Assembly (NCBI GenBank): GCA_051418015.1
Contig: JBPRGF010000033.1
Coordinates: 52,298-116,297, forward strand
DNA length: 64,000 bases
Reading direction: 5' to 3'
Origin: Candidatus Nitrospinota bacterium M3_3B_026
GTDB taxonomy: Bacteria > Nitrospinota_A > UBA7883 > JBPRGF01
The notes under the pieces: generated by a model
Seen by the model: only the letters and a program-made list of their open reading frames with translations
The model's database searches: none
What the model was told of the DNA's origin: nothing
Shown: one piece after another, positions 1-64,000 of the stretch
Layout: the number at the start of each line of letters is the position of its first letter
Position numbering within the stretch: the stretch's first letter is position 1
Position numbers and translations under genes: made by a program

Positions 1-445
1 TCCTGTCAAGCCTCTCCGGGCCCAGGCTCTCCACGGGAAGTTTGTGGAGGACGCTTCGCAGTTTCTGCCTTGTCTTGAACACTTCTTCTCTTTCCTCCCC
101 CGTTTCCTCGAGCAGGGCCGCCAGCAGGTCCGCGGACATCAGCGCCGCCTCCAGGAAATGCTCCCCCTCCTTATCCACGAGGGGCGCAAGGGCCCGGACG
201 GCCTCCCTGCGCTCGCCCAGGGCCACGAGCTGTTTGGCGAGGACGAAACGCAGCCCCCGCTCCTCCGGTCTCGTCTCCACCCACAGCCTCAGGTATTCCG
301 TCGCGGCCCTGTCCCTCTCCCCGGAGGACCTGATCTTTTCGATCGCGCCCCGATGCGGAAAAACCAGGTACAAAGCCACGCCGAGCGCCACGAGGAAAAC
401 TGCCAGCGGCAGGGGCTTCAGGAGCTGAACGCGTTTCCCGGCCAC
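1..445 (-). CDS. pelB: PelB-like TPR/outer-membrane polysaccharide export protein, N-terminal part (runs off window)
   Basis: Not in ORF track; hand translation from GTG at 445: VAGKRVQLLKPLPLAVFLVALGVALYLVFPHRG...TEYLRLWVETRPEERGLRFVLAKQLVALG, open to base 1; TM anchor followed by TPR-like helices, directly downstream of pelA. Confidence 0.65.
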   Translation of the reverse strand, partial: MAGKRVQLLKPLPLAVFLVALGVALYLVFPHRGAIEKIRSSGERDRAATEYLRLWVETRPEERGLRFVLAKQLVALGERREAVRALAPLVDKEGEHFLEAALMSADLLAALLEETGEEREEVFKTRQKLRSVLHKLPVESLGPERLDR

Positions 446-502
446 CTGACGCGCCTTGCCGCCTGTTTGATAATCATTTTGTCTGCGTTAGCCCTCTTTG
501 CT

Positions 503-3277
503 TCACCGGCATTCAAGCCTCGCCTCGCCCGTGTCGCTGACGGGAAAACTGAAGGACTGGATCCCATCCGCCCCGCTGGACGCCAACTCTCCGCCGCGCC
601 ACGAGACCACGCAGCCTCCCGAAGCGCCGGCTATGGTCATCTTTACCGGTGAATGTCCCCTGAGCCGGAAATCGACAACGTTCCCTCTTTTTTCCCATTC
701 GGCGATCCCGGCGTTGGAGGAGTGAAGATACGGGACTCCGTTAGGTTTCTTATCCACCAGGTAAAGGTAAGCCGGGCTCTTTCCCGTGAGGTGGACGTAC
801 CGGCCCTGGGGAATGTCGCGGAACCCGGCTATCCCCGTCGAGCGGGCGAAGTCCGGCCATCCGGCGTTCTTGTCCACGCGGATAGTTCGAAGGCTCCCGA
901 TGCCGGTTATCCTCCATCCGCCGTCCGGCGTCTCGGCCACGCCGGTGGTCAAGAACCCTTTCACTTTCTCCACGTACTCGCTCGCCCAGACTGGGAAGGT
1001 CTCCTGTTTTTCCACCCACTCGTAAACCTTGACAAGCGCCTTGAGGCTGGCCGTCTTCGCGCCTGAATAGAAGTGATAGTAGATATCAATGGGTTTCAGG
1101 CGGCGCGGCGAGCCGGTCAGCTCCAGCGTTTCTATAACCTTTTCGAAGCCATAGAACGGGCCCGTCCAGAGGTTCGTGTAGACGTTTTCGTTCATGATCG
1201 GCGCGTAGGTCTGGAAACGCTCCCCCACGGGCCTGCCTATCGCGGAGACCCTGGTGAAGGTGTCCCGGTTCCTGGTTATCGTCGTGCTCCCGCCGTTGAT
1301 GTTGGCGAGGCCGAGTTCGTCGGCGAGTGCTACGGCGCGCTCGCCGGGCAGGGCGGCGCCAGTCCAGAGAAAAACCCTGACCTTTTTTCCCGGCGGCGCC
1401 AGCCGGGAGTTTATGTAGCCGACGGAGCCTTTTATCTCCCTTTCGATGTCAAGGGAGTAGCCGGGGATGTACAGGTTATACGTTTTGTCCTCTTCCCTTT
1501 CGCCGCCGCCCGAGCCGGGCCATATGAAAGGATGGCTGTATGAGTGGCTGGCGATCTCCACGTGGGGCATGGCGAAGATATCCCTCGCCGCCGCTTCGGC
1601 GCGGCCGGACGCCGCGGGATACAAGCCATATGGGGCCGTCTCGCCCTCGATTACGGAGACCGTGGCGGGATAGTCGTATCTGCTCAATATCCTGTCCCGG
1701 ATCACCTCTATCGCGAGAGGGCCGCCCGGCGCCTCGGAGGCGGTCACCGCGCCGTCGCCGTCGATATGGGTGAAAAGCAGCCGGCGCCCGTTTTCGGTGG
1801 TGACGTCGGGGGCGAGGGGAGGGGGCGGAAGGGCCAGAGACAGGAACCGGAAGGGGTCTATTATCCATCTCGACGCTCTCTCGAGGGTCGGCATCAGGAC
1901 GTATGGGTTCAGCGCCGCGCCGCCCCATGGCCCGGTGAACACAACATCAAAAACCCTCCCTTCGGCGTCCCGGGTGGAAAAATGGCTTGCCGTCCGCTCA
2001 CCGGACACCCGGTACCCGGCAAGCTCTCTCGTCCTGGGGATGATCGGCGCTTCGAACCCGGCCATGCCGCCGTTGTGGGCGACCGTGACCGGCTTCACTG
2101 GTTTCGAATTCACGGGGGTGACCCCGAGGCTTTTGAGCAGATCGTAGTCCGGCTCGAAACCGAGCGCCCCCAGCGCCGCCACCTTCACCCCGGATTCAAC
2201 CTGCCGCCGGAACCAGTCGTGGTACCTCGCCGCGTCGGGAAGGCCGGGAGAGTGGAACCATGAGACAACGCCCGCGTACCGCCCTTTGAGCTCATACTCA
2301 GGCAGACTGTCCTCGACGTCGAGATATTCCACGACATAGCCCATGCTCTCAAGAGGCATGGCCAGCAGCCTGTGGGCGGAGCTGCTTGCGAGACTCTGGG
2401 CTTCCCGCCCGTTGTATAGGACCAGGACGCGCCTCGGGCGCGGCTCGATTGCGCCCACACCGGCGTAATCCAGGCCCGGCGTGGCTATCCAGGGGATGAA
2501 ACCGTAGGACATGACACGCTTCGCCGCCTCCCGGGCAAGCTCGCGCCTCGAAGGCGGAAGGTAGTCTATGACTATCGCCGGGATTCCGTAAGCTTCCCTT
2601 ACCTCGTCCAGCCTGGCCTTCAGCCACTTGAAATCCTCCTCCGGGACTTCCCTGTAGACCCTGTTCACCTGGTCCCAGCCGTAAAGCAGGGATTCGGCGG
2701 CCACGGCGGCGGCGTGTTTGCCGGCCTTGTCGAGAATCTCGAAGCCCCTGTTGAATATGAGCTTGCCGCCGGGGAAGACGGCGTGGATCCGCTCGACAAG
2801 CTCCGCCAGCGCCTCCCGTTGCGCGGCGATCTGTTCCGGCTCCAGGGGCAGGGCCGTGTAGCTGTCCAGGGTGTCAAGGAAAAGACCGTCGAACCCGCGG
2901 TTTTTTATTTTCTCGGCCCGGTTCGTGACAAGCTCTATCCAGGCCGCGCTGGCCAGGTCGGGGATGTCGCTGTTCCATGCCTCGTTCGAGCCGATGAAAA
3001 CGGACGGGTCCACCTCGTCGCTCCACTCCTTGGAGCGGTCGGCCTCGCCCACGCTCAGGTAAGCGAACACGCTGGCGCCGGACGCTTTTATCCTTTCAAG
3101 CTCCTCCGCCGTGATGTTGTCGGCGTTCAGTACCACCCAATCGTACTGGGCCAGGATATCGGAGGGCGGGTTGGACGTGTAATAAAAAGCGACACTGGGG
3201 CCAGCCGCGGAAGCTGGTGGAACGAAAAGGAGCGCAACCAGCCCCGCGATCGTCCACAAGACGCCAACAGCCCGCAA
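503..3277 (-). CDS. pelA: PelA-like bifunctional glycoside hydrolase / polysaccharide deacetylase
   Basis: 924 aa, signal peptide; AYLSVGE, GFDGLFLDTLDSY and NRGFE (GH114/GH166-like); DVTTENGRRLLFTHIDGDG, EIASHSYSHPF and NENVYTNLWTGPFYGF (PelA deacetylase region). Confidence 0.9.
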   Translation of the reverse strand: MRAVGVLWTIAGLVALLFVPPASAAGPSVAFYYTSNPPSDILAQYDWVVLNADNITAEELERIKASGASVFAYLSVGEADRSKEWSDEVDPSVFIGSNEAWNSDIPDLASAAWIELVTNRAEKIKNRGFDGLFLDTLDSYTALPLEPEQIAAQREALAELVERIHAVFPGGKLIFNRGFEILDKAGKHAAAVAAESLLYGWDQVNRVYREVPEEDFKWLKARLDEVREAYGIPAIVIDYLPPSRRELAREAAKRVMSYGFIPWIATPGLDYAGVGAIEPRPRRVLVLYNGREAQSLASSSAHRLLAMPLESMGYVVEYLDVEDSLPEYELKGRYAGVVSWFHSPGLPDAARYHDWFRRQVESGVKVAALGALGFEPDYDLLKSLGVTPVNSKPVKPVTVAHNGGMAGFEAPIIPRTRELAGYRVSGERTASHFSTRDAEGRVFDVVFTGPWGGAALNPYVLMPTLERASRWIIDPFRFLSLALPPPPLAPDVTTENGRRLLFTHIDGDGAVTASEAPGGPLAIEVIRDRILSRYDYPATVSVIEGETAPYGLYPAASGRAEAAARDIFAMPHVEIASHSYSHPFIWPGSGGGEREEDKTYNLYIPGYSLDIEREIKGSVGYINSRLAPPGKKVRVFLWTGAALPGERAVALADELGLANINGGSTTITRNRDTFTRVSAIGRPVGERFQTYAPIMNENVYTNLWTGPFYGFEKVIETLELTGSPRRLKPIDIYYHFYSGAKTASLKALVKVYEWVEKQETFPVWASEYVEKVKGFLTTGVAETPDGGWRITGIGSLRTIRVDKNAGWPDFARSTGIAGFRDIPQGRYVHLTGKSPAYLYLVDKKPNGVPYLHSSNAGIAEWEKRGNVVDFRLRGHSPVKMTIAGASGGCVVSWRGGELASSGADGIQSFSFPVSDTGEARLECR

Positions 3278-3761
3278 GAAGGCCTTTTTTTCTTTCCCCG
3301 AATCCGGTTTTATTTGAAAATCTCCAGCAGCCTGTTTTTATAGCGGATCGCCATGGGAAGGCGACACGTCATTCCGGTGGCGGAGCGCTGCCAGCCGCCC
3401 ATTCCTTCCGGCGCCGAGGTATCGGCTTAAAAGCAAGATTCACGTTTGTCCCCAAGCCCTGTAACATTAGATACTATATAAATTTAACTTTTGTCAAAAA
3501 TTTCACTTGATTGAAAGTCCTGTAACAACAAAGATAACACGCGCCGGACGCCCGCGCCAAACAACACGCCGGTTCGCTACGCGAGACCTGGCGCTTGCGC
3601 CAAAGAGGAGTCCGCAGGCGAAAAGAGGTTTTTCTTTCCTGGTTTTACTGCCCATCACTCACCCTCCGTCGCCTGCGCGTAGCTTGAGGACAAGTGAGGA
3701 CAAGAATCCCGTTTACAGAAACCTTTATCTTGTGTAGTGTAAACTCTTGTGTATTAAAGCC

Positions 3762-3839
3762 GCGCCCGTAGCTCAGCCCGGATAGAGCGTCAGATTGCGG
3801 TTCTGAAGGTCACAGGTTCGAGTCCTGTCGGGCGCGCCA
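3762..3839 (+). tRNA. tRNA-Arg, anticodon GCG
   Basis: Acceptor stem GCGCCCG/CGGGCGC, D arm GCTC..GAGC, anticodon stem TCAGA/TCTGA with loop TT-GCG-GT (3797-3799), T loop GTTCGAGTC, encoded CCA. Confidence 0.95.
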
Positions 3840-3948
3840 ATTTTACAAAGACCGCCTGTTCGCGATTCCGCGAAAAACTGGAACAGTCGTTCTCCTCCAC
3901 CTTCATGAAGCCGTCGTGGCTATTATGGAATCGACCCTCTCCTTTCGC

Positions 3949-4542
3949 TCAGCCCACCCTGGGGCCGCGCTTGGACAGGCCCGCCGTCAGCGCAAGCCGC
4001 ATGGCGTCCTCCACGGGGATGTCCACCGGTTGAGTGCTGGAACGCGGCAGGTACAGCGTGTACCCCCCGACCTGGTAGCTCATGGGAAGGTAGACCGCCA
4101 CGGTGTCGCCCTCACCGGCCAGCTCCTTTGGAGAATCCACCTTCTCGCGGGTCAGGAAGCCGATCATGCGCGCCTCGCCGATGGAGACCATGACGACGTT
4201 CTCCAGGCCGCCCTCCTGGGAGACGGAAAAGTAGTCCATGAAATCCCGCAACGCGCCGTAGATGGATTTGACCAGCGGGATCCTCTCCAGCATGGCCTCG
4301 CCCGTTTCGATCACCCGGCGGACGATCCATGCGTTGACCATCAGCCCCGCCGCGAACAGCGCCGCCATCCCGGCCAGCAGCCCCATGCCGGGGACATAGT
4401 ATTCGTCGGGGACGGTGAAGGAGATCACGGGCCGCAGGATCCTCTCGAGCGAAACCCCAAGCCAGTAGATGAGGTAAAAGGTCAGCCCGACCGGCAGGAT
4501 GGCGGCCAGGCCCTTCAGCAGTATGTTCCATACGGATCGCAT
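3949..4542 (-). CDS. DUF502 family membrane protein
   Basis: GLAAILPVGLT, ERIPLVKSIYG, IGFLT, VAVYLPMSYQVGGY, PVEDAMRLALTAG; start chosen at MRSVWN after GGAGA. Confidence 0.85.
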   Translation of the reverse strand: MRSVWNILLKGLAAILPVGLTFYLIYWLGVSLERILRPVISFTVPDEYYVPGMGLLAGMAALFAAGLMVNAWIVRRVIETGEAMLERIPLVKSIYGALRDFMDYFSVSQEGGLENVVMVSIGEARMIGFLTREKVDSPKELAGEGDTVAVYLPMSYQVGGYTLYLPRSSTQPVDIPVEDAMRLALTAGLSKRGPRVG

Positions 4543-4751
4543 ATAGATGTCTCCCGTTCGTTTGCCGTTTAAGCGCGCCTGGCCGCATGGCCCAGGTCGC
4601 ATAGTGAGATTTTACAGTGAACCCGGCGGGGAGCGCCAACCCGGCGCGCCGGGCGTGATAACATGTGCGCCATGAGCTTCGAGGCGGGCGCTGGACCTGC
4701 GCGCGCGGCGCATAATCTATGTGCGTTCCCGCGGAAGGGGGCTGGAGGATT

Positions 4752-7445
4752 ATGACTGAGCCGTACCTTGCGCAGGCGGAGAGCGTCCTAACCGAACACG
4801 GTGTCGAGCCCGGGCGCGGCCTCTCCGGCAAGGAGGCCCGCCGCCGACTGTCGCGCCACGGCCCGAACAGCCTGCGCCGCAAACCCCGCAGGTCGGCTTT
4901 TCGCATCCTGCTGGACCAGGTTGAAAGCCCGATGACCATGCTGCTCGCCGCGGCGGCCGGGGTCGCCCTGCTGATGGTGGACCTGGCCGAGGCGGCCGCC
5001 ATCCTCGTGGTCATAGTCATAAACTCTGCTATAGGATTTTTCACCGAGCTGAAGGCCACCCGCTCCATGGAGGCCCTGTACAGCCTTGGGAAGGCGATGG
5101 CGCGCGTCCGCCGCGGCGGCCGGATACTTGAAATACCGGCGGAACGGCTGGTTCCTGGAGACATCGTGATAGTCGAGGGGGGAGACGTCGTCACGGCGGA
5201 TATGCGGCTTTTCCAGGCGTCGAGGCTCCAGGCCGACGAGTCCGCCTTGACAGGAGAGTCGGTCCCCGTCGGCAAGTCCATAGAGCCCGTGGAGGAGGGG
5301 GCGCCCCTGGCCGAGCGGTCCTGCATACTCTACAAAGGGACCGCCGTAACCCGCGGCTCCGGCGAGGGAGTCGTGACGGCGACGGGGCTTGCCTCCGAGC
5401 TCGGGAAGATATCATCGCTGGTGGAGAAGACCGGCGAGACCGCCACGCCGCTTGAGCGAAGGTTGGAGAGCTTCGGTAAAAAGCTTATCTGGGTCGCCTT
5501 GGGGCTGGCGGCCGCCCTGGCCGTTATCGGCGTGGCGGCGGGGCGCGAGACGGGGCTGATGCTGGAGACGGTGATAGCTCTGGCCGTCGCCGCCGTGCCG
5601 GAGGGGCTGCCTGTCGTGGCGACGATAGCCCTGGCGCGCGGGATGTGGCGCATGGCCCGCAGGAACGCTCTCATCAACCGTCTCTCCGCCGTCGAGACCC
5701 TCGGCGGGGTGGAGGTGATCCTCGTGGACAAGACAGGCACCCTTACGGAAAACCGGATGTCCGTGGCCCGGTTGTCGCTGCCATCCGGGGAATACGAGGC
5801 GAAGGATGGAAAATTCGAAAAAGGCGGTGAGACCGTGGATACCTCCGAAGGCGCGGCTCTGCGTGAGGCGCTGGAGATCGGGGCGCTTTGCAACAATGCC
5901 GAGTGGGGCGCGCAGGAGGAAGGCGGACGGCCCCGGGTGGTGGGAGACCCCCTGGAGGCGGCCCTGCTGGAGGCGGCCTCCTGGGCCGGGATAGACCGCG
6001 CCGGGCTCATCCGCGCCATGCCTGAGGAGCGGGAGGAGGCTTTCGACACGGCGGCGAGGATGATGGCGACGTTCCACCGGGCGGAGGGGGCGTTCCGCGT
6101 CGCCGTCAAGGGCGGGCCGGAGGAGGTCCTGGCCGCTAGCGCGAGGATCCGCGACGGAGAAGGCGAAAGGGCCCTCGGTGAGGACGAGCGAAGGGAATGG
6201 CTGGAGCGCAACGAGGCGATGGCGCGGGGTGGGCTGCGGGTGCTTGCCCTGGCCGCGAAGAACGTGGACGATGTCAACGCCGGGCCATACGACGATCTTG
6301 TGTTCCTGGGGCTTGTGGGGCTTGCGGATCCGCCTCGAAAAGGCGTCCGGGACGCGCTTGAAAAGTGCGGGACGGCCGGCGTCCGCGTCGTGATGGCGAC
6401 GGGGGACCAGCCGGAGACGGCCCGCCATATAGCCCGTGCCGTGGGGCTGACGGACATGGAGGACGCCGCGGTAATCTCCGGCCGGGATATCCGGCCTCTT
6501 GAAAACCTTTCGGAGAAGGAGCGCGAGCGCCTGCGCGCCGCCTCGATCCTGGCGCGAGTCAGCCCGGAGCAGAAGCTCGACCTGGTTGACATCCACCAGC
6601 GGGGCGGGGCCACCGTCGCCATGACCGGCGACGGGGTGAACGACGCCCCGGCGCTGAAGAAGGCGGACATCGGCATAGCCATGGGGTTGCGGGGCACGCA
6701 GGTGGCCCGGGAGGCGGCGGACATGACGTTGAAAGACGACGCGTTCGAAAGCATCGTCGCCGCCATCGAGCAGGGGCGCGTCATATTCGACAACATACGC
6801 AAATTCGTCCTCTACCTGCTCTCCTGCAACGTAAGCGAGGTGTTCGTCGTGGCGATCGCCACGGTGATGAACGCTCCGCTGCCCATTCTGCCGTTGCAGA
6901 TTCTATTTCTGAACCTCGTGACGGACGTCTTCCCCGCGCTGGCCCTCGGCGTGGGCCCGGGCGACCCGGCTATCATGCGCCGCCCTCCCCGCCCGGCGGG
7001 GGAGGACATACTGACCCGCGGCCATTGGGCCGCCATCATGGGTTACGGGGCGCTCATAACCGCCGCCACGCTCGGCGCGTTCGCTTTCGCGCTGGCTCGG
7101 CCTGGGATGGATGAGTCCGGCGCCGTGACGGTGGCGTTTCTCACGCTGGCGTTTTCGCAGCTCTGGAACGTGTTCAACATGCGGTCGAAAGAGTCCGGCC
7201 TCTTTTTAAACGACATCACCCGCAATCCGTGGGTATGGGGCGCGCTGGGGCTCTGCGCCGCGCTGCTGGCCGCCGCCGTATACGTCCCGCGGCTGTCCGC
7301 CGCGTTGTCCGCCCCCCCGCCGGACGCCGTGGGCTGGCTTGCCGTGATGGGTTTTTCCGCCCTGCCCTTTATCCTCGGCCAGGGATGGATATTCCTTTCG
7401 GGAAGGCTTCGCCGTCCCGCCGCTCGCACCGCCGCGGGGCGCTGA
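4752..7445 (+). CDS. Cation-transporting P-type ATPase (type II, Ca2+/Na+-like)
   Basis: LTGES, AVPEGLP, DKTGTLT, TGDGVNDAPALKKADIG, NLVTD; GGAGG before MTEPYL. Confidence 0.93.
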   Translation: MTEPYLAQAESVLTEHGVEPGRGLSGKEARRRLSRHGPNSLRRKPRRSAFRILLDQVESPMTMLLAAAAGVALLMVDLAEAAAILVVIVINSAIGFFTELKATRSMEALYSLGKAMARVRRGGRILEIPAERLVPGDIVIVEGGDVVTADMRLFQASRLQADESALTGESVPVGKSIEPVEEGAPLAERSCILYKGTAVTRGSGEGVVTATGLASELGKISSLVEKTGETATPLERRLESFGKKLIWVALGLAAALAVIGVAAGRETGLMLETVIALAVAAVPEGLPVVATIALARGMWRMARRNALINRLSAVETLGGVEVILVDKTGTLTENRMSVARLSLPSGEYEAKDGKFEKGGETVDTSEGAALREALEIGALCNNAEWGAQEEGGRPRVVGDPLEAALLEAASWAGIDRAGLIRAMPEEREEAFDTAARMMATFHRAEGAFRVAVKGGPEEVLAASARIRDGEGERALGEDERREWLERNEAMARGGLRVLALAAKNVDDVNAGPYDDLVFLGLVGLADPPRKGVRDALEKCGTAGVRVVMATGDQPETARHIARAVGLTDMEDAAVISGRDIRPLENLSEKERERLRAASILARVSPEQKLDLVDIHQRGGATVAMTGDGVNDAPALKKADIGIAMGLRGTQVAREAADMTLKDDAFESIVAAIEQGRVIFDNIRKFVLYLLSCNVSEVFVVAIATVMNAPLPILPLQILFLNLVTDVFPALALGVGPGDPAIMRRPPRPAGEDILTRGHWAAIMGYGALITAATLGAFAFALARPGMDESGAVTVAFLTLAFSQLWNVFNMRSKESGLFLNDITRNPWVWGALGLCAALLAAAVYVPRLSAALSAPPPDAVGWLAVMGFSALPFILGQGWIFLSGRLRRPAARTAAGR

Positions 7446-7499
7446 TGTTATAAAAGCTGGCAAAAGAAATGATGTTTTATTAAACTGTGCCCCTCCGGG

Positions 7500-8582
7500 T
7501 TGACCGGGTTCAACAAGTCTATCGAGTTCAAAGTGAGCGATATCGAAAACGCCGCCACGCCCGTCAAAGCGCTGGTTGTGGACGACGAGGTGATAACCTG
7601 CGACCTCCTGTCGCGGTACCTCAGGAAGGAAGGCTACGAGGCCGAAGTGGTCAACGACGGCGTCGCCGCCGTGGAGCGGGTAAAGGAAGGCGGCGTGGAC
7701 GTGGTCCTGCTGGATATCCGTATGCCCGGCCTGAGCGGCGTCGAGGCGCTGAAGGTGATAAGGAGCATCGACGAGGAGGTCGTGGTCATCATGCTGACGG
7801 CGGTAGACGACGTGGACACCGCCCTGGAGACCGTGCGGGAGGGCGCGGACGAGTACCTGAGAAAACCGCTGATGCTGCCGGACCTGAAGCGCGCCATAAC
7901 AACCGCCATGGAGAAAAAGAGGCTGCGGCGGGAGAACCAGGAGTACCAGAAACGGCTCGAGGACAAGGTGGCCGAGCAGACCTCCGAGCTGCGGGAGATG
8001 AACGTCTACCTGAAAGAGTCGTGCGTAAAAATCGTGCGCGCGCTGTCGGAGGCGATAGAGGCCAAGGACCCTTATACGAAGGGCCATTGCCGCAGGGTCA
8101 CGGAGCTTTCGCTGCGCCTTGGCGGACAGATCGGCCTTTCCGCCGAGGAGATGGAGGCGCTGGAGTACGGCGCGCTGCTCCACGATATCGGCAAGATCGG
8201 CGTGCGGGACTCCGTCCTGGGCAAGCCGGGGAGGCTGACCGAGGAGGAGTACGAGCACATCAAGCAACACCCCGTCATAGGCGACAGCATAGTCGGAGGT
8301 ATAGACTATTTGAAGCTCGCCGCAAGCGTCATCAGGAATCACCACGAGCGATACGACGGGAAGGGGTATCCCGACGGGCTGGACGGATCCAAGCTCAGCG
8401 CCCTGCCGAAGATATTGGTCATAACCGACGCTTTCGACGCCATGACAAGCCCCCGCCCGTACCGCGGCGGGATGTCCACGGAGAGGGCGTTGTCTGTCCT
8501 GAGGGAGGAGAGCGGGGCGCAGTTCGACCCGGAGCTCGTGGAGCTTTTTATAGAGAAGAAGCTCTATAAGCTGGACGTCTGA
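7500..8582 (+). CDS. Response regulator with HD-GYP (c-di-GMP phosphodiesterase) output
   Basis: REC (LVVDDE, LLDIRMPG, KP) plus LLHDIGKIG and HHERYDGKGYPDGL; start uncertain (TTG 7500 or GTG 7533). Confidence 0.9.
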   Translation: MTGFNKSIEFKVSDIENAATPVKALVVDDEVITCDLLSRYLRKEGYEAEVVNDGVAAVERVKEGGVDVVLLDIRMPGLSGVEALKVIRSIDEEVVVIMLTAVDDVDTALETVREGADEYLRKPLMLPDLKRAITTAMEKKRLRRENQEYQKRLEDKVAEQTSELREMNVYLKESCVKIVRALSEAIEAKDPYTKGHCRRVTELSLRLGGQIGLSAEEMEALEYGALLHDIGKIGVRDSVLGKPGRLTEEEYEHIKQHPVIGDSIVGGIDYLKLAASVIRNHHERYDGKGYPDGLDGSKLSALPKILVITDAFDAMTSPRPYRGGMSTERALSVLREESGAQFDPELVELFIEKKLYKLDV

Positions 8583-8635
8583 AAGACGGCTGCCTCGTGT
8601 TCCTGGCAACGCGCCGGTTTGGAAAAAACAAATCA

Positions 8636-8670
8636 AGATCCTTCAGTGCGCTCCGCTCGTTCAGGATGAC
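8636..8670. repeat. Half copy of the GTCAT...ATGAC palindromic repeat family
   Basis: AGATCCTTCAGTGCGCTCCGCTCGTTCAGGATGAC resembles the right arm GATGCTTCGCTTCGCTCAGCATGAC of the repeats at 41024-41511. Confidence 0.55.
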
Positions 8671-8831
8671 GAGAGTGGGGGGGGCCTGAAGGCGTCGGCG
8701 AATAATTTCAAACTGACGCACAGCTTTGTTCCTCACGCCCGCCGCCGTGGTTTCGCGTCTGGCGCCTCCGCAAAGTTGGTGGAAATCTGATAATGTGTTG
8801 TCTCCACTTCGAGCAATTGCAGCCTGAAGAG

Positions 8832-9329
8832 ATGAGCCGGAAAGACAGATTCGAGCGATACGTGGCGCCGCATTCCGAAAGGCTTTTCCTGTCCGCCCTG
8901 CGCCTTACCGGGAACAGTTTTGACGCGGAGGACCTGATGCAGGATACCCTGTACAGGGCCTACAAGAACATCGACAAGCTCAAAGACCCCGTCAATCCCG
9001 CGGGCTGGCTTTTCACGATAATGAAAAACGTCCATCTGAACGATATCAGGGCGAGCCGCCGCCGCGAGGCGCCACTTTACAACGAGGAGCGGGTGGCGAT
9101 GATACCTGACACCGCCGCTGGGGACCCCGTGGACGAGATGTCGGACGCGCTGGGAGCCCTGCCCGATGAGGCAAGGGCGATACTCGTGGCGCGGGAGGTT
9201 CAAGGGCTTGATTATAATGAGATAGCCGAAAGTTTTGGCCTGCCCCTCGGCACGGTGAAAAGCAGGATCAAGAGAGCGCGGGAGAAGCTGCGGGAAATCT
9301 GGCTGGAGACGGCGAAAAAAAGGGGCTGA
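8832..9329 (+). CDS. ECF (sigma-70 group 4) RNA polymerase sigma factor
   Basis: DAEDLMQDT, WLFTIMKN (region 2); GLDYNEIAESFGLPLGTVKSRIKRAR (region 4). Confidence 0.92.
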   Translation: MSRKDRFERYVAPHSERLFLSALRLTGNSFDAEDLMQDTLYRAYKNIDKLKDPVNPAGWLFTIMKNVHLNDIRASRRREAPLYNEERVAMIPDTAAGDPVDEMSDALGALPDEARAILVAREVQGLDYNEIAESFGLPLGTVKSRIKRAREKLREIWLETAKKRG

Positions 9330-9333
9330 CAGC

Positions 9334-9362
9334 GGAACTTTTCGCCTGCTTGGGGTGTTTTA
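9334..9362 (+). promoter_or_regulatory. Putative ECF (sigmaE-like) promoter in front of the anti-sigma gene
   Basis: GGAACTT-N16-GTTTTA, close to the GGAACTT-N16-GTCTAA-type consensus. Confidence 0.5.
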
Positions 9363-9384
9363 TAGTGCAAAAGGGCATTGAAAA

Positions 9385-10188
9385 ATGAGTTGCGTGGAAT
9401 TCAGGGAGCTATTGTGGGATTTCTCCTCCGGGGCGCTTCCGGGGGACGAGGCCCGGCGGGTGGAGGAGCATGTCTCTGGCTGTCCCTCCTGCGCCGGGGA
9501 GCTTGAGTTCGTAGGGGAGATGAGGTCGAATCTTGCCGTCTCCCCGGGCGCCGAGGCGCGGGAGGGCGCCCACCGCGCCCTTGCCAGAGCGCGCGCGAGG
9601 ATAGAAGAAGACGAAAGGCGGGCCGCCGGAGCCTGGGCTTTTTCGGGCTTTCCGGTCTTCAAGCCGCTTGTGGGGGCGTTCGCCGCCGCGGCGGTCCTTG
9701 CCCTGGCGATCATCGCCGTATGGCCCGGGCGGACGGCGGCCGTCGGCCTGGACGCGATGATATCCCAGCACCTGGTCTGCATCATCAAGGGCCACCACGC
9801 CAACTACGAGTGCGACACCGAAGCGGAGTTTGTGGAGATGGCCCTGGCCGAGATCGGCGCCGCGCCGGTTCCCTTCAGCGCGGTTCCCGGCTCCTTCATA
9901 AAGGGCGACATGTGCAGGATAGACAGCACAAACGCCGCCCACGCCCTGTTCGACGCGGACGGTGATATAGTCTCCTATTTCCAGTTCAAAGACGCCTCGG
10001 GAGGGCTGATGAAAGGCGAGGCCGTGAAAAAGATCGGGGCGGGCGCGTGGAGGTACTCCTCCAGGGGGCACGAGATGATAATAGTGAAAGAAGACGGCGG
10101 CGTATATTCCGTCTACACCTCCCGCATGGCGTTCCCGGAGCTATTGGGCTTCGTGGAGAGCGCAAGGCGCCCGGCGCCGCGGACATGA
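9385..10188 (+). CDS. Zinc-binding (zf-HC2) transmembrane anti-sigma factor
   Basis: N-terminal Cys plus HVSGCPSC (HxxxCxxC), one TM helix, periplasmic domain with His/Cys; follows the ECF sigma. Confidence 0.88.
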   Translation: MSCVEFRELLWDFSSGALPGDEARRVEEHVSGCPSCAGELEFVGEMRSNLAVSPGAEAREGAHRALARARARIEEDERRAAGAWAFSGFPVFKPLVGAFAAAAVLALAIIAVWPGRTAAVGLDAMISQHLVCIIKGHHANYECDTEAEFVEMALAEIGAAPVPFSAVPGSFIKGDMCRIDSTNAAHALFDADGDIVSYFQFKDASGGLMKGEAVKKIGAGAWRYSSRGHEMIIVKEDGGVYSVYTSRMAFPELLGFVESARRPAPRT

Positions 10189-10498
10189 TATCAGCCCGTC
10201 ACGGAAAAACACCCGGATCAGACCTCCGTTGATTTGGGGGCGAACGTTTCAGATAAATCCTGCGCAGCGCTCAGGACGATTGCCTGCGCATATGTTCTTT
10301 TCGTTATGCGATCTTTGATATGGATGAGCGGATTTGATCCGAAACGCTGACAAAAGAGAAAAGGAGTGAAATACATGCAGGTGGTCTTCGAAGTCAATCC
10401 TCCATCTGCTGTAAAGAAAGAAAAGAATCATTTTTTTTCATATCCCGCTGCGAGAGGGGAACGCTTGACGAAGTTCTAAGGGAATGCGGCTTAACGTC

Positions 10499-12025
10499 TC
10501 ATCCCAGCTTGTGAATGCCCACTCCAAAGGGGATGTCCGAAGGCGCGAGCGGCGGGACTGATCCGGCGCCGATCCTCTCGAGCAGGGCGCGCCCGGAAGC
10601 TCCGGCGGCAAGGCCGGGGGTGAACGCGGTGTAAAGGGTCCTGCCGGGCGTCTCTTTTACCACCTTTCCATCCTTTGCGATAAGCTCCCCATTTTTGATC
10701 ACCCACGCGGGGCGGGAGAACATCCGCTCGTAGTCATCATCCTTTTTGTATATGGCGACGTCCGCGTCCGCTCCAACGGCCAGCGTCCCCTTGCCAGAGA
10801 GGCCCAGCCTGCGCGCGGGGGCGGCTCGTGTTATGACGGTGATCTCGTACAGGGTGTATTCCCTGCTTATCTCCCGCAACGCCGAGTGTTCCATCGCCTC
10901 CGGGTGTATCCTCGCAAGCTCCTCGCGCCGGAAGGCTGCGTCCATCAGCAACCGCACGATGTAGGGGTACGCCGTAAACGGCCCGCCGTTGGGATGATCG
11001 GTCGAAAGGGTCACTTGCCACGGGTTCTCCGTCAGCAGCGCAAGCTCCAGCCCGGCGGCCCACTGGACGCTGTTCACCCGGGACTCGCGCCTGTAATGGT
11101 ATGGCGTGGTGAAATAGAACATCTCCCCCGGCTCCGCGCCATTCTCCTTATCCGCCAGGCCGGTTATTCCCCGCAGCCGCCGGGCCAGCCTCTCGTCGGT
11201 GGTGACCGTGCTGGCCGGCTCGAAGACGACCTGCCCGATGTCGAATGTCACGCTCGGGTTGTCGTTCACCGCCCGCGCCACCTGCGCCGCCTCGGAGGAA
11301 AAATCCTCCCCATAGAGGTAGAACTGCAGGTGGGCAAGGTGCGCATGGCGGCCTTCGAGAGCTTTTATGGTGTCCAGGGCGGTCTTGAAATTTCCCGGCA
11401 GGCCGATGTTGTTCATGTGCAGGTGGAGAGGGTGGGGCAGCCCGGCCTCCGCCACGGCTTCCGCCGCGCCCGTGATGATCCTCCTCGGAGACAGGCCGAA
11501 CCCGCTCAAAGGCTCGTCCAGGCCGTGGAAGGCGTGGACGCCGCCGGGCAGGTACTCCCCGCCGGGGTTCGAAAGCTTCAGGGAAAGGGCTCCTGACGCG
11601 GCGACGATCAGCGACGCCAGTTCGGCCGCCTCGCGCCGTCCATCCTCCTCCAGCGCCTTCAGGGCGAACGGGGCGTCAGGGAGAATAGCCAGCAGCGCCT
11701 TGTCCACCTGGGGAATCAGCGAGGCCGTCTCGTGGGCGCGGCGGGCGAGCGCTGGATGAACGGCGGGATCCACCACCGTCGTGTAGCCCATGGCGCCATA
11801 TGAAAGGCCCGCCCCCCGCGCCATGGCGGCCACAGGTGGCGCCACGAGGTGGGTGTGAATATCCACGCCCGCTGGCATGACCACGTGGCCGCGCGCGTCT
11901 ATCACCTCGGCGCCGTCCCCCGCGTTCGCGGCGATTTTCCCTTCCCGGACGTGGACCGTCCGCCGGGCGCCGTCCTCTCCCGCGGCGGGGTCGATCACCT
12001 CGCCGTTTTCTATCCGCAAGCTCAT
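10499..12025 (-). CDS. fwdA: Formylmethanofuran dehydrogenase subunit A / FhcA-like amidohydrolase
   Basis: DIHTH, LKLSNPGG, HPLHLHMNNIGLPGN, LAHLQFYLYG, STDHPNGGPFTAYP, REYTLYEITVITRAAPARRLGL; start MSLRIENG. Confidence 0.82.
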   Translation of the reverse strand: MSLRIENGEVIDPAAGEDGARRTVHVREGKIAANAGDGAEVIDARGHVVMPAGVDIHTHLVAPPVAAMARGAGLSYGAMGYTTVVDPAVHPALARRAHETASLIPQVDKALLAILPDAPFALKALEEDGRREAAELASLIVAASGALSLKLSNPGGEYLPGGVHAFHGLDEPLSGFGLSPRRIITGAAEAVAEAGLPHPLHLHMNNIGLPGNFKTALDTIKALEGRHAHLAHLQFYLYGEDFSSEAAQVARAVNDNPSVTFDIGQVVFEPASTVTTDERLARRLRGITGLADKENGAEPGEMFYFTTPYHYRRESRVNSVQWAAGLELALLTENPWQVTLSTDHPNGGPFTAYPYIVRLLMDAAFRREELARIHPEAMEHSALREISREYTLYEITVITRAAPARRLGLSGKGTLAVGADADVAIYKKDDDYERMFSRPAWVIKNGELIAKDGKVVKETPGRTLYTAFTPGLAAGASGRALLERIGAGSVPPLAPSDIPFGVGIHKLG

Positions 12026-12081
12026 GGGATCATGATAGTACTTCAGGCGGGGATTTTTCGGCATACGCCCCAGGCGCGGTC

Positions 12082-12118
12082 AAAAAAAACGGGCCGGACA
12101 TGAAAGATATCCGGCCCG
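12082..12118 (-). terminator. Rho-independent terminator
   Basis: Stem CGGGCCGGA/TCCGGCCCG followed by 8 T on the minus strand, just after the 12143-12727 gene. Confidence 0.8.
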
Positions 12119-12142
12119 CTTGAGCGGCTGGAAGGGGCTTGA

Positions 12143-12727
12143 TCAGAAAAGAGGATGTATGGGTTTATCGAACCCGAACCTTTTCATCTCCTTCCCGGCC
12201 GTTCCGATAAGCCGCCACGCTCCGTTTTCCCGCGCCAGCACGTGGTCGTTGTTTATCCAGTGGTCCAGCGCTATGGAATAGGCGTCGCTCTCGCCTTTCG
12301 GCGTGCCCATGAGAATCCCGCTGCAGCGGATGATCACCGCCGGGCTCTCGTTCGACGAGGTCAGAAACCGCATGTTATGCTTGGTGTAAAGCCTGTCGAA
12401 CCGTTCGAAGACCGATCTCCACACGCGCTCGATGGATTCTTTCGTGTGGGGGCCGTTGGCGTAACTTTCGGAGTAGAGGCTCATCAGGGCGTCGATGTCC
12501 TTGTCCCGGATGGACTGCTCGGCTTTATGGAAAAAATCGATCAGCTTCCCGGCCACCTTCTCGCCAACCAAGTCCTTGGACTTCTGATCGAAAAATACGT
12601 ATGGATACTCGCGTGAGCCCGCCTCGGCCCATGTGGGCGACAAGGCCCCTCCGACGGCCAGGGCTCCAAGCAGGGCAAGGAAAGCCATGGACGATTTGGA
12701 TATGGCCGATATGGTTTTTACTAGCAT
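12143..12727 (-). CDS. Exported NTF2/SnoaL-like protein
   Basis: Signal peptide; KDIDALMSLYSESY and LARENGAWRLIG NTF2-type pattern; ends GFDKPIHPLF. Confidence 0.7.
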   Translation of the reverse strand: MLVKTISAISKSSMAFLALLGALAVGGALSPTWAEAGSREYPYVFFDQKSKDLVGEKVAGKLIDFFHKAEQSIRDKDIDALMSLYSESYANGPHTKESIERVWRSVFERFDRLYTKHNMRFLTSSNESPAVIIRCSGILMGTPKGESDAYSIALDHWINNDHVLARENGAWRLIGTAGKEMKRFGFDKPIHPLF

Positions 12728-12807
12728 GATGTTGTCCCCGAATATAAAGTTGTTCTCCGGAATCCCCCGGCCAGGGCCGCTCCCGAAGGAGCGGAAGAGG
12801 GCCTCCG

Positions 12808-12954
12808 TCAGGCGGCCTTCCTCCACTCGGGAGCCTCGGCCGGCGCCGCTTCGATGAGTTTCTCCCTGGCGCCCGGAGCCGGAACGCTCGTCACGAAATA
12901 AGCAAGCCAGGCGGCAAAAACAATCGCCGCCACGATGAATATCAAGGTCTCCAT
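12808..12954 (-). CDS. 48-aa single-TM small protein
   Basis: METLIFIVAAIVFAAWLAYFVTSVPAPG...; strong RBS GGAGGT; sigma54 site about 70 bp upstream. Confidence 0.7.
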   Translation of the reverse strand: METLIFIVAAIVFAAWLAYFVTSVPAPGAREKLIEAAPAEAPEWRKAA

Positions 12955-13025
12955 AACCACCTCCCGCTCCTGTTTGAATCCAGGCAGCTGTCGTAAGGTT
13001 TTCTCGATTTCTATACTCATTCTAA

Positions 13026-13042
13026 AGCAATCCTTGCGCCAA
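13026..13042 (-). promoter_or_regulatory. Sigma54 -24/-12 promoter
   Basis: Minus strand TTGGCGCAAGGATTGCT = GG-N10-GC; AT-rich IHF-like tract immediately upstream. Confidence 0.75.
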
Positions 13043-13093
13043 ACTAATTGCTTGAAAAATAAAGATATATATAAAGCCCGCCGGGGAGTATCA

Positions 13094-13105
13094 GACAAAA
13101 ATGTC
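13094..13105. promoter_or_regulatory. Candidate enhancer-binding-protein site GACA-N4-TGTC
   Basis: GACAAAAATGTC inverted repeat about 50 bp upstream of the sigma54 site, with a further GACATTTT half-site nearby. Confidence 0.45.
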
Positions 13106-13159
13106 AGGCGTGAGACATTTTCGGGGGTAAAGTGGGATTTGTCCGTGTGTTAATAAAGT

Positions 13160-15082
13160 TTATCCGCGCCTCGGGCGGCCGGCAAGCACGCGCCTGCCCT
13201 TGTCGTCTGTTCTTTTCGTAAGCCCCTGCGCGTCGAAGTGCTCCAGCAGCTCGATGGCGGTCTTCCTGCCGGCGCCAAGCAGGTCGCGGTACCTTCCCGT
13301 CTCCACGTGTCCGGCTCTTTCGATTTCGTCCATGAGCGCTTTTTTCGCCTTCTCCAGCGTCTCCCTGCTCAGGGCGAAGCCCGGCGCGATGTAGACGAGG
13401 TCTCCCGCCTGGACGAGTGCCCGGATCATCTTCGCCGTCTCGTCCCTCTTCATCCCGGTGAGTTTTTCCAGCGCGCCGGTTTTGGGAGGGTTGAGCCCGT
13501 TTTCCTCGAAAATGGCGAGGATTTTACGCCTGGCCTCCTCGTCGGCGCCGATGAACGCGGCGGCCCTGCCGGGCAGTTTCACGATGGAGCCTTCACGCTC
13601 GATCCGCCCCAGCCCCTCAACCCGGCGGACCCATCGGGCCGCGACGGCCTCGTCCATGCCTCTCATGGCGGTTTTCACGAGGTAGGACTCCTCCACTCCG
13701 GCGAGGGAAGGATGTTTCCCGTGAAACATTTTCACCTCCCCGGCGACAAGCTCCACGAGCCTTTTCTCCTCGGCGATGGTATAGGCGAGGCGTTCCCCCT
13801 TCAGCTCGAAAGTCCTTATCCCTCCGTTCTTTTCGAGGATGGAGTCGATCCGCATCTCGGGGAGGTTGAAGACGGCGGTGATTTCCTTCAGCGGCCTGCC
13901 CCATGGCTTTTGACCGACGAACGCCGCGACGCCGGTCTCCAGGTTTTTCAGCTCCTCCCATTTTTTCATCTTCGACTTAAGCCCCCGCCGCCCCATCGGC
14001 CCTCCGCCAGGCTCCAGGACAACCCCGCCTCCCAGGGTGTGGCTGGCCGAGGAGGAGCGCAGGATGAACCTGTCGCCGTGGAGGATGTTCAGGGGCTCGC
14101 CGAAGCGGACCTGGGCCACGGCGCTCTCTCCCGGCTTCAGGCTTTTGTCGGAGGCCAGGTAGACGCGGCAGAGCGTTTCGGCCGTGTTGATATGCAGCAT
14201 GTACGTCCTGCCGTGGGCTATGGTGAAAGGCGACGAGCGGTGACAGGAAAGGCTGGCGGTGAAGATGGCGCTCTCCGTGGCGATGGCCGCGTCGACCACC
14301 GTCATCCCGCGGCTGATCCGCGCCTTCTCCGGCCCGGCGAGGTTCAGGGCGGTCCTGACCCCCGCCGCGGCGTTTTGGGCCGGCTCGCCGTGGTTCTGTA
14401 TCCCCCGGACGCGCCCCTTAAGGCCGCCGGGGACTATCACCAGCCTGTCGTCCACTTTCGCCCTGCCGCTTAAGACCGTCCCCGTCACCACGACGCCGTG
14501 ACCCTTTATGGTGAAGACGCGGTCGATCGGCAGCCTGAAGAAGGCGTCGGTGTTTTTCGGCGGCGTGGCCAGGGCGAGCCTTTCAAGCTCCGCGGCCAGC
14601 TCTTCGAGCCCCTCCCCCGTGACGGACGAGCAGGGGATTATCCTGGCGCCTTTCAGGGAGGATTTTTCGATAAGCTCCGCCACATCCACGAGGGCAAGCT
14701 CCAGCGTCTCCTCGTCCACGAGGTCGATCTTCGTCAGGGCGACGACGCCCCTTGGCGCCCCCAGTGTCTCCATGATCGCAAGATGCTCCACCGTCTGCGG
14801 CATGACCCCGTCGTCGGCGGCCACGACGAGCAGGGCCACGTCTATCCCCGCCGCCCCGGCCACCATGTTGTGGACGAACCGCTGATGGCCCGGGACGTCC
14901 ACCACGCCGACGCTCGCGCCGCCGGGGAGTTCCAGTTTCGCGAAGCCGATATCGATGGTGATGCCGCGGCGCTTTTCCTCCTTGAGTCTGTCCAGGCTGG
15001 CCCCGGCGAGGGCTTCGATGAGCCTCGTCTTGCCGTGGTCGATGTGCCCGGCGGCGCCTATGACGCAGCTTAGAAGAGACAC
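13160..15082 (-). CDS. selB: Selenocysteine-specific translation elongation factor SelB
   Basis: GHIDHGKT, EEKRRGITIDIGF, DVPGHQRF, FRLPIDRVFTIKGHG, C-terminal winged helix GRKTAIELLEHFD. Confidence 0.92.
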   Translation of the reverse strand: MSLLSCVIGAAGHIDHGKTRLIEALAGASLDRLKEEKRRGITIDIGFAKLELPGGASVGVVDVPGHQRFVHNMVAGAAGIDVALLVVAADDGVMPQTVEHLAIMETLGAPRGVVALTKIDLVDEETLELALVDVAELIEKSSLKGARIIPCSSVTGEGLEELAAELERLALATPPKNTDAFFRLPIDRVFTIKGHGVVVTGTVLSGRAKVDDRLVIVPGGLKGRVRGIQNHGEPAQNAAAGVRTALNLAGPEKARISRGMTVVDAAIATESAIFTASLSCHRSSPFTIAHGRTYMLHINTAETLCRVYLASDKSLKPGESAVAQVRFGEPLNILHGDRFILRSSSASHTLGGGVVLEPGGGPMGRRGLKSKMKKWEELKNLETGVAAFVGQKPWGRPLKEITAVFNLPEMRIDSILEKNGGIRTFELKGERLAYTIAEEKRLVELVAGEVKMFHGKHPSLAGVEESYLVKTAMRGMDEAVAARWVRRVEGLGRIEREGSIVKLPGRAAAFIGADEEARRKILAIFEENGLNPPKTGALEKLTGMKRDETAKMIRALVQAGDLVYIAPGFALSRETLEKAKKALMDEIERAGHVETGRYRDLLGAGRKTAIELLEHFDAQGLTKRTDDKGRRVLAGRPRRG

Positions 15083-15103
15083 GGCGTCAGGCGCGGCGGC
15101 GCG

Positions 15104-16060
15104 TCACTTCAGCCATCCGCGCTCCCTGTAATACTTTTCGGCGCCGGGGTGGAGCGGGGCGGAGAGCCCTTCCAGCATCTTTTGCGGCTCCAGGCCCCCA
15201 AGGGCGGAATGGGTTTTTCTGAACTTATCGAAATTCTCGAAGACGGCTTTCACGACGTTGTAGACGACATCACCGGGAAGGGCCGTGGTGGCAAGGAGCG
15301 TGGCCCTCACGGCGAAGGTCTCCACGGGCTCGGCGACGCCCGGGTAGACGCCGCCGGGTATCCGCGTCCGGACGTAATAGGGCCTGCCCGCCGTCAACGC
15401 TTCGAGGGTCGCTCCATCCACGGGGACAAGGGTTATGGAGGCGGAGGAGGCCACGTCCATGATGTTGGCCGATCCCACGCCGACGGTGTAGCAGTAGGCG
15501 TCGATCCTGCCGTCGCGAAGGTAGTTCGGCGCCTCGGTGGCGTTCAGATTCTGGGCGCTGATGTCGCCGAGCCCCAGGGGCGCCACGCTGAACAGCGCCG
15601 CGGCGCTCGATCGCTGGCCGGAGCCGGGGTTGCCTATGTTCACCCGTTTTCCCTTGAGGCCGGCGAGCGTCTCGATCCCGGCGTCCTTCCTGGCCACGAT
15701 GTGAAAAGGCTCCTCGTGCAGGCTGAAGAGCGACCGCAGGTTTTCAACCTTCCGGCCCTTGTATTCCCCGGCGCCATGGTAGGCCCTGTGGGCCACGTCG
15801 GACTGGACGAGGCCCATGTCCAGCTCGCCCACGGACATGGAGTTTACGTTGTAAGTCGAGCCGCCGGTGCTCTCCACGGTGGCGCGGATTCCGTTCTCAT
15901 CGCTTTTTTCGTTCACTATCTTCGCGATGGCCCCGGCGGCGGGATAATAAATTCCGGTAACGCCTCCAGCCCCGATGGTGAGGTATCGCCTGGCGGCGGC
16001 TTCGTCCGGGAGGGCCGCCGCCAGCGCCAGAGCCGCCAGCGTAATGTGAAAAATTTTCAT
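15104..16060 (-). CDS. TAXI-family TRAP solute-binding protein
   Basis: Signal peptide; GGVTGIYY, STGGSTYN, GKRVNIGNPGSG, PLHPGAEKYYRERG. Confidence 0.9.
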   Translation of the reverse strand: MKIFHITLAALALAAALPDEAAARRYLTIGAGGVTGIYYPAAGAIAKIVNEKSDENGIRATVESTGGSTYNVNSMSVGELDMGLVQSDVAHRAYHGAGEYKGRKVENLRSLFSLHEEPFHIVARKDAGIETLAGLKGKRVNIGNPGSGQRSSAAALFSVAPLGLGDISAQNLNATEAPNYLRDGRIDAYCYTVGVGSANIMDVASSASITLVPVDGATLEALTAGRPYYVRTRIPGGVYPGVAEPVETFAVRATLLATTALPGDVVYNVVKAVFENFDKFRKTHSALGGLEPQKMLEGLSAPLHPGAEKYYRERGWLK

Positions 16061-16109
16061 GAAAAAAACCTCCGATAATTGGCGAAACGGATGGCGTTCT
16101 CTCTCAGGG

Positions 16110-16598
16110 TCAGTCGATCATGTAATGCGAAAGCCTGTCCCACGAAAGGCCGAAGAGAATCAGCACAAGCCCCGCCCAGCCGGAGGACGACCAGTTCAGC
16201 CAGAATTGCAAAAGCTTCATATGCTCATATACCCCGCCTTCCCCCAGCTCGTAGGGGGGAGCCCCGCGAGGAGCGAAGGTGCCCGGATCGGTCAAAATCA
16301 TCAGGCCGCCCGCGATGACGCAGACAAGCCCCACCAGGTCCCTGTGCCCGCTCATCCAGACCAGGAGAGGGGATTGGCGCGTCCGGCCGCTCATTATCGG
16401 CGCCACCTCGAAGACGCGGCTGGAGTCCTCGCGCAGCACCTGTCTTATAACGTCGCGGCGAGCCGCCTCCCAGTCCTCGTCGGAGATCACCCCGTCGCCG
16501 TCCCTGTCGTATTTCGCGAGCAGGGTGGGTTTGGACTTCAGGGCGCGCAGCTTGGCTATAACCAGCTTTTTCTGTCTGTCATTGAGCCTTCTTTCCAT
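16110..16598 (-). CDS. Hypothetical membrane protein with EF-hand-like loop
   Basis: DRDGDGVISDEDW loop followed by two hydrophobic segments. Confidence 0.6.
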   Translation of the reverse strand: MERRLNDRQKKLVIAKLRALKSKPTLLAKYDRDGDGVISDEDWEAARRDVIRQVLREDSSRVFEVAPIMSGRTRQSPLLVWMSGHRDLVGLVCVIAGGLMILTDPGTFAPRGAPPYELGEGGVYEHMKLLQFWLNWSSSGWAGLVLILFGLSWDRLSHYMID

Positions 16599-16676
16599 GG
16601 GTCAAATTTATCACAAATCCACGCCGGGGAGGGAAGGTATGAAAAACATAACATGCCATGGAGATGACCCGCGCGC

Positions 16677-19088
16677 TCAGCGTTGGATGAGCCGCAACGA
16701 GGCCGCCGCCATGGCGTAAAGACACGCCGCGGCGGCCACCACCGCCATGAATCCGAAATGTATCGCCAGCAGGACCGCGAGGACGGCGCTCATGACCGAC
16801 GCGCAGCCGTTTATCCCCCATGCCCATGGGACGAGGGAGGGGGCCTTCTTTGCGACGAGGCTCAAACCCAGCGGGAAGGGCATCCCCATGAAAAACCCGA
16901 GAGGCGCAAGGAGGGCGACTGAGAGCGCGGCCTTCTGCGGCTCGGGGAAACCCGCGGTCATACCGAACACCGGCGGCAGGAGGAAAAGATACGCCCCGGC
17001 GATGGTTATGACGGCCCCGGCGGCGATATCAACCGGACGGAAACTTCCCGCCACGCGCTCCCCGAGCCTCGCCGAGAAACCGCTTCCCAGCCCCGCGAAG
17101 ACGAGAAACGAGCTGAGGATGACCGCCGCCGCGTATATCGGGTGGCTCAGGTAAAGGGTGAACTTCTGGATGAAGGACATCTCGATGAACATGAAACCGA
17201 GCCCCAGGCAAGTGAAATAGACAACAACTCCCGCGCCGCCCTTCGCCAGCGGCCCCCCGCCAAGCGCCCGCAACGGCGCCAGGACTAGCGCCGCGCTTAA
17301 CACAGCCGCCTGGACGAGCGCCGCGGACAGGATCACGTACCCCCACTCGACCAGCGGCGCGCCGCCGCGGCTTATCAGGCCGAAAAACTCGGGCGCTGAT
17401 CTCCACTTGAAAAAGTTGAAAAAATACGGCCTGTCGTCGGTGGCGGGGGATATGTCGAACTTGTAGCGCTCCATGAACTCCGCCCGCCCGCCGCCCAGTA
17501 TTTTCAACGCGCCTTCATAAAAGTATGGCGCCTGCAATATGTTCCTGGTGTTGACCTCCCCGGGCCGGACGCCGGGGTGATAGGCCGTGTCGAAGGATCG
17601 CCTGCCGCAGAAAGCCTTGATGGATTTTATGTCCTCCCGCGAAAACTCCCCGTTCTTCACAAGCAGGAGGATATGGCTCCAGCCTCGGACGAGGGCCATC
17701 CTTTTGCCCGGCGCTGTTTCGCCGTTTCGCTCCATGGCCTCCACGGCCGTGGCCAGTATTTTCAGCGTGTCCCTTGGCGGAAGCTTCAGCCTCCCCGTCA
17801 CCGCCAGCATCCCGCCGGGGGTCAGGCGGCGCAGGTAGCCCCGGAAAGCCTCCACTGTGTAGGCGAAGCCCTCGTTCAACGCCCCGGCGCCCGCCGCGTC
17901 CCCCGCGCTTCTCCCGGCGTGGAGCTGGATCAGGTCGTATCTTTTCTCCGTGGACGCGATATATCCCCTCGCCTCCGCCACGTGGACGCGGATGTTATCC
18001 CGGCCATATATCCCGCCCGCGAAACCGGAAAAGTCGTCCCGGACGAGCCTTGCCATGTCCGGGTTCGGCTCCACGGCGTCTACCGCGTCCGCGCCGTGGT
18101 AGAGGGCGAGAAGGACGCCCGATCCACCGCCCGCGCCAAGCGCCAGGACTTTCGGGCGGGTCAGCAGGTGGTAGGGCAGGGCGGAGAGGGTGTAGTCGAG
18201 GTATTCTATCGGCTGTTTGCCGCCGCTGTAGCGGGTGATCGCCGTCATGGCCCCGGCGTCGGTGAAGACGCCGAGCTGCTCCGGCGGCCAGGCGGGGCTG
18301 TTCAGGCTGAGGCCCGGCGCGTGGCGGAAGGGTATCAGCGGGCTTTTGACGACGGTCAGGAGCCCGAGCGGGCTTGTCCTTTTCTTTATCACTTTCGCCC
18401 CCGGCGCGAGGAGGGCCTGGCTAAGCTGCTTGTACTCGCTGATTTTCGGCTCAAGCCACGCCGCCGGAAGAAGCAGAGACGCCGAGGCCGCCAGAAGCGC
18501 CATGCCCGCCATCGCCGTCCTGCGCCTCCTCTCCGTCTCCAGCGCGGCGGCGAAAGCAGCGGCTGTCAGCGCCGCGGTGGACGCTGCTTTCATGAGCGTT
18601 TCCGGGTAAAACCAGAACATCGCCACCGTAATCAGAAAAGCCCCCGCCCCCGCCCCGGCAAGGTCGGCCCGGTATATGGCCCCGGCGCTTCTTTTTTTGT
18701 AAATGAACGCCAGCCCTATCACGTTCGCCGCGAAGAAAAAGGGGATGGAGAGGACAAGGTATATGGCCGCCATGTAGAGCGCCTGCCGCGCGTCCCAGGC
18801 GATTTCGAGCGGGTTGAAGGGTATTCGCTGGGCCGCGGCGTGGCAGGCGGGGGTCGAGACGCCGAAGAGAGCGGCGTTGAGGAAAAAAGCGGCGGGGAAA
18901 TCCCTTTCGAGCAGCCGCCGGGCCAGCGCCAGGAACGTGCCGCTCATCCCGAACCCCAGCAGCGCGAGGCTGATTATCATCCAGGCGAAATGGCTCCACT
19001 GGGAGATGGAGAACATCCGCATCAGGAGTATCTCCAGGCCGATGACGGCGGCGGAGATGATGAAGACGAGCGGGTAAAGAGTCGGCAT
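16677..19088 (-). CDS. Membrane-bound spermidine-synthase-like SAM-dependent methyltransferase
   Basis: N- and C-terminal multi-TM regions around VLALGAGGG, AVEPNP and PATDDRPYFF; ATG overlaps pcm stop (TGATG). Confidence 0.8.
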   Translation of the reverse strand: MPTLYPLVFIISAAVIGLEILLMRMFSISQWSHFAWMIISLALLGFGMSGTFLALARRLLERDFPAAFFLNAALFGVSTPACHAAAQRIPFNPLEIAWDARQALYMAAIYLVLSIPFFFAANVIGLAFIYKKRSAGAIYRADLAGAGAGAFLITVAMFWFYPETLMKAASTAALTAAAFAAALETERRRRTAMAGMALLAASASLLLPAAWLEPKISEYKQLSQALLAPGAKVIKKRTSPLGLLTVVKSPLIPFRHAPGLSLNSPAWPPEQLGVFTDAGAMTAITRYSGGKQPIEYLDYTLSALPYHLLTRPKVLALGAGGGSGVLLALYHGADAVDAVEPNPDMARLVRDDFSGFAGGIYGRDNIRVHVAEARGYIASTEKRYDLIQLHAGRSAGDAAGAGALNEGFAYTVEAFRGYLRRLTPGGMLAVTGRLKLPPRDTLKILATAVEAMERNGETAPGKRMALVRGWSHILLLVKNGEFSREDIKSIKAFCGRRSFDTAYHPGVRPGEVNTRNILQAPYFYEGALKILGGGRAEFMERYKFDISPATDDRPYFFNFFKWRSAPEFFGLISRGGAPLVEWGYVILSAALVQAAVLSAALVLAPLRALGGGPLAKGGAGVVVYFTCLGLGFMFIEMSFIQKFTLYLSHPIYAAAVILSSFLVFAGLGSGFSARLGERVAGSFRPVDIAAGAVITIAGAYLFLLPPVFGMTAGFPEPQKAALSVALLAPLGFFMGMPFPLGLSLVAKKAPSLVPWAWGINGCASVMSAVLAVLLAIHFGFMAVVAAAACLYAMAAASLRLIQR

Positions 19089-19819
19089 CAACGCCTGCCA
19101 GTGAGGGGCACGAACCGGACGGGCAGCACCTGCCTGGTGGTGACCGTCCCGTCCCCGGCCTTCTCGACGAAGGTCAGCTGCTGAGCCATGAACCTCCCCC
19201 CCACGGGGATAACCATGCGCCCGCCGGGCTTGAGCTGCCGGACGAGCGGCGGGGGAACGTGATCGGCGGCGGCAGTCACAACTATAGCGTCGAAGGGGGC
19301 GCGCTCGGGCCAGCCGTAGTAGCCGTCCCCTACCTTTACCGTGACGTTATCATACCCCAGGCGCTCGAGCCTCTCCCTGGCGCTTCGCCCCAGCTCGGGG
19401 ATTATCTCGATGGTGTGCACCTCCTTCACGAGAGGGGAGAGCACCGCCGCCTGGTAGCCCGAGCCTGTCCCAACCTCCAGGACCACGTCGTCCCCGTCCA
19501 CGTCCAGAAGGTCGGTCATCAGCGCGACTATGTAAGGCTGGGAGATCGTCTGGCCATGGCCTATGGGGAGGGGGCGGTTCAGGTACGCCATGTCCCTGTG
19601 TTTTTCGGGGACGAAAAGATGACGCTTCGCCCCGGCGATGGACTTCATGACCTTTTCGTCGAGCCTGTCTTTGCCGACCCATGAGCTGGTCTCCTGGACG
19701 TCGCGCTCGATCTGGCGGACAAGGCGCTCCCGCTCCTCCTGGTACGGGCTGGACGAAAGAGCGGCCCCCGCCCACGCCAGGACGGCAAGCGGCAGGGCAA
19801 ACGGCATGGTCATCCTCAT
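19088..19819 (-). CDS. pcm: Protein-L-isoaspartate O-methyltransferase with N-terminal signal-like peptide
   Basis: GQTISQPYIVA, VLEVGTGSGYQAA, APFDAIVVTAA, LKPGGRMVIPVG, VRFVPL. Confidence 0.93.
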   Translation of the reverse strand: MRMTMPFALPLAVLAWAGAALSSSPYQEERERLVRQIERDVQETSSWVGKDRLDEKVMKSIAGAKRHLFVPEKHRDMAYLNRPLPIGHGQTISQPYIVALMTDLLDVDGDDVVLEVGTGSGYQAAVLSPLVKEVHTIEIIPELGRSARERLERLGYDNVTVKVGDGYYGWPERAPFDAIVVTAAADHVPPPLVRQLKPGGRMVIPVGGRFMAQQLTFVEKAGDGTVTTRQVLPVRFVPLTGRR

Positions 19820-19949
19820 CGGCGCGCCTCTCCATGCGGAACCACCTGACTATGATATTAAATCAGGCCGCCGCCGCTCTCAACACCCCCGCCGGGGCTT
19901 GGTAGAATGGAGCCTTCACCGGGGCCGTGAATTTTTTTTGGTGGAGGTC

Positions 19950-20750
19950 ATGCCGGAGCTGCCGGACGTGGAGGCGTTCAAGAGATACCTGAACGCCACG
20001 TCCCTTCACAAGACCATCGGGAGAGTGAAAGTATACGCCCCGGACGTGCTTGAAGGAGTCTCGGGCCGGAGGCTGAGGAACGCCCTCGAGGGGAAGAGCC
20101 TGGATCAGACCCGCCGCCACGGCAAGTATCTTTTCGCGCGGATAAGCGGAGGCGGCTGGCTTGTCATGCATTTCGGCATGACCGGGCGCCTGAAATATTT
20201 CAAGGGGACTCACAGCCCGCCGCGCCACACGCGGCTTCTTCTCTCCTTCGAGAACGGTTTCAACCTCGCCTACATCCTCCAGCGCAAGCTCGGCAGGGTG
20301 TTCCTCGCCGGGAGCGGCGGCTCGTTCATAAAAGAACGCGGCCTCGGCCCCGATGCCATGACGATAGGCCGAGCCCCGTTCCTCCAGCGTCTGGGCAAAG
20401 GCAGGGGCGGCGTCAAGCCGTGGCTCATGAACCAGGGTAACATCGCGGGGATCGGCAACATATATTCCGACGAAATTCTGTTCCAGGCCCGCGTCCATCC
20501 GCTGAGAAAGACCGGCTCGCTCGACGAGACGGCGGGAAAGCGCCTGTTCCGGAAGACGCGCAGCGTTCTGAAAACCGCGTCGGACGCCGGGGCGGACCCG
20601 GAGGCCATGCCCCGCTCGTGGCTTATGCGTCATCGGAAAGGCGGGGGCCGGTGCCCGAGATGCTCCTCACCGCTCGCGACCCTGAAGGCGGCGGGGAGAA
20701 CGTCATGGTTTTGCCCGGAATGCCAGCCCGCGCGGCCCACGGACCAGTAA
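19950..20750 (+). CDS. mutM: Fpg/Nei family DNA glycosylase
   Basis: MPELPDVE, RHGKYL, HFGMTG, GIGNIYSDEILF, CPRC...CPECQ zinc finger; GGAGG RBS. Confidence 0.85.
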   Translation: MPELPDVEAFKRYLNATSLHKTIGRVKVYAPDVLEGVSGRRLRNALEGKSLDQTRRHGKYLFARISGGGWLVMHFGMTGRLKYFKGTHSPPRHTRLLLSFENGFNLAYILQRKLGRVFLAGSGGSFIKERGLGPDAMTIGRAPFLQRLGKGRGGVKPWLMNQGNIAGIGNIYSDEILFQARVHPLRKTGSLDETAGKRLFRKTRSVLKTASDAGADPEAMPRSWLMRHRKGGGRCPRCSSPLATLKAAGRTSWFCPECQPARPTDQ

Positions 20751-21057
20751 GCGTTTCCGCTTTACGGTCAAAATATTCTGATAAACTGGGATAATAATTG
20801 GAATGAAAAAAGCAATGGCGCCGCATGAAGCGTCAACAGCGCCCCCTGGGCCCCTGAAAAAAGCGCAAGCGAGGCCCGCGCCGCCTTGCGCCGGCGTCCA
20901 AGGGAGTGCTTGTTCTTTTTACGGGAAGGTTATAAGTTAATATCAGCAGCCTTCAGGAGTCCGAGAGGCTGCCGTCATGGGTTTGTTTTTTGACGTGGCG
21001 CCGGAGGCGGCGGGATTCCCGGCGGTCCGCCGGCTTTCCCAGGAAAGGTGGCTGTAG

Positions 21058-24000
21058 ATGCTGGTTACGGGTGTACTTGGTTTTTCCATCCTGCTCCAGC
21101 TCTATGCCGCCGTCCTCGCCTTGAGGCTCGTCAGGGTCACCGGCCACCGGGTCGGCTGGGCGCTGATCGCGGCCGCGGTGTTCCTCATGGCCGCCCGCAG
21201 GAGCATAACCTTCGTCCGCCTGGTCAGAGGCGACATGGCCCACCCGCCGGACCTGCAGGCGGAGATCGTGGCGCTTTTCATATCCATTTTCATGGTGTCC
21301 GGCCTTTTCCTGGTGGCCCCCTTTTTCCGGTCCATCCGCGAGACCGAGCGGACGGCGGGGAAGGTGAACAGGGAGCTGCGGGCCTTGAGCGAGGTGAACG
21401 AGGCGGTGCTGAAGGTGAAGAGCGAGGCGGCCCTGCTCAGCGAGGCCTGCCGCATAGTCGTGGAGACCGGCGGGTACAAGCTCGCGTGGGTGGGCTACGC
21501 CGGGGACGACGAGGATAAAACCGTCTATCCCGTCGCCCATTGCGGCTTCGAGGACGGCTACCTGGAGACCGTCAGGATAAGCTGGGCGGACGACGAGAGC
21601 GGCCGCGGCCCGACGGGCACGGCGATCAGGACCGGCGAGCCGTCCATAATCCGCGATATCCGAGCCGACCCCCGCTACACGCCCTGGCGGGCGCAGGCGG
21701 AAAAGCGCGGCTACGCCTCCTCGGCGGCGATCCCGCTCCTCGTGGATGGGAAGACGCTGGGCGCGCTGAACGTCTACTCGGAGGAGGCCGGCGTTTTCGA
21801 CGACGATGAGATCGAGTTGTTGCAGAAGATCGCCACGGACCTCGCCGGGGCCGTGACGGCGATCAAGGCGCGCGAGGAGAGCGAGGCCGCCAGGAGGATG
21901 GTCTTCGAAAGCGAGGCCAGGCTGGACGCCATCACCTCCGCCGCCCAGGACGCCATCGTCATGCTGGACGACGAGGGGAAGATAAGGTTCTGGAACCCCG
22001 CCGCGGAGCGGATGTTCGGCTACACCTGGGCGGAGGTCAACGGCGAGGATATAACCGGCCTGACAGTCCCCGAGAAATACCGGGAAAGGCACAGGCGGGG
22101 CTTCGAGGGTTTCATAAAAGAAGGCAAGGGGCCCATCGTCGGCAATACGGTGGAGTTCACGGGACAGAGAAGGGACGGCTCCGAGTTTCCCATCACCCTG
22201 TCCGTCTCGGCGATCCAGCTCAACGGCAGGTGGAACGCCGTCGGCGTTGTCCGGGATATCACGGAGCAGAAGAAAAACGAGGAGGAGCTTCGCAGGCGCA
22301 CTCAGGAGCTCGGCGAGCGGGTCAAGGAGATGCGGTGTCTGTACGGCGTCTCCAGCCTCGTCCGCTCCGCGGAGACGGACCCGGAGAAGGTCATGCCCCG
22401 CGTCGTGGAGCTTCTGCCGCCGGGCTGGCAGTATCCGGACATCACCTGCGCCAGGATCGTCCTGGAGGGCAGGGAGTACAAGACCGCGAACTACTCCGCC
22501 ACGCGCTGGCGGCAGTCCGCCGATATCACGGCGATGGGGGAGAAGATAGGCGAGCTGGAGGTTCGGTATCTCGAGGCCATGCCGGAGATGGACGAGGGGC
22601 CGTTTTTGAAGGAGGAGAGGGACCTTATAAACGCCCTCGCCGACGTCATCGGCAGGGCCGTGGAGGAGGGCCGCGCCGCGAGGGCCATCAAGGCCTCCGA
22701 GGAGAAATACCGGAACCTGTTCGAGTATGCCAACGAGGGGATCATGATGGTCGACCCGGAGACCTTCAGGATCATCGAAGCCAACGAGGTGGCCGCCTCC
22801 CGGCTCGGCTACACCCGCGAGGAGTTTTTGAAGCTGACCGTGAACGACATCAACCCGCCCGGCTACGACCCGGCGAGGGACATCCCCCTGAAAGACCTGA
22901 GGGAGGGCAAGAGCGTCATCTTTGAGCGGCGCCACAGGCGCAAGAACGGCTCCATCCTTCACGCCGAGGTGAGCGCGAAGCTGGTCGATTACGACGGCCG
23001 AAAGGCCATCCAGGGTTTCGTGCGCGACATCTCCGGGCGCAAGGCCGCCGAGGAGGCGCTGATGGAGTCGGAGCGGGCCCTGGCGGCCCTGATGGGCAAT
23101 CTGCCCGGCATGGCCTACCGCTGCCTGAACGACAGGGACTGGACGATGGAGTTCGTGAGCGAGGGATGCCTGGACCTCACGGGATACAAGGTCAGCGACA
23201 TGCTGGGGAACCGGATTGTCTCTTACGCCGACCTCATCCATCCCGACGACCGGGAGATGGTCTGGAAAGAGGTCCAGGAGGCGATCAGGAAGGGCGAGTC
23301 CTACACCCTGATGTACAGGATCACGACCGCGGACGGCCAACTGCGGTGGGTCTGGGAGAAGGGGGCGGCGGTCCGCTCCGGCGACGGGGACGTGGAGGAG
23401 CTGGAAGGCTTCATAAGCGACATAACCGCCCTGAAGCGGGCCGAGGAGGCCCTCTCCGAGAGCGAGTCGCGCCTGCGGGTGATAACCGACACGGCCATAG
23501 ACTCCATCATCCAGATGGACGACGAGGGACGCATAACATTCTGGAACAAGGCGGCGGAGAGGATGTTCGGCTACTCGCCGGAGGAGGCCATAGGGCAGGA
23601 CCTGCACAGGCTGCTCGCGCCGGAGCGTTATTACGATGACTTCAGCAAGGCTTTCGATGAGTTCAAGACCAGCGGGACGGGCCCCCTGACCGAGAGAGTT
23701 ACGGAGATAGGAGCTGTCAGGAAAAGCGGCGAGGAGTTTCCCGTGGAGATAGCCATCGCTTCCGTCAGGCTCGGGGGCAAATGGCACGCCGTCGGCGTCG
23801 TCCGCGACGCGAGCGCCCGCAAGCGGATGGAGGACTGGCTGGTGAAGCTTTCCATGGCGATCGACACGGCCCCCACGATCGTCATGATAACCGGCGCGGA
23901 AGGGCGCGTGGAATACGTCAACCCCTCCTTCACCACCGTCACCGGCTATGAGCCGGACGAGATTATCGGCAGGAGCGCAGGCGACCTTGGCGGGATGGCC

Positions 24001-25374
24001 CCGGAGGAGAGCGAGAGGATGTGGGCGGCCCTGAGGGAGCGGGGGGAATGGCAGGGCGAGTTCTACAACAGGAAAAAGGATGGAGGCCGCTACTGGGAGC
24101 GCGCCACCATATCCGCGGTGAGGGACAGGGACGGCGGGATCGTCAACTACCTGAAGGTCGCCGAGGACGTGACGGAGAGAAGGGAGGCCGAGGACAAGCT
24201 CAAGGAGGCGGGGGAGTTTCTCCGCAGGCTGCTCGACACCATCCCCAATCCCCTCTTTTACAAGAACACCGAGGGGGTCTACATCGGTTGCAACGAAGCC
24301 TTCGCGAAGTACCTCGGCCTCGAGCGGGACGAGATAATCGGCAAGACCGTTTACGACATCGCTCCGAAGGACCTCGCCGATGTATACGAAGATAAGGACC
24401 GGCTGCTTTTCGAAAACCCCGGCGTGCAGACCTACGAGACGCGGGTGAGAGGGAGGGACGGCAAGAGGCGCGACGCGGTCTTCAGCAAGGCCACCTACAC
24501 CGACGCCAAGGGAGCGGTGGCCGGGCTGGTGGGGGTGATAATAGACATCACCGAGCGCAAGGAGTGGGAGACCTCGCTGCAGGAGACCAACGAGCGGCTC
24601 CAGAGCGCCTTCTCCGAGCTTCGCAAGGCGCAGACCATGCTCATCCGTCAGGAGAAGCTCGCCTCGATGGGCGCTCTCTCCGCCGGGGTGGCCCACGAGA
24701 TAAAAAACCCCCTCAACATCATATCCACCTCCGTCCAGCTTCTGATGATGGAGGAGGGGATACCCGACGACGTGATGAAGTCCTACCGGACGATCATGGA
24801 CCAGGTGAAGAGGGCCGTGAAGATCACCGACAACCTGAGGGACTTCGCCCGTGAGCGCAAACCCGAGGTGACGGACATAGACCTTGGCGATTTCCTGGAG
24901 AAGACCATAGCGCTGGTGGAATACGAGATGCGCACCGAGAGCATAGAGATAACCAGGATCTTCGACCCGGAGACCATGGCGATAAAAGGCGACCCCGACC
25001 AGCTGGCCCAGGTTTTCCTGAACATCATAGGCAACGCGCGGGAGAGCATGAACGAGAAAAGGGAGAGATTCTCCTACGACAGGCTGAGCAAGATGGGCTG
25101 GAGGGGACGGCTTTCAATATCCACCCGCGTGATGGACGGAGAGGTCAGGATAGCTTTTCGGGACAGCGGGATGGGGCTTTCGAAAGAGGCCATGGAGAAG
25201 GTGTTCGACCCGTTTTTCACGACCAAGCCGGAGGGGAAGGGGACAGGGCTCGGCATGGCGATAGCCTACGGGATCATAGAGAACCACGGGGGGCGGATAG
25301 AGGCCGACTCGGCGCCGGGGGAATGGGCGGAGTTCGCCGTATACCTGCCCATCGCCGGAAGAGGAGGAAAGTGA
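21058..25374 (+). CDS. Membrane-anchored GAF / multi-PAS sensor histidine kinase
   Basis: 3 TM, GAF, about six PAS/PAC repeats, AHEIKNPL H-box, QVFLNIIGNA, DSGMG, FFTTKPEGKGTGLG. Confidence 0.92.
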   Translation: MLVTGVLGFSILLQLYAAVLALRLVRVTGHRVGWALIAAAVFLMAARRSITFVRLVRGDMAHPPDLQAEIVALFISIFMVSGLFLVAPFFRSIRETERTAGKVNRELRALSEVNEAVLKVKSEAALLSEACRIVVETGGYKLAWVGYAGDDEDKTVYPVAHCGFEDGYLETVRISWADDESGRGPTGTAIRTGEPSIIRDIRADPRYTPWRAQAEKRGYASSAAIPLLVDGKTLGALNVYSEEAGVFDDDEIELLQKIATDLAGAVTAIKAREESEAARRMVFESEARLDAITSAAQDAIVMLDDEGKIRFWNPAAERMFGYTWAEVNGEDITGLTVPEKYRERHRRGFEGFIKEGKGPIVGNTVEFTGQRRDGSEFPITLSVSAIQLNGRWNAVGVVRDITEQKKNEEELRRRTQELGERVKEMRCLYGVSSLVRSAETDPEKVMPRVVELLPPGWQYPDITCARIVLEGREYKTANYSATRWRQSADITAMGEKIGELEVRYLEAMPEMDEGPFLKEERDLINALADVIGRAVEEGRAARAIKASEEKYRNLFEYANEGIMMVDPETFRIIEANEVAASRLGYTREEFLKLTVNDINPPGYDPARDIPLKDLREGKSVIFERRHRRKNGSILHAEVSAKLVDYDGRKAIQGFVRDISGRKAAEEALMESERALAALMGNLPGMAYRCLNDRDWTMEFVSEGCLDLTGYKVSDMLGNRIVSYADLIHPDDREMVWKEVQEAIRKGESYTLMYRITTADGQLRWVWEKGAAVRSGDGDVEELEGFISDITALKRAEEALSESESRLRVITDTAIDSIIQMDDEGRITFWNKAAERMFGYSPEEAIGQDLHRLLAPERYYDDFSKAFDEFKTSGTGPLTERVTEIGAVRKSGEEFPVEIAIASVRLGGKWHAVGVVRDASARKRMEDWLVKLSMAIDTAPTIVMITGAEGRVEYVNPSFTTVTGYEPDEIIGRSAGDLGGMAPEESERMWAALRERGEWQGEFYNRKKDGGRYWERATISAVRDRDGGIVNYLKVAEDVTERREAEDKLKEAGEFLRRLLDTIPNPLFYKNTEGVYIGCNEAFAKYLGLERDEIIGKTVYDIAPKDLADVYEDKDRLLFENPGVQTYETRVRGRDGKRRDAVFSKATYTDAKGAVAGLVGVIIDITERKEWETSLQETNERLQSAFSELRKAQTMLIRQEKLASMGALSAGVAHEIKNPLNIISTSVQLLMMEEGIPDDVMKSYRTIMDQVKRAVKITDNLRDFARERKPEVTDIDLGDFLEKTIALVEYEMRTESIEITRIFDPETMAIKGDPDQLAQVFLNIIGNARESMNEKRERFSYDRLSKMGWRGRLSISTRVMDGEVRIAFRDSGMGLSKEAMEKVFDPFFTTKPEGKGTGLGMAIAYGIIENHGGRIEADSAPGEWAEFAVYLPIAGRGGK

Positions 25375-25395
25375 TGAATTCGATGGGAGGCTCAC

Positions 25396-26448
25396 ATGAG
25401 TGACGGCCTGTTCAGCGTCCTGGTGGTGGACGACGAGGTGCCCGCCTGCCTGACCCTGGAAAGGTTCCTGCAAAAAAGGGGATACGGAGCCCGCTCCGTC
25501 CACACCGGCGAGGAGGCGGTCAGGAGCGTCAAGGAGTCCGCTCCGGACATCGTGGTGCTGGACATCAAGATGCCCGGGATGGACGGGATCGAGACGCTCA
25601 AGCGCATACGGAAAATAAACGAGGACATGGTCGTTATCATGCTGACGGCCCTGGACGACGTGGAGACGGCTCTCATCACGATAAGGGAAGGCGCGGACGA
25701 TTTTTTGCGCAAGCCTGTGGTGTTGCCGGAGCTTGAGCACTACATAACCTCCGCCCTGGAGAAAAGGCGCCTTGTCCGCGAAAACCGCGATTACCAGGAG
25801 AACCTCGAAAAGAAAGTGGCCGAGCAGACAGCCGAGCTGCGGTCCATGAACGAGTACCTTAAAAAGACCAACCTGGAGATAGTCCGCTCCCTCTCCGAGG
25901 CGATCGAGGCGAAGGACCCGTACACCCGCGGCCATTGCCGGAGGGTCACGAACCTGTCGATGGCGCTTGCCAGGAAGGCCGGAATCGACGACGGGAAGCT
26001 GGAGACGCTGGAGTATGGCTGCCTGTTGCATGACATCGGCAAGATAGGCGTCCGCGGCGCCGTGTTGAACAAGCCCGGCAGGCTCACCCCCGAGGAGTTC
26101 GAGCACGTGAAGAAACATTCGGAGATAGGGGATAGAATAATAGCGAGCGTGGATTTTTTGAGGAGCGCCCGGATGATAGTGAGAAACCACCACGAGCGCT
26201 ACGACGGAAAAGGCTACCCGGACGGGCTGAAAGGGGACGGGATGAGCGACCTTGTGAAGATATCCGTCATAGTTGACGCCTACGACGCCATGACCAGCGA
26301 CAGACCCTACCGGACGGCCATGAGCGTCGAGAGGGCCCTGTCCATCCTGAAGGAAAACGCCGGAAGCCAGTTCGACCCGGAGCTTGTGGAGATTTTCATA
26401 AGGGAGAAGGTTTACCTGGAGGCCGAAAACGACCGGCGGCGGGACTGA
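25396..26448 (+). CDS. Response regulator with HD-GYP output
   Basis: REC plus LLHDIGKIG and HHERYDGKGYPDGL. Confidence 0.92.
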   Translation: MSDGLFSVLVVDDEVPACLTLERFLQKRGYGARSVHTGEEAVRSVKESAPDIVVLDIKMPGMDGIETLKRIRKINEDMVVIMLTALDDVETALITIREGADDFLRKPVVLPELEHYITSALEKRRLVRENRDYQENLEKKVAEQTAELRSMNEYLKKTNLEIVRSLSEAIEAKDPYTRGHCRRVTNLSMALARKAGIDDGKLETLEYGCLLHDIGKIGVRGAVLNKPGRLTPEEFEHVKKHSEIGDRIIASVDFLRSARMIVRNHHERYDGKGYPDGLKGDGMSDLVKISVIVDAYDAMTSDRPYRTAMSVERALSILKENAGSQFDPELVEIFIREKVYLEAENDRRRD

Positions 26449-26451
26449 CCT

Positions 26452-27699
26452 ATGACGCGCATACTCGTGGTGGACGATGAGGCCGAGACTCGCTCAAACC
26501 TCAGGAAAATTCTCAACAGGAAGGGTTACTACACCTACGAGGCCGAAAACGGCCGGGATGCGCTGGAGGCCCTTTCCCGCCAGCCGGTGGAGGTCGTCCT
26601 GCTGGACATCAGGATGCCGGAGATGGACGGCAGCGAGGCCTTGAAGAAGATAAAGAAGGAGTACCTGGACACGGAGGTGATAATGGTGACCGCCATTTCG
26701 GATCTGGAGATGGCCGTGGATTTGATGAAAAACGGGGCCTACGGCTACGTCACCAAGCCCGTGGACATGGAAAACATGACCATGGAGATCGAGAAGGCCC
26801 TGGAGCGCCGGCGTCTCTCCATCGAGAACAAAAACTACCATGAGAACCTGGAGAGGATGGTGGAGGAGAAGACCGCCGGGGTCAAGCGCCTCCACGGCCA
26901 GCTGGAGGCGAACTTCTACAACTCCATCCGTGTTTTCGTGGAGCTTCTGGAGCTGCGCGACCCGTTCCTCGGCGGGCACTCGCGGAGGGTGGCGTTTTTC
27001 TCCGTGGAGACGGGCAGGGCCCTCGGTTTGGACAAGGCGCGGCTCAAAGACCTTGAGATAGCCGGCCTGCTCCACGATATCGGCAGGCTGGGAATACCCG
27101 ACGAGACGCTCAGAAAACCCTCCGAGGACCTGACGCCAGGGGAGCAGGACCTGCTGAGAAATCAGACAGTGCTGGCGCAGGAGTCCCTGAAGCCCATCGA
27201 CGAGCTGAAGCGCGCCGGGATCATCATAAGAAGCCACATGGAGCGGGTGGACGGCGCCGGGTATCCGGACGGCCTGAAGGGGGAAGAGATCCCGCTGGAG
27301 TCGCGGATACTGACGGTTGTCAACGCCTTCGACGAGGTGAAGAACAGGCATGGCCATTTCCCCGGCGCCCTGTACGAAGGCAGGACCGAGGAGGAAGCGG
27401 CGATTTTTTACCTGGATGAGCTTTCGGGCAAGAGGTTCGACAAGAAGGCCGTGGCGGCTCTCAAGGACGCGCTGGAGAACCTGATGAGACTCAGGGAAGG
27501 CGTGGCGGCGATCACCCTTGACGAAATGCAGGAGGGAATGACTCTGGCGAAAGACCTTCTCGCGGAGAACGGAAAGCTGCTGCTCGCCAAAGACAACAAG
27601 CTGAGCGCGGCGCTGATCTCGAAACTGCGCTACTATCACAAGATCGTAAGCCCGGTGGCCCGCAAAATATATATTTACTCCAAGGCGCCGCCGGGCTGA
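26452..27699 (+). CDS. Response regulator with divergent HD-GYP domain
   Basis: REC plus LLHDIGRLG, SHMERVDGAGYPDGL and a C-terminal GMTLAKDL...GKLLL tail. Confidence 0.85.
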   Translation: MTRILVVDDEAETRSNLRKILNRKGYYTYEAENGRDALEALSRQPVEVVLLDIRMPEMDGSEALKKIKKEYLDTEVIMVTAISDLEMAVDLMKNGAYGYVTKPVDMENMTMEIEKALERRRLSIENKNYHENLERMVEEKTAGVKRLHGQLEANFYNSIRVFVELLELRDPFLGGHSRRVAFFSVETGRALGLDKARLKDLEIAGLLHDIGRLGIPDETLRKPSEDLTPGEQDLLRNQTVLAQESLKPIDELKRAGIIIRSHMERVDGAGYPDGLKGEEIPLESRILTVVNAFDEVKNRHGHFPGALYEGRTEEEAAIFYLDELSGKRFDKKAVAALKDALENLMRLREGVAAITLDEMQEGMTLAKDLLAENGKLLLAKDNKLSAALISKLRYYHKIVSPVARKIYIYSKAPPG

Positions 27700-27724
27700 G
27701 AAATTTCAGGCGAGGAGGAAAAAA

Positions 27725-28189
27725 GTGTACCGGATAATGGTGGTGGACGATGAGAAGGAGTTTTTGGGCCTGGCGCAAAAGCTTCTGAGCAAGGACTACG
27801 CCGTGGAGGTTTTCGACTCTCCCCTGAAGGCGCTGGAGAGGGCGGATCAGCAGACCTTCGACGCGGTGATATCCGACTACCGGATGCCGGAGATGGACGG
27901 GGTGAAGTTCCTGAAGGTTTTCAAGGAGCGCCAGCCCAACGCGGCGAGGATAATCCTGAGCGCCTACCAGGATAAGGACGAGCTCATCGGCGCCATAAAC
28001 GAGGCCCAGATCTACCGTTTTCTCTCCAAGCCGTGCAACGTCATGGAGCTTGTCATGACCATCGCCCAGGCCATAGCCCACAGGGGGCTGCTGCTGGAGA
28101 GGGAGCAGCTGGCCGAGAAGGTGAAGACCCAGGCCGCCGAGATCGAACAGTTGCGGGCGGAAGTCGAGCGCCTCAGGACGGGAGGCTGA
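27725..28189 (+). CDS. Single-domain response regulator with coiled-coil tail
   Basis: VVDDE, ISDYRMPEMDG, FLSKP; GAGGAGG before GTG. Confidence 0.88.
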   Translation: MYRIMVVDDEKEFLGLAQKLLSKDYAVEVFDSPLKALERADQQTFDAVISDYRMPEMDGVKFLKVFKERQPNAARIILSAYQDKDELIGAINEAQIYRFLSKPCNVMELVMTIAQAIAHRGLLLEREQLAEKVKTQAAEIEQLRAEVERLRTGG

Positions 28190-28285
28190 GAGCGGCCAAC
28201 CCCGCGCGCGCTGACTCCATTACACACGATAACGCCTGGGCGCCAGTCCTCCTGGCCCCGAAATTCGCCGCCGCTCAACAATCTC

Positions 28286-28314
28286 TTTACATACAGGACT
28301 GATTTCCGTAAACT
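28286..28314 (+). promoter_or_regulatory. Putative sigma70 promoter of the cytochrome cluster
   Basis: TTTACA-N17-TAAACT upstream of the PPIase gene. Confidence 0.5.
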
Positions 28315-28381
28315 TGTATAGCTCTAGGGGGAGCAGGGGTAGGAGGGGTAGTTCAATTTTACAGCTTATCCTTTTTGTGAC

Positions 28382-29461
28382 TTGCTGATGCTAGACTTTG
28401 CGCGGGCGCTCCGCCCGGTTCCTTACGCGCTGTTGATAATGTCCGTCCTCGCTGTCCCCGGCGTTTTCGGCCAGGAGAAAAAACCCGCCGGAGAGCAGGC
28501 CGCAAAGGAGCCTATGCCTCCGTTCGCGAAAGTGAACGACGTCGTGTTGACCCTCCAGGACTTCAGGGGCGCGATGATTCAGGCCGTCCGTTCCAAGTAT
28601 TATCATGGCAAGGTCCCCGAGGGAGAGATGGCCGTCCTGCAGAGGGAGGTCGGCCGGAAGATGGTGGACAGGATACTGCTTGTGGAAGAGGCCAGGCGGC
28701 GCGGCCTGGAGCCGGACAGTAAAAAGGTGGACAAGCAGATTACCATGTTCGACGACAAGTACGCCGGCAGCGAGCGCTGGAAGGCCGAACGCGACAGGAT
28801 CATACCGGGTCTCAGAAAACAGATGGAGGAAGACAGCCTGGTGGAGGTCTTGGAAGAGCAGGTGAAAGGCTCGGTGGACCCCTCCGAGGCGCAGGTCCGG
28901 GAATATTACGAGCAGAACCCGGACAAGTTCACCGAGCCCGAGCAGGTGAAAGTCTCCGCCATTCTTTTGAAGGTGGAGCCTTCCTCGCCCAAGGAGGTCT
29001 GGGAGAAGGCGATCGAGGAGGCGAAGGATATAAAGAAGAGGATCGAGGACGGCGGCGATTTCGCCGAATTGGCCAGGATACATTCCGGCGACCCTTCCGC
29101 CGAGAAGGGCGGGGACATGGGCTACCTGCACCGGGGAATGTTGGCCGAAAACGTCCACAAGGCGCTGGACGAGATATCCGCGGGAGACGTGACGGACCCC
29201 GTGGTGATCCTGCAGGGGGTTGGCGTGTTCCGCCTGGACGACCGCAAACAGCCGAAACTCAACGAGTTCAAGGACGTCCGGGAGCGGGCGGAGGCTCTTT
29301 TGAAAAGAGAGCTTGCCGAGAAGGCGTGGGAGGATCTCAAATCGCGGCTGAGGGAGGGGGCCTCGATAGAGATCAACGAGTCATACTATCTTCCGGCGCC
29401 TAAAGACGATGGAGACGAAAAAGAAGAGAAGGGGGGAGCCGAAGATCGCCTTCATGGCTGA
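28382..29461 (+). CDS. Periplasmic parvulin/SurA-type peptidyl-prolyl isomerase
   Basis: Signal peptide, SurA-like N domain, DFAELARIHSGDPSAEKGGDMG. Confidence 0.9.
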   Translation: MLMLDFARALRPVPYALLIMSVLAVPGVFGQEKKPAGEQAAKEPMPPFAKVNDVVLTLQDFRGAMIQAVRSKYYHGKVPEGEMAVLQREVGRKMVDRILLVEEARRRGLEPDSKKVDKQITMFDDKYAGSERWKAERDRIIPGLRKQMEEDSLVEVLEEQVKGSVDPSEAQVREYYEQNPDKFTEPEQVKVSAILLKVEPSSPKEVWEKAIEEAKDIKKRIEDGGDFAELARIHSGDPSAEKGGDMGYLHRGMLAENVHKALDEISAGDVTDPVVILQGVGVFRLDDRKQPKLNEFKDVRERAEALLKRELAEKAWEDLKSRLREGASIEINESYYLPAPKDDGDEKEEKGGAEDRLHG

Positions 29462-29484
29462 CTGAGATGAGGGGCGGAAGATAA

Positions 29485-31635
29485 ATGACGGCGTTTCACC
29501 CTCGTTGCGGATGGAGAGGCGCCGCGGCCGCCGTGGCGATGACGGCGGTTTTTCTTTCACCGTTTTCCTCCCGTCCCGCCGCGGCCGGGGATGAGGAGGA
29601 CGGAGGATCGCCCGGCCGGGGGGCGGGCGTTAGGCTCAGGATCATAAAAGTTATCTCCACGGAGGAGGGGGAAGGGGTGGAAGCGCCCCGTCTTGAACAG
29701 GCGTTCGGAAAAATCCGCCTCACGGCGTTCGATACGATTTCCGAGGAGAGCATGGGAGTCGCCGAAAGGATGCTCGCGCCCGATGAGGAGCTTGCCCCCC
29801 TTGTACGAATCTCGCCGCGGGTGTTGAAGAGGAAAAGGGTTGTGGTGAAGGTGTGGAAGCCATGGGCGCGCGCCCTCATGTACAACCTGACCTGGGGGGG
29901 GTATATCTACGATTTTTACAACAGGCAGTCCTGGGAGGGCGGGGAAGGATTCGAGCGCAACATGCTTGGCCTGCGGCTCAACGTCAGCACCAAGAGCTTC
30001 ATATGGCGGCCTTGGTTCGCCCTCGTGGACGGCGGTGTCGGCCTCTACGCCTCCCGCACGGCGGGCCGGAATATCGCGGGCTATACCTCGAACACCCTCC
30101 TCGGCGATCTGGGGCTCTCCGTTTTCCCTTACAGCAGGTTCCCGTTCCAGGCGAACTACTCCAGGAACAGGACCGACCAGGGCGGCGACCTCAGGGACAC
30201 CCGGACGGAAACCGAGCGCTACTCCGCGCGGCAGAATTACAGGACCAGGGGCGGCACGAATTTCTCCGGGGGCTACCTGCACACCGACGTCAAGACGGAA
30301 AACCTGCAAGCCGGCGGATCCAGTGAAAACAACACGACACGGAGCGTGCTGGACACGTTCGACTTCAGCGCGTCCAAAAGCATCGAGGATCACAGCCTCG
30401 GCCTCAACTCGACCTACAACAAATCGAAACGGGTGGATATCACCAGGGATTACAACACCCTGTCGGTCATCGGCAGGCACAGGTACACCCCGCGGGGGTC
30501 CTTCTCGCTCGAGAACGAGGCGAACTACTACAACTATTACGAAAGAGCCGTGACCGGCTACAAGGCCGGGGCGGAGGAATTCATCTGGGACCAGGACATA
30601 TACCAGGTGACGAGCAACACCTACTGGCGGCCGGAGGACAAGCCGCTGACGGTCAACGCCGGCCTCCGGTACTACGGCACGGACACTGGAAGATCGTCGT
30701 CAAGGACCGGCGGCGCTCCCTCCAACTTCCTCGCCAACGGGAGCGTCTACGCGGGGGCCAACTACTCCGTGAACGAAAACACCAACGTCTACGGAACGGC
30801 CAACTACTCCAAGCCGCTGGAGCCCCCCACTGACTCCTACATAGCGAACCAGTCGTTCGGCGTGACCTATTCGGCCGACCCGGTCGATTTTCTGAAGATG
30901 GACTACACCTGGGGCAACCAGGCCGGGATGAGCCACAGCATGTCGGACCGGAGCAACAGTCTGCGCCTCATGGAGACCATAAGGCACGGCCTCCAGAAGG
31001 GTTTCGATATCGGCGAGTCCTCCTCCATCGACATCAGCGTGGACGAGAGCTTTTCCCTGGACCATTACGCCAACGCGGCTCACGGCTTTTACGAGACCCC
31101 AGAGCCGCGGACGCGGGAGACAATCACTCACGCCGCGTCCATCTCCTGGCTCATGTCGGGGATGTGGGGCAGAGGCGTCGTCAGGCTGTCCGGCTCCGAC
31201 AACAGGAGCAGGGGCGTGATGGAGGGGGGGGAGGTCGTATCACAATTCGTCTATTTCCAGGCGAGCCTGGACAGGCGGCTGAGCAAATATTCGCTGGTCT
31301 ACGTCGACTGGGTCACACAATACTCGGACAGCAACCTGAATGACAACGATTCGATTGGCGGACGGGTAAGATCGCACGGCCTGGCGCAGTACAAAAACAG
31401 CAGGCTCTTTGGCGTGGGAGGGCTTTCTTTTCAATCGTCGTTCAGGGTCGAAGGCAGGTCCTATTTCCCGGGAATTGAAAGCGAAGAGGAATCATCCGAG
31501 ACGATCTCCTGGGTGAACAACCTGGATTACAGCATCGGCAGGCTTCAGACCGCGGCCATGTACAGCATCGTGCAGACGGTCGCCGGGCGGAGGGACATTT
31601 TAATGTTGCGGATTTCGCGCAACTTCGGTAATTAG
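29485..31635 (+). CDS. Outer-membrane beta-barrel protein (cytochrome-cluster porin)
   Basis: Signal peptide; Tyr/Ser/Asn/Thr-rich amphipathic strands; FIWRPWFA and SRFPF; terminal strand MLRISRNF. Confidence 0.75.
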   Translation: MTAFHPRCGWRGAAAAVAMTAVFLSPFSSRPAAAGDEEDGGSPGRGAGVRLRIIKVISTEEGEGVEAPRLEQAFGKIRLTAFDTISEESMGVAERMLAPDEELAPLVRISPRVLKRKRVVVKVWKPWARALMYNLTWGGYIYDFYNRQSWEGGEGFERNMLGLRLNVSTKSFIWRPWFALVDGGVGLYASRTAGRNIAGYTSNTLLGDLGLSVFPYSRFPFQANYSRNRTDQGGDLRDTRTETERYSARQNYRTRGGTNFSGGYLHTDVKTENLQAGGSSENNTTRSVLDTFDFSASKSIEDHSLGLNSTYNKSKRVDITRDYNTLSVIGRHRYTPRGSFSLENEANYYNYYERAVTGYKAGAEEFIWDQDIYQVTSNTYWRPEDKPLTVNAGLRYYGTDTGRSSSRTGGAPSNFLANGSVYAGANYSVNENTNVYGTANYSKPLEPPTDSYIANQSFGVTYSADPVDFLKMDYTWGNQAGMSHSMSDRSNSLRLMETIRHGLQKGFDIGESSSIDISVDESFSLDHYANAAHGFYETPEPRTRETITHAASISWLMSGMWGRGVVRLSGSDNRSRGVMEGGEVVSQFVYFQASLDRRLSKYSLVYVDWVTQYSDSNLNDNDSIGGRVRSHGLAQYKNSRLFGVGGLSFQSSFRVEGRSYFPGIESEEESSETISWVNNLDYSIGRLQTAAMYSIVQTVAGRRDILMLRISRNFGN

Positions 31636-31804
31636 GACTATGCTCGGGACGCTTTTTTCGGAAAGCGAGGGGCCCGGGCTTTTAAAAAGGGGGGCGGCGC
31701 AAGCCGCGGCTGGTTGATTTTGTGGGAAAATCCGCATGGTGTCGGCGCTTTGCCGTATCGCGCTGTTTGTCGTATCAACGGACAATCGATAATGGGGAGA
31801 GTCT

Positions 31805-32260
31805 ATGTTAAGGAAAAAATGTAAAGAAGTGTTCAGGAGAGCCTTCCTTCCATTGCTGGCGGCGGCCCTGGTGGCGGGAATGCTCCTGCCGGGGCAGGCC
31901 CGGGCGGAGTACGCGGACGTGGTGATCAACAACTATTCGGACGAGCAGGGGATGCGTCCGGCCGTGTTCCCGCACTGGTTCCATCGCATCAGGTTCCGGT
32001 GCAAGGTCTGCCACGCCGACCTGGGGTTCCAGTTCAAGGCTGGCGGAAACAAGATAACGATGGCGAAGATCATCGAGGGCGAGTTCTGCGGCGCCTGCCA
32101 CAACGGCGAGGTGGCCTGGTCCCCGCAGAACTGCGACCTGTGCCATTCCGGCGTGCCGGGAACTCCCACACAGGTCCACGGAAGCACGGCACAGACGCTG
32201 GTGACGCCGGTGGGCATCCAGAAGTTCACCATCGAGGAAAAGGACACCTTTGAAAAATAA
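31805..32260 (+). CDS. Triheme c7-like cytochrome (type A)
   Basis: Signal peptide; VFPHWFH, CKVCH, CGACH, CDLCH. Confidence 0.9.
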   Translation: MLRKKCKEVFRRAFLPLLAAALVAGMLLPGQARAEYADVVINNYSDEQGMRPAVFPHWFHRIRFRCKVCHADLGFQFKAGGNKITMAKIIEGEFCGACHNGEVAWSPQNCDLCHSGVPGTPTQVHGSTAQTLVTPVGIQKFTIEEKDTFEK

Positions 32261-32287
32261 GAGAATATAGAAAAAAGAGGAGAGGTC

Positions 32288-32914
32288 ATGAATCGCAAGC
32301 TTGTAATCACTCCTTTAGTGATAGTGGCCGCGCTGTGTATCGCGCTGGAGCCGGCCCGCGCCCAGGAGCCGGCGAATCCCCCGCAGGGTGGAGGAAACAA
32401 GGCGGGCATACAGTTCAACAGGTTGCTCAAAAAACCCAAGGTCTACAACCCCCCTCCAGCCGAAGACGGGGCCCACGACCCCCAGAACGAGGGGACGTAC
32501 ATGCTCCAGCCCCCCATGGATGTGTTCAAGCACATGCCCAAAGCCCAGTCCGGCAACAGGGTGGACTGGGTGAAAGCCCTGAACGACGGCGTCATAAACC
32601 CGCGCTGGGACAGGCTCGACCCCGCGGCCGAGCCGGACGTGTTCGAGTTCGACGTGCTCCGGGAAGTGCGCGGCTCCATGCCCAACGTCCTCTTCCCCCA
32701 CGACAGGCACACCCAGTGGCTGGCCTGCGAGAACTGCCACGACGACATCTTCATCCCCCAGGTCGGAGCCAACCAGATCAGCATGGCGCTTATCCTGATG
32801 GGGCAGAAATGCGGCGTGTGTCATGGCAAGGTGGCGTTCCCGCCGACCCAGTGCAGAAAATGCCATAGCCAGAAAAAGGACGCTATGGTGAAAAAGAAAC
32901 CCAGACAGCAGTGA
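32288..32914 (+). CDS. Triheme c7-like cytochrome (type B)
   Basis: Signal peptide; HDP..., GNRVDWVKAL, FPHDRH, CENCH, CGVCH, CRKCH. Confidence 0.9.
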   Translation: MNRKLVITPLVIVAALCIALEPARAQEPANPPQGGGNKAGIQFNRLLKKPKVYNPPPAEDGAHDPQNEGTYMLQPPMDVFKHMPKAQSGNRVDWVKALNDGVINPRWDRLDPAAEPDVFEFDVLREVRGSMPNVLFPHDRHTQWLACENCHDDIFIPQVGANQISMALILMGQKCGVCHGKVAFPPTQCRKCHSQKKDAMVKKKPRQQ

Positions 32915-32927
32915 GAGAACCAGCCAG

Positions 32928-34115
32928 ATGAGAAGTTACTTCATTAAAGCGGCGGCTGGGATGCTGGCGATCGGCCTTGCGGCCGGTTGCCAGTCCCCAG
33001 GCCCGCCCAAAAAAGAAACGCTCAAAAAACCCTCGGCTGAGCAGGCGGCTGAGGGGGAAGAGGAGAAACCCGCTGAAGAGGCCCCCTCTCCGGGTCCGGT
33101 AGTCTCCGAGCCCAAGGCGGAGGAGCCGCCAGCCGCGCCGCCGCCCGAGCCCGCGGTAAAAGCGGAAAAGCCGGAGGCCGCGGAGCCGGAGCGCCAGGCC
33201 GCGGAGCCTGAGAAAGCGCCGGAGGAGAAGGAGGCGCCAGAGCCTCCCGTTGCCGCCGAGGCCCCTCCGGAGCCTGCGCCCAAGAAAGAGGCGGCGACCA
33301 TCCGCGGCGGTAAACCGAAGCTCTCCAAAGATAAGCTGGAAATGCGTGTCAGCTACCTGGAAAGCCTGGTTTACAAATCCTCTTCCGCCAAAAAAGTCGA
33401 AGAGAGCGGCAACGAAGAGGCCATGGCCGCCCTTGCCCGCTCCAGGGAGCTTTATAAGCACGCCCGGGCCGCCCTGGAAAAGGACGACCTGGAAGGCTCC
33501 GATGACGCCATGAGGGAGTCCATGAGACTCGTCGGCGTGGCGTCGCGCATGGCGACAAGCCCCGAAGAGAAAAGCGCCCGCGAGCGCGAGAAATATCTCC
33601 AGACGAAAAAGAGCGTGGAGAGCCTGCTTGACGCCATCGACAGAGTCGTCAAGGAGAACGGCCCGGAAAAAGAGGAGCTTGGCGTCGACCCGGCCCCCAT
33701 CCACAAGCTCTATGACGAGGCCGAGGCGCAGGCCTCCGAGAAAAAGTACAAGGAGGCCAACGTCAAGATTGACGAGGCATACGCCCTGGCCTCCTCGGCC
33801 GTCACGAAGCTCCGGGACAAGGAGACGATCCTGCTGACGCTCGAGTTCGAGACGCCGGAGGATGAATATAAATACGTCCTCAAGCGAAACGAAAGCTACG
33901 AATCGCTCATCTCTATCATGATAGAGGAGAAAAAACCGGGCGAGGGGCAGCTTGAAAGGATCAAGGGGTTTGTGGCTGAAGGCCGGTCCATACTTGAAAA
34001 AGCCGAAAAACTCGCCTCCCAGGGAGACTTCGAACAGGCCATCCAGTTCGCCGACGATGCCACGCGCGAGCTTGCCAAGGCTCTGCGGACGCTTGGGCTC
34101 ATGGTGTACGATTGA
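32928..34115 (+). CDS. Alpha-helical lipoprotein with Pro/Glu/Ala-rich linker
   Basis: Lipobox LAAGC; ~100-aa P/E/A/K tract; helical domain with LEFETPEDEYKY. Confidence 0.8.
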   Translation: MRSYFIKAAAGMLAIGLAAGCQSPGPPKKETLKKPSAEQAAEGEEEKPAEEAPSPGPVVSEPKAEEPPAAPPPEPAVKAEKPEAAEPERQAAEPEKAPEEKEAPEPPVAAEAPPEPAPKKEAATIRGGKPKLSKDKLEMRVSYLESLVYKSSSAKKVEESGNEEAMAALARSRELYKHARAALEKDDLEGSDDAMRESMRLVGVASRMATSPEEKSAREREKYLQTKKSVESLLDAIDRVVKENGPEKEELGVDPAPIHKLYDEAEAQASEKKYKEANVKIDEAYALASSAVTKLRDKETILLTLEFETPEDEYKYVLKRNESYESLISIMIEEKKPGEGQLERIKGFVAEGRSILEKAEKLASQGDFEQAIQFADDATRELAKALRTLGLMVYD

Positions 34116-34137
34116 CGGAAAGTTTTTTCTTCGGAGC

Positions 34138-35028
34138 ATGAAAGAGGCGATCGCGCCGGTCGTGGCCGTTTTGCTTCTCGTCTTCGCCTCCCCGGCTGGA
34201 GCGCAGGGGAGGGGGGCGGAGTTCAAGGCGGGGCGGATTGACAGGAGGCTCCAGTCCGTGACAACGCTGGTCGAGACGTCCTCCCTGGCGCTGCGGATCA
34301 GGTCCAGCGGGTCCGTGGAGGCGGAAAACGTCCGCCTGGAGGCCGAAGCCGTACTCGAACAGGCCGAACAGGCCGCCGCCCGCGGCGACGATGACGAGGC
34401 GGGAAGGCTGCTCATCGAAGCCCAGAAAAAGGTCTATCAGGCCGCCAGTCTCCTGGGCGGCGGCCCCGGCGCCGGGGAGAAAAAACGCAGGGATTTCAAA
34501 CACAGGCTCAAGAGCGTGAAGGCCCTGCTGGAGGCCAACAGGCGCGTCGGGGGCGAAATCGAGGACACCGGGGAAAAAGAAAGACGCCGGGAACTGGCCG
34601 AAAGGGTCGCCAGCCTGCTTGAGGAGGCGATGGCCCTGTATGACGCGGGCGAGGTGGGCAAGGGCCGGGAAAAGCTGGACGAGGCCTACGCGACGGCCAC
34701 CAGCTCCCTCCGGAAGATGCGCCATGGCATGACGCGGGTGCGCGACCTTAAGTTCGAAACGAAGGAGGAGGAGTTCGAGTTCGTAAAACGCTACAACGAC
34801 GACTACCTGAACCTCGCGGACAAGTTCGTGAGCGATTACCTCAAGAAAACCGAAGACACGGCCCGGGCGGAAAGGATGAAAAAATACTTCAAAAGGGGCA
34901 AGGAGTTGCGAGTCGAAGCGGACGGGCTGGCATCGGCCGGTGATTTCGAAAAGGGCATAGAAGCCCTGGAGCAGTCCACAAGGCAGATCAAGCAGGCCAT
35001 AAGGGCTACCGGGTTCATGATACCCTGA
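34138..35028 (+). CDS. Exported alpha-helical protein, paralog of the preceding lipoprotein domain
   Basis: Start MKEAIAPVV after GGAG; signal peptide; LKFETKEEEFEF and LASAGDFEKGI match upstream LEFETPEDEYKY and LASQGDFEQAI. Confidence 0.8.
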   Translation: MKEAIAPVVAVLLLVFASPAGAQGRGAEFKAGRIDRRLQSVTTLVETSSLALRIRSSGSVEAENVRLEAEAVLEQAEQAAARGDDDEAGRLLIEAQKKVYQAASLLGGGPGAGEKKRRDFKHRLKSVKALLEANRRVGGEIEDTGEKERRRELAERVASLLEEAMALYDAGEVGKGREKLDEAYATATSSLRKMRHGMTRVRDLKFETKEEEFEFVKRYNDDYLNLADKFVSDYLKKTEDTARAERMKKYFKRGKELRVEADGLASAGDFEKGIEALEQSTRQIKQAIRATGFMIP

Positions 35029-35172
35029 AACGTGGGAAGGGAATTTCGCCCCGCTCGAATGAAGGCGCCGCATGTCCGCTTCGGGCAAGACGGGATCGAC
35101 GCCGTTCCGGCCGGCGGGCGGAAACTCGTTGTCACATAAGGCATGAACATTGACTTTTCGGGGCAGGTCCAC

Positions 35173-35745
35173 ATGATTTTCGCCGTATCCGGGGGTAAAA
35201 GACTGATTTTGCTCATCGCGGCCACCGGCCTTTTTTTCGCGGCTCTGGCCGGAGCCGCGCGGGGCGACGAGCGGAAATGGGAAAAGATCGAGGGCGACGG
35301 GTTGCACGACCCTGAAGGCCCGGCCATACACACCCTGCAGGATCCCGGGGAAGCCCTCTCCGCCCTGCCGCCGGACCCGGGAAACGCCGGGAACAAGGTC
35401 AGCTGGCCGAAGGCGCTGGAAAATGGCTTTATAAACCCCAGGACCAGCTTTGACAACGAGAAGGAGATGCAGGTTCTGGACATGGACATCCTGTTCAAGG
35501 AGACGCGGGAGATGCCCATGGTCCTGTTCCCCCACGTAAAACACACCGTGTGGCTGGATTGCTCTAACTGCCACGACAAGATATTCAAAGCCAAGGCGGG
35601 CGCCACGCCGGTGAACATGTTCACCATCCTGATGGGGGAGCATTGCGGGAGATGCCACGGCGCCGTCGCCTTTCCATTGACGGAATGCTTGCGCTGCCAC
35701 AGCGTGGAGAGGGAAGGCGCCAGTGTCAAGCACAGGATGGAGTGA
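35173..35745 (+). CDS. Triheme c7-like cytochrome (type B')
   Basis: Signal peptide; DGLHDP, GNKVSWPKAL, FPHVKH, CSNCH, CGRCH, CLRCH. Confidence 0.9.
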   Translation: MIFAVSGGKRLILLIAATGLFFAALAGAARGDERKWEKIEGDGLHDPEGPAIHTLQDPGEALSALPPDPGNAGNKVSWPKALENGFINPRTSFDNEKEMQVLDMDILFKETREMPMVLFPHVKHTVWLDCSNCHDKIFKAKAGATPVNMFTILMGEHCGRCHGAVAFPLTECLRCHSVEREGASVKHRME

Positions 35746-36118
35746 CCGCCGGAACGCGGCGGCCGCAGCGGTGTTCGCCCTGGTTCTCTTCGCCGCGCCC
35801 GCGCGGGCGGAATACGGCGACGTCATAATCAACAACAAGGCCGAGGAATACGGGATGCGCCCGGTGATATTCCCCCATTGGTTCCATCGCATCCGGTTCA
35901 GGTGCAGGGTCTGCCACACGGACGTCGGGTTCGAAATGCGCGCGGGGTCCAACGACATAACCATGGGCAAGATCATAGACAGGCAGTTCTGCGGCGCCTG
36001 CCACAACGGTGAGATCGCCTGGGGACCGGAAAACTGCGACATGTGCCACTCCGGCAAAGCCGGGCTCAAGACCGGAGTCAGGGGAGGGCATCAGACCGGG
36101 GGGCCGGGGAGGTGGTGA
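35723..36118 (+). CDS. Triheme c7-like cytochrome (type A')
   Basis: AEYGDVIIN...FPHWFHRIRFRCRVCH, CGACH, CDMCH; start approximate. Confidence 0.88.
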   Translation: MSSTGWSDRRNAAAAAVFALVLFAAPARAEYGDVIINNKAEEYGMRPVIFPHWFHRIRFRCRVCHTDVGFEMRAGSNDITMGKIIDRQFCGACHNGEIAWGPENCDMCHSGKAGLKTGVRGGHQTGGPGRW

Positions 36119-37074
36119 CGGTCCGTTTTTTGCTTGTGCTGGTCGGCGCCGTGGCCGCCCTGTCCTGCTCCACCATTGAAAAAAGCCCCTCCGGCCCTGG
36201 CGCCGGGGAAAAGACCGGCCGGTCCTTCCTCGAGCCGTGGGGGGAGATATCCCGTCAGGTGGCGTCGATGGAAAACGGCGGGGAGAGAGATACGGCGCCG
36301 CCCCTGCGGCCGTTCCTTGCGCCGAGCGCCGTGGCGGCCAGAGATGAATATGTTTATATAGCCGACTCCGGCGCCGGATGCGTCTTCAGGTACAACAGCT
36401 ACAGCATGGCCCTCGCAAGGCTGGTGAGGCCGCCGGCTGATTTCCTTACCGATATAAAAGTCCTGGCCGACCACTCGTTCGTCGTGACCGATCCGTTCAA
36501 CAGCCGCGTGCTGCGCTTCGGTCATGACGGGAGCCTGAGGTGGGTTTTCAAGAACCGAACCTACCTGAGCCACCCCACCTCCGTCGCTGTGGACGAGAAA
36601 AGGGGCATGGTCTACGCCGCCGACGGGGCGGGCGGCTACATCGTGGCGTTCAACACCGCGGGCCAGGTGGTCAACGTCATGGCGGACTGGGTGTCCGGAA
36701 AGGAAGGCCCCATCGACATAGCCTCCATCGCCATGGGCCCCGACGGGCTGTACGTGGCCGACAGGGTCTCCCGCGCCGTCCATGTCTTCAACGGCGACGG
36801 GGAGCGGCTCTATTTTTTCGGAGACAAGGACCTTGGGGAGCCCCTGGCCCTCGACGTTGACGAAGACGGCAGGGTCTACGTCGCCGACGGGGCGGACAGC
36901 TCCATCAAGGTCTTCTCCGGCGGACGGCTGGTCTGGAGCGCGGGAAAAGAGGATGGCGGATGGGTCAGGTTCCAGGGTCTTTCGGACCTGGCCGTGGAGG
37001 ACGGGCGCCTTTACGCCTCGGACAACGTGTCGGGAAAGGTTTACATTTTCCTCGTCATGCCGGAGAATTTGTAA
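36115..37074 (+). CDS. NHL-repeat beta-propeller lipoprotein
   Basis: GTG overlapping upstream TGA; lipobox ALSC; repeated VYIADS/VYAADG/LYVADR blades. Confidence 0.85.
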   Translation: MTVRFLLVLVGAVAALSCSTIEKSPSGPGAGEKTGRSFLEPWGEISRQVASMENGGERDTAPPLRPFLAPSAVAARDEYVYIADSGAGCVFRYNSYSMALARLVRPPADFLTDIKVLADHSFVVTDPFNSRVLRFGHDGSLRWVFKNRTYLSHPTSVAVDEKRGMVYAADGAGGYIVAFNTAGQVVNVMADWVSGKEGPIDIASIAMGPDGLYVADRVSRAVHVFNGDGERLYFFGDKDLGEPLALDVDEDGRVYVADGADSSIKVFSGGRLVWSAGKEDGGWVRFQGLSDLAVEDGRLYASDNVSGKVYIFLVMPENL

Positions 37075-37119
37075 TGACGAATGTCCCGCTTTTCTATTTT
37101 CGCGCCGCTTGATTTGAAA

Positions 37120-38196
37120 ATGACGAACAGGGGAATTTTCAGGGCGTCCACGGCCTGGGCCGTTCTCGCCGTTTTCCTGGCCCTCGGCGGCTGCGCCGCG
37201 CCGAAATATTCCATGACGCTTGACGTCTACGGAATCAACGGCGATGTGGAGAAGGTCTGGCCGCCCGCGCCGGAGGTGCCCCGCTACATGTACATAGGGG
37301 AGCTTGTGGGTGAGCCTAACTTCGCGAAAGATTCGGGAGGCGGCGGATTCAGGAAGGCGCTGGAGGTCATCGCGGGAGTGATCGCGGGCAAGAGCGGGCC
37401 GGAGCTTTTGCAACGCCCCCAGGCCGGCGTGGTGGACGCTGAGGGAAACATTTACATCACCGACGTCAGCCGCCAGGCGGTCTGCGTGTTCCACCAGGAG
37501 AAGGGCTTTTTGGTCTGGGATATGATCAGCAGGATGGGCAGATTCGTATCCCCCATAGGCGTCGCCATCGGCAGGGACGGCGAGATTCTAGTGACGGACT
37601 CCGAGCTCGGCGTCGTCGTCCGGCTCGACAGGGAGGGCAAGCCGCTGGGGATATTCGGGCGCAAGGAGTTGACCCGTCCCACGGGGATAGTGGCCGATCC
37701 CGAGAAGGGCTTTGTTTACGTCGCCGACACACACGCCCACGACATCAAGGTTTTCGATTATGATGGCGGACTCGTGGGGACCATCGGAAAACGCGGCGAC
37801 GAGAAGGGGAGCCTCAACTTTCCCATTCATCTCGCCTTCTCCAAGGGGAGGATATACGTCACTGACACCCTCAACGCGCGCGTGCAGGTGTTCAGCGAGG
37901 ACGGGGAGTTCATAACGACTTTCGGCAGCCGGGGTCTTTACAAGGGGCAGTTCACCCGCCCGAAGGGCATAGCCCTGGACTCCGACGGCAACATCTACGT
38001 TGTGGAGTCATACTACGACCACCTGCTGATATATGACAACCAGGGCCGGTTCCTCCTGCCGATGGGAGGGGCCGGGTCCGATCCGGGCAAGTTCTACCTG
38101 CCGGCGGGGGTCTGGGTGGACGAGCATGACAGGGTATTCGTGGCGGACATGTTCAACCGGCGTGTCGTTGTTTTCCAGTACCTTGGCGGCTCCTGA
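37120..38196 (+). CDS. NHL-repeat six-bladed beta-propeller lipoprotein
   Basis: Lipobox LGGC; VWPPAPEVPRY; RPTGI, FPIHLA, RPKGIALD, LPAGVWVD. Confidence 0.88.
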   Translation: MTNRGIFRASTAWAVLAVFLALGGCAAPKYSMTLDVYGINGDVEKVWPPAPEVPRYMYIGELVGEPNFAKDSGGGGFRKALEVIAGVIAGKSGPELLQRPQAGVVDAEGNIYITDVSRQAVCVFHQEKGFLVWDMISRMGRFVSPIGVAIGRDGEILVTDSELGVVVRLDREGKPLGIFGRKELTRPTGIVADPEKGFVYVADTHAHDIKVFDYDGGLVGTIGKRGDEKGSLNFPIHLAFSKGRIYVTDTLNARVQVFSEDGEFITTFGSRGLYKGQFTRPKGIALDSDGNIYVVESYYDHLLIYDNQGRFLLPMGGAGSDPGKFYLPAGVWVDEHDRVFVADMFNRRVVVFQYLGGS

Positions 38197-38384
38197 CCCG
38201 CCACTCCCGGCCCGCTCCACGAGGGGCTTCCCGGCATTCGCCAAAGCGGTGATAGATGATGACGGCGAGCCCTCTGGCATGGTAAAATTTTATTGTTGAA
38301 AACGGCGGATTCCAGCGTCTTGCGCGCCGCCCGCCGTTCCGCGGTTCGATCGCCGCTTGTCATCGTTTCAGGGGATTATTGGGG

Positions 38385-40913
38385 ATGACTGACACCTGCC
38401 GCCGGGGGGGAGGCCTGCCGTGGATTGTGGCGTTCGCGCTCGCCGTTTTTTCCGCGTGGGGCGCGGAAGGCGCCAGGGTGGCCGACGTATCCAACACCAA
38501 GCATAACCTTTCCACCTCCGGGCCGGGGACGGTGAAAGCCACCGAGGAGACGCAGATATGCGTCTTCTGCCACACGCCTCACGGCGCGGAGCTCGACGAC
38601 CCCGACAACCCCACCCCCACGCCGCTTTGGAACAGGGAGTACTCGGCGGCGACTTATACGCCCTATACCTCCAAGTCGATGCAGGCCGCGGGCATGGCGC
38701 CGCCGGACCCCGGGCTGCAGCCGGACGGCTCCTCGAAGCTGTGTCTGTCCTGCCACGACGGCACGATAGCCATCGGCGCCGTCAATGTCCTGAACGGGCA
38801 GCTCATGACATCGCCCATAGGCATGGAAGGCGTGGGCACGAGCGTTCCCGGCGAGATGCCGGGCGGGACTTACGGCGAGACGTCGGGGTTCACGAGATTC
38901 ATCGGGACGGACCTGACCAACGACCACCCGATATCCTTCACCTACGACACCGCCCTGGCCACAGCCGACGGCGAGCTGCGCGATCCGGCGGACACGAACA
39001 ACGAGATAGACAACAGGACGCTCGGGGTGAAGCCTCTCGTGCCGCTGGAGAGCAACAAGGTCCAGTGCATAAGCTGCCACGACCCGCACATCCGCGAGAC
39101 CGACGACACCGCGGGCAACATCAACAACAACACGGTCAGCGCAAAGTTCCTGCGGCTCAACAGGTTCCAGGCGTCAAACCCCATCGGGGGGAACTTCGAC
39201 ACCGCCAACGACCTTGTCTGCCTGGCCTGTCATGATAAATTGGGGCAGGAGTGGGCCCGCTCCGTCCACGCAAATGACACCCACGCCAACGAGATATACA
39301 AGGACACCGAGGCCAACCTGCGGGAGTTTCCCACGGGGATCGAGGTGTGGCAGGCCGCGTGTATGAACTGCCACGACACCCACACCGTCCAGGGCGCCCG
39401 CAGGCTCCTGCGGGAGGGGACGGACGACACCAACACCCCCAAGCAGGGGGGGAACTCCGCCATAGAGCAGACCTGCTACCAGTGCCACACCACGTCGGCC
39501 TCGTCCATACTGCAGAGCGTAAGCAACGACGTCCCGGACATATACTCCGACTTCCAGCTGACAAGAAGGATGCCGATAACGGAGACCCCGGAGGCGCACG
39601 ACATAAACGACGCCGACTTCACCGAGGACCAGGCCACCCTGGGGTATAACAACCTGTCGAACCGCCATGCGGAGTGCACCGACTGCCACAACCCCCACAG
39701 GATAATCAAGAAAAGGCTCTTCACCGACACCAGCGCCCCCACCGCGGGCGACATCGCCACCCACGCAAGCGACGACACCGACCATGACACTCTCAACCAC
39801 ACGAACATAGCCTCCGGCGTCCTGCGGGGGACGTTCGGCGTCGAGCCGGTTTACAACGACAACGACTTCAACACCGACGTGAACGCGAACATAAGCTTCC
39901 AGGAAAAGCAGGGGGTCGGGAGCACGTCGAACGTCGGCGACGCCTGGGTGACCCGCGAGTACCAGATATGCCTGAAATGCCATTCCCACTACGGCTACAA
40001 CGATGACAACCAGCCCGACGGCAGCACCATCAGGCCAGCCCTTGGTTACGCGGGCGGGACGCCGTCGGGAACGAACGGGATGCAAAACTACACCAACCAG
40101 GCCAGGGAGTTCAACTCGCCCATATCGCACAAGGGTGAGGTGAGCCAGGGAAATGACGGTGGAGCGGAGCTGAACACCAACAACCACCGCTCCTGGCACC
40201 CGGTGATGAGAGAGACCGGCCGCACGGCGAGCGTCCGAGGCAGCATGAATCCGGCGTTGTTCCTCTCGCCCTGGAACAACAACATCGGGGGGCAGACGAT
40301 GTACTGCACGGACTGCCACGGCTCCAACACGGCGCTGGGGACGGTGGCGCCGAGCGCCGGGCGCGTTTGGGGGCCTCATGGCTCCGAGAACAACTTCCTG
40401 CTGAAGGGGGTGTGGGACACCTCCGTGGGTTCATCGGAGAACGGAGGCAGCGGGCAGGATGCGCTCTGCTTCCGTTGCCACGACTATAACAACTACGCCA
40501 ACCCGAATAATGGCTCTCCCGGCAAGAGCGGCTTCTCCACCCCCAACGGCAATTGCATGATGTGCAATTTAGGTTATGACAATAACCTCCACATCGGCCA
40601 CGCGCGGAGGATCGGCTATTTCCGGTGCAAGTGGTGCCACGTGATGGTACCCCACGGCTGGAAGAACAAGGCGCTGCTCGTCAACCGCAAAGACCTGGGG
40701 CCGGAGGTGGGACTCGGCGTCGGTACCAACGCGGGCAACCTGAACGGCGGCGATTCGTCCGTCACAACGATGTCTCCGTATTACTACGACTCGAAACTGT
40801 ATATCGACAGCTGGGCCGCGAGCGGTAACTGGGACGACGACAACTGCGGCGGCGGCGACCGGGGCATGGGCGGCGAATGGATGCCGAACAACTGCGCCTC
40901 CCCGCCGCCCTGA
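38385..40913 (+). CDS. Exported undecaheme c-type cytochrome (UetA/UetJ-like)
   Basis: Signal peptide; 11 CxxCH (CVFCH, CLSCH, CISCH, CLACH, CMNCH, CYQCH, CTDCH, CLKCH, CTDCH, CFRCH, CKWCH) plus CMMCN; Asn/Asp/Thr-rich. Confidence 0.92.
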   Translation: MTDTCRRGGGLPWIVAFALAVFSAWGAEGARVADVSNTKHNLSTSGPGTVKATEETQICVFCHTPHGAELDDPDNPTPTPLWNREYSAATYTPYTSKSMQAAGMAPPDPGLQPDGSSKLCLSCHDGTIAIGAVNVLNGQLMTSPIGMEGVGTSVPGEMPGGTYGETSGFTRFIGTDLTNDHPISFTYDTALATADGELRDPADTNNEIDNRTLGVKPLVPLESNKVQCISCHDPHIRETDDTAGNINNNTVSAKFLRLNRFQASNPIGGNFDTANDLVCLACHDKLGQEWARSVHANDTHANEIYKDTEANLREFPTGIEVWQAACMNCHDTHTVQGARRLLREGTDDTNTPKQGGNSAIEQTCYQCHTTSASSILQSVSNDVPDIYSDFQLTRRMPITETPEAHDINDADFTEDQATLGYNNLSNRHAECTDCHNPHRIIKKRLFTDTSAPTAGDIATHASDDTDHDTLNHTNIASGVLRGTFGVEPVYNDNDFNTDVNANISFQEKQGVGSTSNVGDAWVTREYQICLKCHSHYGYNDDNQPDGSTIRPALGYAGGTPSGTNGMQNYTNQAREFNSPISHKGEVSQGNDGGAELNTNNHRSWHPVMRETGRTASVRGSMNPALFLSPWNNNIGGQTMYCTDCHGSNTALGTVAPSAGRVWGPHGSENNFLLKGVWDTSVGSSENGGSGQDALCFRCHDYNNYANPNNGSPGKSGFSTPNGNCMMCNLGYDNNLHIGHARRIGYFRCKWCHVMVPHGWKNKALLVNRKDLGPEVGLGVGTNAGNLNGGDSSVTTMSPYYYDSKLYIDSWAASGNWDDDNCGGGDRGMGGEWMPNNCASPPP

Positions 40914-40975
40914 TGGGGCGTTGCGAGTCTCGGATTGCGGGTTAAAGATGCTGGAGACCGGAGGCCTATCATTTT

Positions 40976-41019
40976 CTCCCCCTGCCGGAGGGACAGTGGC
41001 GCGAAGCGCCGAGGGGGAG
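40976..41019. repeat. CTCCCCCT...AGGGGGAG palindromic repeat unit
   Basis: CTCCCCCTGCCGGAGGGACAGTGGCGCGAAGCGCCGAGGGGGAG, with nested hairpin GGCGC-GAA-GCGCC. Confidence 0.6.
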
Positions 41020-41023
41020 GGAG

Positions 41024-41109
41024 CAATGTCATTCTGAGCCGCAGGCGAAGAATCCCGCCGGGCTTGGCGAGGGCGACGGGATGCTTCGCTGTTGCTCAGC
41101 ATGACATTG
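41024..41109. repeat. 86-nt palindromic REP-like element (left copy)
   Basis: CAATGTCATTCTGAGC...GCGAAGAATCCC...GGGATGCTTCGC...GCTCAGCATGACATTG folds as one long hairpin. Confidence 0.85.
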
Positions 41110-41119
41110 GCGGGGCGTG

Positions 41120-41419
41120 ATGGCAAGAACGAGAAGGTATTATGTCTACATCATGACCAACAAACGCAATACCGTTCTTTATACGGGTGTGACCTGAAAC
41201 ATCCAGAGAAGGATGCGGGAGCACAAAGAAAAAATCATAAGCGGTTTTACTTCCAAGTATAACGCAATCAAGCTTGTTTATTACGAGGTTTTCAACAGTG
41301 TCCGCGAGGCGTTGTCCAGGGAGAAGCAGATAAAAGGATGGCTGCGCGAGAAAAAGATCGTGTTAATAGAGTCGGTGAACCCTGAATGGAAGGACTTGAG
41401 CGAGGATATTATTTGGTGA
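41120..41419 (+). pseudogene. Small GIY-YIG nuclease with in-frame TGA at codon 26
   Basis: MARTRRYYVYIMTNKRNTVLYTGVT*NIQRRMREHK...GFTSKYN..KLVYYE...REKQIKGW...NPEWKDL; TGA at 41195-41197; markedly lower GC than neighbours. Confidence 0.85.
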
Positions 41420-41428
41420 CGCCGACTT

Positions 41429-41618
41429 TGTCATTCTGGGGCCGGAGGCCGAAGAATCCCGACCGGGCATGGCAAAGGCGGACGGGATGCTTCGCTTCGC
41501 TCAGCATGACATCGGGGGTCCGGGGGTATGCTTCGCGGAGTTTATCCTGAGCCACCGCGAAGGGCCCGGCATGACATCGGATGCTTGGACGAGACTCTTA
41601 GCTTCGCTCATGATGACA
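41429..41618. repeat. Right copy of the REP-like element plus two degenerate half copies
   Basis: 41429-41511 TGTCATTCTGGGG...CGAAGAATCCC...GGGATGCTTCGCTTCGCTCAGCATGACA; further ATGCTTCGC...CATGACA (about 41528-41576) and GCTTCGCTCATGATGACA (to 41618). Confidence 0.8.
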
Positions 41619-41649
41619 ACATATCGCGCATGAAACTTCCCGCCGTACA

Positions 41650-42648
41650 ATGACGATCATCGAAGCGCTGGCTTCGCTGAGGTTTTCCCTCGTTCTCATA
41701 GCGCTGCTCTCGGCGGGCGCCATGCTGGCCTCGTATGACGTCTACCACGCGGGCTGGCTGGTGGGGCCGCCGATGGCGCTGCTGGCCGTGAACCTCGCCG
41801 CCGCGATCGCCGCGAACCCCGTCTTCCGCCGCCAGACGCCGCTGCTCATCTTCCATCTGGCGCTTTTGTTCGTGGTGGTCTTCGCCGCCCTCGGCAGGCT
41901 CTGCTACCTGAAAGGCCACGTGGAGGTGGCCGAGGGGACGCCGATGAACCCCGCCCTTGCGGGATATGAAAACGGCCCCTTGCACTTTTATAAACTGGAT
42001 GAAGTAAAGTTCGTAAACGCCGGATTTAAAATAGAATACGGGCCGGATCGCGAGAAGGGCAAGACGCTCAACAGGGTGGTCTACCAAGGGCCGGGGGGCG
42101 AGCGCCGGGAAGCGCTGATCGGCGACCAGGTTCCGCTGGAGATCGGCGGGTACAAGTTCTACACAACGTCGAACAAGGGTTTCGCGCCGGTCTTCACGTG
42201 GGCGCCCGCCGACGGCTCGCCCCCCGCGACGGGGTCGGTCCACCTGCCGAGCTATCCGAGATATGAGAAACGCCAGGCGATACCCTGGGAGATACCGGGG
42301 GCGGGGTTGAAGGTTTTCACGATGCTTGTCGTGGACGAGCCTGTCATCGCCTCCGGGAAGGTTTCGAGGTTCCGTCCACCTGAAAAGCATCACGTCATCG
42401 CGCGCGTGGGGGATGAGACGAAACGGATGAAGCCCGGCGACAGGCTGGAGCTTCCCGGGGGGACTTTGGTCTACCGCGAGCTTCGGACGTGGATGGGGTA
42501 TGGTATATACAGCGACTGGACGCTGCCGTGGCTTTTCGCCGCGTGCGCCGTGGCGGCGGTGAGCCTCGGGTGGTATTTCTGGGACAAGTTCGCGGCCTCG
42601 CCGTGGATGAGGGAGGAGGGCGCCCGTCTGTCCGGCGGCGCCTCGTGA
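41650..42648 (+). CDS. ccsB: Cytochrome c biogenesis protein CcsB/ResB-like
   Basis: LASLRF N-terminus, 3 TM with FHLALL His, periplasmic domain, C-terminal TM; adjacent to ccsA. Confidence 0.75.
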   Translation: MTIIEALASLRFSLVLIALLSAGAMLASYDVYHAGWLVGPPMALLAVNLAAAIAANPVFRRQTPLLIFHLALLFVVVFAALGRLCYLKGHVEVAEGTPMNPALAGYENGPLHFYKLDEVKFVNAGFKIEYGPDREKGKTLNRVVYQGPGGERREALIGDQVPLEIGGYKFYTTSNKGFAPVFTWAPADGSPPATGSVHLPSYPRYEKRQAIPWEIPGAGLKVFTMLVVDEPVIASGKVSRFRPPEKHHVIARVGDETKRMKPGDRLELPGGTLVYRELRTWMGYGIYSDWTLPWLFAACAVAAVSLGWYFWDKFAASPWMREEGARLSGGAS

Positions 42649-42675
42649 TAAAGTGGAACACGCGCGGGACTCTCA

Positions 42676-42769
42676 AATCCTCCCCCTTGAAGGGGGAGGA
42701 TTAAGGTGGGGGTGTTAAAAGAATCTTTATACACCCTCCCCTGTATCCCCTCCCGTCAAGGGAGGGGAT
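42676..42769. repeat. Composite double-hairpin intergenic repeat
   Basis: AATCCTCCCCCTT-G-AAGGGGGAGGATT, then GGTGGGGGTG...CACCCTCCCC, then ATCCCCTCCC-GTCAA-GGGAGGGGAT. Confidence 0.8.
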
Positions 42770-42842
42770 GGCTCCAGAATATTCCCCCGAGGGAGGGGCG
42801 GTGTTTTGGATAAAAAAGCCAAGGCAAGAACAGAGAAAAAGG

Positions 42843-43649
42843 TTGGAGACGGAGCTTAAAACCCTTTGGGCGGCGCTTGCCGTTTACGTGATCGCCGGCT
42901 GCCTGGCGGTTATCGGGACGATTTTGCGCAGGCGCCCGGAGAAGGTCCTGCTGGGCCTGATGGCGGCGGGGCTCGGCCTGCACGCGCTGGCCATCGGATT
43001 GCGCTGGGGGCGTCTTGGCTACGGGCCTTTCATCACGATGTTCGACATACTGTCGAGCAATATCTTCAGCCTGCTTTTCATCTTCACTTTGGCGTACTGG
43101 CGGTTCCGCCCCATAAGGCCCGTGGCGGCGGTCGTCCTGCCGGTGATGTTTCTGATGATGGGGTGGCTCATCGTCGTCGACCCCGCCGAGGGGCATTACC
43201 CCCCCACCTATGACACGATATGGCTTTACATTCACATCGGTTTCGGCAAGATTTTTATGGGGGCGGCGCTGGTGGCCCTGGGCATGGCGATAGTCATCCT
43301 CGTCCGCTGGGCGGGGGTTTTCGGGTTCGCCTCCCTGCCGGACAGCGAGAGCCTCGACGAGCTGGCCTACCGGTTCATGGCGATAGGGTTCATCTTCGAC
43401 GCGCTGATGCTGGTGGCCGGGGCTGTGTGGGCCCAGGACGCCTGGGGGCGCTACTGGGCGTGGGACCCGCTTGAGACATGGTCGCTTATCACGTGGCTGC
43501 TGCTGGCCTTCGCCCTGCACACCAGGATCACCCTCAAGACGGCGCCGCCCGTGGGGGCGGTGATGGTCATCGTTGTCTTCGCCGTGGCGTTCCTGACCTT
43601 TTTCGGCGTTCCCTTCATCTCCGAGGCGCCGCACAAGGGGGTGGTGTGA
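42843..43649 (+). CDS. ccsA: Cytochrome c biogenesis protein CcsA (System II heme lyase)
   Basis: WLYIHI; GAVWAQDAWGRYWAWDPLETW (WWD motif); C-terminal His; TTG start chosen downstream of the repeat. Confidence 0.9.
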   Translation: METELKTLWAALAVYVIAGCLAVIGTILRRRPEKVLLGLMAAGLGLHALAIGLRWGRLGYGPFITMFDILSSNIFSLLFIFTLAYWRFRPIRPVAAVVLPVMFLMMGWLIVVDPAEGHYPPTYDTIWLYIHIGFGKIFMGAALVALGMAIVILVRWAGVFGFASLPDSESLDELAYRFMAIGFIFDALMLVAGAVWAQDAWGRYWAWDPLETWSLITWLLLAFALHTRITLKTAPPVGAVMVIVVFAVAFLTFFGVPFISEAPHKGVV

Positions 43650-44233
43650 CGAAGCGGAAAAGGGATCGGCGCGCGCTGGCGCTGGGGCTTTCGCTCGCGG
43701 GCGTCCTGGCGCTGGGGACAGCGATACACTTCGCGCCGGATATCGACTTTCTCGCCTATTTATCCCTCGCGGACGAGGAGGCGGAGAAGGAAAAAAAGCT
43801 GAAGGAGCACGTCGACTCCGCCGTCGCGGCGGAGGTAGACAAAAGGTTCCGGCAGGCCGTCGCGATGCTCCACGCCAAAAAATACGAGTACGCCGCGTCG
43901 GCCCTGCATCGCGTGCTCGAGCTTCGGCCCAGGATGCCCGAGGCGCACGTCAACATGGGCTTCGCCATGCTCGGGATGGACGACTACAAGGCCGCGAGGG
44001 ACTTTTTCGAGGGGGCGATAGATATCCACCCGTCCCAGGAGAACGCCTATTACGGCCTGTCGCTTGCCCTGCGGGAGCTTGGCGATCTCGAGGGCGCCGT
44101 CGGGGCGATGCGGACCTATGTTCATCTTGTGAAACCTGATAGCCCCTACCTTGAAAAAGCCCGGGCCAGCCTGGAGGAGATGGAAAACGAGCTGACCGAA
44201 AAACGGGGCGAACGATCCGTTACGATCGAATAG
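43646..44233 (+). CDS. Membrane-anchored TPR protein
   Basis: GTGA overlap with ccsA; TM then TPR motifs PEAHVNMGFAM and ENAYYGLSLAL. Confidence 0.8.
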   Translation: MTKRKRDRRALALGLSLAGVLALGTAIHFAPDIDFLAYLSLADEEAEKEKKLKEHVDSAVAAEVDKRFRQAVAMLHAKKYEYAASALHRVLELRPRMPEAHVNMGFAMLGMDDYKAARDFFEGAIDIHPSQENAYYGLSLALRELGDLEGAVGAMRTYVHLVKPDSPYLEKARASLEEMENELTEKRGERSVTIE

Positions 44234-44257
44234 AAATATCCCCCTCGGCCCCATCTT

Positions 44258-44303
44258 TTCTCAATATCGAGAATAGAGCAACCCAAAATCCCGATAGTGA
44301 GAA
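44258..44303. promoter_or_regulatory. Tandem imperfect palindromes (candidate regulator sites)
   Basis: TTCTC-AATATC-GAGAA and ATCCC-GATAGT-GAGAA, 30 bp apart in an AT-rich gap. Confidence 0.4.
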
Positions 44304-44630
44304 AAAATATCTCTTTTTTCTTTCTCGGCATGGAAATATTTGTTACAATCCTTTCGCTCGAGTTAAAGATGTTTTCAGCTAGCCGCTGGAGGGGCGGGCC
44401 GCAGCGAGTGAGTCTGGTTGTTGATGTAATCTTATCGATAACAGATAGATACAGTCCTGGATAGCCTTGCTTCGCGTAACCGTGCTGTTTTTTGGCCCTG
44501 ATGGATGAGGCTTTTGGACATAAATGTCCTGTCAAAGTCCTTCCGCCCGCCTTTCCAGGCACGGAAAATGTATTGTACATAGCCAATGCCCGAAAAGCCC
44601 GTTCAGTCATGATAGGGATTCTGTGACGTA

Positions 44631-47375
44631 ATGAAGCGTGAGAATGGATCGGGGGACGTTTCGGGAGCTTTGTCTTTCCACGAGCCCGGATTGGGGGACG
44701 GGCGAAGCTATCCATCGCCCTTGCGTCTTGTTTTTGTGGTAGTGGCTTCCGTTTTCTTTCTGGAAGCGGTGGTCATGCTTGTCATCAGGTTTTTTCCGTC
44801 CCTGCCCTTCGGGGCGATGGTTCTGGTCGACGCCGTGGCGCTGACCTTCCTGTCCCTTCCTCTCTTCTACTTTTTCGTGTACCGGCCCATGGCCTCCCAG
44901 ATATCGGAGCGGCGGCGCGTGGAGGAGGTATTAAGGGAGCGGGAGGAGAAGAGCCAGAGCCTCCTGGAGCAGATGTCGGACGTTTTCTGGGAAGTGGACT
45001 CCGAGTGCAGGTACGTTGAGGTGACCGGCGCCGTGAGGGGCGTTTTCGGTCTCGATCCCGACGAGGTTGCCGGCAGGGGAGTTTTTGATTTTATCCCGAA
45101 GGACGAAGCGCGCCAGACGCGGGAAAAATGCGAGGCGATAAGATCGTCCCGCCTTCCTCTCCGGGATTTCGAGTACAGGATAGTCAGGAAGAACGGCGCC
45201 ATCGCGAGCCTGCTGGTGAACGCCGTTCCCATAATCGGGCAGGACGGCGCCTTCGCTGGCTACCGGGGGATAATCCGGGACATAACCGACAGAAAGCGGT
45301 CCGAGGAGGCGTTGCGCGTCTCCGAGATGAAATACCGCATCATCGCCGACAACAACTACGACTGGGAGTTCTGGATATCACCCCGTGGTCATTTCCTCCA
45401 CTCCTCGCCCTCGTGCGAGAGAATAACCGGCTACACCGCCAGGGAGTTTGAGGAGAACCAGAACCTCATGGGGCGGATCGTCCACCCCGACGACCAGGAG
45501 ACATTCAGCGAGTACATGAGCCGGGCCATGGAAAGCCGCGGCGGCGAGGAGGCCGAGTTTCGGATAATCAGCCGCGACGGGCGGACGCGAGTGGTCGCCA
45601 GCCTCTGCCAGCCTATACACGACGAAGACGGGCAGTTCCTCGGAGTCCGCGGCAGCAACAGGGACGTCACGGAGAAGAAGAAGACGGAGGCGGAGCTGCG
45701 CGAGTCGGAGCGCAGGTTCCGGGAGATCGTGGAGAACACTCGCCTCGCCGCGGTGATACTGGACCTCAACGGGAACATATTCTATCTCAATGACTACACC
45801 CTGGATCTCGTGGGCTACGAGCGGGGGGAGCTTGTGGGGCGCGACTTTTTCGCCAAGCTTACGGACCCCGCCGAAGGCCGGGAGTTGAAGGCTTTTCTGT
45901 ACAGGGACATGGAGCATGGCAGAGTCCCAAGCCACAACACAGGCCGCCTGACGACCCGCGACGGGGGCAGGCTGGTCATATCCTGGAACAACACCATCCT
46001 GAAGGACGCCCGGGGCAGGGTGATAGGTGTGACGCTCATAGGCGAGGACATAACGGCCCGCCGCCGCGCCGAGGAGGCGCTCAAGCTCGCCCATGATGAG
46101 CTGGAGAGCAGGGTCCGGGAGCGCACGGCGGAGCTCTCCTCCCTGATAGAACAGTCGCCCATGGCCATCGCCGTGCTGGACATGGACGGGTGCCTGGAGC
46201 AGGTGAACAGCGCCTGGAAGGATTTCTACAACACCACCTTCGGCCGGCCGGTTCCTTCCGGCTACCGCGTTTTCGAGGACGCCGCGCTGGAGCGCCACGG
46301 ACTGGCCTCAAAGGTTCGCGATGTCTTTGAAACGGGGAAGGTTTTCGTCAGCGGTCCTCTGTCCGTGGAGCGGGATGACGGCCGGGGCGGCGCCGGGACG
46401 AGGTGGATAGTGACCCGTTTCTCCGGCGTCGCGGGCGAGGACGGGAAGGTTCGCCGCGTCATCAACATGGTCGAAGACATCACGGAGCGGAAAAGCTCCG
46501 AGGAGGCGTTGCGCCTGGTGTCGGAAGGGTCGGCCGCAAAAACGGGGGAGGGCTTTTTCCGCGACTTCGTGAGATCCCTGGCGGCCGCGTTGGGAGTCCG
46601 CTATGTCTTCATCGCCGAGTTGGCGAGGGAGAAGGAGAAGGTCCGGACGATCGCCTTCTGGGAGAACGAGAAGTTCCTCGAGAACCTGGAGTACGACCTT
46701 GACGCGACGCCCTGCGCGAGGGTGTACGAGACCAGGGAGCCGTGCTTTTATCCCAATGACGTGCAGGCGCTTTTCCCCGGGGACAGGATGCTCGTGGAGA
46801 TGGAGGCGGAGAGCTATTACGGAGTCCCCATCCTCAGCTCGTCCGGCGAGGCGCTGGGGCACATCGGCATTCTGGACGACAAGCCTATGGCAGAGAACGA
46901 GGGGGTGGAGTCCATACTCAGGATATTCGCCGCCCGGGCCTGCTCGGAGCTTGTCCGCAAACACGCCGAGGAAGCCCTGCGCGAATCCCACGAGACGATG
47001 GCCGCGGTCATGGACGGCATCGACGCGGCGATCTACGTCGCGGACATGGAGACTTACGAGATACTTTTCGCGAACAGGTATCTGAAGGACGTCTTCGGCG
47101 ATGTGGTGGGAAAGACCTGCTGGAAGGCGCTGCAGAAGGATCAGAATGGCCCGTGCTCGTTCTGCTCGAACGAAAAACTGGTTACAGAAGACGGGGAGCC
47201 GGCGGGGGTCTATGTCTGGGAGTTGCAGAACACGGCCAACGGCCGCTGGTACGAGATCCATGACCGCGCCATCCGGTGGATCGACGGGCGTGTGGCTCGG
47301 ATGGAGGTCGCCACGGATATAACGGAACGCAAAAGGATGGAGGAGGCCTTCAGCCAGCTCAGGCCCGTGACCTGA
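44631..47375 (+). CDS. Membrane-anchored multi-PAS/GAF sensor without output domain
   Basis: 2 TM, PAS/PAC repeats ending DITDRK, DVTEKK, DITARR, DITERK, a GAF, and a last PAS; stops shortly after the final PAC. Confidence 0.85.
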   Translation: MKRENGSGDVSGALSFHEPGLGDGRSYPSPLRLVFVVVASVFFLEAVVMLVIRFFPSLPFGAMVLVDAVALTFLSLPLFYFFVYRPMASQISERRRVEEVLREREEKSQSLLEQMSDVFWEVDSECRYVEVTGAVRGVFGLDPDEVAGRGVFDFIPKDEARQTREKCEAIRSSRLPLRDFEYRIVRKNGAIASLLVNAVPIIGQDGAFAGYRGIIRDITDRKRSEEALRVSEMKYRIIADNNYDWEFWISPRGHFLHSSPSCERITGYTAREFEENQNLMGRIVHPDDQETFSEYMSRAMESRGGEEAEFRIISRDGRTRVVASLCQPIHDEDGQFLGVRGSNRDVTEKKKTEAELRESERRFREIVENTRLAAVILDLNGNIFYLNDYTLDLVGYERGELVGRDFFAKLTDPAEGRELKAFLYRDMEHGRVPSHNTGRLTTRDGGRLVISWNNTILKDARGRVIGVTLIGEDITARRRAEEALKLAHDELESRVRERTAELSSLIEQSPMAIAVLDMDGCLEQVNSAWKDFYNTTFGRPVPSGYRVFEDAALERHGLASKVRDVFETGKVFVSGPLSVERDDGRGGAGTRWIVTRFSGVAGEDGKVRRVINMVEDITERKSSEEALRLVSEGSAAKTGEGFFRDFVRSLAAALGVRYVFIAELAREKEKVRTIAFWENEKFLENLEYDLDATPCARVYETREPCFYPNDVQALFPGDRMLVEMEAESYYGVPILSSSGEALGHIGILDDKPMAENEGVESILRIFAARACSELVRKHAEEALRESHETMAAVMDGIDAAIYVADMETYEILFANRYLKDVFGDVVGKTCWKALQKDQNGPCSFCSNEKLVTEDGEPAGVYVWELQNTANGRWYEIHDRAIRWIDGRVARMEVATDITERKRMEEAFSQLRPVT

Positions 47376-47648
47376 CCGCCGCCGGAAAAAATCGCCATCT
47401 TCTCCAGCCGCCTGCCTCAAAAGTTATAAAAGCCCCCGCTTCCCGGCGTTGCCTTGAGCTTGTCCGGAGCCCCGAAAACGTGATACTCTATTTATATTGC
47501 CTGGAGAGGAGAGTGTAAGCCTTTTCCAACCAATGAGATAGATGCTAAAATAAGACTGTGGCCGCGTTCCGCGTCATAGCGTGGTTCGAGGTTTCCGTCA
47601 CAACCAGATGTTGTATCCGTGTGTTTTTTTGGATGGCTTGCGTGATAT

Positions 47649-49328
47649 ATGTCCAGGCTCATGCTTCAGAGGGAAGGACAGGCAAAGTCGATGATGACAC
47701 CAGGCTCCACGCTGGAAAAGGAGCCGCCGGGAAGGATTGAATCGTCCCCGGGGCCGGGGGAGAGACAAGCCTCGGAAGCCTATTCAGCGAAATCGGGGAA
47801 AGGCGCCGGAGACTTCCCGCCGGATGGCCGGGGGCCGCGGATTTTCCCCCTCAAGACCAAGGGTTACATATTCCTCGGCGTCCTGGTCTGTTACGCGGCT
47901 TTCCTGACCGTCTACGTCCTGGGGCAGAAAGAGATACTTTTCGCCCGGTTCGTGGAGATGGACAAGGCCTACGAGGCCGAATGGGAGCTGCGGCAGGCTG
48001 ACCTCTCCGTTTTCAACAGTCTCATGACCATCTACACCGATATAGACTCGCTCAACACGAGGAACTTTGGGACCAGCCACATCCGCGACAACCTGGAAGT
48101 GATAAAAACCAAGTTCAAGAAGCTGGAGAGCAATTTTCCTGAAGGCGCCGCCTCCTTCACGGCCCTTGGCGCCGGGCTGGACGCGGCGATAAAGGAGCCC
48201 ACCAGGCACAACCTCGCCTCCCTGCGCAAGACCCTGGGGGGCGTCCGGGCGGAGCTGACGAGGCTTGTGATGGAGAGGCAGGATCGGCTGAACGCCCTCG
48301 TGAACGACTACCGCGCCGCCAGCGAAAACGTCACGATGAATATACTGGCGCTGGGCCTCTCCGGTATGGCTCTCACGATGATCTTCGTGGGCCTGTTTTT
48401 CACCCGCCTGACCAACGACCTCAAGACCCTGGAGAGGCGCGCCGGGGAGATAGTGACTGGGGGGAAAAGCGGCCCGGAAAAAAACAGCGTGTCCCGGCGT
48501 TCGGACGAGGTGGGGCAACTGGGGTTTGCGATCGAGCGGATGGCCTCCGCCCTGGAAGAGAGGGAGCGGGAGCTTGAGATAGAGCGCAAGAAGATGTTCC
48601 ACAGGGAGAAGATGGCCGCCATCGGAACGCTGGCCGCCGGGATCGCCCACGAGGTGGGCAACCCCATAGCGGCGATAAGCGCCCTGGTGAACGAGACCCG
48701 CAAGGAGCAGGTGGGGGAAGACTCCAGCATATGCGCCAACTCCGCCTGCAAGGGCAACCTGGATTTCATACTGCACCACACCGAGCGGCTGGCGAACATA
48801 ACCAGGGAGATATCGGCCTTCTCCACCCCCCAGCCGGAGGACCGGCGGCTCCTTGACATAAACGCCATAGCCCGCAACGCAAGCAGCCTGATGAAATACG
48901 ACAAGCGTTTCAGCAGGGTGGATTTGCAGCTCAACCTGGATAGCCAGCTGCCCGCCGTCTATGGCGTGGGCGACCAGCTTTTGCAGGTGATAATGAACCT
49001 GCTTATCAACGCCTCCGACGCCCTGGCGGACGTGAGCGACAGGTCCGGGACCGTGACCCTCTCGACGGAGGTGGAGGACGGCGTGGTGAGGATATCCGTG
49101 ACGGACAACGGCCACGGCATGAGCCAGCATACCATCGACCACGCCTTCGAGGCGTTCTTCACCACCAAGCCGGTTGGCAAGGGGACGGGGCTGGGCCTTT
49201 CCCTGTGCCATTCCATCATAGCGGGCCACGCAGGGACGATGGAGCTGGAGTCCAGCCCCGGCGGGGGGGCGAAGGTGACGGTGGCGCTGCCGGTGAACGG
49301 GTTCAAAGAGGAGGGGGAAGAGGCGTGA
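47649..49328 (+). CDS. HAMP sensor histidine kinase
   Basis: 2 TM, helical periplasmic domain, DEVGQL HAMP, AHEVGNP, DNGHG, FFTTKPVGKGTGLG; start uncertain. Confidence 0.9.
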   Translation: MSRLMLQREGQAKSMMTPGSTLEKEPPGRIESSPGPGERQASEAYSAKSGKGAGDFPPDGRGPRIFPLKTKGYIFLGVLVCYAAFLTVYVLGQKEILFARFVEMDKAYEAEWELRQADLSVFNSLMTIYTDIDSLNTRNFGTSHIRDNLEVIKTKFKKLESNFPEGAASFTALGAGLDAAIKEPTRHNLASLRKTLGGVRAELTRLVMERQDRLNALVNDYRAASENVTMNILALGLSGMALTMIFVGLFFTRLTNDLKTLERRAGEIVTGGKSGPEKNSVSRRSDEVGQLGFAIERMASALEERERELEIERKKMFHREKMAAIGTLAAGIAHEVGNPIAAISALVNETRKEQVGEDSSICANSACKGNLDFILHHTERLANITREISAFSTPQPEDRRLLDINAIARNASSLMKYDKRFSRVDLQLNLDSQLPAVYGVGDQLLQVIMNLLINASDALADVSDRSGTVTLSTEVEDGVVRISVTDNGHGMSQHTIDHAFEAFFTTKPVGKGTGLGLSLCHSIIAGHAGTMELESSPGGGAKVTVALPVNGFKEEGEEA

Positions 49329-49329
49329 G

Positions 49330-50712
49330 ATGACAGTCTCCAACGTTCTTGTTGTGGATGACGAACCTGCCATCCGGCAGGTGCTTGCTTCTTATATACG
49401 AAAAGCCGGGTACACCGTGGACGTGGCCGAGAGCGGGGAAGAGGCGCTTCGCAAGATAGCCGGCGGCGACTTCGACATAGCCGTCTGCGACATCAAGATG
49501 CCAGATGTCGACGGCATCGAGGTGATCCGCAGGGCGCGGGCGCAGAGCCCGGAGACCACGTTCCTGATGATGACGGCCTACGCCTCGGTGAACACCGCCA
49601 TAGAGGCGATGAAGGCGGGGGCTTACGACTACATGATAAAACCGATGCGCGAAGAGGACGTCCTGCACCGTCTGGCCCAGGTGGACAGGATGATCGGGCT
49701 GAGAAACGAGAACCAGGCCCTGCGCAGGATCGTCCTGGGGCAAAGCGAGGGGCAATGCCGCCTGGAGTCCAGGGCCATGAAAGAGGTGGAGAACCTGATA
49801 AACAAGGTGGCCCCCACGGACAATACGGTCCTGATAACCGGGGAGAGCGGCTCCGGCAAGGGCATGGTGGCCCGTGCCATCCACCAGGGCAGCCCCAGGG
49901 CCGGCGCGCCGTTCATACCGGTCAATTGCGGCGCCATCCCGGAAAACCTGCTGGAGAGCGAGTTCTTCGGCCACGTGAAAGGGGCCTTCACTGGCGCCGT
50001 CAAGTCCAAGAAAGGGCTCTTCCTGGAGGCCCACAACGGCACGATATTCCTCGACGAGATAGGGGAGCTGCCGTTGCACCTGCAAGTGAAGCTCCTCCAC
50101 GCCATAGAGGACAAAGAGATAAGGCCCGTCGGCGGCGAGCAGACACGCCACGCGGACGTGCGCATAATCGCGGCCACCAACAGAGACCCCGCCAGGATGG
50201 TGGAGAGAGGGGAGCTGCGCGAGGACCTTTATTTCAGGATAAACGTTTTCCATATACACATTCCCCCGTTGAGGGAGCGCCCGGAGGACATAATGGCCCT
50301 CGTGAAATTTTTCCTGGACAGGGAGACGGCGAAGCTCACGCCAGGCAAAAGCTGCGGCCTGGATCCGGACGCGGAGGAGGCCCTGCTTGGTCATGACTGG
50401 CCCGGCAACGTGCGCGAGCTGGAAAACATCGTAACCAGGGCCTTCACCATGGCCGACGGCGACCGGATAACGATATCCGACCTGCCCCCGAACGTCATGA
50501 GGACGACCTTGAGGCAGGAGCCCGAAAGCGGCGCCGGGGGGCAAGGAAAAAATCTGCGGGAACAGGTGAGGCTGTTCGAGGCGAACCTTATACAGCAGAC
50601 GCTGGATGAGACCGACGGGGACAGGAAACTGGCCGCCCAGAGGCTGGGGATAGGGCTCTCCAGCCTGTACCGCAAGATCGAGGAAATTGAAAAAAGCGGG
50701 TCATTGAATTGA
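49330..50712 (+). CDS. Sigma54-dependent response regulator (NtrC/AtoC family)
   Basis: REC, GESGSGK, GAFTGA, FLDEIGEL, WPGNVREL, C-terminal HTH. Confidence 0.95.
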   Translation: MTVSNVLVVDDEPAIRQVLASYIRKAGYTVDVAESGEEALRKIAGGDFDIAVCDIKMPDVDGIEVIRRARAQSPETTFLMMTAYASVNTAIEAMKAGAYDYMIKPMREEDVLHRLAQVDRMIGLRNENQALRRIVLGQSEGQCRLESRAMKEVENLINKVAPTDNTVLITGESGSGKGMVARAIHQGSPRAGAPFIPVNCGAIPENLLESEFFGHVKGAFTGAVKSKKGLFLEAHNGTIFLDEIGELPLHLQVKLLHAIEDKEIRPVGGEQTRHADVRIIAATNRDPARMVERGELREDLYFRINVFHIHIPPLRERPEDIMALVKFFLDRETAKLTPGKSCGLDPDAEEALLGHDWPGNVRELENIVTRAFTMADGDRITISDLPPNVMRTTLRQEPESGAGGQGKNLREQVRLFEANLIQQTLDETDGDRKLAAQRLGIGLSSLYRKIEEIEKSGSLN

Positions 50713-50731
50713 GAAAAGCCCGGTATGGCGC

Positions 50732-50759
50732 TTGACAACGCGGATAACGGTACTATAAA
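50732..50759 (+). promoter_or_regulatory. Putative sigma70 promoter
   Basis: TTGACA-N16-TATAAA upstream of the Sel1 gene. Confidence 0.55.
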
Positions 50760-50805
50760 TTTCAGCATTTTCCACGCTCCTTTATAAAATTTGCGGATAT
50801 ACGAG

Positions 50806-51387
50806 ATGTCACACGCCTGGATAACGGTGGCCGCGCTCGGCGCCGCGGCGGTCTTTTTTACGCTGCCGGCGCCCTATTCCGCCGCCGGGCCGGAGGAGGA
50901 TTACCAGAAGGGGTTCGAGCTGTACGACGAGAAAGCCGATGTCATCGCCGCCATGGAGTACCTTAAAAAAGCCGCGGACGCGGGACACGCCGGGGCCCAG
51001 GCGCTTTTGGGGTATCTTTACGATTACTCCGAGATGGACGAGGAGGCGGTGAAGATGTACGAGAAAGCCGCCGCCCAGGGAAGCGCGGAGGGCGAATACG
51101 GCCTGGGGACCATGTACGCCAAAGGGGAGGGCGTCGAGCGGGACGAGAAAAAGGCTTTCCACCTGGTAAAGTCCGCGGCGGAAAAGGGCTATTACAGGGC
51201 CGTCCTGAAGATGGTGAGCGTGTACGAAAGCGGTGAGCTGGGCCAGCCCGTGGACCCGGAAAAGAGCGCCTATTGGAAGAAGAAGCACGAAGCCATCCAG
51301 GAGAAGAAGAGGCGGGAGCGGGAGGCGGCCCGCGCGGCGGAGAAGGACGGGGAAGAAAAACAAAACGATGAAAAGAACAGGGAATGA
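50806..51387 (+). CDS. Exported Sel1-repeat protein
   Basis: Signal peptide; KAADAGHAGAQALLG, KAAAQGSAEGEYGLGTMYAKGEGV. Confidence 0.88.
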   Translation: MSHAWITVAALGAAAVFFTLPAPYSAAGPEEDYQKGFELYDEKADVIAAMEYLKKAADAGHAGAQALLGYLYDYSEMDEEAVKMYEKAAAQGSAEGEYGLGTMYAKGEGVERDEKKAFHLVKSAAEKGYYRAVLKMVSVYESGELGQPVDPEKSAYWKKKHEAIQEKKRREREAARAAEKDGEEKQNDEKNRE

Positions 51388-51719
51388 CCGGGAACAGTTG
51401 TAGTAAAATTCAACTTTTGGCCGCTTTGGTTTTCGCTTTTTCGCTTTTCCCGGAGGCGTCATCGGGGCAGACGCGCTCTCTGAAGATCGACGAGGGAAAA
51501 AAGCTCTACGAGCGCCACTGCCTGTCGTGCCATGGAAAAAACGGCGAGCCCAGGATGCCGGGCGCGCCGGACATGAGGCGCGGCGAGGGGCTGCTGAAGC
51601 CGGAGAGGGTGATATTCGACACGATAATGAACGGGAAATTCGCCATGCCGGCCTACAGGGGTATCCTCACGGAGGACGAGGCTTTAAGCGTGATCTCATA
51701 TATCAGGATGTTCTACTGA
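51384..51719 (+). CDS. Class I monoheme cytochrome c (c6/c553-like)
   Basis: Signal peptide, CLSCH, distal Met in AMPAY. Confidence 0.88.
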   Translation: MTGNSCSKIQLLAALVFAFSLFPEASSGQTRSLKIDEGKKLYERHCLSCHGKNGEPRMPGAPDMRRGEGLLKPERVIFDTIMNGKFAMPAYRGILTEDEALSVISYIRMFY

Positions 51720-52786
51720 TGCGGGCCTGGCTCTTCGCCTTGCTGATGACGGGGGCGGCGTCCGCCGCTTTTCCGCCACCCAGCGCGGCGTCAAACGGCG
51801 AATGGGGCGTCAGGGAGACTTTCAAGGTCGGGGAAAACGTATACGTCCGGGCCATCACTGTGGACAAGGACAGAAACTCCATCTGGATAGGCAGCTCCGT
51901 GGGAGTCCTGGAGATAGACCTGGCCAGCCGCTCCATGCTCCACACATTCACAAGGAAAGACGGCCTGGCCAACGAGTACGTCTTCGCCATAGGGGTGGAC
52001 AGAGAGGGATATAAATGGTTCGGCACGAACGCGGGAGGCGCCACAAGGTATAAAGACGGATCGTGGAAAACCTTTTTCCCCATGCACGGCCTGGCCGACT
52101 ACTGGGTCTACAGCTTCACCACGCAGAGGAACGGAACCCTGTGGATCGGCACATGGGCGGGGGCCAACAGGGTGGACCCTGAGACGGGGGAATGGACGAC
52201 GTACCTGGAGGAGCTGGTCAACGAGTGGGTTTACGCCCTGGCGGTGGACTCGAAGGACCGCGTCTGGTTCGGCACGGAAGGCGGGATAAACAGGTTCGAC
52301 GGAGAGAATTGGGCCGTGTGGACGCACGAGGACGGCCTGGGCGCTCCCAACCGGGACGGGCTCAAACGAAGCTCGAACACCGGCCTCGGCACCCGCTCCC
52401 GCCACGACCTCGGCGTCCTGTCCGGAGGCAGGCCCACCTATAACCCGAACTATGTCTTCTCGCTGATAATAGAGCCGGACGACACCGTGTGGGCCGGGAC
52501 ATGGGGCGGTGGCGTCAGCCGCTTCGACGGGAAGAAGTGGACGAACTACACAAAAAGCGACGGGCTGGCGGGAAATATCGTTTACAGTATCGCAAGGGGC
52601 AAGGACGGGGCGTTGTGGTTCGGGACCAATGGGGGGGTTACTAGATACGACGGCAAGACGTGGACAAGCTTCGGCGTCCGCGAAGGGCTGTTCGACAGCG
52701 ACGTTTACGCCCTGGCCGCAGCGCCGGACGGCGATGTGTGGGCCGGGACGAAGCACGGCGTCAGCATCATCGGGGAGACAAAATAG
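51719..52786 (+). CDS. Exported two-component-regulator-type beta-propeller protein
   Basis: ATG overlaps upstream TGA; repeats DGLANEYVFAI..WFGT and DGLAGNIVYSI..WFGT. Confidence 0.85.
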   Translation: MRAWLFALLMTGAASAAFPPPSAASNGEWGVRETFKVGENVYVRAITVDKDRNSIWIGSSVGVLEIDLASRSMLHTFTRKDGLANEYVFAIGVDREGYKWFGTNAGGATRYKDGSWKTFFPMHGLADYWVYSFTTQRNGTLWIGTWAGANRVDPETGEWTTYLEELVNEWVYALAVDSKDRVWFGTEGGINRFDGENWAVWTHEDGLGAPNRDGLKRSSNTGLGTRSRHDLGVLSGGRPTYNPNYVFSLIIEPDDTVWAGTWGGGVSRFDGKKWTNYTKSDGLAGNIVYSIARGKDGALWFGTNGGVTRYDGKTWTSFGVREGLFDSDVYALAAAPDGDVWAGTKHGVSIIGETK

Positions 52787-52801
52787 GAACGGAGAAGCGC
52801 A

Positions 52802-54088
52802 TTGAAGATAGACATTAAATGGGCGGTGGCGGCGGTGGCCATGGTTATCCTGGCGGCGGCCGCCTATACGATAGGCAGAGAACAGGGGCGCGAGGATCGG
52901 GTGTCCGCGCCGGAGGAAGCCGCCGAGCGGACGGCGAAAACCCACCCTTCCCCCGCCGTGGAGCCGGGTAAAAGAAGCCCGGGACAGGCGCATCCGCCGA
53001 TCCAGCGCGGCCGCGAGACCGGCGCGCCTCAAAGGGGCGTCACACCGGCCAGGCCGGGAGATGACTACACCCACTTCCGCGTGGGCAACAGGAACGTCAA
53101 GGACATATACGCCGACGGCCCGCTGGTCTGGGTCGGCTTTTCCGGCGGCGTGATTCGCTACGACACCAGGACAGGGGATTACCGCCTGTTCGACAACCGC
53201 AGCGGGCTCCTTTCGAACGGCGTGTTTCACGTCAGCAAGCTCGGCGACAGGATAGTAGTCGGCACTTACGGCGGCGGGATGTCCCTTTACGACAAGCAGG
53301 CCGACCAGTGGGACAACATAAACATCCCCGACGGGCTTGGCGACCAGTTCGTCTACGATGTTCTGAAAACCTCGTCGGGCGATGTCTGGATAGCCACCTG
53401 GTCCGGCGTCAACAGGGTCCGGGGCGGGCAGCTGCGCAACCGCGGGGCGTGGGATCTTTTCACCGTGGAGAACACCGGCGGCGGCCTGCCCAACGACTGG
53501 GTCTATTGCCTCGGCGAAGGCTCCAACGGTGAGATATGGCTGGGGACCGAAGGCGGGCTGGCGCGGTTCAAGGAAGGCGAGTGGGAGAACTGGCAGCATA
53601 GCGACGGCCTCGGCGCGCCGTATGAGAAAGTCCGCGACGACATAAAGTTCAAGAACGATCCCGGCAGCATGTCGGAGCACCACCGCAGGCAGAAGGAGGA
53701 GCAGGGGCTGGAGGGGGTCGATATAGCCTACAACCCCAACTACATAGTCTCCATGACCGTCGACAGGCGCGACGGCGTCGTCTGGGCCGGAACGTGGGGC
53801 GGAGGCATCGGCAGGTTCGACGGGACGAGCTGGAAAAACTATACCGTGGACGAGGGACTGCCCGGCAATCACATCTTCATGCTGCGCCAGGACGCCGAAG
53901 GCAGAGTATGGGCCGGGACGAACAACGGCCTCGCGCGAATGGACGCCAAGGGCGAGTTCACGGTCTACACCAGGAAAGACGGGCTGTTCAGCGACAACGT
54001 CTTCTCCATGGCCTTCGCCGGCGACGGCTCGGTATGGGTCGGCAGCTTCGGCGGCGTGGCGCGTCTGGCGGAGGGTGTTCTGGAGTAA
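52802..54088 (+). CDS. Membrane-anchored beta-propeller protein
   Basis: N-terminal TM, Pro-rich linker, GLPNDWVY..WLGT and GLPGNHIF..WAGT repeats. Confidence 0.85.
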   Translation: MKIDIKWAVAAVAMVILAAAAYTIGREQGREDRVSAPEEAAERTAKTHPSPAVEPGKRSPGQAHPPIQRGRETGAPQRGVTPARPGDDYTHFRVGNRNVKDIYADGPLVWVGFSGGVIRYDTRTGDYRLFDNRSGLLSNGVFHVSKLGDRIVVGTYGGGMSLYDKQADQWDNINIPDGLGDQFVYDVLKTSSGDVWIATWSGVNRVRGGQLRNRGAWDLFTVENTGGGLPNDWVYCLGEGSNGEIWLGTEGGLARFKEGEWENWQHSDGLGAPYEKVRDDIKFKNDPGSMSEHHRRQKEEQGLEGVDIAYNPNYIVSMTVDRRDGVVWAGTWGGGIGRFDGTSWKNYTVDEGLPGNHIFMLRQDAEGRVWAGTNNGLARMDAKGEFTVYTRKDGLFSDNVFSMAFAGDGSVWVGSFGGVARLAEGVLE

Positions 54089-54268
54089 GCCCGTGGCGCC
54101 GGAGGGCCAAAGGCCGAAGGGGCCCGGCGCGCGCGGGAGGGGGTCTTTTTGAGCCTTCGCGCCGGACAGTGAAAAACGCCATCGCCGTGTTCTTTGCGCC
54201 GGAGGGCGTATGCTATGACTTGCGTTTGCTTTGATCTCCGTCGTGTTCGGCTCCCCTTGCGTCTGCCG

Positions 54269-55270
54269 ATGACGTCGGCGAGGGCGCTTGTCGCCGCGGC
54301 GTTTTTCCTCGCGGCGGCGGCTCCGCCCTTCCAGCCCGCCTCCGCCGCCGCGGCGGATAAACCCGCCTCCCGGGAAGCGGGCGAGAGGCTGGAGGCGCTG
54401 GAGGACAGGATAAGAGAAGATCCGAACGACCTCCAGGCGGTTTTTGAGAAAGCCGTCCTGCTGGCGGGCATGAACAGGATCGAAGAGGCCAAGGCCCTGT
54501 ACGAGGGGCTCATAAGCGATTATCCCAACATCCCCGAGCCATACAACAACCTCGCCGCCCTCTACGCCTCCGAGGGAAGGCTTGTCGAAGCCAGGAACCT
54601 GCTGGAGACTGTCACGAACTCCCATCCCAGCCTCGCCGTCGCCCACGAGAACCTCGGCGACGTCTACGCCGCCCTGGCCGTCGCCGAGTACGGCAAGCTA
54701 AAGGAACTCGGCGAGGAGTCGGAGACATCCAGACGGAAACTGAAGGCCATCCTCGGGGTCGCGGAATATATCACTTTTACGGGGGAGCTGGCAGGAAAGG
54801 TTGAGCCGGAGGGGGAAACCGCGCCACCCGAAGAGGCTGGGGAGTCCACGGAGAAGAAGACAGTGGTGGCGGAGCCCGGCCCGCTTGTGATCGTTCCCTT
54901 CGACCAGACGCCCCCGGAGGAGGATGTGACAATGGTATTGGAAAACTGGGCGAGGGCCTGGACAAAGATGGAGGCGGACCGCTTCCTTTCCTTTTACGGT
55001 GAGGATTACGCGGTCTCCGGCGATACGCCGGAGAACTGGAGGGAAAAGACCCGCCAGAGCATAAAAGGCAGAGAGTGGATCAAGGCGAAGGTCGAGGACA
55101 TAGACATCGAAATGCTCGGGCCGCGCCAGGCGCGCGCCAGCCTTACGCTGAAATTGTCGTCAGACAAGAAGGAGGAGACCGTCGAGAGCAGGAGCCTCAC
55201 CCTCGCCAAGATAAAAGGGCGCTGGGTGATAATAGGGGATGAAAAGGAAGCCGTGGCGGCGGAACAATAA
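54269..55270 (+). CDS. Exported TPR protein with C-terminal NTF2-like domain
   Basis: PEPYNNLAALYA, AHENLGDVY; WARAW...FLSFY...GRWVIIGD; start approximate. Confidence 0.8.
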   Translation: MTSARALVAAAFFLAAAAPPFQPASAAAADKPASREAGERLEALEDRIREDPNDLQAVFEKAVLLAGMNRIEEAKALYEGLISDYPNIPEPYNNLAALYASEGRLVEARNLLETVTNSHPSLAVAHENLGDVYAALAVAEYGKLKELGEESETSRRKLKAILGVAEYITFTGELAGKVEPEGETAPPEEAGESTEKKTVVAEPGPLVIVPFDQTPPEEDVTMVLENWARAWTKMEADRFLSFYGEDYAVSGDTPENWREKTRQSIKGREWIKAKVEDIDIEMLGPRQARASLTLKLSSDKKEETVESRSLTLAKIKGRWVIIGDEKEAVAAEQ

Positions 55271-55285
55271 AAAAAGTCCCGGGTC

Positions 55286-55314
55286 TTCGCCCCGCGCGGG
55301 CTGGGAGGTATAAT
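55286..55314 (+). promoter_or_regulatory. Putative sigma70 promoter
   Basis: TTCGCC-N17-TATAAT upstream of the 55385 gene. Confidence 0.45.
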
Positions 55315-55384
55315 GAAACAGTAAAAAATCCCGCCACGGCGCGGCGGGCAATAAAAATACTTCCATCAGGAGAGGAGAGGGCGC

Positions 55385-55972
55385 ATGGCGGCGGCCGAGA
55401 AACCCCGCGAAAAGAACATCTCCGGTCTTTTCGGCGCCTTCAACGTCGTCCGCGTTCTTTTCATCGTCATGGCCGTCTCTGTCATAGGGGCGGGCTTTAT
55501 CGTCTACAAGCTTGACCGCGATCTCACCAACGGCTACGCTCAGGCCGTCGCGGGCATATCCCACGCCGGAGCCTCGCTCCTGCCAACGATCGCCTATTCC
55601 GGCCTGTTTCAGCTCTTCGCCGCCGTCTCGGGCATATCCCTGGCGGCCATATTCTACTCGCACAAGGTGGTGGGCCCGCTTTACAGGTTCACCTTTGTTT
55701 TCAAGGATACCGGCGACGGGAAAATAAGGGAGAACACGAGGATCAGGAAAACGGACCAGCTCCAGGCCATGACCGTGTCCATCAACGAGATGAAGGCGGG
55801 GTTGCGGGATTTCGTGGACGAGACCAGGGAGAAGGCCGGAAAACTGGAGAAGATGGCGGACTCCCTCGATGGCGCGCCGGAGCCCGAGCGGGCGGCGATG
55901 GATTTCGAGACAAGAAAAGAAATCGCCTCCCTGGCCAGAAGCGTCGAGAGGCTGAAGCTCGGGAAGCCGTGA
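55385..55972 (+). CDS. Small 2-TM HAMP / MCP-like protein
   Basis: 2 TM, SHKVVGPLYRF and IRKTDQL HAMP signature, short coiled coil; AGGAGAGG RBS. Confidence 0.75.
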   Translation: MAAAEKPREKNISGLFGAFNVVRVLFIVMAVSVIGAGFIVYKLDRDLTNGYAQAVAGISHAGASLLPTIAYSGLFQLFAAVSGISLAAIFYSHKVVGPLYRFTFVFKDTGDGKIRENTRIRKTDQLQAMTVSINEMKAGLRDFVDETREKAGKLEKMADSLDGAPEPERAAMDFETRKEIASLARSVERLKLGKP

Positions 55973-56778
55973 TTTTCACTAAAACTAACGCCGCGCGCGC
56001 CATGATGGCGCTGGCCGCCTTTCTGGCGGTCTCGTTGCTGGCTTACGCAGTCATGAGGCCCGCCACGGGGCACGAGGACGCGGGCGACTGCGGCTCGTGT
56101 CATCTCAATGATCCTCAAAAGAAGCGCAGCCGTGGTGAGCTGATCTACGTCAAGGACTTTTCGTTCATGTGCGACTCGTGCCACCCCGGCGCGAAGGCGC
56201 TCTCGCATCCCGTGGGTATGCCGGGCATGAAGGGCGCCCCGTCCGTCTTCCCGCTGGACTGGAAGGGGCAGATGACCTGCGTGACCTGTCACTTCTTCCA
56301 CGATGACGAGAACCCGTACTATCTCAGGGTGAACAAGATCCGCAAGGAGCTTTGCCTGATGTGCCACGACATGGAGTTTTTCTACGGCATGAAGGACCGC
56401 GGCGAAGCCCTCAGCGGCGCGCACCTGGAGGCGAGGGCGGCGGAGCCGAAACGGTTCGACATCGTCGACGAGGTCTCCATAGCATGCCTCTCCTGCCACG
56501 ACGGGACGGTTTCCGTGGACATGGTGCGGACGCTGAATTCCGGCGGCGGATACGTGAGCCATATGAAGGGCGCGTCGCACCCGATAGGGGCGGACTATGA
56601 GGCCAAAGCCGGGGGGGACGATTCCTACACGCCCGTGTCTCAGCTCCCGCCGGAGATACACCTTCCCGGGGGCAAGCTCGGATGCGTCTCCTGCCACGCG
56701 CCATACAGGGAAAAGCACGGGTCCATCGTGGTGAAGGGCAGGGTTACCGGTCTGTGCCTGATCTGCCACAGGAAATGA
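55969..56778 (+). CDS. Heptaheme c-type cytochrome (doubled-CxxCH type)
   Basis: CGSCH, CDSCH, CVTCH, CLMCH, CLSCH, CVSCH, CLICH; SHPVG/SHPIG motifs. Confidence 0.9.
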   Translation: MIFTKTNAARAMMALAAFLAVSLLAYAVMRPATGHEDAGDCGSCHLNDPQKKRSRGELIYVKDFSFMCDSCHPGAKALSHPVGMPGMKGAPSVFPLDWKGQMTCVTCHFFHDDENPYYLRVNKIRKELCLMCHDMEFFYGMKDRGEALSGAHLEARAAEPKRFDIVDEVSIACLSCHDGTVSVDMVRTLNSGGGYVSHMKGASHPIGADYEAKAGGDDSYTPVSQLPPEIHLPGGKLGCVSCHAPYREKHGSIVVKGRVTGLCLICHRK

Positions 56779-56793
56779 AAGGACTCTGTCGGT

Positions 56794-57105
56794 ATGAGAA
56801 ATAACGGCCCGCAAAAAAGATCAGTCCACAGGACGCCGGCTGTCCTCGCGGTGGCCTTCGCGCTGGCGTTGGCGGCGTCCGTGGCGGCGGGGAGCGAGTC
56901 CCACCCCGTGGGGGTGAGCTACCGGCAGGCGGTGGAAAAGGACCCGTCGTCATACAACCCGCCGGAGAGCCTGCCTGCCAGGCTTCATCTTCCCGGCGGC
57001 CTGGTGGGGTGTATAACGTGCCATACGGAGCGGGGGATGGATACCGGGGAACTTGTTATGGGAAATGAAAAAAGCCAGCTGTGCGCCGCGTGCCACAGGA
57101 AATGA
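56794..57105 (+). CDS. Small diheme c-type cytochrome
   Basis: Signal peptide; SHPVG, CITCH, CAACH. Confidence 0.85.
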   Translation: MRNNGPQKRSVHRTPAVLAVAFALALAASVAAGSESHPVGVSYRQAVEKDPSSYNPPESLPARLHLPGGLVGCITCHTERGMDTGELVMGNEKSQLCAACHRK

Positions 57106-57120
57106 AGGTGGTATGAGCCT

Positions 57121-57702
57121 ATGAGCGCGAAGGAGGCAGAACGGACATCGAGGCCGCCTTTCATGAGGCGCAAGTTCCTGATCCACAAGCCGGCGCAGCT
57201 CAAGCTGGTGGCGGCGCTGGCCGCCTCCGCGGCGGTGGTGAACGTGACGTCGCTGACCCTGTTGTATAACCTCTTGCGGCGGGAGATCGAGAACGCGATG
57301 TTCTCATCCCACATCAAGCTCAGGACGCTGGGGGAGCTTATTACCCCGATCGTGTTTCGGGTGAACACGTGGGCCGTTGTGGCCATCATGGCCGTCTCGG
57401 CCGCGATCATCGCCTGGGTGGTCTTCAGGATGAACAGGTCCCTGCGCCTTCTGCGGCGGGACATGGGCAGGATCGGAGCGCTCTATCTCGTCGAGGCGGG
57501 CCGGTTTGAAAGAGGCGAGGCGATAAGGAACATGATGGAAGAGTTCGACAGCATGGTCGGATCGCTCAACGAGAGTTTTTCGGAGGTCGCTTCCGCCTCG
57601 GGGCGCCTTTCGGAGATCGCCGGAAGGGAGGGAAGGATAGACCCCGCCGCTGTTAAGGAGGAGGTTCTGAGAATCAGGACGGCGCTGGAGAAGTTCGACT
57701 GA
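57121..57702 (+). CDS. Small 2-TM HAMP-like protein
   Basis: RRKFLI...QLK N-terminus, 2 TM, SSHIK, coiled-coil tail. Confidence 0.7.
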   Translation: MSAKEAERTSRPPFMRRKFLIHKPAQLKLVAALAASAAVVNVTSLTLLYNLLRREIENAMFSSHIKLRTLGELITPIVFRVNTWAVVAIMAVSAAIIAWVVFRMNRSLRLLRRDMGRIGALYLVEAGRFERGEAIRNMMEEFDSMVGSLNESFSEVASASGRLSEIAGREGRIDPAAVKEEVLRIRTALEKFD

Positions 57703-57723
57703 CACCCCGGCGGGCGCGTCTTC

Positions 57724-58080
57724 TCAGCACGTAAGGTGAAATGCCCCCACCACCTTCCTCGATCCCGACAGCAGCCGGTTGAACTCCGCGCAGGCGTCCT
57801 TTGTTTTCCTCGCGATAACCTTTATACCCCTGGATTCGAGCAGGGCCTTTGTCTTTTCGCCCACCTTCATCCCTCCGGAGTAGCCCGTTCCCACCACCAG
57901 CGTCTCCGGCTTGTAGTCCAGGACGCCTCCGAGGTCCTCCATGGCCAGGCTGTGCCCGTCTTTTCTGCGCCAGTTCCCCTGCACCCTGTCCGGGAAAACT
58001 ATGACGTCGGCGGTGTGCTCCTGCCCATCAATGATGATTTTCCCGAAACCGTAGGATTCGATCATGCGAAGCTCCTTCAT
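57724..58080 (-). CDS. Mth938-like (DUF498) protein
   Basis: IESYGFG, LVVGTG, ACAEFN, GAFHLTC; ATGA overlap with nfi. Confidence 0.85.
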   Translation of the reverse strand: MKELRMIESYGFGKIIIDGQEHTADVIVFPDRVQGNWRRKDGHSLAMEDLGGVLDYKPETLVVGTGYSGGMKVGEKTKALLESRGIKVIARKTKDACAEFNRLLSGSRKVVGAFHLTC

Positions 58081-58730
58081 GGTTGACGCCGCCATTGCCC
58101 CGCGGCCTTGTGCGCGGCCCGGATCGGCTCCGGGAGACGGAAGCCTTTTGCCGCCCGCAGCGTGAGGCGGACGGCGGCGCCAAGGTCCACCCTGTGTCCC
58201 ACCGACACGAAAACAGGTTTCACGCCCTCTCTGGTCCGCAGAACGGCGCCAATCGTCTCTCCGTTATATTTTAGCGCCGTTTTGCATCCCCGCCGCCTTC
58301 CCGGTTCGCGGTACTCCCCGACGAGGCGTGATTTGGCGCATCCTATAGTGGGCAGGTCAAGCTCCACCCCCAGGTGGCAGGCCAACCCGAACCGCCTGGG
58401 ATGGGCAAGACCCTGCCCATCGACGATTATGATATCCGGCCTCGCCTCAAGCTTTTCGAAAGCCTCCATGATGACGGGGACCTCCCGAAAACCCAGAAGA
58501 CCCGGGATGTACGGAAACTCCACCGGGCTCTCGGCGGCCGCCTCTTCGATCGGCGCCATGCCGGGAAAGGAGAGCATCACCACGGCCGCGCGGGCGGCGG
58601 CGCCTCTCACGCTCACGTCCACTCCGGCGATTGTCTCCACTTTTCCGAAAGTGGCCGCCGTTATCACGCGGCGGCTGAGCTTCTTTTGTATCTTCACCGC
58701 CTCAGCGGGCGTGAGTTTTTCTGATCTCAT
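58077..58730 (-). CDS. nfi: Endonuclease V
   Basis: IAGVDVS, FPYIPGLLGFRE, VDGQGLAHPRRFGLACHLG, IGCAKS, VFVSVGH, RLPEP. Confidence 0.93.
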   Translation of the reverse strand: MRSEKLTPAEAVKIQKKLSRRVITAATFGKVETIAGVDVSVRGAAARAAVVMLSFPGMAPIEEAAAESPVEFPYIPGLLGFREVPVIMEAFEKLEARPDIIIVDGQGLAHPRRFGLACHLGVELDLPTIGCAKSRLVGEYREPGRRRGCKTALKYNGETIGAVLRTREGVKPVFVSVGHRVDLGAAVRLTLRAAKGFRLPEPIRAAHKAAGQWRRQP

Positions 58731-60177
58731 ACAACCTGAGCGTTTTTTCGATGGGGTCGCCCCGCCTCGCCGCAAAAACCGCGACCGGGTGGGCGGAGCC
58801 CATTTTCAGGCCGCCGATGTCGTCCAGGACGAACTCTCGCCGGAAACGGGGCCATGCGCTTTTGACGGTGTTTTCCAGTCCGTCCGCGTTTTCGACGCTG
58901 ACGACAGGCGCTCCGGCCCGATACAGGTCGAAAAGCCGCTCCGACGAGCCCATGTAGAATACGGCGTCCCGGCCCCGCGTGTCCACCCATTCGAACAGCC
59001 TGGCCGAGGGCGGCTCCTGTGTTGTCCGCGCCGTGTAGTCCACCCCGAGGGCTAGCCACATTCCCGCGGCGAGGAGCGCGGCCGTGCCGGGGCGCCGCCT
59101 TGCGAGGGGAGCGAAGAGCATCACCGCCGCAAAGACGAGCGGGAGGAAATGCCGCGCCTTCTCCACGTTCTGCCCCACCGCCGCCCAGGCAAGGTAAAAG
59201 AGCGACGCGGCGGCGAAAAACCTCGTGGAATCGGGATATTCGTTTCTGTCTCTCCACGCGAGGGCCGCTGCCGACAAGGCGGCGATCATCCACGGGAGGC
59301 GGAGGGCCAGGCTTCCGTTCCCCGTATACCCAAAGACCTCAAGGAGCCTTTCGCCAAGCGCGTGGATGCGCCCCTCGGCGCCGTTGACCGACGTCGCCGC
59401 CCCGCCCCACGTTGTGAAATGCCCGGCGACGTGAGCCAGCCCGGCCTCGAAAAATCCGCCGGGGCCGGTTATCAGAAGCTGCGGCGCAAGCCAGGCGAAG
59501 ACCCCGCCCGAAAGACCCGCTATGAAAAACCGGGCTCCGCCATGGCGCCAGGCGAACACGCCGCCCGCCATTGCGTAAGGCCACCATGAAAGCCGGACGC
59601 CGAGGGTAAGGCCGAGCGCAAGGCCGAAGGCGCTCCACCGGCCCCGGCCGTTTTTTCCCGCTTCGCCCCCGAGGGTGAAAGCCGCCGCCAGCAAAAGAGC
59701 GCCGCCGAAAGCCTCTGTGTAAATCTTGTGCGACAGCTCGAAAAATACAGGGTTCGCCGCAAGTGAGAGGGCCAGCGCCGCCGCGCCGAGCCGCGCCCCG
59801 GCCATGAGGAAAACAAGCGCCAGCGCCGCCGCGCCGGAGATTATGGACAGCGCTGCAAGCGCCGCCTCGGGCGAGGCCGTGAGCCTGTTCAGGAGCTTGC
59901 CCGCGGCCATGTATACGGGATAGCCGGGGAAATGGGGCTGGTGGAAGGCGACATCGTAATCGGCCACGCCAAGGACGAGGTTCACCCCGTCCTGTCCGCC
60001 GGGCCAGGGGGAGGCGGTGTAAAACGACACCGATACGAAAACGAATAGAGGAGGCAGGATGTAAAGAAGCTGGGGTTTGTCCGTCTTTTCGCTTCCTTTC
60101 TCTCCGCGGGCCGGCCGGCGCGGGTCAGACCGCCACGGAACCCGCCTCGATGACGCCTTCTCCGCCGCCAGGCTCAT
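58702..60177 (-). CDS. Polytopic membrane protein, GT-C / DUF2723-like
   Basis: DGVNLVLGVADYD..HQPHFPGYPVY loop, about 10 TM, GVRLSW, RHFLP; true start probably somewhat downstream of 60177. Confidence 0.65.
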   Translation of the reverse strand: MSLAAEKASSRRVPWRSDPRRPARGEKGSEKTDKPQLLYILPPLFVFVSVSFYTASPWPGGQDGVNLVLGVADYDVAFHQPHFPGYPVYMAAGKLLNRLTASPEAALAALSIISGAAALALVFLMAGARLGAAALALSLAANPVFFELSHKIYTEAFGGALLLAAAFTLGGEAGKNGRGRWSAFGLALGLTLGVRLSWWPYAMAGGVFAWRHGGARFFIAGLSGGVFAWLAPQLLITGPGGFFEAGLAHVAGHFTTWGGAATSVNGAEGRIHALGERLLEVFGYTGNGSLALRLPWMIAALSAAALAWRDRNEYPDSTRFFAAASLFYLAWAAVGQNVEKARHFLPLVFAAVMLFAPLARRRPGTAALLAAGMWLALGVDYTARTTQEPPSARLFEWVDTRGRDAVFYMGSSERLFDLYRAGAPVVSVENADGLENTVKSAWPRFRREFVLDDIGGLKMGSAHPVAVFAARRGDPIEKTLRLYEIRKTHAR

Positions 60178-61516
60178 CCGTCTCCTCCTCTTCGCCTAAG
60201 GCGCGCCGCGCCAGGCGGCGGCCCATCGTCATCGCCTCGTCCATGAATATATAGCGAAAAAACCCCTGCCGCCCCAGCGTGTCGAGGTTTTTCATCCTCC
60301 GGACGGCGCCGAGGAGGCTCTCCACCCGCTCTTTGTATCCAAGCTCGTACCTGGGATAAGCGTTTTCGGCGTATGTCGAGAAAAAGCCCGTCACATGCCA
60401 GGCCATGTCGAGACCAAGTTTTTTCAGGTCCTTCAGCGCGATATCGAGCAGCGCCTCATCCGGCATGGACCACGTCTTGTCCCCTGCCTGGCATGGTATC
60501 TCCAGCATGACGGAGGTCCGCCCCGGTGGGGCGCTCTCCGGGCTCCTGCGCTTGGGCTCCTGCACGCGGGTCATGATAACGTCCGGCTCCGGCGTGTACA
60601 TCCACGTGTTGGGGGAGAGGTCCTCGACGCCGGAGAGGGTGACGTTCAAAAATCGCAGGGCGCGCCAGGGGAGGGCGGGCGCGCCGGGGTCTATCATGGA
60701 GGCGAGCCTGTCCAGCGGGATGGTCGAGAGAACATTCCGGGCGCCGAAGGGCTCCATCGCGCCGTCCTTGTGGCGGATCACGACCTCCTCGATCCGTCCA
60801 TCGCGCGTTTTAAGCGACACGGCCTCCGCACAGGTCACGACCCGCCCGCCGAGCCTTTCGATCTCGCCCGCCATTATCTCGAATATCTCGCCTATGCCGC
60901 CCCTGGGATAGAGGTACTTGGCGGCGTAGGTCCTCGGCCTTTTCCCGGAGATTTTAAGCGCCTTGAGGACGGCGTCTTTCGCGTTGAGCAGGGATATCCT
61001 CCTGCCCGCCCAGTCCGCGGAGAGGCGCGAGGCGGGGATGCCCCACAGCTTCTCCGTGTACGGCTTGAAGAATAACTCGTTCAGCGGTCTGCCGAACCGG
61101 CGGTCTATCCACGCCTCGAACGACTCTTCCGGCGCGGGGGAGTGATACAACCCTGTGGCGGAGGCGAGGTAGCCCGCGGCGAACCTTGCGCTCATCCACG
61201 GGCCGGACTTGGAGAGGACATCCCCGATGTTTATCGGGTAGCAGTACTCCCTGTCGGCGAAGCGTATGACGCTTTTGCGGTCGCGGACGAGCAGCCGATC
61301 GCCCATGAGCGCCTTCACGTCCTCCACCAGCCGCCGGTCGGCGGAGATGAAGCGATGGCCGCCAAGGTCGAACTGGTATCCTCCGCGCTTTATCGTTTTG
61401 CAAAGGCCGCCGACGGCGCTGTCTTTTTCAACGACCGTGGCGTGGACGCCTCTTCTCAAAAACTCCCACGCCGCCGTCAGCCCGCAGGGGCCCGCGCCAA
61501 GGATCAGGACGCTCAT
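60125..61516 (-). CDS. FAD-dependent oxidoreductase (HemY / UDP-galactopyranose mutase-like)
   Basis: ILGAGPCG, FDLGGHRF, YTEKLWG, YPRGG, GRQGFFRYIFMD. Confidence 0.8.
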   Translation of the reverse strand: MSVLILGAGPCGLTAAWEFLRRGVHATVVEKDSAVGGLCKTIKRGGYQFDLGGHRFISADRRLVEDVKALMGDRLLVRDRKSVIRFADREYCYPINIGDVLSKSGPWMSARFAAGYLASATGLYHSPAPEESFEAWIDRRFGRPLNELFFKPYTEKLWGIPASRLSADWAGRRISLLNAKDAVLKALKISGKRPRTYAAKYLYPRGGIGEIFEIMAGEIERLGGRVVTCAEAVSLKTRDGRIEEVVIRHKDGAMEPFGARNVLSTIPLDRLASMIDPGAPALPWRALRFLNVTLSGVEDLSPNTWMYTPEPDVIMTRVQEPKRRSPESAPPGRTSVMLEIPCQAGDKTWSMPDEALLDIALKDLKKLGLDMAWHVTGFFSTYAENAYPRYELGYKERVESLLGAVRRMKNLDTLGRQGFFRYIFMDEAMTMGRRLARRALGEEEETDEPGGGEGVIEAGSVAV

Positions 61517-61523
61517 GGCCGCC

Positions 61524-62600
61524 TTACCAATGGGCCACCACCTGGACGGCGGCGGCGTTGTTGTCTATTTCCTCCCCCTCCTCGGTGTTCCACTGGTACT
61601 CCGCCTTCACCTGGACGTTTTCGAGAGCATGCCACACGACCCCCGCGGAGGTCTCCGTCCTCTTGTTGTCCTGGGCCTCCTTGTCGTTGTCATATTCCCC
61701 GTAGCGGGCGACGATCTCCACGCCGCCTATGACCATGGAGCTTGCCTGGACATAGAAACCCTCCACGTCCCTGTCCTCCCCCTCCACGGCGGAGGCGGCC
61801 TTGTCGGCGCCGGCTGTGTACTCGGCGATCAGGACCGGCGCCCAGGTTGCGCCGAAAATCCTGTCGGAGTCCATTCTAATATGCGCGCCGTAGCGGGTCG
61901 ACTCGTTCTCGGAGTTTTCGTCCCATTCTCCCGTGACGATGGAGAACCCCGCGTTGAGCCCCTCCACGATGCCGTCGATCATCAGCCGCGCCCCGGCGCT
62001 CTTGGAGTCGTTGCCGCCGGACTTGTTGTCGCGGGAGATGCCGCCGCCATAGGCGTCGCCGTTTACGTAGTAGAGATCCGCCTGGCCGAAGCCTGAGAAG
62101 ACCTGGTTTATCCCCACGCCGACGTCCGACCATGTGCCGGGGATGATCCCGCCGCTCTTGAACGCCTTCGGGCGGGTGACGAGCTTGTTCTTGTGTCCGG
62201 GGTAGCTGAGATACTCTATCCCGAAGGGGACATAGAAGGCGCCCATGTAGAGCGTGGTCTTGTCGATCGGGGTCAGGCGCAGCTGGGCGGAATCTAGCTT
62301 GATCTCTCCGGAGCCCAGGCCCGGGGCGTGCTCGTACTCGATTTCGGACGACAGGAACGCCTTGTCGCTTAGTTTTATGCCCATCCATACGGTTATCTTG
62401 TGGGCGTCGAAGGTTGTGTTCGCGTCTTCCGCGTCCCAGTACTCGAACTCGTAGTAGCCGTGCCACTGGACCTTTTCGTCCGTCGGCGGCGCCACGAGGG
62501 AGACGTCGAAGGCCGGCTCCTGCGCGTTCGCGCCGCCTGTGAGGAAGGCGGCGGCTGATATGAATATGAATGTCATTCTCATCATGCTATTGCGAATCAT
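61524..62600 (-). CDS. Outer-membrane porin (OprO/P-like)
   Basis: Signal peptide; SEIEYEH, GAFYVPFG, VKAEYQ; aromatic terminal strand VQVVAHW. Confidence 0.75.
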   Translation of the reverse strand: MIRNSMMRMTFIFISAAAFLTGGANAQEPAFDVSLVAPPTDEKVQWHGYYEFEYWDAEDANTTFDAHKITVWMGIKLSDKAFLSSEIEYEHAPGLGSGEIKLDSAQLRLTPIDKTTLYMGAFYVPFGIEYLSYPGHKNKLVTRPKAFKSGGIIPGTWSDVGVGINQVFSGFGQADLYYVNGDAYGGGISRDNKSGGNDSKSAGARLMIDGIVEGLNAGFSIVTGEWDENSENESTRYGAHIRMDSDRIFGATWAPVLIAEYTAGADKAASAVEGEDRDVEGFYVQASSMVIGGVEIVARYGEYDNDKEAQDNKRTETSAGVVWHALENVQVKAEYQWNTEEGEEIDNNAAAVQVVAHW

Positions 62601-62663
62601 CTTTCCTCCTGTCAGTGAATAACGTTTAAAAGAGAATCCCAAGCGTCCCCGGCGCGGCGGCCT

Positions 62664-63281
62664 TCACCGCTTGAAGCCGGGGAACGATTTTTCGATCAGC
62701 CCCTCTATTTTTTCGACCGCCTCCTTGTAGGCGGCAGGGTCCGGCGGCCTCGCCCCGACGCCGAAAAGGCCGGGGTTTCCGAGCGCCGCGAGGGCCTTGT
62801 CGAACCTCTCGAGTATCGCTGCGCTCCGGGCCGGGTCCTGTTTCTTCACGTTGGCGTCGAGTGTGTCCATATAGCTTGTGCGCGCCATTTGCAGCCTGGC
62901 CCGCAGGCTTTTATGGTTTGTGAAGCCCTCCTTGACGTTCCGGTGAAGTTTTTCTCTTATCGAAAGATAAACGAGATTCGCAAAAAGCTCCGCTGTTTTC
63001 TCGACGCTCCTGCTTTCGATGGCCTTGTCGAAGCGCGGCCTTAGAAAATCCGCCTCGAAGATATGCCCTTTCTGGAGGGCGATCCCCTCGTTTACGTTCT
63101 TTTCGACAACGCCCCAGTCTCCCCCCCTTGCCGCCGCGACGGTGTTCTTGAACAGCGCGGCCATCGGGTCTTCCTTCTGGGCGTATGAATAGCCGAGGGC
63201 AGGGGAGGCGGAAAGAGACCCCATCACCAGGACGGCGTATACGGCCGCGAAGATCAGCCCGTCCATCAGCGAGTTACGCAT
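62664..63281 (-). CDS. Exported alpha-helical protein of the FTR1 operon
   Basis: Start MRNSL after GGAG, overlapping the FTR1 end; signal peptide, mature N-terminus YSYAQKEDP, ALGNPGLFGVG. Confidence 0.75.
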   Translation of the reverse strand: MRNSLMDGLIFAAVYAVLVMGSLSASPALGYSYAQKEDPMAALFKNTVAAARGGDWGVVEKNVNEGIALQKGHIFEADFLRPRFDKAIESRSVEKTAELFANLVYLSIREKLHRNVKEGFTNHKSLRARLQMARTSYMDTLDANVKKQDPARSAAILERFDKALAALGNPGLFGVGARPPDPAAYKEAVEKIEGLIEKSFPGFKR

Positions 63282-64000
63282 ATTTTTTCTTCCCTCCGAA
63301 AAGATCGTCGCTGAAAAGGAAAAGGGAGATAGCGAGCAGGTATCCGACATAGACCGCCACCTGCAGCAGGGTGGGGGAGGATGTATAGCCGAACAGCGCC
63401 TTGAAGAATATCCCCACCTCCGAGGAGTCCTCCATCAGCCAGCTTATGTCGAAAAGGGTGTCCTTCATGACAGGCAGGAGGTTTATGTCCTGCATTATCC
63501 CGGTCATGTTCGTAAGCAGCCCCGCGGCGATGAGGACAACCAGGCCCCCGGTTATCTTGAAGAAAAGGCTGATGGGCAGCCTCCTCATGCCGGTAAAGAT
63601 TATGTATGTCACGCCAAGAGCGAGCGCCAGGCCAAGGAGTCCGCCGTAGAGGACATCAGATCCCATCATCCCGCCATAGAGGGCGCCGAGGAAAAGGACC
63701 GTCTCGAACCCCTCCCGCAGAATGGCCAGGTAGGCCATGAAGGTGAGCGTCAGGACGCTGCCGGAGCCGACGGCCCTGTCGAGCTTTCTCTCGACATCGC
63801 CCTTGATGGCGCGGGCGTTCCTGCTCATCCAGACAACCATGTAGGAAAGGACCGGGACCGCGAAACCCATGATCCCTATCTTTATATAAAGCTGGGAAGC
63901 CGCGCTCGAAAAGCCGGTGAGCAGCAACTGGAAGACTAGCGCCAGGAGGAACGCCGTGACCAGACCGAGGCCCACTCCCGTAAAGACCCACTTGAAATGG
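63274..64000 (-). CDS. FTR1/EfeU-family iron permease (5' end outside window)
   Basis: REGFE iron-binding motif, FFKITG, ALFGY, multiple TM. Confidence 0.9.
   Translation of the reverse strand, partial: HFKWVFTGVGLGLVTAFLLALVFQLLLTGFSSAASQLYIKIGIMGFAVPVLSYMVVWMSRNARAIKGDVERKLDRAVGSGSVLTLTFMAYLAILREGFETVLFLGALYGGMMGSDVLYGGLLGLALALGVTYIIFTGMRRLPISLFFKITGGLVVLIAAGLLTNMTGIMQDINLLPVMKDTLFDISWLMEDSSEVGIFFKALFGYTSSPTLLQVAVYVGYLLAISLFLFSDDLFGGKKKYA

Follow-up and report, generated by a model that had tools for sequence, protein, structure and literature searches.

Does the 14-gene cluster described here, with its multihaem cytochromes, predicted outer-membrane barrel and haem-attachment genes, encode a new way of moving electrons across the cell envelope, or a known one in an unexpected host? 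It lies in a 64,000-nucleotide stretch of DNA (the window) from a bacterium labelled Nitrospinota, a group best known for nitrite oxidation. Judged by sequence, the locus is a genuine uet orthologue, running from uetB to uetJ and on through ccsBA and a TPR gene. The gene set is thus one already described, here carried by a host from beyond the original group, and does not amount to a new kind of system. Its published layout, as given for Ca. Tenderia electrophaga and Tenderiales, is uetABCDEFGHIJ-ccsAB-nrfG-batABD (bioRxiv 10.1101/2022.05.06.490989), and the cluster is also recorded from Gallionella and the Leptothrix group.

All 14 open reading frames (Table 1) are on the forward strand and intact between positions 28382 and 44233; their families and counts agree with the parts list, the 23 CxxCH motifs and the shared orientation given in the original prediction. 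A script count apportioned the motifs as 3+3+3+3+11 and found no CxxCK or longer-spaced haem-motif variants among the cluster cytochromes. Families were assigned with Pfam and NCBIfam, neither of which gave a family for the 716-aa protein or for the two helical proteins, H1 and H2. A signal peptide or lipobox can be read from the sequence of all twelve structural proteins. The same N-terminal signals put the likely true starts of H2 and N1 at 34138 and about 36112, and that of the TPR gene, called as an ORF at 43478-44233, at 43646. CcsA scored 136 bits against TIGR03144, under that model's cut-off.

Table 1. Features of the cluster, in positions of the window. Identities to L025 refer to the same-position gene of a Ca. 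Tenderia sp. locus.
Feature	Coordinates	Strand	Evidence
uetB-like periplasmic PPIase, SurA/PpiD-type, parvulin domain, signal peptide	28382..29461	+	Rotamase 7.4e-16, SurA_N_3; 39% identity to L025
uetC-like outer-membrane beta-barrel, 716 aa	29485..31635	+	AF2 fold; 24% identity to L025
T1, small c7-type trihaem, uetD-like	31805..32260	+	3 CxxCH; PF14522, TIGR04257; 75% identity to L025
T2, longer c7-type trihaem, uetE-like	32288..32914	+	3 CxxCH; PF14522; 58% identity to L025
H1, helical lipoprotein, lipobox LAAGC, Pro/Glu/Ala-rich linker	32928..34115	+	related to UetF C-terminal part
H2, helical exported protein, H1 paralogue	34138..35028	+	H1-H2 comparison
T3, longer c7-type trihaem, uetG-like	35143..35745	+	3 CxxCH; PF14522; 38% identity to L025
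T4, small c7-type trihaem, fourth copy	35723..36118	+	3 CxxCH; PF14522
N1, NHL beta-propeller lipoprotein, uetH-like, lipobox ALSC	36043..37074	+	NHL 1.5e-13; 35% identity to L025
N2, NHL six-bladed beta-propeller lipoprotein, uetI-like, lipobox LGGC	37081..38196	+	NHL 4.3e-30, DUF5128; 49% identity to L025
uetJ-like undecahaem cytochrome, 844 aa	38379..40913	+	11 CxxCH; Paired_CXXCH_1; 45% identity to L025
Inserted mobile element between uetJ and ccsB	41024..41620		GIY-YIG ORF and hairpin repeats
CcsB, ResB-like, System II cytochrome c maturation	41650..42648	+	Pfam ResB 2.5e-9; 38% identity to L025
CcsA, ResC-type haem handling/lyase subunit	42768..43649	+	Cytochrom_C_asm PF01578 8.9e-29; 45% identity to L025
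TPR protein, one N-terminal membrane helix, NrfG/NlpI-like position	43646..44233	+	TPR families

Orthology rests on both similarity and order. By tblastn, 11 of the 14 window proteins were matched in L025, with order kept, at 24-75% identity. T4 as query found no counterpart there; many Pseudomonadota loci carry a relative 58-75% identical to it. Among the 33 relatives with at least 9.5 kb of upstream flank, a PPIase is present in 27, a barrel in 25, at least three trihaems in 26, at least one helical gene in 25 and at least one NHL gene in 30, and about 25-30 show the gene order of the cluster. Of the 44 with at least 3.6 kb downstream, searched with the window proteins as queries, 32 have CcsB, 33 CcsA and 19 the TPR protein. 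Order is strict for the barrel, propellers, PPIase and cytochromes across three Pseudomonadota classes and the window's lineage; relatives hold an equal order at 50-72% identity, and four Rhodocyclaceae loci (L016, L021, L026 and L042) are arranged as in the window. In a 70-row UetJ tree, the window and Tenderia share one 52-row clade (SH-aLRT 100%). UetJ homologues also occur in the cultured Sedimenticola hydrogenitrophicus, Inmirania thermothiophila, Halomonas alkalisoli, Thalassotalea aquiviva and Motiliproteus sp. The originally proposed match to uet is in this way borne out by homology and kept order, in Ca. Tenderia sp. and at dozens of further loci, as is the conserved synteny on which it depended. 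The expanded gene set proved not to be peculiar to this host: four trihaems occur in 17 of the 33 upstream-flanked relatives and two helical genes in 10, with an H2 orthologue in matching position, and because many Pseudomonadota carry an equal layout the set is not special.

Several genes of the cluster are related to one another. T1 is 68% identical to T4, and T2 46% to T3; the c7 domain of T1 matches a periplasmic 12-haem protein in the PDB (3ov0, E = 4.2e-42). The propellers N1 and N2 share 25% identity. H1 and H2 are paralogues (29% identity, E = 2e-18), and H1 resembles, at 31% identity, the helical C-terminal region of a 514-aa L025 protein that occupies the UetF position; the At5g54830-like N-terminal domain of that protein is absent from both H1 and H2. 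UetF is annotated as cupredoxin-containing; Pfam gave no cupredoxin match in H1 or H2. Within their family, 7 of 26 members show a weak likeness to YfdX (PF10938, best E = 7.6e-5) and 11 of 26 a weak TPR_2 match, neighbours of H2 in the atlas are automatically named YfdX, and the family profile found only weak TPR or designed-helical matches in the PDB (best E = 1.9e-4). Since all of these matches are weak, we call the pair helical, and YfdX-like at best.

All named best matches of the genome's RpoB are Nitrospinae/Nitrospinota; this places the host among bacteria so labelled and bears out the original view of it as non-proteobacterial. Among listed sequencing runs, the DNA occurs in four from two studies, one of them possibly its source, and no RNA run is listed for it. 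UetJ was found in five of 33 genomes of its phylum-level group, the window's own genome counted. Recent foreign origin by composition was ruled out, the GC content of the cluster (0.60-0.63) being that of the genome (0.616). A genome-wide search returned the cluster's ccsB as the sole ResB match, and CcmF-like and CcmC-like genes lie elsewhere, so the cluster does hold its own maturation genes, with the genome's only System II gene of ResB type. The further claim that the cluster is self-contained does not fully hold: uetA, the tetrahaem gene, sits on another contig. In 27 of the 33 related loci with a full upstream flank uetA lies directly 5' of the PPIase gene; it is absent from that end of the window's cluster, where response regulators stand upstream instead. 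Downstream, 13 ORFs scanned over 20 kb (44631-62642) hold no Bat or vWA domains; among them are PAS sensors, a kinase, a sigma-54 regulator, Sel1, Reg_prop and TPR proteins, a 7-haem cytochrome and others.

The 716-aa protein was modelled with AF2 from a 24-sequence alignment. The model (mean pLDDT 79.7) has a disordered N-terminus of about 130 residues followed by 28 strands over residues 135-715, so the beta-barrel on which the original prediction had staked itself is recovered. The strand count equals that predicted for the Tenderiales barrel UetC (bioRxiv 10.1101/2022.05.06.490989), and the uetC-type barrel is single-copy in the genome. Foldseek placed MtrB of the Mtr complex first among PDB structures (6r2q_B, E = 6.7e-10, TMq 0.38, 11% identity), with TonB-dependent receptors and transporters scoring nearly as well. 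Because the MtrB score is weak and these are so close behind, we read the search as indicating a large barrel, not a cytochrome porin. Pfam and NCBIfam gave no plug domain or TonB box family match in it. A homologue search with the barrel alignment accepted 3 proteins among 8000 candidates, too few to outline the range of the family.

For this uet orthologue in a host grouped with Nitrospinae/Nitrospinota, the mechanism that we consider most likely, with reasonable though not strong confidence, is an electron conduit across the outer membrane. The structural proteins would be exported unfolded, the cluster's System II CcsBA and its TPR partner would attach the 23 haems, and the SurA-like PPIase would help to fold the barrel, the cytochromes or both. 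The outer membrane would hold the 28-strand barrel, scaffolded by the two NHL propeller lipoproteins. Electrons would cross the periplasm via the four c7 trihaems, possibly organised by H1 and H2, and the undecahaem, which has an N-terminal module related by descent to OmcE, an extracellular cytochrome, would hand them through or beyond the barrel. The secretion, folding and extracellular location of UetJ, the contacts between proteins and the direction of flow are all inferred. Counted against the conduit is the lack of an MtrA-like decahaem in the cluster to fill the barrel. The missing uetA, the GIY-YIG/hairpin insertion, the weak MtrB TM-score and a UetJ model too poor for use (mean pLDDT 34.6, 20-sequence alignment) were counted in the same way.

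As to direction, a role of Uet in extracellular electron uptake, proposed for Tenderia and Gallionella, is itself a prediction in the literature. Because the genome encodes a cbb3 oxidase (CcoN, above the model cut-off) and a NiFe hydrogenase (748 bits), the slightly favoured direction here may be inward, with Fe(II), minerals or cathode-like donors as the source. The reverse direction, with Mn(III)/Fe(III) as acceptor, has been proposed for the occ cluster of Ca. Dechloromonas occultata and would be only slightly less likely here. With the type II DMSO-reductase/NxrA model as query, the best match in the genome scored 110 bits against a cut-off of 985, and no canonical nitrite oxidoreductase was found.

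The undecahaem itself brings in the first alternative. UetJ consists of an OmcE-like tetrahaem N-terminus (about residues 30-290) and a 7-haem extension for which a PDB profile search found no solved relative. Residues 30-238 align with OmcE of 7TFS (7tfs_A, E = 4.8e-23; profile E = 4.9e-33), and the fourth CxxCH lies beyond them in an OmcE-like context, C..CHDK. Fifteen histidines outside the CxxCH motifs are invariant in 20 UetJ sequences, a number sufficient for bis-His ligation of all UetJ haems; among the non-CxxCH histidines, H40, H66, H181 and H235 align with OmcE and are likewise invariant. The genome's UetA orthologue (contig C9, 65795-66763; 322 aa, 4 CxxCH) shares 47-53% identity with its counterparts in three Pseudomonadota loci. 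Over its whole length it matches OmcE from D. soudanensis (9YUQ, E = 2e-26) and from G. sulfurreducens (7TFS, E = 5.7e-24). By these alignments, the nanowire subunit OmcE is homologous both to UetA and to roughly the first 290 residues of UetJ. The nanowire analogy of the original prediction accordingly survives as homology to a cytochrome nanowire, with OmcE as the relative and not OmcS.

It is possible, if on balance doubtful, that the locus is an OmcE-type filament machine in which the barrel and propellers export and mount a UetA polymer. UetJ would then be the adaptor, its N-terminal module docking by the OmcE subunit interface and its 7-haem tail leading to the barrel and on to the trihaems. 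Such a machine shares ground with the conduit model, the filament being its chief addition. Besides the whole-length match of UetA, the UetJ alignment with its C..CHDK motif and the four invariant OmcE-aligned histidines, it draws on the genome, which holds 14 uetA-like genes (the contig C9 orthologue and 13 paralogues) to a single UetC-type barrel, and on distant loci in Nitrospirota, Campylobacterota and Aquificota that share a core of UetA-NHL-UetA-PPI-NHL-undecahaem. Comparable parts are found in minimal omcE clusters, which according to the account in mBio 2026 (PMC13712944) always comprise OmcE, a large barrel and a pair each of multihaem cytochromes and beta-propeller lipoproteins, with resB/ccsB adjoining. 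Yet the UetA polymer is a prediction from sequence, uetA is unlinked from the cluster here, and the UetC barrel and NHL proteins are likened to those of Geobacter omcE clusters by fold class. OmcE-like tetrahaems are moreover described as widespread, and polymerisation is not expected of all of them (PMC13712944). An OmcE-like "anchor" or "tip" cytochrome is reported as being sought (PMC13712944). We would put forward no more than tentatively that Uet systems at large are OmcE-type filament systems, that UetJ is this long-sought anchor or adaptor, its OmcE-like head capping or seeding a UetA-like polymer and its 7-haem tail reaching through the 28-strand barrel to the trihaems, and that in this genome one barrel machine serves 14 dispersed OmcE-like cytochromes.

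That the cytochromes form a periplasmic electron store, relay or catalytic complex, with the barrel and propellers serving another purpose such as solute uptake or adhesion and no electrons crossing the outer membrane, we consider improbable. The 3OV0 match of the c7 domains (E = 4.2e-42) fits a periplasmic role, TonB-dependent transporters are just behind MtrB in the fold search, and the NHL propeller is a general-purpose fold of interaction proteins and enzymes; against this, catalytic haem motifs are absent, the N-terminus of UetJ shares ancestry with an extracellular cytochrome, the barrel matches no plug or TonB box family, and barrel, propellers, PPIase and cytochromes keep strict order across three Pseudomonadota classes and the window's lineage.

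The conduit may be affected by the insertion downstream of uetJ. Within the 736-bp gap before ccsB is a small GIY-YIG ORF (41120-41419) that contains an in-frame TGA and has hairpin (REP-like) repeats on either side; in a relative (L088), ccsB begins about 60 bp after uetJ. By splitting uetJ from ccsBA, the insertion could disturb co-transcription. A decaying lateral acquisition, with uetA lost, a mobile element inserted and function gone in this host, is very improbable: patchy spread, the insertion and the displaced uetA would fit it, but the insertion is intergenic, all 14 reading frames are intact, GC content is that of the genome, relatives hold equal order at 50-72% identity, and a well-conserved uetA orthologue is retained elsewhere, beside an NHL gene.

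Uet is one of few candidate routes, a predicted one, by which lithoautotrophs might take up electrons from solids, and a full orthologous copy outside Pseudomonadota enlarges the range of organisms with a potential for electron exchange with minerals and suggests that the whole 14-gene unit has spread laterally. The sequence tie of UetA and UetJ to OmcE is a concrete hypothesis, testable in cultured UetJ carriers; if the filament reading were true, cathode- and iron-oxidising bacteria and a Nitrospinota-labelled lineage would take up electrons via cytochrome nanowires.

Among known systems, MtrCAB, MtoAB and other PCCs share with the cluster a large outer-membrane barrel and multihaem cytochromes, and MtrB is the best PDB fold match. 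The window cluster differs in having no MtrA/MtoA-type decahaem, in its unrelated cytochromes and in a barrel of 28 strands, against 26 in MtrB. The osc (OmcS companion) operon of G. sulfurreducens is summarised as comprising a folding factor (OscH), secretion proteins (OscE, F and G) and extra cytochromes (PMC13194489, citing Shen et al. 2025); it resembles the cluster as a parts list by function, taken from description, whereas the homology found runs to OmcE. The occ cluster (occA-S) of Ca. Dechloromonas occultata is outlined as 19 genes with 10 cytochromes, an extracellular undecahaem (OccP, ~922 aa) and 6-NHL proteins, widespread in Betaproteobacteria and expressed during Mn(III) reduction, a direction opposite to the Tenderia proposal (bioRxiv 10.1101/695007). 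Compared by description only, it is probably of one kind with the window cluster.

The omcE cluster of Desulfuromonadia shares an OmcE-homologous tetrahaem, two propeller lipoproteins, a large barrel (barrel and propellers being compared by fold class), multihaems and adjacent resB/ccsB-type genes. In the window, by contrast, the OmcE-like module continues into a 7-haem extension within one protein, the separate OmcE-like gene lies elsewhere in the genome, and a PPIase and c7 trihaems lie inside the cluster; OmcE filament structures have been solved (7TFS, 9YUQ), and a Uet filament is so far a prediction. The uet cluster of Tenderiales differs in its host, the window's being labelled Nitrospinota and not Pseudomonadota. 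It has uetA at the 5' end, batABD downstream where the 13 window ORFs scanned have no Bat or vWA domain, three trihaems (UetD, UetE and UetG, corresponding to T1, T2 and T3) where the window has an additional T4, and a single UetF, whose counterpart here is doubled as H1 and H2 and lacks the At5g54830-like domain. The two share the PPIase, 28-strand barrel, c7 trihaems, a UetF-related protein, two NHL proteins, the 11-haem UetJ, CcsBA and the TPR protein, in the same order.

The window carries 14 tightly packed ORFs that match the uet (undecaheme electron transfer) cluster described in Ca. Tenderia; coordinates of the cluster, its surroundings and unlinked genes are collected in the table below. 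Pfam and NCBIfam searches identified a SurA-like parvulin PPIase, four c7-type triheme cytochromes (T1–T4), two NHL propellers (N1 and N2), a TPR protein, ResB-like (CcsB) and CcsA-type proteins, and an 844-aa “doubled CXXCH” cytochrome, and found no family for the 716-aa protein or the two helical proteins (H1 and H2). A script count gave 3 + 3 + 3 + 3 + 11 = 23 CxxCH motifs over the cluster and no variant heme motifs in its proteins. Together, the ORFs, family matches and motif count confirm the 14-gene, 23-motif cluster of the original prediction. Read directly, the N-termini show a signal peptide or lipobox throughout the run of twelve genes that starts with the PPIase and ends with the undecaheme (lipoboxes LAAGC in H1, ALSC in N1 and LGGC in N2).

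Features in the window and, where a contig (C) is given, elsewhere in the same genome.
Feature	Position	Strand	Details
SelB, selenocysteine-specific elongation factor	13160-15082	-	
Upstream signaling genes	21058-28189		1438-aa PAS/GAF histidine kinase, then three response-regulator genes (two with HD-GYP-type HD_5 domains, one lone receiver)
Cluster	28382-44233	+	PPIase to TPR protein
Mirrored paralog block	31805-36118		T1 T2 H1 / H2 T3 T4
H2, likely true start	34138		
N1, likely true start	about 36112		
Insertion between uetJ and ccsB	41024-41620		
GIY-YIG-type ORF	41120-41419		99 codons; in-frame TGA at codon 26
TPR protein, likely true start	43646		
Downstream signaling genes	44631-50712		914-aa multi-PAS protein, histidine kinase, sigma-54 activator
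Possible second module	50791-56778	+	Sel1 protein, two “Reg_prop” propellers (419 and 428 aa), TPR/Cds6_C protein, 195-aa protein without family
7-CxxCH cytochrome of this module	55969-56778	+	269 aa
uetA ortholog	C9:65795-66763		322 aa, 4 CxxCH
31-CxxCH ORF	C29:171980-174860		959 aa
10-CxxCH ORF	C18:32124-33102		325 aa; MtrA/MtoA-like size; near the second CcsA-like gene
OmcE/UetA-like locus	C31:200761-202894		
OmcE/UetA-like locus	C31:36185-38384		
OmcE/UetA-like gene	C33:120464-121438		

Paralog pairs are arranged as mirror images in the central part of the cluster: T1 and T4 are 68% identical, T2 and T3 46%, and H1 and H2 29% (E = 2e-18). This order suggests two related triheme-triheme-helical sub-assemblies. 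N1 and N2, both downstream of the mirrored block, are 25% identical.

As described for Tenderiales (bioRxiv 10.1101/2022.05.06.490989), uet encodes the tetraheme UetA, the PPIase UetB, the barrel UetC with 28 predicted strands, trihemes UetD and UetE, UetF, triheme UetG, NHL proteins UetH and UetI, and the undecaheme UetJ, followed by ccsA, ccsB, nrfG (TPR) and batDBA. The undecaheme family is very large: among 8000 candidates that were scored, 6743 reach E 1e-5 or better. The closest matches to the window's protein are 83% and 62% identical, followed by many Gamma- and Betaproteobacteria at about 50–55%. We compared the best 80 of 579 relatives (loci L001–L080; 596 matched stretches, one genome per species), among them L025, a MAG of Ca. 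Tenderia sp. By tblastn, this MAG shares 11 of the 14 window proteins in identical order (PPIase 39% identity, barrel 24%, T1 75%, T2 58%, H1 31%, T3 38%, N1 35%, N2 49%, UetJ 45%, CcsB 38%, CcsA 45%), and its ORF map has a 4-CxxCH gene ahead of the cluster and a 227-aa ORF after CcsA.

Synteny was counted by tblastn in loci with UetJ identity ≥39%; the counts are lower bounds, as divergent genes can be missed. Among the 33 loci with ≥9.5 kb upstream, UetA and the PPIase were each found in at least 27, the barrel in at least 25, three or more trihemes in at least 26 (four in at least 17), one or more helical genes in at least 25 (two in at least 10), and one or more NHL genes in at least 30 (two or more in at least 20). 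With ≥3.6 kb downstream (44 loci), CcsB was found in at least 32, CcsA in at least 33 and the TPR protein in at least 19. The shared order with Ca. Tenderia sp. and these counts bear out the proposed match to uet.

The window also differs from uet. The uetA gene, first in uet, is not in the cluster; its ortholog lies on another contig, downstream of an NHL gene and a 126-aa ORF, and is 47–53% identical to UetA of L025 and two other loci (L004, L005). At the UetF position, the Tenderia protein has an At5g54830-like domain followed by a helical part, whereas the window has the helical part alone, twice. No Bat or vWA domain was found in 13 ORFs scanned over 20 kb downstream. Where the window has two helical genes and four trihemes, Tenderia sp. 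has one and three, respectively, but the window's arrangement also occurs in Ideonella, Arenicellales, Noviherbaspirillum and Piscinibacter loci. Because the window's exact layout is common in Pseudomonadota, the “expanded gene set” of the original prediction is not peculiar to this host.

Either side of the GIY-YIG-type ORF are ~85-nt hairpin repeats with the core GTCATTCTGAG...CTCAGCATGAC. Since uetJ and ccsB are ~60 bp apart in a relative, we read this stretch as an insertion. Signaling genes flank the cluster on both sides, and the possible second module follows the sigma-54 activator. From SelB we infer that the organism probably makes selenoproteins.

The barrel was modeled with AlphaFold2 from an alignment of the window protein and 23 homologs out of related loci (mean pLDDT 79.7, pTM 0.65). 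The model has 28 strands over residues 135–715 and a disordered N-terminus of ~130 residues, so the 716-aa protein does model as a beta-barrel, as anticipated. In Foldseek its best PDB match is MtrB of the Shewanella Mtr complex (6r2q_B, E = 6.7e-10, TMq only 0.38), with TonB-dependent receptors ranking close after it, and the fold search by itself does not prove a cytochrome porin.

The cluster holds the sole ResB match (PF05140) in the genome and one of its four PF01578 genes. The other three comprise a CcmF/NrfE-like gene (406 bits), a CcmC-like gene (140 bits) and, on C18, a second gene resembling CcsA; all three score below the NCBIfam cut-offs of the families that they match best. Because ResB is found only here and the CcmF- and CcmC-like genes lie elsewhere, the cluster encodes a dedicated System II alongside a System I-like set, and the genome's only ResB match together with a CcsA upholds the claim of its own heme lyase. 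Tenderiales likewise are described as having a dedicated System II beside System I (bioRxiv 10.1101/2022.05.06.490989). Genome-wide, 31 crude ORFs have three or more CxxCH motifs.

The host genome (2.85 Mb, 33 contigs, 61.6% GC, 97% completeness, 0.2% contamination) is the sole member of its family in the genome collection. Among the best 120 RpoB matches, all named ones down to 66% identity are “Nitrospinae” or “Nitrospinota bacterium” except one “hydrothermal vent metagenome,” and some Tectomicrobia appear from 65%; the host is therefore not proteobacterial, as suspected. UetJ is present at E 1e-80 or better in five of 33 species genomes of the host's phylum-level group, this one included, and in the four relatives (56–61% identity) gene order is kept where contigs permit. 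In a 70-row UetJ tree (quick search, LG+G4, loci from the best-matching 80), the window falls inside a 52-row clade with 100% SH-aLRT, comprising 47 Pseudomonadota, the window, three relatives and one short contig labeled Nitrospirae. Holding the five non-proteobacterial rows together costs no likelihood (p-AU 0.83), so a single origin in the host lineage, nested among proteobacterial sequences, is not rejected. The pattern, sampled from best-matching loci, is compatible with the cluster having been exchanged laterally as a whole; any transfer would not be recent, as cluster GC (0.60–0.63) equals that of the genome. The short contig (L008, public, “Nitrospirae bacterium,” 4966 bp) groups with the window's relatives outside the tree's Nitrospirota clade, and may be mis-binned or mislabeled.

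With moderate confidence, we favor a trans-outer-membrane electron conduit as the function of the cluster. CcsBA and the TPR protein would mature the cytochromes, the PPIase would fold the barrel and/or cytochromes, and the barrel and NHL lipoproteins would form the outer-membrane unit. The c7 trihemes, which match the periplasmic 12-heme protein 3OV0 (GSU1996; bioRxiv 10.1101/2022.05.06.490989), would carry electrons across the periplasm, and UetJ would take them to the cell exterior. In its motifs UetJ resembles a pure electron carrier, with 11 CxxCH, no CxxCK and 15 further histidines invariant across 20 sequences. A filament machine, a reading that overlaps with the conduit, we consider rather unlikely. 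Regarding direction, the genome encodes a cbb3 oxidase and a NiFe hydrogenase, and none of its proteins comes close to the cut-off of the NxrA model. Tenderia (bioRxiv 10.1101/2022.05.06.490989) and Gallionella are thought to take up electrons; the occ cluster of Ca. Dechloromonas occultata, probably equivalent to uet, is reported as expressed during Mn(III) reduction (bioRxiv 10.1101/695007).

The nanowire idea has a basis in homology: UetA and UetJ align with OmcE, and it is to OmcE, not to OmcS as originally named, that homology was found. A 20-sequence UetJ profile gave only two informative PDB matches, 7tfs_A (E = 4.9e-33) and 9yuq_N (E = 1.7e-24), both covering the first ~210 positions; these are the OmcE filament of G. 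sulfurreducens (PMC12954529, figure legend) and bundled OmcE of Desulfuromonas soudanensis (PMC13712944). The window's UetJ aligns with OmcE (7TFS) over residues 30–238 (E = 4.8e-23), and the UetA encoded in this genome matches 9YUQ (E = 2e-26) and 7TFS (E = 5.7e-24) from an N-terminal “TKH(N/D)L” to a C-terminal “C..CH.K.” UetJ therefore consists of an OmcE-like tetraheme module and, fused to it, a seven-heme extension without a solved relative.

The genome has one UetC-type barrel vs. 14 UetA-like genes. These OmcE/UetA-like cytochromes have 3 to 5 CxxCH, are 28–41% identical to the UetA ortholog, and lie on C1, C9, C24, C26, C28, C31, C32 and C33. They include two tandem pairs, one adjoining an extra NHL gene, and several are at contig ends, as if repeats broke the assembly. 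Distant loci from Nitrospirota, Campylobacterota and Aquificota have a recurring core, UetA-NHL-UetA-PPI-NHL-undecaheme. Their clade (L054–L080), which also includes Bacteroidota and others, has 10–11-heme cytochromes at 27–35% identity, and in this smaller core the window's queries detected no barrel or trihemes.

No paper placing Uet in Nitrospinota was found in the main-text literature on Uet, undecaheme or Tenderia and on Nitrospinota multiheme proteins. A paper on the latter records Cyc2 and multiheme proteins in Nitrospinota MAGs, and not Uet. Likewise, no OmcE-Tenderia link was found in the accessible literature naming both, and the text of PMC13712944 has 0 occurrences each of Uet and Tenderia. 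According to that text, minimal omcE clusters, known in five phyla, always include two multiheme cytochromes, two beta-propeller lipoproteins, OmcE, a large barrel and adjoining resB/ccsB, and a search is on for an OmcE-like protein serving as anchor or tip. For Acidobacteriota and Verrucomicrobiota, conserved gene clusters that encode OmcE-like cytochromes are described in a preprint of 2026. The cluster type is already known and widespread; the window adds a complete and close (about 50% identity) Uet ortholog in one more lineage, an unlinked uetA with many paralogs, and a clear statement of UetJ domain structure.

Follow-up and report, generated by a model that had tools for sequence, protein, structure and literature searches.

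The window, by which we mean the whole 64,000-nucleotide stretch of Nitrospinota DNA analysed here, carries on its forward strand an open reading frame (38379..40913) of 844 codons counted from a TTG at 38379. Residue numbers follow this frame, in which the ATG at 38385 is M3; this ATG is the likely start, because M3 is kept in 90% of homologues and an identical 842-aa protein is present in the sequence collection. The resulting uetJ-type gene (38385..40913, +) would encode an exported undecahaem c-type cytochrome of 842 aa, with 10.7% Gly, 9.0% Asn, 8.8% Thr, and 7.2% Asp. It opens with a probable Sec signal peptide (38385..38465, +), read from a hydrophobic stretch, LPWIVAFALAVFSAWG, that has no lipobox Cys after it and lies where the structure model has a helix (13-29). 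CXXCH occurs exactly 11 times, at residues 61, 122, 230, 281, 328, 366, 433, 531, 643, 697, and 750, and this count bears out a sequence-only reading of the same DNA that had placed seven further haems after a tetrahaem head. That reading had also listed seven motifs as an ordered set characteristic of OmcE, and a scan of the frame finds all of them in the order given: TKHNLS at residue 40 (nt 38496), ICVFCHTPH at 60, PLWNR at 82, SKLCLSCHDG at 119, DLTNDHPISFTY at 178, VQCISCHDPH at 228, and VCLACH at 280 (nt 39216).

The neighbouring genes, all on the forward strand, begin with a uetB-like prolyl isomerase of the SurA/PpiC type (28382..29461; Rotamase E 7e-16), with 39% identity to the gene in the same place at L021, a locus from a Ca. 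Tenderia sp. MAG. A candidate for the large, uetC-like outer-membrane barrel follows (29485..31635, 716 aa), which matches no Pfam family and is assigned from its position and a weak similarity, 24% identity over ~600 aa to genes in the uetC place of four loci (L021, L001, L005, and L016; E 1e-15 to 2e-36); the prediction that UetC is a barrel comes from the accessible text of a preprint (bioRxiv 10.1101/2022.05.06.490989). Next are two c7-type trihaem cytochromes resembling uetD and uetE (31805..32914; 31805-32260 and 32288-32914) and one or two uetF-like lipoprotein genes without a Pfam family (32928..35028; 32928-34115 and about 34129-35028), whose frames overlap in the ORF list and whose relatives have either a single gene of 514 aa or a pair of ~290 aa each. 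Two further c7-type trihaem cytochromes, one uetG-like and one extra (35143..36118; 35143-35745 and 35723-36118), precede two NHL-repeat beta-propeller proteins resembling uetH and uetI (36043..38196; 36043-37074 and 37081-38196; NHL E 1.5e-13 and 4.3e-30; 35% and 49% identity to L021), of which the former probably starts later than its frame and the latter has a lipobox, LGGC. Downstream of uetJ, past a GIY-YIG remnant, stand a dedicated system II cytochrome c maturation pair (41650..43649), ResB/CcsB-like (41650-42648) and CcsA (42768-43649), and a TPR protein at the nrfG place of uet clusters (43478..44233; 42% identity to L021), whose start is uncertain and whose frame overlaps ccsA in the ORF list.

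The genes at L021 run small tetrahaem, isomerase, barrel, c7, c7, lipoprotein, c7, NHL, NHL, undecahaem, ccsB, ccsA, TPR, which is the uetA-J/ccsAB/nrfG order given in the accessible text of the preprint (bioRxiv 10.1101/2022.05.06.490989), and the window matches it from the isomerase through the TPR gene. No uetA lies upstream of uetB in the window, where response regulators take its usual place. Judged by gene order and similarity, this is a near-complete uet cluster in which, of the uetA-J, ccsAB, and nrfG places, all but uetA are filled. The same neighbours recur in a survey of 27 loci that have a full-length match at 40% identity or more and a full 10-kb upstream flank: NHL proteins in 24, c7 cytochromes in 22, the isomerase in 21, the barrel in 19, resB in 22, ccsA in 20, and a small OmcE-like tetrahaem gene (UetA) within the cluster in 19. 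Of the 8 loci without a clustered UetA, the genomes of 5 were searched for small OmcE-like frames, which were found elsewhere in 4; one genome, a MAG, showed none with the query used.

On the strength of this synteny and its sequence, the protein is an orthologue of UetJ, the 'undecaheme electron transfer' cytochrome of Tenderiales described in the available part of bioRxiv 10.1101/2022.05.06.490989, and probably of OccP, described in the available part of bioRxiv 10.1101/695007. It is thus not a protein of a new type: the UetJ/OccP family is large and already named, several hundred species genomes encode members of it, and this gene is an ordinary one among them. It fits the family trait of 11 CXXCH in a predicted exported protein of ~780-1000 aa without other domains, and residues 34-824 are 45% identical to the L021 protein, full-length homology to Tenderiales UetJ having been measured on this Ca. 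Tenderia sp. MAG. The protein collection contains the identical 842-aa protein and 2858 relatives; 4057 cluster representatives match at E<=0.001 and 301 at E<=1e-30, and a relative is encoded in 532 of 652 matched stretches of species genomes. Exactly 11 CXXCH occur in 198 of 212 stored homologues of at least 700 aa and in 120/120 among the relatives listed, while family lengths range from ~600 to 1150 aa with variable loops. Short matches to the head or the tail only (e.g., P0113, P0110, and P0121) were not accepted as natural split genes, since they have the look of fragmentary or frameshifted gene calls.

Residues 41-286 (38499..39236, +) are a complete OmcE-type tetrahaem module, identified from its sequence and fold match to 7TFS and from its invariant columns, and in this respect the sequence-only reading, which had assigned the first ~290 aa to such a module and proposed a Foldseek comparison with OmcE, was right. 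The module starts with an N-terminal arm, in which His42-Asn43 is invariant, and contains haems 1-4 (C61, C122, C230, and C281) and the distal His68, His183, and His237. Among PDB sequences, phmmer aligns query residues 30-238 with OmcE (7tfs_A) at E 4.8e-23 and also recovers 9yuq_N at E 5.7e-15. Our alignment-based model of UetJ (pLDDT 86.6, pTM 0.88) matches 7tfs in Foldseek at E 3e-8 with a target-normalised TM of 0.69 and 32% identity, and VIA-align superposes model residues 41-286 on OmcE chain residues 30-231 with Z 11.9 and an rmsd of 3.3 Å over 185/202 residues. This likeness is far beyond chance. The motif at C281 corresponds to the genuine haem 4 of OmcE, because small OmcE-like paralogues in this genome end a few residues after the equivalent motif and the structural alignment reaches residue 286. 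The 4 haem cysteines and His42, His68, His183, and His237 are invariant in 81 aligned sequences, in which only the conservation of non-motif His is independent evidence since these rows were selected for 11 CXXCH, and the head cysteines and distal His align with their OmcE counterparts in the phmmer alignment. Four CXXCH and four conserved distal histidines are the family trait of OmcE in the accessible text of PMC13712944.

The family consensus of the arm is SDIxNTKHNLS, with His42 and Asn43 invariant in 81/81, and UetJ residue 41 pairs with OmcE residue 30 at the start of the alignment, and the deposited OmcE model has the arm His as its second residue. By analogy with OmcS, we take the OmcE equivalent of His42 to be the His that is given to the neighbouring subunit. 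The invariance of His42 suggests, on the same analogy, that it may still ligate a haem, possibly on another molecule; inter-subunit His ligation as such is confirmed (PMC12954529, a review; PMC12307469; PMC9473688). The conservation of the arm to the residue is an observation that speaks against a monomeric wire. In OmcE, the next subunit is received on the side of haems 3-4 of the module.

In a FastTree tree, the heads of UetJ proteins cluster together and separately from every small OmcE-like form (45 rows, support 98). Besides its single UetJ, this genome encodes 13 small OmcE-like ORFs, one of which (C9:65795-66763) groups with the Pseudomonadota UetA genes in the tree. The arm is seen as NT[KR]HN in at least seven of the small ORFs, and all 10 complete ones end in ...CHDK (e.g., ...CLTCHDK). 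An OmcE-type small subunit has about 200-370 aa and 4-5 haems and ends just past its last motif, whereas UetJ has 842 aa and 11 haems. About eight of the paralogues in this genome are pentahaem. OmcE-like cytochromes with an extra CXXCH have an OmcE-like core, as does the UetJ head, but they keep to the length of OmcE and fit a single additional haem within the fold, while UetJ adds seven as a C-terminal extension.

This heptahaem extension (residues 288-844; 39240..40910, +) carries haems 5-11 in 'doubled CXXCH' units, with 4 stretches of Paired_CXXCH_1 (E 1e-26), and conserved Cys823/Cys839 near the C-terminal end; conservation is poor over the last 60 residues, which are also modelled at lower confidence (pLDDT 64-66). 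Searched alone against PDB sequences with phmmer, the extension gave chance matches only (E 0.28 and 2.4), and an Atlas look-up returned only generic Paired_CXXCH_1 clusters. Foldseek of the UetJ model against the PDB gave nothing except OmcE at E <= 0.001, and VIA-align over six Foldseek chains added no relative. The motif order H, CxxCHxxH, CxxCH, H, CxxCHxxH, CxxCH recurs along the protein, and we considered whether UetJ could be three OmcE modules joined covalently (4+4+3 haems). That idea was dropped because the register of the modules is not kept in hhalign, where matches are confined to dihaem units: h3-h4, h7-h8, and h9-h10 align mutually at probabilities of 70-95% (E 4e-5 to 5e-8), matches mostly driven by the CXXCH motifs themselves. 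Thirteen non-motif His are kept in at least 90% of the 81 UetJ-family sequences, those of the extension being His297, 335, 407, 430, 440, 607, 667, 738, and 759, and two His ligands for all 11 haems are therefore possible within one chain. His297 lies 12 residues past haem 4 and is 99% conserved.

According to the accessible text of PMC13712944, the OmcE nanowire cluster comprises two multihaem cytochromes, two beta-propeller lipoproteins, a large barrel, and an adjoining resB/ccsB. The layout in the window fits this description, with its barrel inferred from position and weak similarity, and by gene content we would call the uet cluster a counterpart of the OmcE nanowire cluster that has a long subunit. 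OmcE of Geobacter sulfurreducens (PDB 7TFS) and Desulfuromonas soudanensis (PDB 9YUQ) shares with UetJ its sequence, fold, four CXXCH, four distal His, NTKH arm, and the same kinds of neighbouring genes. However, OmcE stops directly after haem 4 and polymerises, whereas UetJ adds 557 residues and seven haems where the next subunit stacks, and while filaments are known for OmcE, the UetJ family is known without any filament having been seen. Accessory genes that are those of the polymer-making system in Geobacter and Desulfuromonas are a further observation that does not sit easily with a monomeric wire. The accessible portions of the Tenderiales preprint, a Gallionellaceae paper, and a Leptothrix paper on UetJ make no mention of OmcE, and no paper mentioning both proteins was found in the literature searched, as far as its accessible text goes.

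Other known systems resemble this one to differing degrees. UetJ of 'Ca. Tenderia electrophaga' and other Tenderiales has eleven CXXCH and no other recognised domain, as here, and UetJ is also reported from Gallionella and the Leptothrix group. The host here is not a gamma- or betaproteobacterium but a member of the Nitrospinota, in line with its RpoB, for which the best named matches are Nitrospinae MAGs at 80%, and the Tenderiales cluster has three c7 genes and uetA where the window has four c7 genes, the GIY-YIG remnant, and no uetA upstream of uetB. OccP, encoded in the occ cluster of 'Ca. Dechloromonas occultata,' is a 922-aa extracellular undecahaem of similar size, and its cluster has six-bladed NHL proteins, a prolyl isomerase, and many cytochromes, as in uet, in the accessible description; this source (bioRxiv 10.1101/695007) also reports relatives at 40-60% identity in Beta- and Gammaproteobacteria and detection of the OccP protein in a Mn(III)-reducing enrichment. 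Rhodocyclaceae MAG loci (L016, L018, and L024) carry the same cluster, and we infer that occ is uet, OccP having been compared by description only. MtrA, the decahaem inside the MtrB barrel (PDB 6R2Q), is an elongated single-chain haem wire encoded beside a large barrel, as UetJ would be. Model residues 116-768 align colinearly with MtrA (6r2q_A) over 246 residues with an rmsd of 5.2 Å and Z 6.7, which is below the level that would show kinship, and UetJ scores 35.9 bits against the DmsE family (TIGR03508), for which the cut-off is 192.2; the two share no sequence family beyond generic matches.

The explanation that we favour, at a probability of roughly one half, is that UetJ is a wire mounted at or through the UetC barrel that carries electrons between the periplasm and the outside without polymerising. 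UetJ would be exported via the Sec pathway, and the CcsBA pair, whose genes lie a short way downstream, would probably attach its haems. The OmcE-type head and the seven extension haems could then form a continuous wire of about 11 haems in one polypeptide, a linear reading that we adopt because the model aligns colinearly with MtrA and because the preprint's own model of UetJ is described in its accessible text as 'a long, bar shape' (bioRxiv 10.1101/2022.05.06.490989). Most likely sitting at or through the UetC barrel, it would link the c7 trihaems of the periplasm electrically to an extracellular donor or acceptor, which could be solid or chelated. The extracellular location of UetJ is likewise a prediction in the accessible part of that preprint. 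In the accessible literature, Tenderia is proposed to take up electrons and Ca. Dechloromonas occultata to reduce Mn(III), and the setting of OccP thus has electrons moving in the direction opposite to that proposed for Tenderia.

A different division of labour, which we consider doubtful, is that UetJ is an anchor or adaptor. Small OmcE-like subunits, UetA or its paralogues, would form a filament to whose end the OmcE-type head of UetJ binds. His42 would fill the open haem of the last small subunit, the tail would join the filament to the barrel and trihaems, and the open site of the head itself would be closed in cis by the extension, with His297 as the candidate, blocking further subunits. 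The accessible text of PMC13712944 describes an ideal anchor as OmcE-like, with nine histidines and four haems, and encoded alongside the filament subunit, and reports that no such candidate was found in omcE operons; the UetJ head plus His297 gives this count of nine histidines and four haems. The presence of UetA beside UetJ in 19/27 loci, the small frames elsewhere in 4/5 of the other genomes searched, and the ratio of one UetJ to 13 small OmcE-like ORFs in this genome are consistent with such a role, and a guess that UetJ and UetA 'may interact' already appears in the accessible part of bioRxiv 10.1101/2022.05.06.490989. However, His297 is proposed as a ligand of haem 3 or 4 from its position alone, the identity of the swapped OmcE His comes from the OmcS analogy, the cluster in the window has response regulators in place of uetA, and 1/5 of the searched genomes, the MAG, showed no small OmcE-like frame. 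The full arrangement, with UetJ capping the acceptor end of a small-subunit filament via His42, its open site closed in cis, and its tail running through the UetC barrel to the trihaems, is unlikely in our estimation. If it were true, a single machine for mounting filaments would exist in two versions, the uet and the omcE cluster, and UetJ would be a concrete candidate for the question, posed in the accessible text of PMC13712944, of how wires end and connect to the cell.

UetJ could also polymerise with itself head to tail, as the sequence-only reading had proposed, with haem 11 of each subunit stacked against haem 1 of its neighbour and His42 across the interface, giving a nanowire with an 11-haem repeat; polymerisation of UetJ or UetA was already raised in the accessible text of bioRxiv 10.1101/2022.05.06.490989. 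The invariant donor arm and the likeness of the accessory genes to OmcE nanowire clusters are compatible with this, as is the alignment of the tail dihaem unit (haems 9-10) with haems 3-4 of the OmcE module (hhalign probability 70%). A co-fold of residues 30-300 with 590-844 and four haems returned 'weak support,' with ipSAE 0.40 vs. 0.06 for the best control (runs of 0.36, 0.40, and 0.40; 3 controls; contact agreement at least 56%; partner pLDDT at least 76), and no interface was reported. This weak pass, taken as an observation, runs counter to a monomeric wire. The pass mark was reached by 116/157 solved complexes and 2/215 mismatched pairs, and those at ipSAE 0.60 or under were 18/157 solved complexes and both mismatches that passed, counts that are only rough here since a custom alignment was used and a small molecule included. 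Passes at this level turn out wrong more often than right, except where the contact was likely beforehand; the pieces have artificial cut faces, on the haem 4 and haem 9 sides, that normally pack against further haem units and could stick together here, and the contact might also be within one chain. With 13 conserved His for 11 haems, no ligand from a neighbour is needed; the poor conservation and low confidence of the last 60 residues (pLDDT 64-66) likewise argue against a polymer, as does, weakly, a search among proteins of 1478-4220 aa that found no tandem UetJ-UetJ fusion. A helical lattice would in addition have to tolerate the variation in loop length between ~600 and 1150 aa, and we regard self-polymerisation as improbable.

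The uet system now extends to a Nitrospinota genome with 13 small OmcE-like genes, in a phylum best known for its nitrite oxidisers. More broadly, uet/occ 'porin-cytochrome' clusters, from electrode- or iron-oxidising or Mn(III)-reducing Proteobacteria, and omcE nanowire clusters, from Desulfuromonadia, appear to be one machine, because UetJ starts with a full copy of an OmcE subunit and the accessory genes match. This would supply testable candidates for the attachment of cytochrome wires to cells.

The eleven-heme protein encoded at 38385-40913 (+) begins with a real OmcE-type tetraheme module, as the sequence-only reading had proposed, and phmmer, Foldseek, and VIA-align agree on this point. 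Searched against all PDB sequences with phmmer, the protein had two real matches, both within its first 240 residues: OmcE of Geobacter sulfurreducens (7tfs_A, E 4.8e-23) and the Desulfuromonas soudanensis OmcE bundle (9yuq_N, E 5.7e-15). Its fold, predicted from an 81-sequence alignment (pLDDT 86.6, pTM 0.88), found OmcE as the sole Foldseek match (E 3e-8, target TM 0.69), and in a VIA-align comparison over 48,161 chains OmcE aligned with Z 11.9 and an rmsd of 3.3 Å across 185 of 202 residues, placing model residues 41-286 on OmcE chain residues 30-231, which is the whole deposited subunit. Small OmcE-like paralogs in the same genome end a few residues past their fourth motif (...CLTCHDK); therefore, C281-H285 corresponds to the fourth OmcE heme, and the protein from about residue 288 is an extension.

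The gene is a single long frame at 38379-40913 (+), and the ATG at 38385 is the likely start because an identical 842-residue protein is on record and this methionine is kept in 90% of homologs. Counting from the TTG at 38379, exactly eleven CXXCH motifs lie at residues 61, 122, 230, 281, 328, 366, 433, 531, 643, 697, and 750; the seven motifs quoted from the sequence were all found in their described order and place, and Gly, Asn, Thr, and Asp are indeed abundant in the protein. Pfam and NCBIfam matches were to generic multiheme families only (Paired_CXXCH_1 in four stretches, E 1e-26; Cytochrome_C7; MtrC domain II/IV).

The extension had one structural match in a wide VIA-align search, MtrA of the Mtr complex (Z 6.7, rmsd 5.2 Å, 246 residues), aligned colinearly along model residues 116-768; this fits an elongated wire, but the match is weak, its Z falling short of what would indicate kinship. 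Profile-profile comparison recovered recurring diheme units (hemes 3-4, 7-8, and 9-10) and no clean triplication of the OmcE module within the protein. Since the 81 alignment rows were picked for eleven motifs, motif invariance holds by construction, while conservation of other histidines is independent: those kept in at least 90% of rows are 42, 68, 183, 237, 297, 335, 407, 430, 440, 607, 667, 738, and 759, thirteen against eleven hemes, or two to spare. In small OmcE-type proteins each heme has one distal histidine, and one of these is swapped between subunits (PMC13712944). By sequence reading, every pentaheme paralog of this genome has an additional histidine before its fifth motif.

At the level of sequence, the protein belongs to a family that is large and uniform. 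An exhaustive search returned 4057 cluster representatives at E <= 0.001, of which 301 reached E <= 1e-30, and a word-indexed search returned 2858 relatives, the best 120 of which were all 774-849 residues long and 49-100% identical. Exactly eleven CXXCH occur in 198 of 212 stored homologs of at least 700 residues, the others having 7 (1), 8 (1), 9 (3), 10 (5), or 12 (4). Relatives are named only "cytochrome c3 family protein," "multiheme c-type cytochrome," or "hypothetical" in their sources. Within a species-genome collection, at least 532 of 652 matched stretches encode one, mostly from Gamma- and Betaproteobacteria among the matches listed, including a Ca. Tenderia sp. MAG (45% identity). 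The family is that of UetJ, the predicted extracellular undecaheme of the uetABCDEFGHIJ ("undecaheme electron transfer") cluster defined in Tenderiales by Eddie et al. (bioRxiv 10.1101/2022.05.06.490989), where UetA is a tetraheme, UetB a prolyl isomerase, UetC a barrel, UetD, UetE, and UetG c7 trihemes, UetF cupredoxin-like, and UetH and UetI NHL propellers, with ccsAB and nrfG after uetJ. Genes of this cluster were later reported in Gallionella (PMC10734462) and the Leptothrix group (PMC13386937). OccP of "Ca. Dechloromonas occultata" (922 aa, in a cluster with NHL proteins and an isomerase; bioRxiv 10.1101/695007) probably belongs to the same family, being equated with UetJ by its published description. 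The RpoB of the host genome (2.85 Mb, 33 contigs, 97% complete) has its nearest matches, at 80% or lower, among proteins labeled "Nitrospinae/Nitrospinota bacterium," and UetJ occurs in 5 of 33 Nitrospinota genomes examined, this one included, over four families and at 56-61% identity. UetJ-sized frames can be multicopy, with five (812-943 aa) in a Thiohalomonadales MAG (locus L017) and two in Motiliproteus sp. SC1-56 (locus L013).

Judged by its predicted products, the window cluster matches the uet layout gene for gene, uetA excepted: a prolyl isomerase (28382-29461), a 716-residue protein of no Pfam family at the uetC place (29485-31635), four c7 trihemes (31805-32260, 32288-32914, 35143-35745, and 35723-36118), one or two lipoprotein genes at the uetF place (32928-35028), two NHL propellers (36043-37074 and 37081-38196), the undecaheme, a ResB-like protein (41650-42648), CcsA (42768-43649), and a TPR protein (43478-44233). 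The uetF-place frames (32928-34115 and 33952-35028) overlap in different frames, and Pfam detected no cupredoxin family in them; they are probably two genes, the second starting later, since this place holds a single 514-aa gene in Ca. Tenderia sp. and a pair of paralogs of ~280-350 aa in other relatives. We compared 27 of 79 loci, those in which the match spans the full length at 40% identity or more and the upstream flank extends the full 10 kb; NHL genes were present in 24, c7 genes and resB in 22 each, the isomerase in 21, ccsA in 20, and the barrel in 19. The one missing piece, uetA, is not found upstream of the window isomerase; its place (21058-28189) is taken by a 1438-aa PAS/GAF histidine kinase together with three response regulators, of which two are receiver-HD proteins and one consists of a receiver alone. 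Regulators also bracket the cluster downstream (44631-50712), namely a PAS/GAF protein, a HAMP histidine kinase, and a sigma-54 activator. Between uetJ and ccsB lies a 99-codon GIY-YIG gene (41120-41419, +) with an in-frame TGA at 41195-41197; the Pfam GIY-YIG family matches its first 25 residues at E 8e-4 and its last 73 at E 1.3e-10. On either side of it stands a copy of an ~85-bp repeat (41028-41112 and about 41450-41512) that has 27 short-blastn matches on 10 contigs, some beside small OmcE-like genes (contigs C9 and C1).

In the loci of Tenderia, Thiodiazotropha, Arenicellales, and Rhodocyclaceae, the gene that occupies the uetA place is similar to our protein over residues 16-292 of the latter (E 5e-23 to 5e-16), and UetA is, from this similarity, an OmcE-like tetraheme. 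The minimal OmcE cluster of Desulfuromonadia described by Petersen et al. (PMC13712944) has the uet layout, but with a short subunit where uet has UetJ. The available text of the literature searched holds no statement of this equivalence; OmcE is absent from the accessible parts of the UetJ papers on Tenderiales, Gallionella, and the Leptothrix group, and a paper naming both "OmcE" and "Tenderia" handles the two separately in the text available.

Our preferred reading, to which we give a probability of about 0.5, is that UetJ is a single-chain wire mounted on the barrel. The sequence-only interpretation proves half right: its OmcE module stands, but the protein falls within the UetJ/OccP family, which was already known, and polymerization is no more than a weakly supported idea. 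A head-to-tail homopolymer, the least probable of the readings considered here, would account for an N-terminal arm (consensus SDIxNTKHNLS) that is kept to the residue, with His42 and Asn43 invariant in 81 sequences, and that VIA-align places on the first residues of the OmcE model; the accessory genes, too, are the ones that accompany a polymer-forming system. When residues 30-300 were co-folded with 590-844 and four hemes, the outcome was "weak support" at ipSAE 0.40 (runs 0.36, 0.40, and 0.40; best of three controls 0.06), the runs sharing at least 56% of their contacts and the partner's pLDDT being at least 76. That mark is reached by 116 of 157 solved complexes versus 2 of 215 mismatches, but passing scores <= 0.60 comprise just 18 of the 157 plus both mismatches. 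According to the tool, most passes at this level are false unless the pairing was already probable. It reported no interface, both pieces have artificial cut faces, and the contact could be intrachain. The histidine count requires no ligand from a neighboring chain, the last 60 residues are weakly conserved, and a search of proteins of at least 1478 aa found no tandem fusion, which is weak evidence.

It is also conceivable, if unlikely, that UetJ anchors filaments of small subunits. Petersen et al. raised the question of how the OmcE wire is anchored or terminated and expected an OmcE-like protein with a ninth histidine, encoded alongside its subunit (PMC13712944). The head plus His297 (99% conserved, twelve residues past heme 4) fits that count, and the extension would occupy the next subunit's stacking place, leaving the donor arm with His42 free. 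Of the 27 loci, 19 have UetA in the cluster, and for four of five searched among the eight lacking it, small OmcE-like frames lie elsewhere in the genome; against this, the fifth, a MAG, yielded none with this query.

The host itself has one UetJ and 13 small OmcE-like ORFs, at C1:50818-51714, C9:65795-66763, C24:161565-162482, C31:20858-21877, C31:36185-38384 (two), C31:200761-202894 (two), C33:120464-121438 (about 4 kb beyond the window end), and C33:387613-388707, with truncated copies at contig ends on C26, C28, and C33:490739-491566; such a position, shared by several copies, is typical of repeats. Each ORF has 3-5 CXXCH (4 or 5 where it is complete), and the genome has only 31 ORFs with three or more. 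One other ORF (C29:171981-174860) has 959 residues and 31 CXXCH. A FastTree phylogeny of 83 rows (rows 1-45 of the 81-row alignment, 28 small forms chosen by their motifs, and the 10 local paralogs that are complete, without the three truncated ones) set the UetJ heads on one side of a branch (support 98) and nine local paralogs in a separate clade (support 100), with near-identical ends (...SEFIPSFLRVNNNNASSLCLTCHDK) and variable middles; the tenth, C9:65795-66763, fell among proteobacterial UetA genes.

The useful outcome is that the uet and omcE systems are linked and that concrete experiments are suggested.

Follow-up and report, generated by a model that had tools for sequence, protein, structure and literature searches.

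A probable Ssn-family GIY-YIG nuclease gene, interrupted by a stop codon and bracketed by tandem-GA hairpins, in a Nitrospinota genome

We analysed a window of 64,000 nucleotides from Candidatus Nitrospinota bacterium M3_3B_026, in which a short GIY-YIG nuclease gene lies between long palindromes. The gene very probably belongs to the Ssn family, the site-specific single-stranded-DNA endonucleases flanked by target hairpins that were described by Chenal et al. (2025, Nat Commun 16:2388, PMC11893778), with the palindromes being doublets of its cognate target hairpin, the copy most likely a pseudogene and the whole block an insertion. The observation is real, and its kind has been known since 2025. 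An earlier note on this DNA stated that no mechanistic description of such a unit was known, which is outdated in view of that publication, and no new principle follows from the window because the kind was already known. What is added here is a tandem-GA variant of the hairpin, a hairpin class that follows the nuclease tree, the absence of the block in four of four relatives and a broken only copy of the gene.

The nuclease gene and its hairpins

The features of the locus are listed in Table 1. The Pfam GIY-YIG domain (PF01541) matched residues 7-79 of the gene product (E 6.2e-20), and no NCBIfam model matched above its cut-off. The predicted fold was also GIY-YIG (AF2 model, pLDDT 87.5), with GIY-YIG domains as the top fold matches. 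The length of the gene agreed with the single-domain size of the Ssn family (~90-100 aa). Its GC content was 43.7%, compared with 61.9% for the window, and its GC3 was 0.61, compared with 0.83-0.87 in adjoining genes. The low-GC GIY-YIG gene with an internal TGA that had been noticed from the sequence alone was therefore confirmed by the reading frame, the Pfam match and the GC figures.

Table 1. Positions in the window of the nuclease gene, its hairpins and the neighbouring genes
Feature	Position	Strand	Remarks
Multihaem c-type cytochrome gene (844 aa, 11 CXXCH)	38379..40913	+	Outside the unit; left edge of the insertion site
Left hairpin doublet	41024..41113	+	Arms 21 nt, 86% complementary; MFE -28.8 kcal/mol, z -5.8
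Left doublet monomers	41027-41056; 41078-41106	+; -	21-nt spacer between; TGTC tags outward, head to head
Probable Ssn-family GIY-YIG nuclease gene	41120..41419	+	ATG 41120, TGA 41417-41419, 99 codons
In-frame TGA, codon 26	41195-41197	+	Asn, Ser or Gly there in 19 aligned homologs
Right hairpin doublet	41426..41518	+	MFE -20.4 kcal/mol, z -2.3, 1/200 shuffles
Right doublet monomers	41429-41460; 41484-41511	+; -	
Third right-hand monomer	41526..41577 (about)	-	Nested insert in loop, stem partly decayed
Fourth monomer, degenerate	41587..41618	-	TGTC tag retained, stem unpaired, no stable fold
ResB-like ccsB	41650..42648	+	Outside the unit; right edge of the insertion site
Tandem-GA hairpin variant, sequence form			TGTCATTCTGAG...GAAGAATCCC

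The biochemistry of the Ssn family was established for enzymes of Neisseria and Wolbachia, and the Neisseria gene has the layout NTS-ssnA-NTS, in which the hairpin is bound and cleaved as single-stranded DNA (PMC11893778). According to the same source, GTC before the stem determines cleavage and C after the stem determines binding. The gene product aligned with the N. gonorrhoeae ssnA ortholog over 90 aa with no gap and with 47% identity (pairwise E 2e-29); this reference is the gonococcal ortholog and not the assayed meningococcal protein, and its ORF seems to lack a usual start codon. A tblastn comparison with the same ORF gave E 2e-19, where the paper uses E < 1e-10, and the ORF sits among six exact NTS copies. 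Moreover, the gene product was 49% identical to the homolog of Azospirillum lipoferum 4B, which is among the 29 seed genomes of the paper and in which hairpins of the published motif lie on both sides of the gene. Y10, Y21 and E68 aligned with Y6, Y17 and E64 of N. meningitidis SsnA, the residues changed in the published mutants Y6A, Y17A and E64A (PMC11893778). The gene product was 76% identical to an intact natural homolog and 63-66% identical to GIY-YIG proteins of Thermodesulfovibrio. Supplementary Data 4 of the paper lists Thermodesulfovibrio species with a homolog of cd10448, the CDD family of the Ssn nucleases, which would fit a place of the gene product in that family.

Each palindrome (~90 nt) is separated from the gene by 6-10 bp, in agreement with the ~10 bp given previously, and the two have the same orientation, as also stated, with 76.6% identity. 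Folded as single-stranded DNA, the left doublet was equalled by none of 200 shuffles; the most similar sequence at another site of the genome was 86.8% identical to it (C23:119641). Four monomers of the orientation GTC-stem-C adjoin the gene. The two half copies reported to trail on the right were present, both decayed; the third monomer matched C9:66908-66957 over 50 nt at 94% identity, and the fourth was 81% identical to 41480-41511. For single monomers, the predicted folds did not surpass those of shuffled sequence (z about -0.5), so the pairing within monomers rests on covariation.

Genome-wide, nhmmer identified 69 non-overlapping doublet loci, and the pattern GTCATNCTGAG-N4-30-GAAGNATC gave 75 matches, compared with 0 in each of five simulated genomes; these figures supply the copy count that had been suggested as a check. 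The reversed-pattern control had no match in the genome. A generic tagged-hairpin detector returned 387 hairpins against 124-157 in simulations of this GC-rich genome, and stricter patterns were adopted because of this high background. The stem consists of AT-N-CT, a tandem GA and a variable inner stem, that is, 5 bp, a GA/GA pair and 2-4 bp. The loop has 3-4 nt, and the tail reads CCC or CTC. Among 73 core matches found without reference to the tag, GTC stood directly 5' in 69 and C directly 3' in 72; the tag was TGTC in 64 and CGTC in four. The third stem pair covaried in 69 of the 73 pattern matches (24.4 expected).

The published SRM pattern did not recover this variant. It had no match between 40000 and 42600, and none within the 500 bp used as the flanking distance at the locus; in the whole genome it had 34 matches, compared with 25-35 in simulated genomes. 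Beside the 80 homolog loci described below, it occurred on either side in one and on both sides in none. Four 11-nt hairpin strings were absent from 10 supplementary files of PMC11893778, whose four PDF supplements might show such variants, and among the papers listed by our literature searches, including full text, none was found that names a tandem-GA hairpin variant. A large Ssn branch, spread over 21 phyla, is paired with the tandem-GA hairpin, and motif-based genome surveys undercount the association because the published motif misses it. In such a survey, the present genome would score as having a homolog without motif enrichment.

Association across genomes and insertion of the block

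Doublets bracket other genes of this genome too, for example, a cytochrome gene on contig C9. Flanking within one genome is therefore weak evidence, and the weight is carried by a cross-genome test of 80 homolog loci from 21 phyla, with a further 40 alphaproteobacterial loci. In the 80 loci, tagged hairpins reached 6.8 and 7.9/kb within 200 bp of the gene, compared with 0.09-0.2/kb at 0.5-2 kb, a local enrichment of 30-80-fold. Within 300 bp, hairpins were found upstream in 64/80, downstream in 69/80, on both sides in 58/80 and on neither side in 5/80. Similarly, hairpins accompanied the gene in 36 of the 40 alphaproteobacterial loci, and in 26 they stood both upstream and downstream. The pairing of nuclease and hairpins that the earlier note drew from one locus thus holds across the 80 + 40 loci, and with this enrichment the flanks are neither lacking beside homologs nor explained by the abundance of the repeats.

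The hairpins fell into ATNCT and ATTGC classes, which never occurred together at one locus. On the nuclease tree, hairpin class changed twice (label-shuffle minimum 13) and host phylum 40 times; hairpin class goes with nuclease ancestry and not with the phylum of the host. These non-mixing classes are candidates for natural specificity variants. Repeat and cognate gene do not always share one genome: in five relatives with 26-90 repeats of the present type (G208, G213, G224, G225 and G228), the examined ssn copies were flanked by other hairpin classes or none, and in two further genomes with 138 (G206) and 508 repeats (G216) no intact close homolog was found.

At the locus itself, the block separates the cytochrome gene from ccsB, and a CcsA-like gene is also among the neighbours. 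In all four relatives that keep the cytochrome-ccsB order, the block was missing and the spacer measured 35-130 bp. The empty site that had been suggested as a check was therefore found, and the claim of an insertion between the undecahaem gene and ccsB was upheld. In a separate observation, contigs of the sequencing runs X2, X3 and X5 covered repeat pieces only, plus a 96%-identical ccsB piece with likeness from 41619; one weak joint, from 40865 to 41796, had a shorter side of 20 letters.

By homology with SsnA, the working of the unit can be proposed as follows. A small single-domain GIY-YIG Ssn nuclease would be combined with doublets of its cognate hairpins, which are probably a TGTC-tagged, tandem-GA relative of Neisseria NTS/dRS3 and the 'CGTC REP' superfamily. 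Binding by the enzyme would be limited to hairpins in single-stranded DNA, and the cut would fall a few nucleotides to the 5' side of the tag, with GTC just before the stem serving cleavage and C just after it serving binding. The present data establish the homology, the pairing of gene and hairpins, the conserved determinants, the insertion and the stop codon. We infer that the tandem-GA subfamily would cut this hairpin variant, and any cellular outcome of the cut is put forward on the same terms. The whole ~700-bp block is an insertion in the conserved cytochrome-ccsB junction, the gene has most likely been inactivated recently by the nonsense codon, and ~70 doublet loci persist in a REP-like manner.

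This explanation may be extended, without being excluded, by a reading in which the hairpins-ssn-hairpins block is an autonomous mobile element whose nuclease mobilises the gene that encodes it as well as the doublets that lack a gene, the window holding a dead master copy. We consider this possible but somewhat doubtful. The empty junction in the four relatives agrees with it, as does the position of the relatives' ssn genes at other, non-syntenic places. Additionally, A. lipoferum 4B alone carries a block of the same doublet-gene-doublet type between sufB and sufC; 11 other listed Azospirillum records match the two flanks only, and in the three that were aligned the flanks were 95-97% identical. 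The tags mostly point outward: the nearest upstream hairpin was on the + strand in 46/64 loci and the nearest downstream one on the - strand in 50/69, and of 27 close monomer pairs in the genome 20 had outward and four inward tags. The GC content of the gene was below that of its context in 79/80 loci, and hairpin class follows the nuclease tree over 21 phyla.

Several observations argue against such mobility, however. Strand transfer and ligation are not known for a GIY-YIG nuclease acting by itself, and neither a target-site duplication nor a clean edge was visible at the locus or in Azospirillum. The doublets of the genome are old; the best pairwise identity of each was at most 87.9% (median 75.5%), and hence there was no sign of recent spread. 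Repeats are also abundant in genomes without a cognate gene, a search of 50,697 phage records gave no homolog of the nuclease, and the role demonstrated in Neisseria is the restriction of transforming single-stranded DNA (PMC11893778).

With the same reserve, a self-mobilising block might be seen as the GIY-YIG counterpart of a REPtron, its doublets resembling REPINs and its clades travelling between phyla with their own hairpin class. If so, orphan CGTC/TGTC REPs would be explained, nature would offer numerous pairs of enzyme and site for single-stranded DNA, and the window would contain a just-dead master copy among ~70 surviving doublets. The agreement between class and tree and the presence or absence of blocks at operon junctions (here, and at sufB-sufC in Azospirillum) bear on whether Ssn mobilises repeats. 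The inference of the earlier note that the enzyme propagates the hairpins was supported neither by PMC11893778 nor by the present data.

The stop codon and the remaining alternatives

A second Ssn-type gene was not found in the assembly, and since this sole copy carries a nonsense codon, the ssn gene is most likely a recently inactivated pseudogene. That it is still functional, with the TGA read through, recoded, or a minority or erroneous base call, appears improbable. All 28 invariant columns of a 20-sequence alignment were intact, and the damage is a single codon at a variable N/S/G position; the evidence, moreover, consists of contigs and not raw reads. A rare intact allele may exist, because the stop is known only from contigs of the probable source run. 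Against a functional gene, the same TGA was present in the Logan contig of run X1 (0 differences over 40800-41494, word depth ~40), an agreement that gives the TGA no independent support because X1 is probably the source sample. In-frame stops also recurred among the homologs of other genomes in the match tables. Recoding was rejected: TGA ends both the ssn gene and the adjoining cytochrome gene and is therefore a stop in this organism.

The hairpins could also work mainly at the RNA level, by terminating transcription, stabilising mRNA or regulating the nuclease, which we judge very unlikely. The doublets are stable hairpins, and according to Di Nocera et al. (2013, PMC3733652) REPs in general lie 3' of genes and may function within RNA. 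However, SsnA is reported not to interact with RNA and to require single-stranded DNA (PMC11893778), which also contradicts the suggestion of the earlier note that the enzyme uses the hairpins as structured RNA. Conservation extends beyond the stem to the GTC tag, which gives the hairpin its orientation, and to the trailing C, and protein recognition fits this better than termination. No Rfam family matched the hairpins in a scan of 40500-42200 at E <= 1, which gave only a chance microRNA match within ccsB. A search of sequencing runs listed no RNA run.

Chance, by which the gene merely landed at a repeat-rich intergenic site, is suggested by the doublets that bracket other genes of the genome and was ruled out, with hardly any probability left to it, by the enrichment across 80 independent loci of 21 phyla, with both sides flanked in most, and its repetition in the 40 alphaproteobacterial loci.

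Comparison with known systems

The nearest solved structures, by sequence (E 2.9e-5) and by fold, were UPF0213/YhbQ-type proteins (PDB 1zg2 and 1ywl); a PDB sequence search found these distant proteins only and no Ssn entry. With ~27% identity, they form a separate subfamily, and to our knowledge no hairpin partner has been reported for them.

In a REPtron, a RAYT, which is an HUH tyrosine transposase, is associated with GTAG-tagged REPs. The window resembles this arrangement in that one enzyme gene is bracketed by palindromes dispersed through the genome, a single gene copy stands against tens of repeats, and the doublets, like REPINs, fold as long hairpins. It differs in that the enzyme is a GIY-YIG nuclease where a REPtron has an HUH tyrosine transposase, TGTC takes the place of GTAG as the tag, and mobilisation is a proposal only. 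The description of the unit as being without a RAYT was accurate: Y1_Tnp (PF01797) was not found in this 97%-complete genome, whereas the same search was positive in six of 14 control genomes.

In IS200/IS605 elements, the hairpins of the two ends share a strand, and TnpA cleaves and rejoins. Hairpins in single-stranded DNA as the substrate and a gene between structured ends are common to both systems, but the window's hairpins are inverted, and cleavage alone is known for Ssn. This family is compared with Ssn in the discussion of PMC11893778.

The CGTC-tagged REPs of Di Nocera et al. (2013, PMC3733652), which include Neisseria dRS3 and Rickettsia RPE, have a stem of 8-9 bp beginning with A-T, a loop of 4-5 nt, a tail of about CCA and an unpaired CGTC, TGTC or CCTC at one end; that source reports no dedicated enzyme for them. 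The window's repeats share the terminal CGTC/TGTC tag, the stem beginning with A-T, the mostly head-to-head dimers (20 outward and four inward of 27) and the lack of a nearby transposase. Unlike in these REPs, a tandem GA interrupts the stem, CCC or CTC stands in place of CCA as the tail, and a GIY-YIG partner is evident, both here and in Chenal et al. 2025 (PMC11893778).

The Ssn/NTS system differs in the stem, where the window has AT-N-CT and a tandem GA in place of ATTCCCGCG-type stems, and in that the window's gene is broken. In other respects the two are alike: the gene is of the ~95-aa, single-domain GIY-YIG type and 47-49% identical to family members, oriented hairpins occur on both sides of the gene and are also dispersed in the genome, GTC precedes and C follows the stem, and the repeats can outlast the gene.

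Structure of the GIY-YIG locus and its repeats

The source assembly (G000; 2.85 Mb in 33 contigs, completeness 97%, contig GC 58-64%; window at G000:C33:52298-116297) carries, between a multihaem cytochrome gene and ccsB, a 736-bp spacer that houses a GIY-YIG ORF and several palindromes. The earlier note had described a GIY-YIG gene bracketed by palindromes with half copies on the right, and this description was accurate. Folded as single-stranded DNA, the left and right palindromes reached -28.8 kcal/mol (z -5.8) and -20.4 kcal/mol (z -2.3), respectively.

Coordinates of the unit in the window and of the Azospirillum block
Feature	Position	Details
Multihaem cytochrome gene, 844 aa	38379-40913	11 CXXCH motifs; upstream neighbour
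Left palindrome, ~90 nt	41024-41113	ends 6-10 bp ahead of start codon
GIY-YIG ORF, 99 codons	41120-41419	Pfam GIY-YIG, E 6.2e-20
In-frame TGA, codon 26 of the ORF	41195-41197	
Right palindrome	41426-41518	starts ~8 bp past stop
Third right-arm copy	~41526-41577	nested insert
Fourth right-arm copy	41587-41618	degenerate
ccsB, ResB-like	41650-42648	downstream neighbour
A. lipoferum 4B plasmid AZO_p3 (L136)	255.4-256.0 kb	doublet-ssn-doublet block, ~530 bp

The ORF is the sole gene of the Ssn type (small GIY-YIG single-stranded-DNA endonucleases) in the assembly, since tblastn found one copy; a PF01541 search returned this copy and a domain within a 610-aa ORF that is probably uvrC. No Y1_Tnp match (RAYT or IS200) was found in the assembly, in agreement with the proposal of a unit without a RAYT. 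The GC content of the gene is 43.7%, against 61.9% window-wide, and ssn was lower in GC than its context at 79 of 80 homolog loci (median difference -11 points). This organism uses TGA as a stop codon, since both the ssn gene and the cytochrome gene end in it. Because all 28 invariant alignment columns are intact and the 19 aligned homologs have Asn, Ser or Gly at codon 26, the damage appears to be a single recent nonsense change. A Logan contig of sequencing run X1, probably the source sample of the assembly, was identical to the window over 40800-41494, TGA included, although such contigs hide rare variants.

Both palindromes consist of two short hairpins arranged head to head, a doublet with the tags outward. 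The monomer reads TGTC, AT-N-CT, GA, a 2-4-bp inner stem with a 3-4-nt loop, GA, AG-N'-AT and CCC/CTC. An nhmmer search seeded with the two gene-flanking copies gave 96 matches, merging into 69 non-overlapping loci in G000, and the strict pattern GTCATNCTGAG-N4-30-GAAGNATC matched 75 times, versus 0 in each of five first-order Markov genomes and 0 for the reversed-pattern control. The folding energy of a single monomer was no better than that of shuffled sequence; the hairpin was accepted because N and N' covary, being complementary in 69/73 matches versus 24.4 expected under independence, with no pairing imposed by the pattern itself. In a tag-free search, GTC lay directly 5' of 69/73 cores and C directly 3' of 72/73. 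Close pairs had tags outward in 20 cases and inward in 4. The doublets are old by their divergence: the best pairwise identity per copy reaches 87.9% at most and 75.5% in the median, and the two gene-flanking copies are 76.6% identical.

Other repeats were observed nearby. Directly upstream of the left doublet, at 40976-41019, lies a palindromic element with CTCCCCC...GGGGGAG arms and a GC-rich inner hairpin; its fold was not better than shuffled sequence (z -1.2). In G000 three shorter stretches of 20-43 nt match it (C3, C23, C24), and relatives G206, G212 and G216 have several matches. Some hairpins carry a recurring loop insert of ~22-25 nt (CCCTTCGGCT.CGCTCAGGG...AAACTCC-like), itself REP-like. 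Such composites occur in G000 at window 41526-41577, C9:66907-67009, C29:103970-104079, C27:24515-24619, C3:133507-133612 and C33:194063-194176, and beyond it in homolog loci L034, L044 and L045 and relatives G225 and G228. Because the same composite recurs in other phyla, the insert looks like a repeat nested in a repeat; SsnA of Neisseria tolerates loop extensions (Chenal et al. 2025, PMC11893778).

Ssn membership and gene-hairpin association across genomes

Chenal et al. (2025, PMC11893778) defined the Ssn family, which is almost equivalent to CDD cd10448. According to that paper, N. meningitidis SsnA is an enzyme of 94 aa with a single GIY-YIG domain. It binds the NTS hairpin (28 nt, dRS3 included) as single-stranded DNA only and cuts a few nucleotides upstream of it, acting on neither double-stranded DNA nor RNA. 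Cleavage depends mainly on the three nucleotides before the palindrome and binding on the C directly after it. At least one degenerate SRM motif was reported near 71% of homologs, and on both sides of 42%.

By every test run, the window protein is assigned to this family on its sequence and predicted fold. It hit an N. gonorrhoeae chromosome in PLSDB (E 2e-19), with 47% pairwise identity over 90 residues without a gap (E 2e-29). The gonococcal ORF holds the peptides encoded by the Y17A and E64A primers of Chenal et al. and sits among 7 SRM matches within 1.67 kb, 6 of them exact NTS; Y10, Y21 and E68 of the window protein align with residues mutated in that work. A. lipoferum 4B, among the seed genomes of Chenal et al., has a homolog with 49% identity. 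Matches were present in 74 of 201 sampled alphaproteobacterial genomes (a count that includes the unpublished G045, which entered no other part of the analysis), and at 40 loci, the hand-chosen best match in each of 40 genomes (44-58% identity), the published SRM lay on at least one side in 18 and on both in 12; one, L101, is bracketed by CGTCATTCCCGCGAACGCGGGAATCCAG, consistent with the NTS consensus. The predicted structure (pLDDT 87.5) matches GIY-YIG domains of UPF0213, Slx1 and the UvrC N-terminal domain. The gonococcal record (L135, NZ_CP119142.1, 1,881,019-1,882,688) is a 2.17-Mb chromosome filed as a plasmid in PLSDB; its ssnA ortholog appears without the N-terminal Met-Gln-Pro-Ala of the N. 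meningitidis primers and may be damaged at its start.

Taken alone, flanking in G000 is a weak case because the genome has at least one further gene placed between doublets (it encodes a cytochrome and lies on C9), and the cross-genome test is decisive. The pair at window 37081-40913, an NHL-repeat gene with a multihaem cytochrome gene after it, has a counterpart at C9:63500-68500 (L081) that lies among five doublets clustered within 2.2 kb. Among 8,000 candidates scored, at least 7,996 were related to the window protein at E <= 1e-5 (best 76% identical). Using one genome per species, 595 of 600 candidate stretches were confirmed, and the best 80 loci were taken (53-71% identity; 21 phyla named in their records). 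With a generic detector (GTCAT, exact 5-bp stem, complement 6-50 nt further on), hairpin density within 200 bp of the gene was 6.8 per kb upstream and 7.9 per kb downstream, versus 0.09-0.2 per kb on each side at a distance of 0.5-2 kb. A hairpin lay within 300 bp upstream at 64/80 loci, downstream at 69/80, on both sides at 58/80 and on neither at 5/80. The nearest upstream hairpin was on the + strand at 46/64 loci and the nearest downstream one on the - strand at 50/69; therefore, the tags point outward. Full doublets on both sides, as in the window, were found at 9/80. The earlier note had allowed that flanking might be expected by chance; the local enrichment over 80 loci answers this, and the gene-hairpin association is real.

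Hairpin classes and repeats without a cognate gene

The published SRM had no match in window 40000-42600, matched 34 times in G000 versus 25-35 in simulated genomes, and lay within 500 bp of 1/80 homolog loci (both sides, 0/80). Because it misses these hairpins, the Ssn branch of the window appears to use a variant hairpin. GIY-YIG proteins from Thermodesulfovibrio (T. yellowstonii and another species) share 63-66% identity with the window protein; Supplementary Data 4 of PMC11893778 lists T. aggregans and T. thiophilus with a cd10448 homolog and SRM near chance (1.1- and 2.6-fold).

ATNCT stems were found at 54 loci, ATTGC stems at 22 and a mixture at none. On the tree of 81 proteins, built from 94 columns and with few well-supported branches, hairpin class changed 2 times over 70 labelled rows, versus at least 13 (mean 16.8) in label shuffles, and host phylum changed 40 times over 67 rows. 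Extended to three classes and to the alphaproteobacterial loci, the analysis needed 16 changes versus 43-57 in shuffles. This tracking would fit co-evolution and transfer of gene and hairpins as one block alike, and does not separate them. At the Omnitrophota locus L075 (3505-3589), ATNCT tandem-GA hairpins adjoin ssn and canonical NTS-like hairpins lie ~230-280 bp downstream; therefore, two classes can share one neighbourhood.

Among G000 and 30 relatives, 10/31 genomes had a strong homolog (E <= 1e-20), and at least 5 tandem-GA copies were present in 7/10 of these versus 5/21 of the others, all being related genomes and not independent samples. Of the latter five, G206 (100% complete, 4 contigs) has 138 tandem-GA copies and G216 has 508, with no intact close Ssn homolog in either and only a 44-aa N-terminal fragment in G216. 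Of nine ssn genes examined in relatives, four are flanked by ATTGC hairpins (G213, G226, G229, G231), that of G225 by NTS-like and that of G208 by other SRM-like hairpins, and three by none (G220, G224, G228). Because 26-90 ATNCT-type repeats each occur in G208, G213, G224, G225 and G228 alongside ssn genes not flanked by that type, repeats survive, even in large numbers, in genomes that lack the matching gene. The observation is compatible with loss following spread or with cross-specificity, and by itself gives no support for ongoing mobilisation. That Ssn spreads the repeats seems to us possible but rather doubtful.

Filled and empty operon junctions and relation to known systems

The cytochrome-ccsB order is kept in four relatives of the same order or class, all with a spacer of ~35-130 bp containing no GIY-YIG gene and no tagged hairpin. 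Because these relatives are distant (flanking proteins 44-60% identical), the insertion edges are not readable. The sufB-sufC case of A. lipoferum 4B, where a doublet-ssn-doublet block separates the two genes, is cleaner: the 11 further Azospirillum records listed match at the two flanks alone, and three that were aligned (L137-L139) have flanks 95-97% identical and a 90-130-bp spacer in place of the block. No target duplication was visible at either junction. L136 and L137-L139 form a usable filled-versus-empty pair for studying movement of the unit.

The REPtron-like reading holds for a real unit lacking a RAYT. Its novelty does not stand: the earlier note knew of no mechanistic description, and the family, layout and biochemical mechanism were published in 2025 (PMC11893778), where NTS-ssnA-NTS is likened to insertion sequences and RAYT/REP. 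Such elements had been classed by Di Nocera et al. (2013, PMC3733652) as CGTC-/TGTC-tagged REPs, mostly head-to-head dimers without a dedicated transposase. The window locus adds a hairpin variant undetected by the published motif, a hairpin class that tracks the nuclease tree and a freshly broken sole ssn copy, and the analysis adds two filled-versus-empty operon junctions. Compared with the published Ssn hairpins, the variant keeps the GTC tag, the AT stem start and the trailing C, but has AT-N-CT or ATTGC and then a tandem GA where those have a G+C-rich stem.
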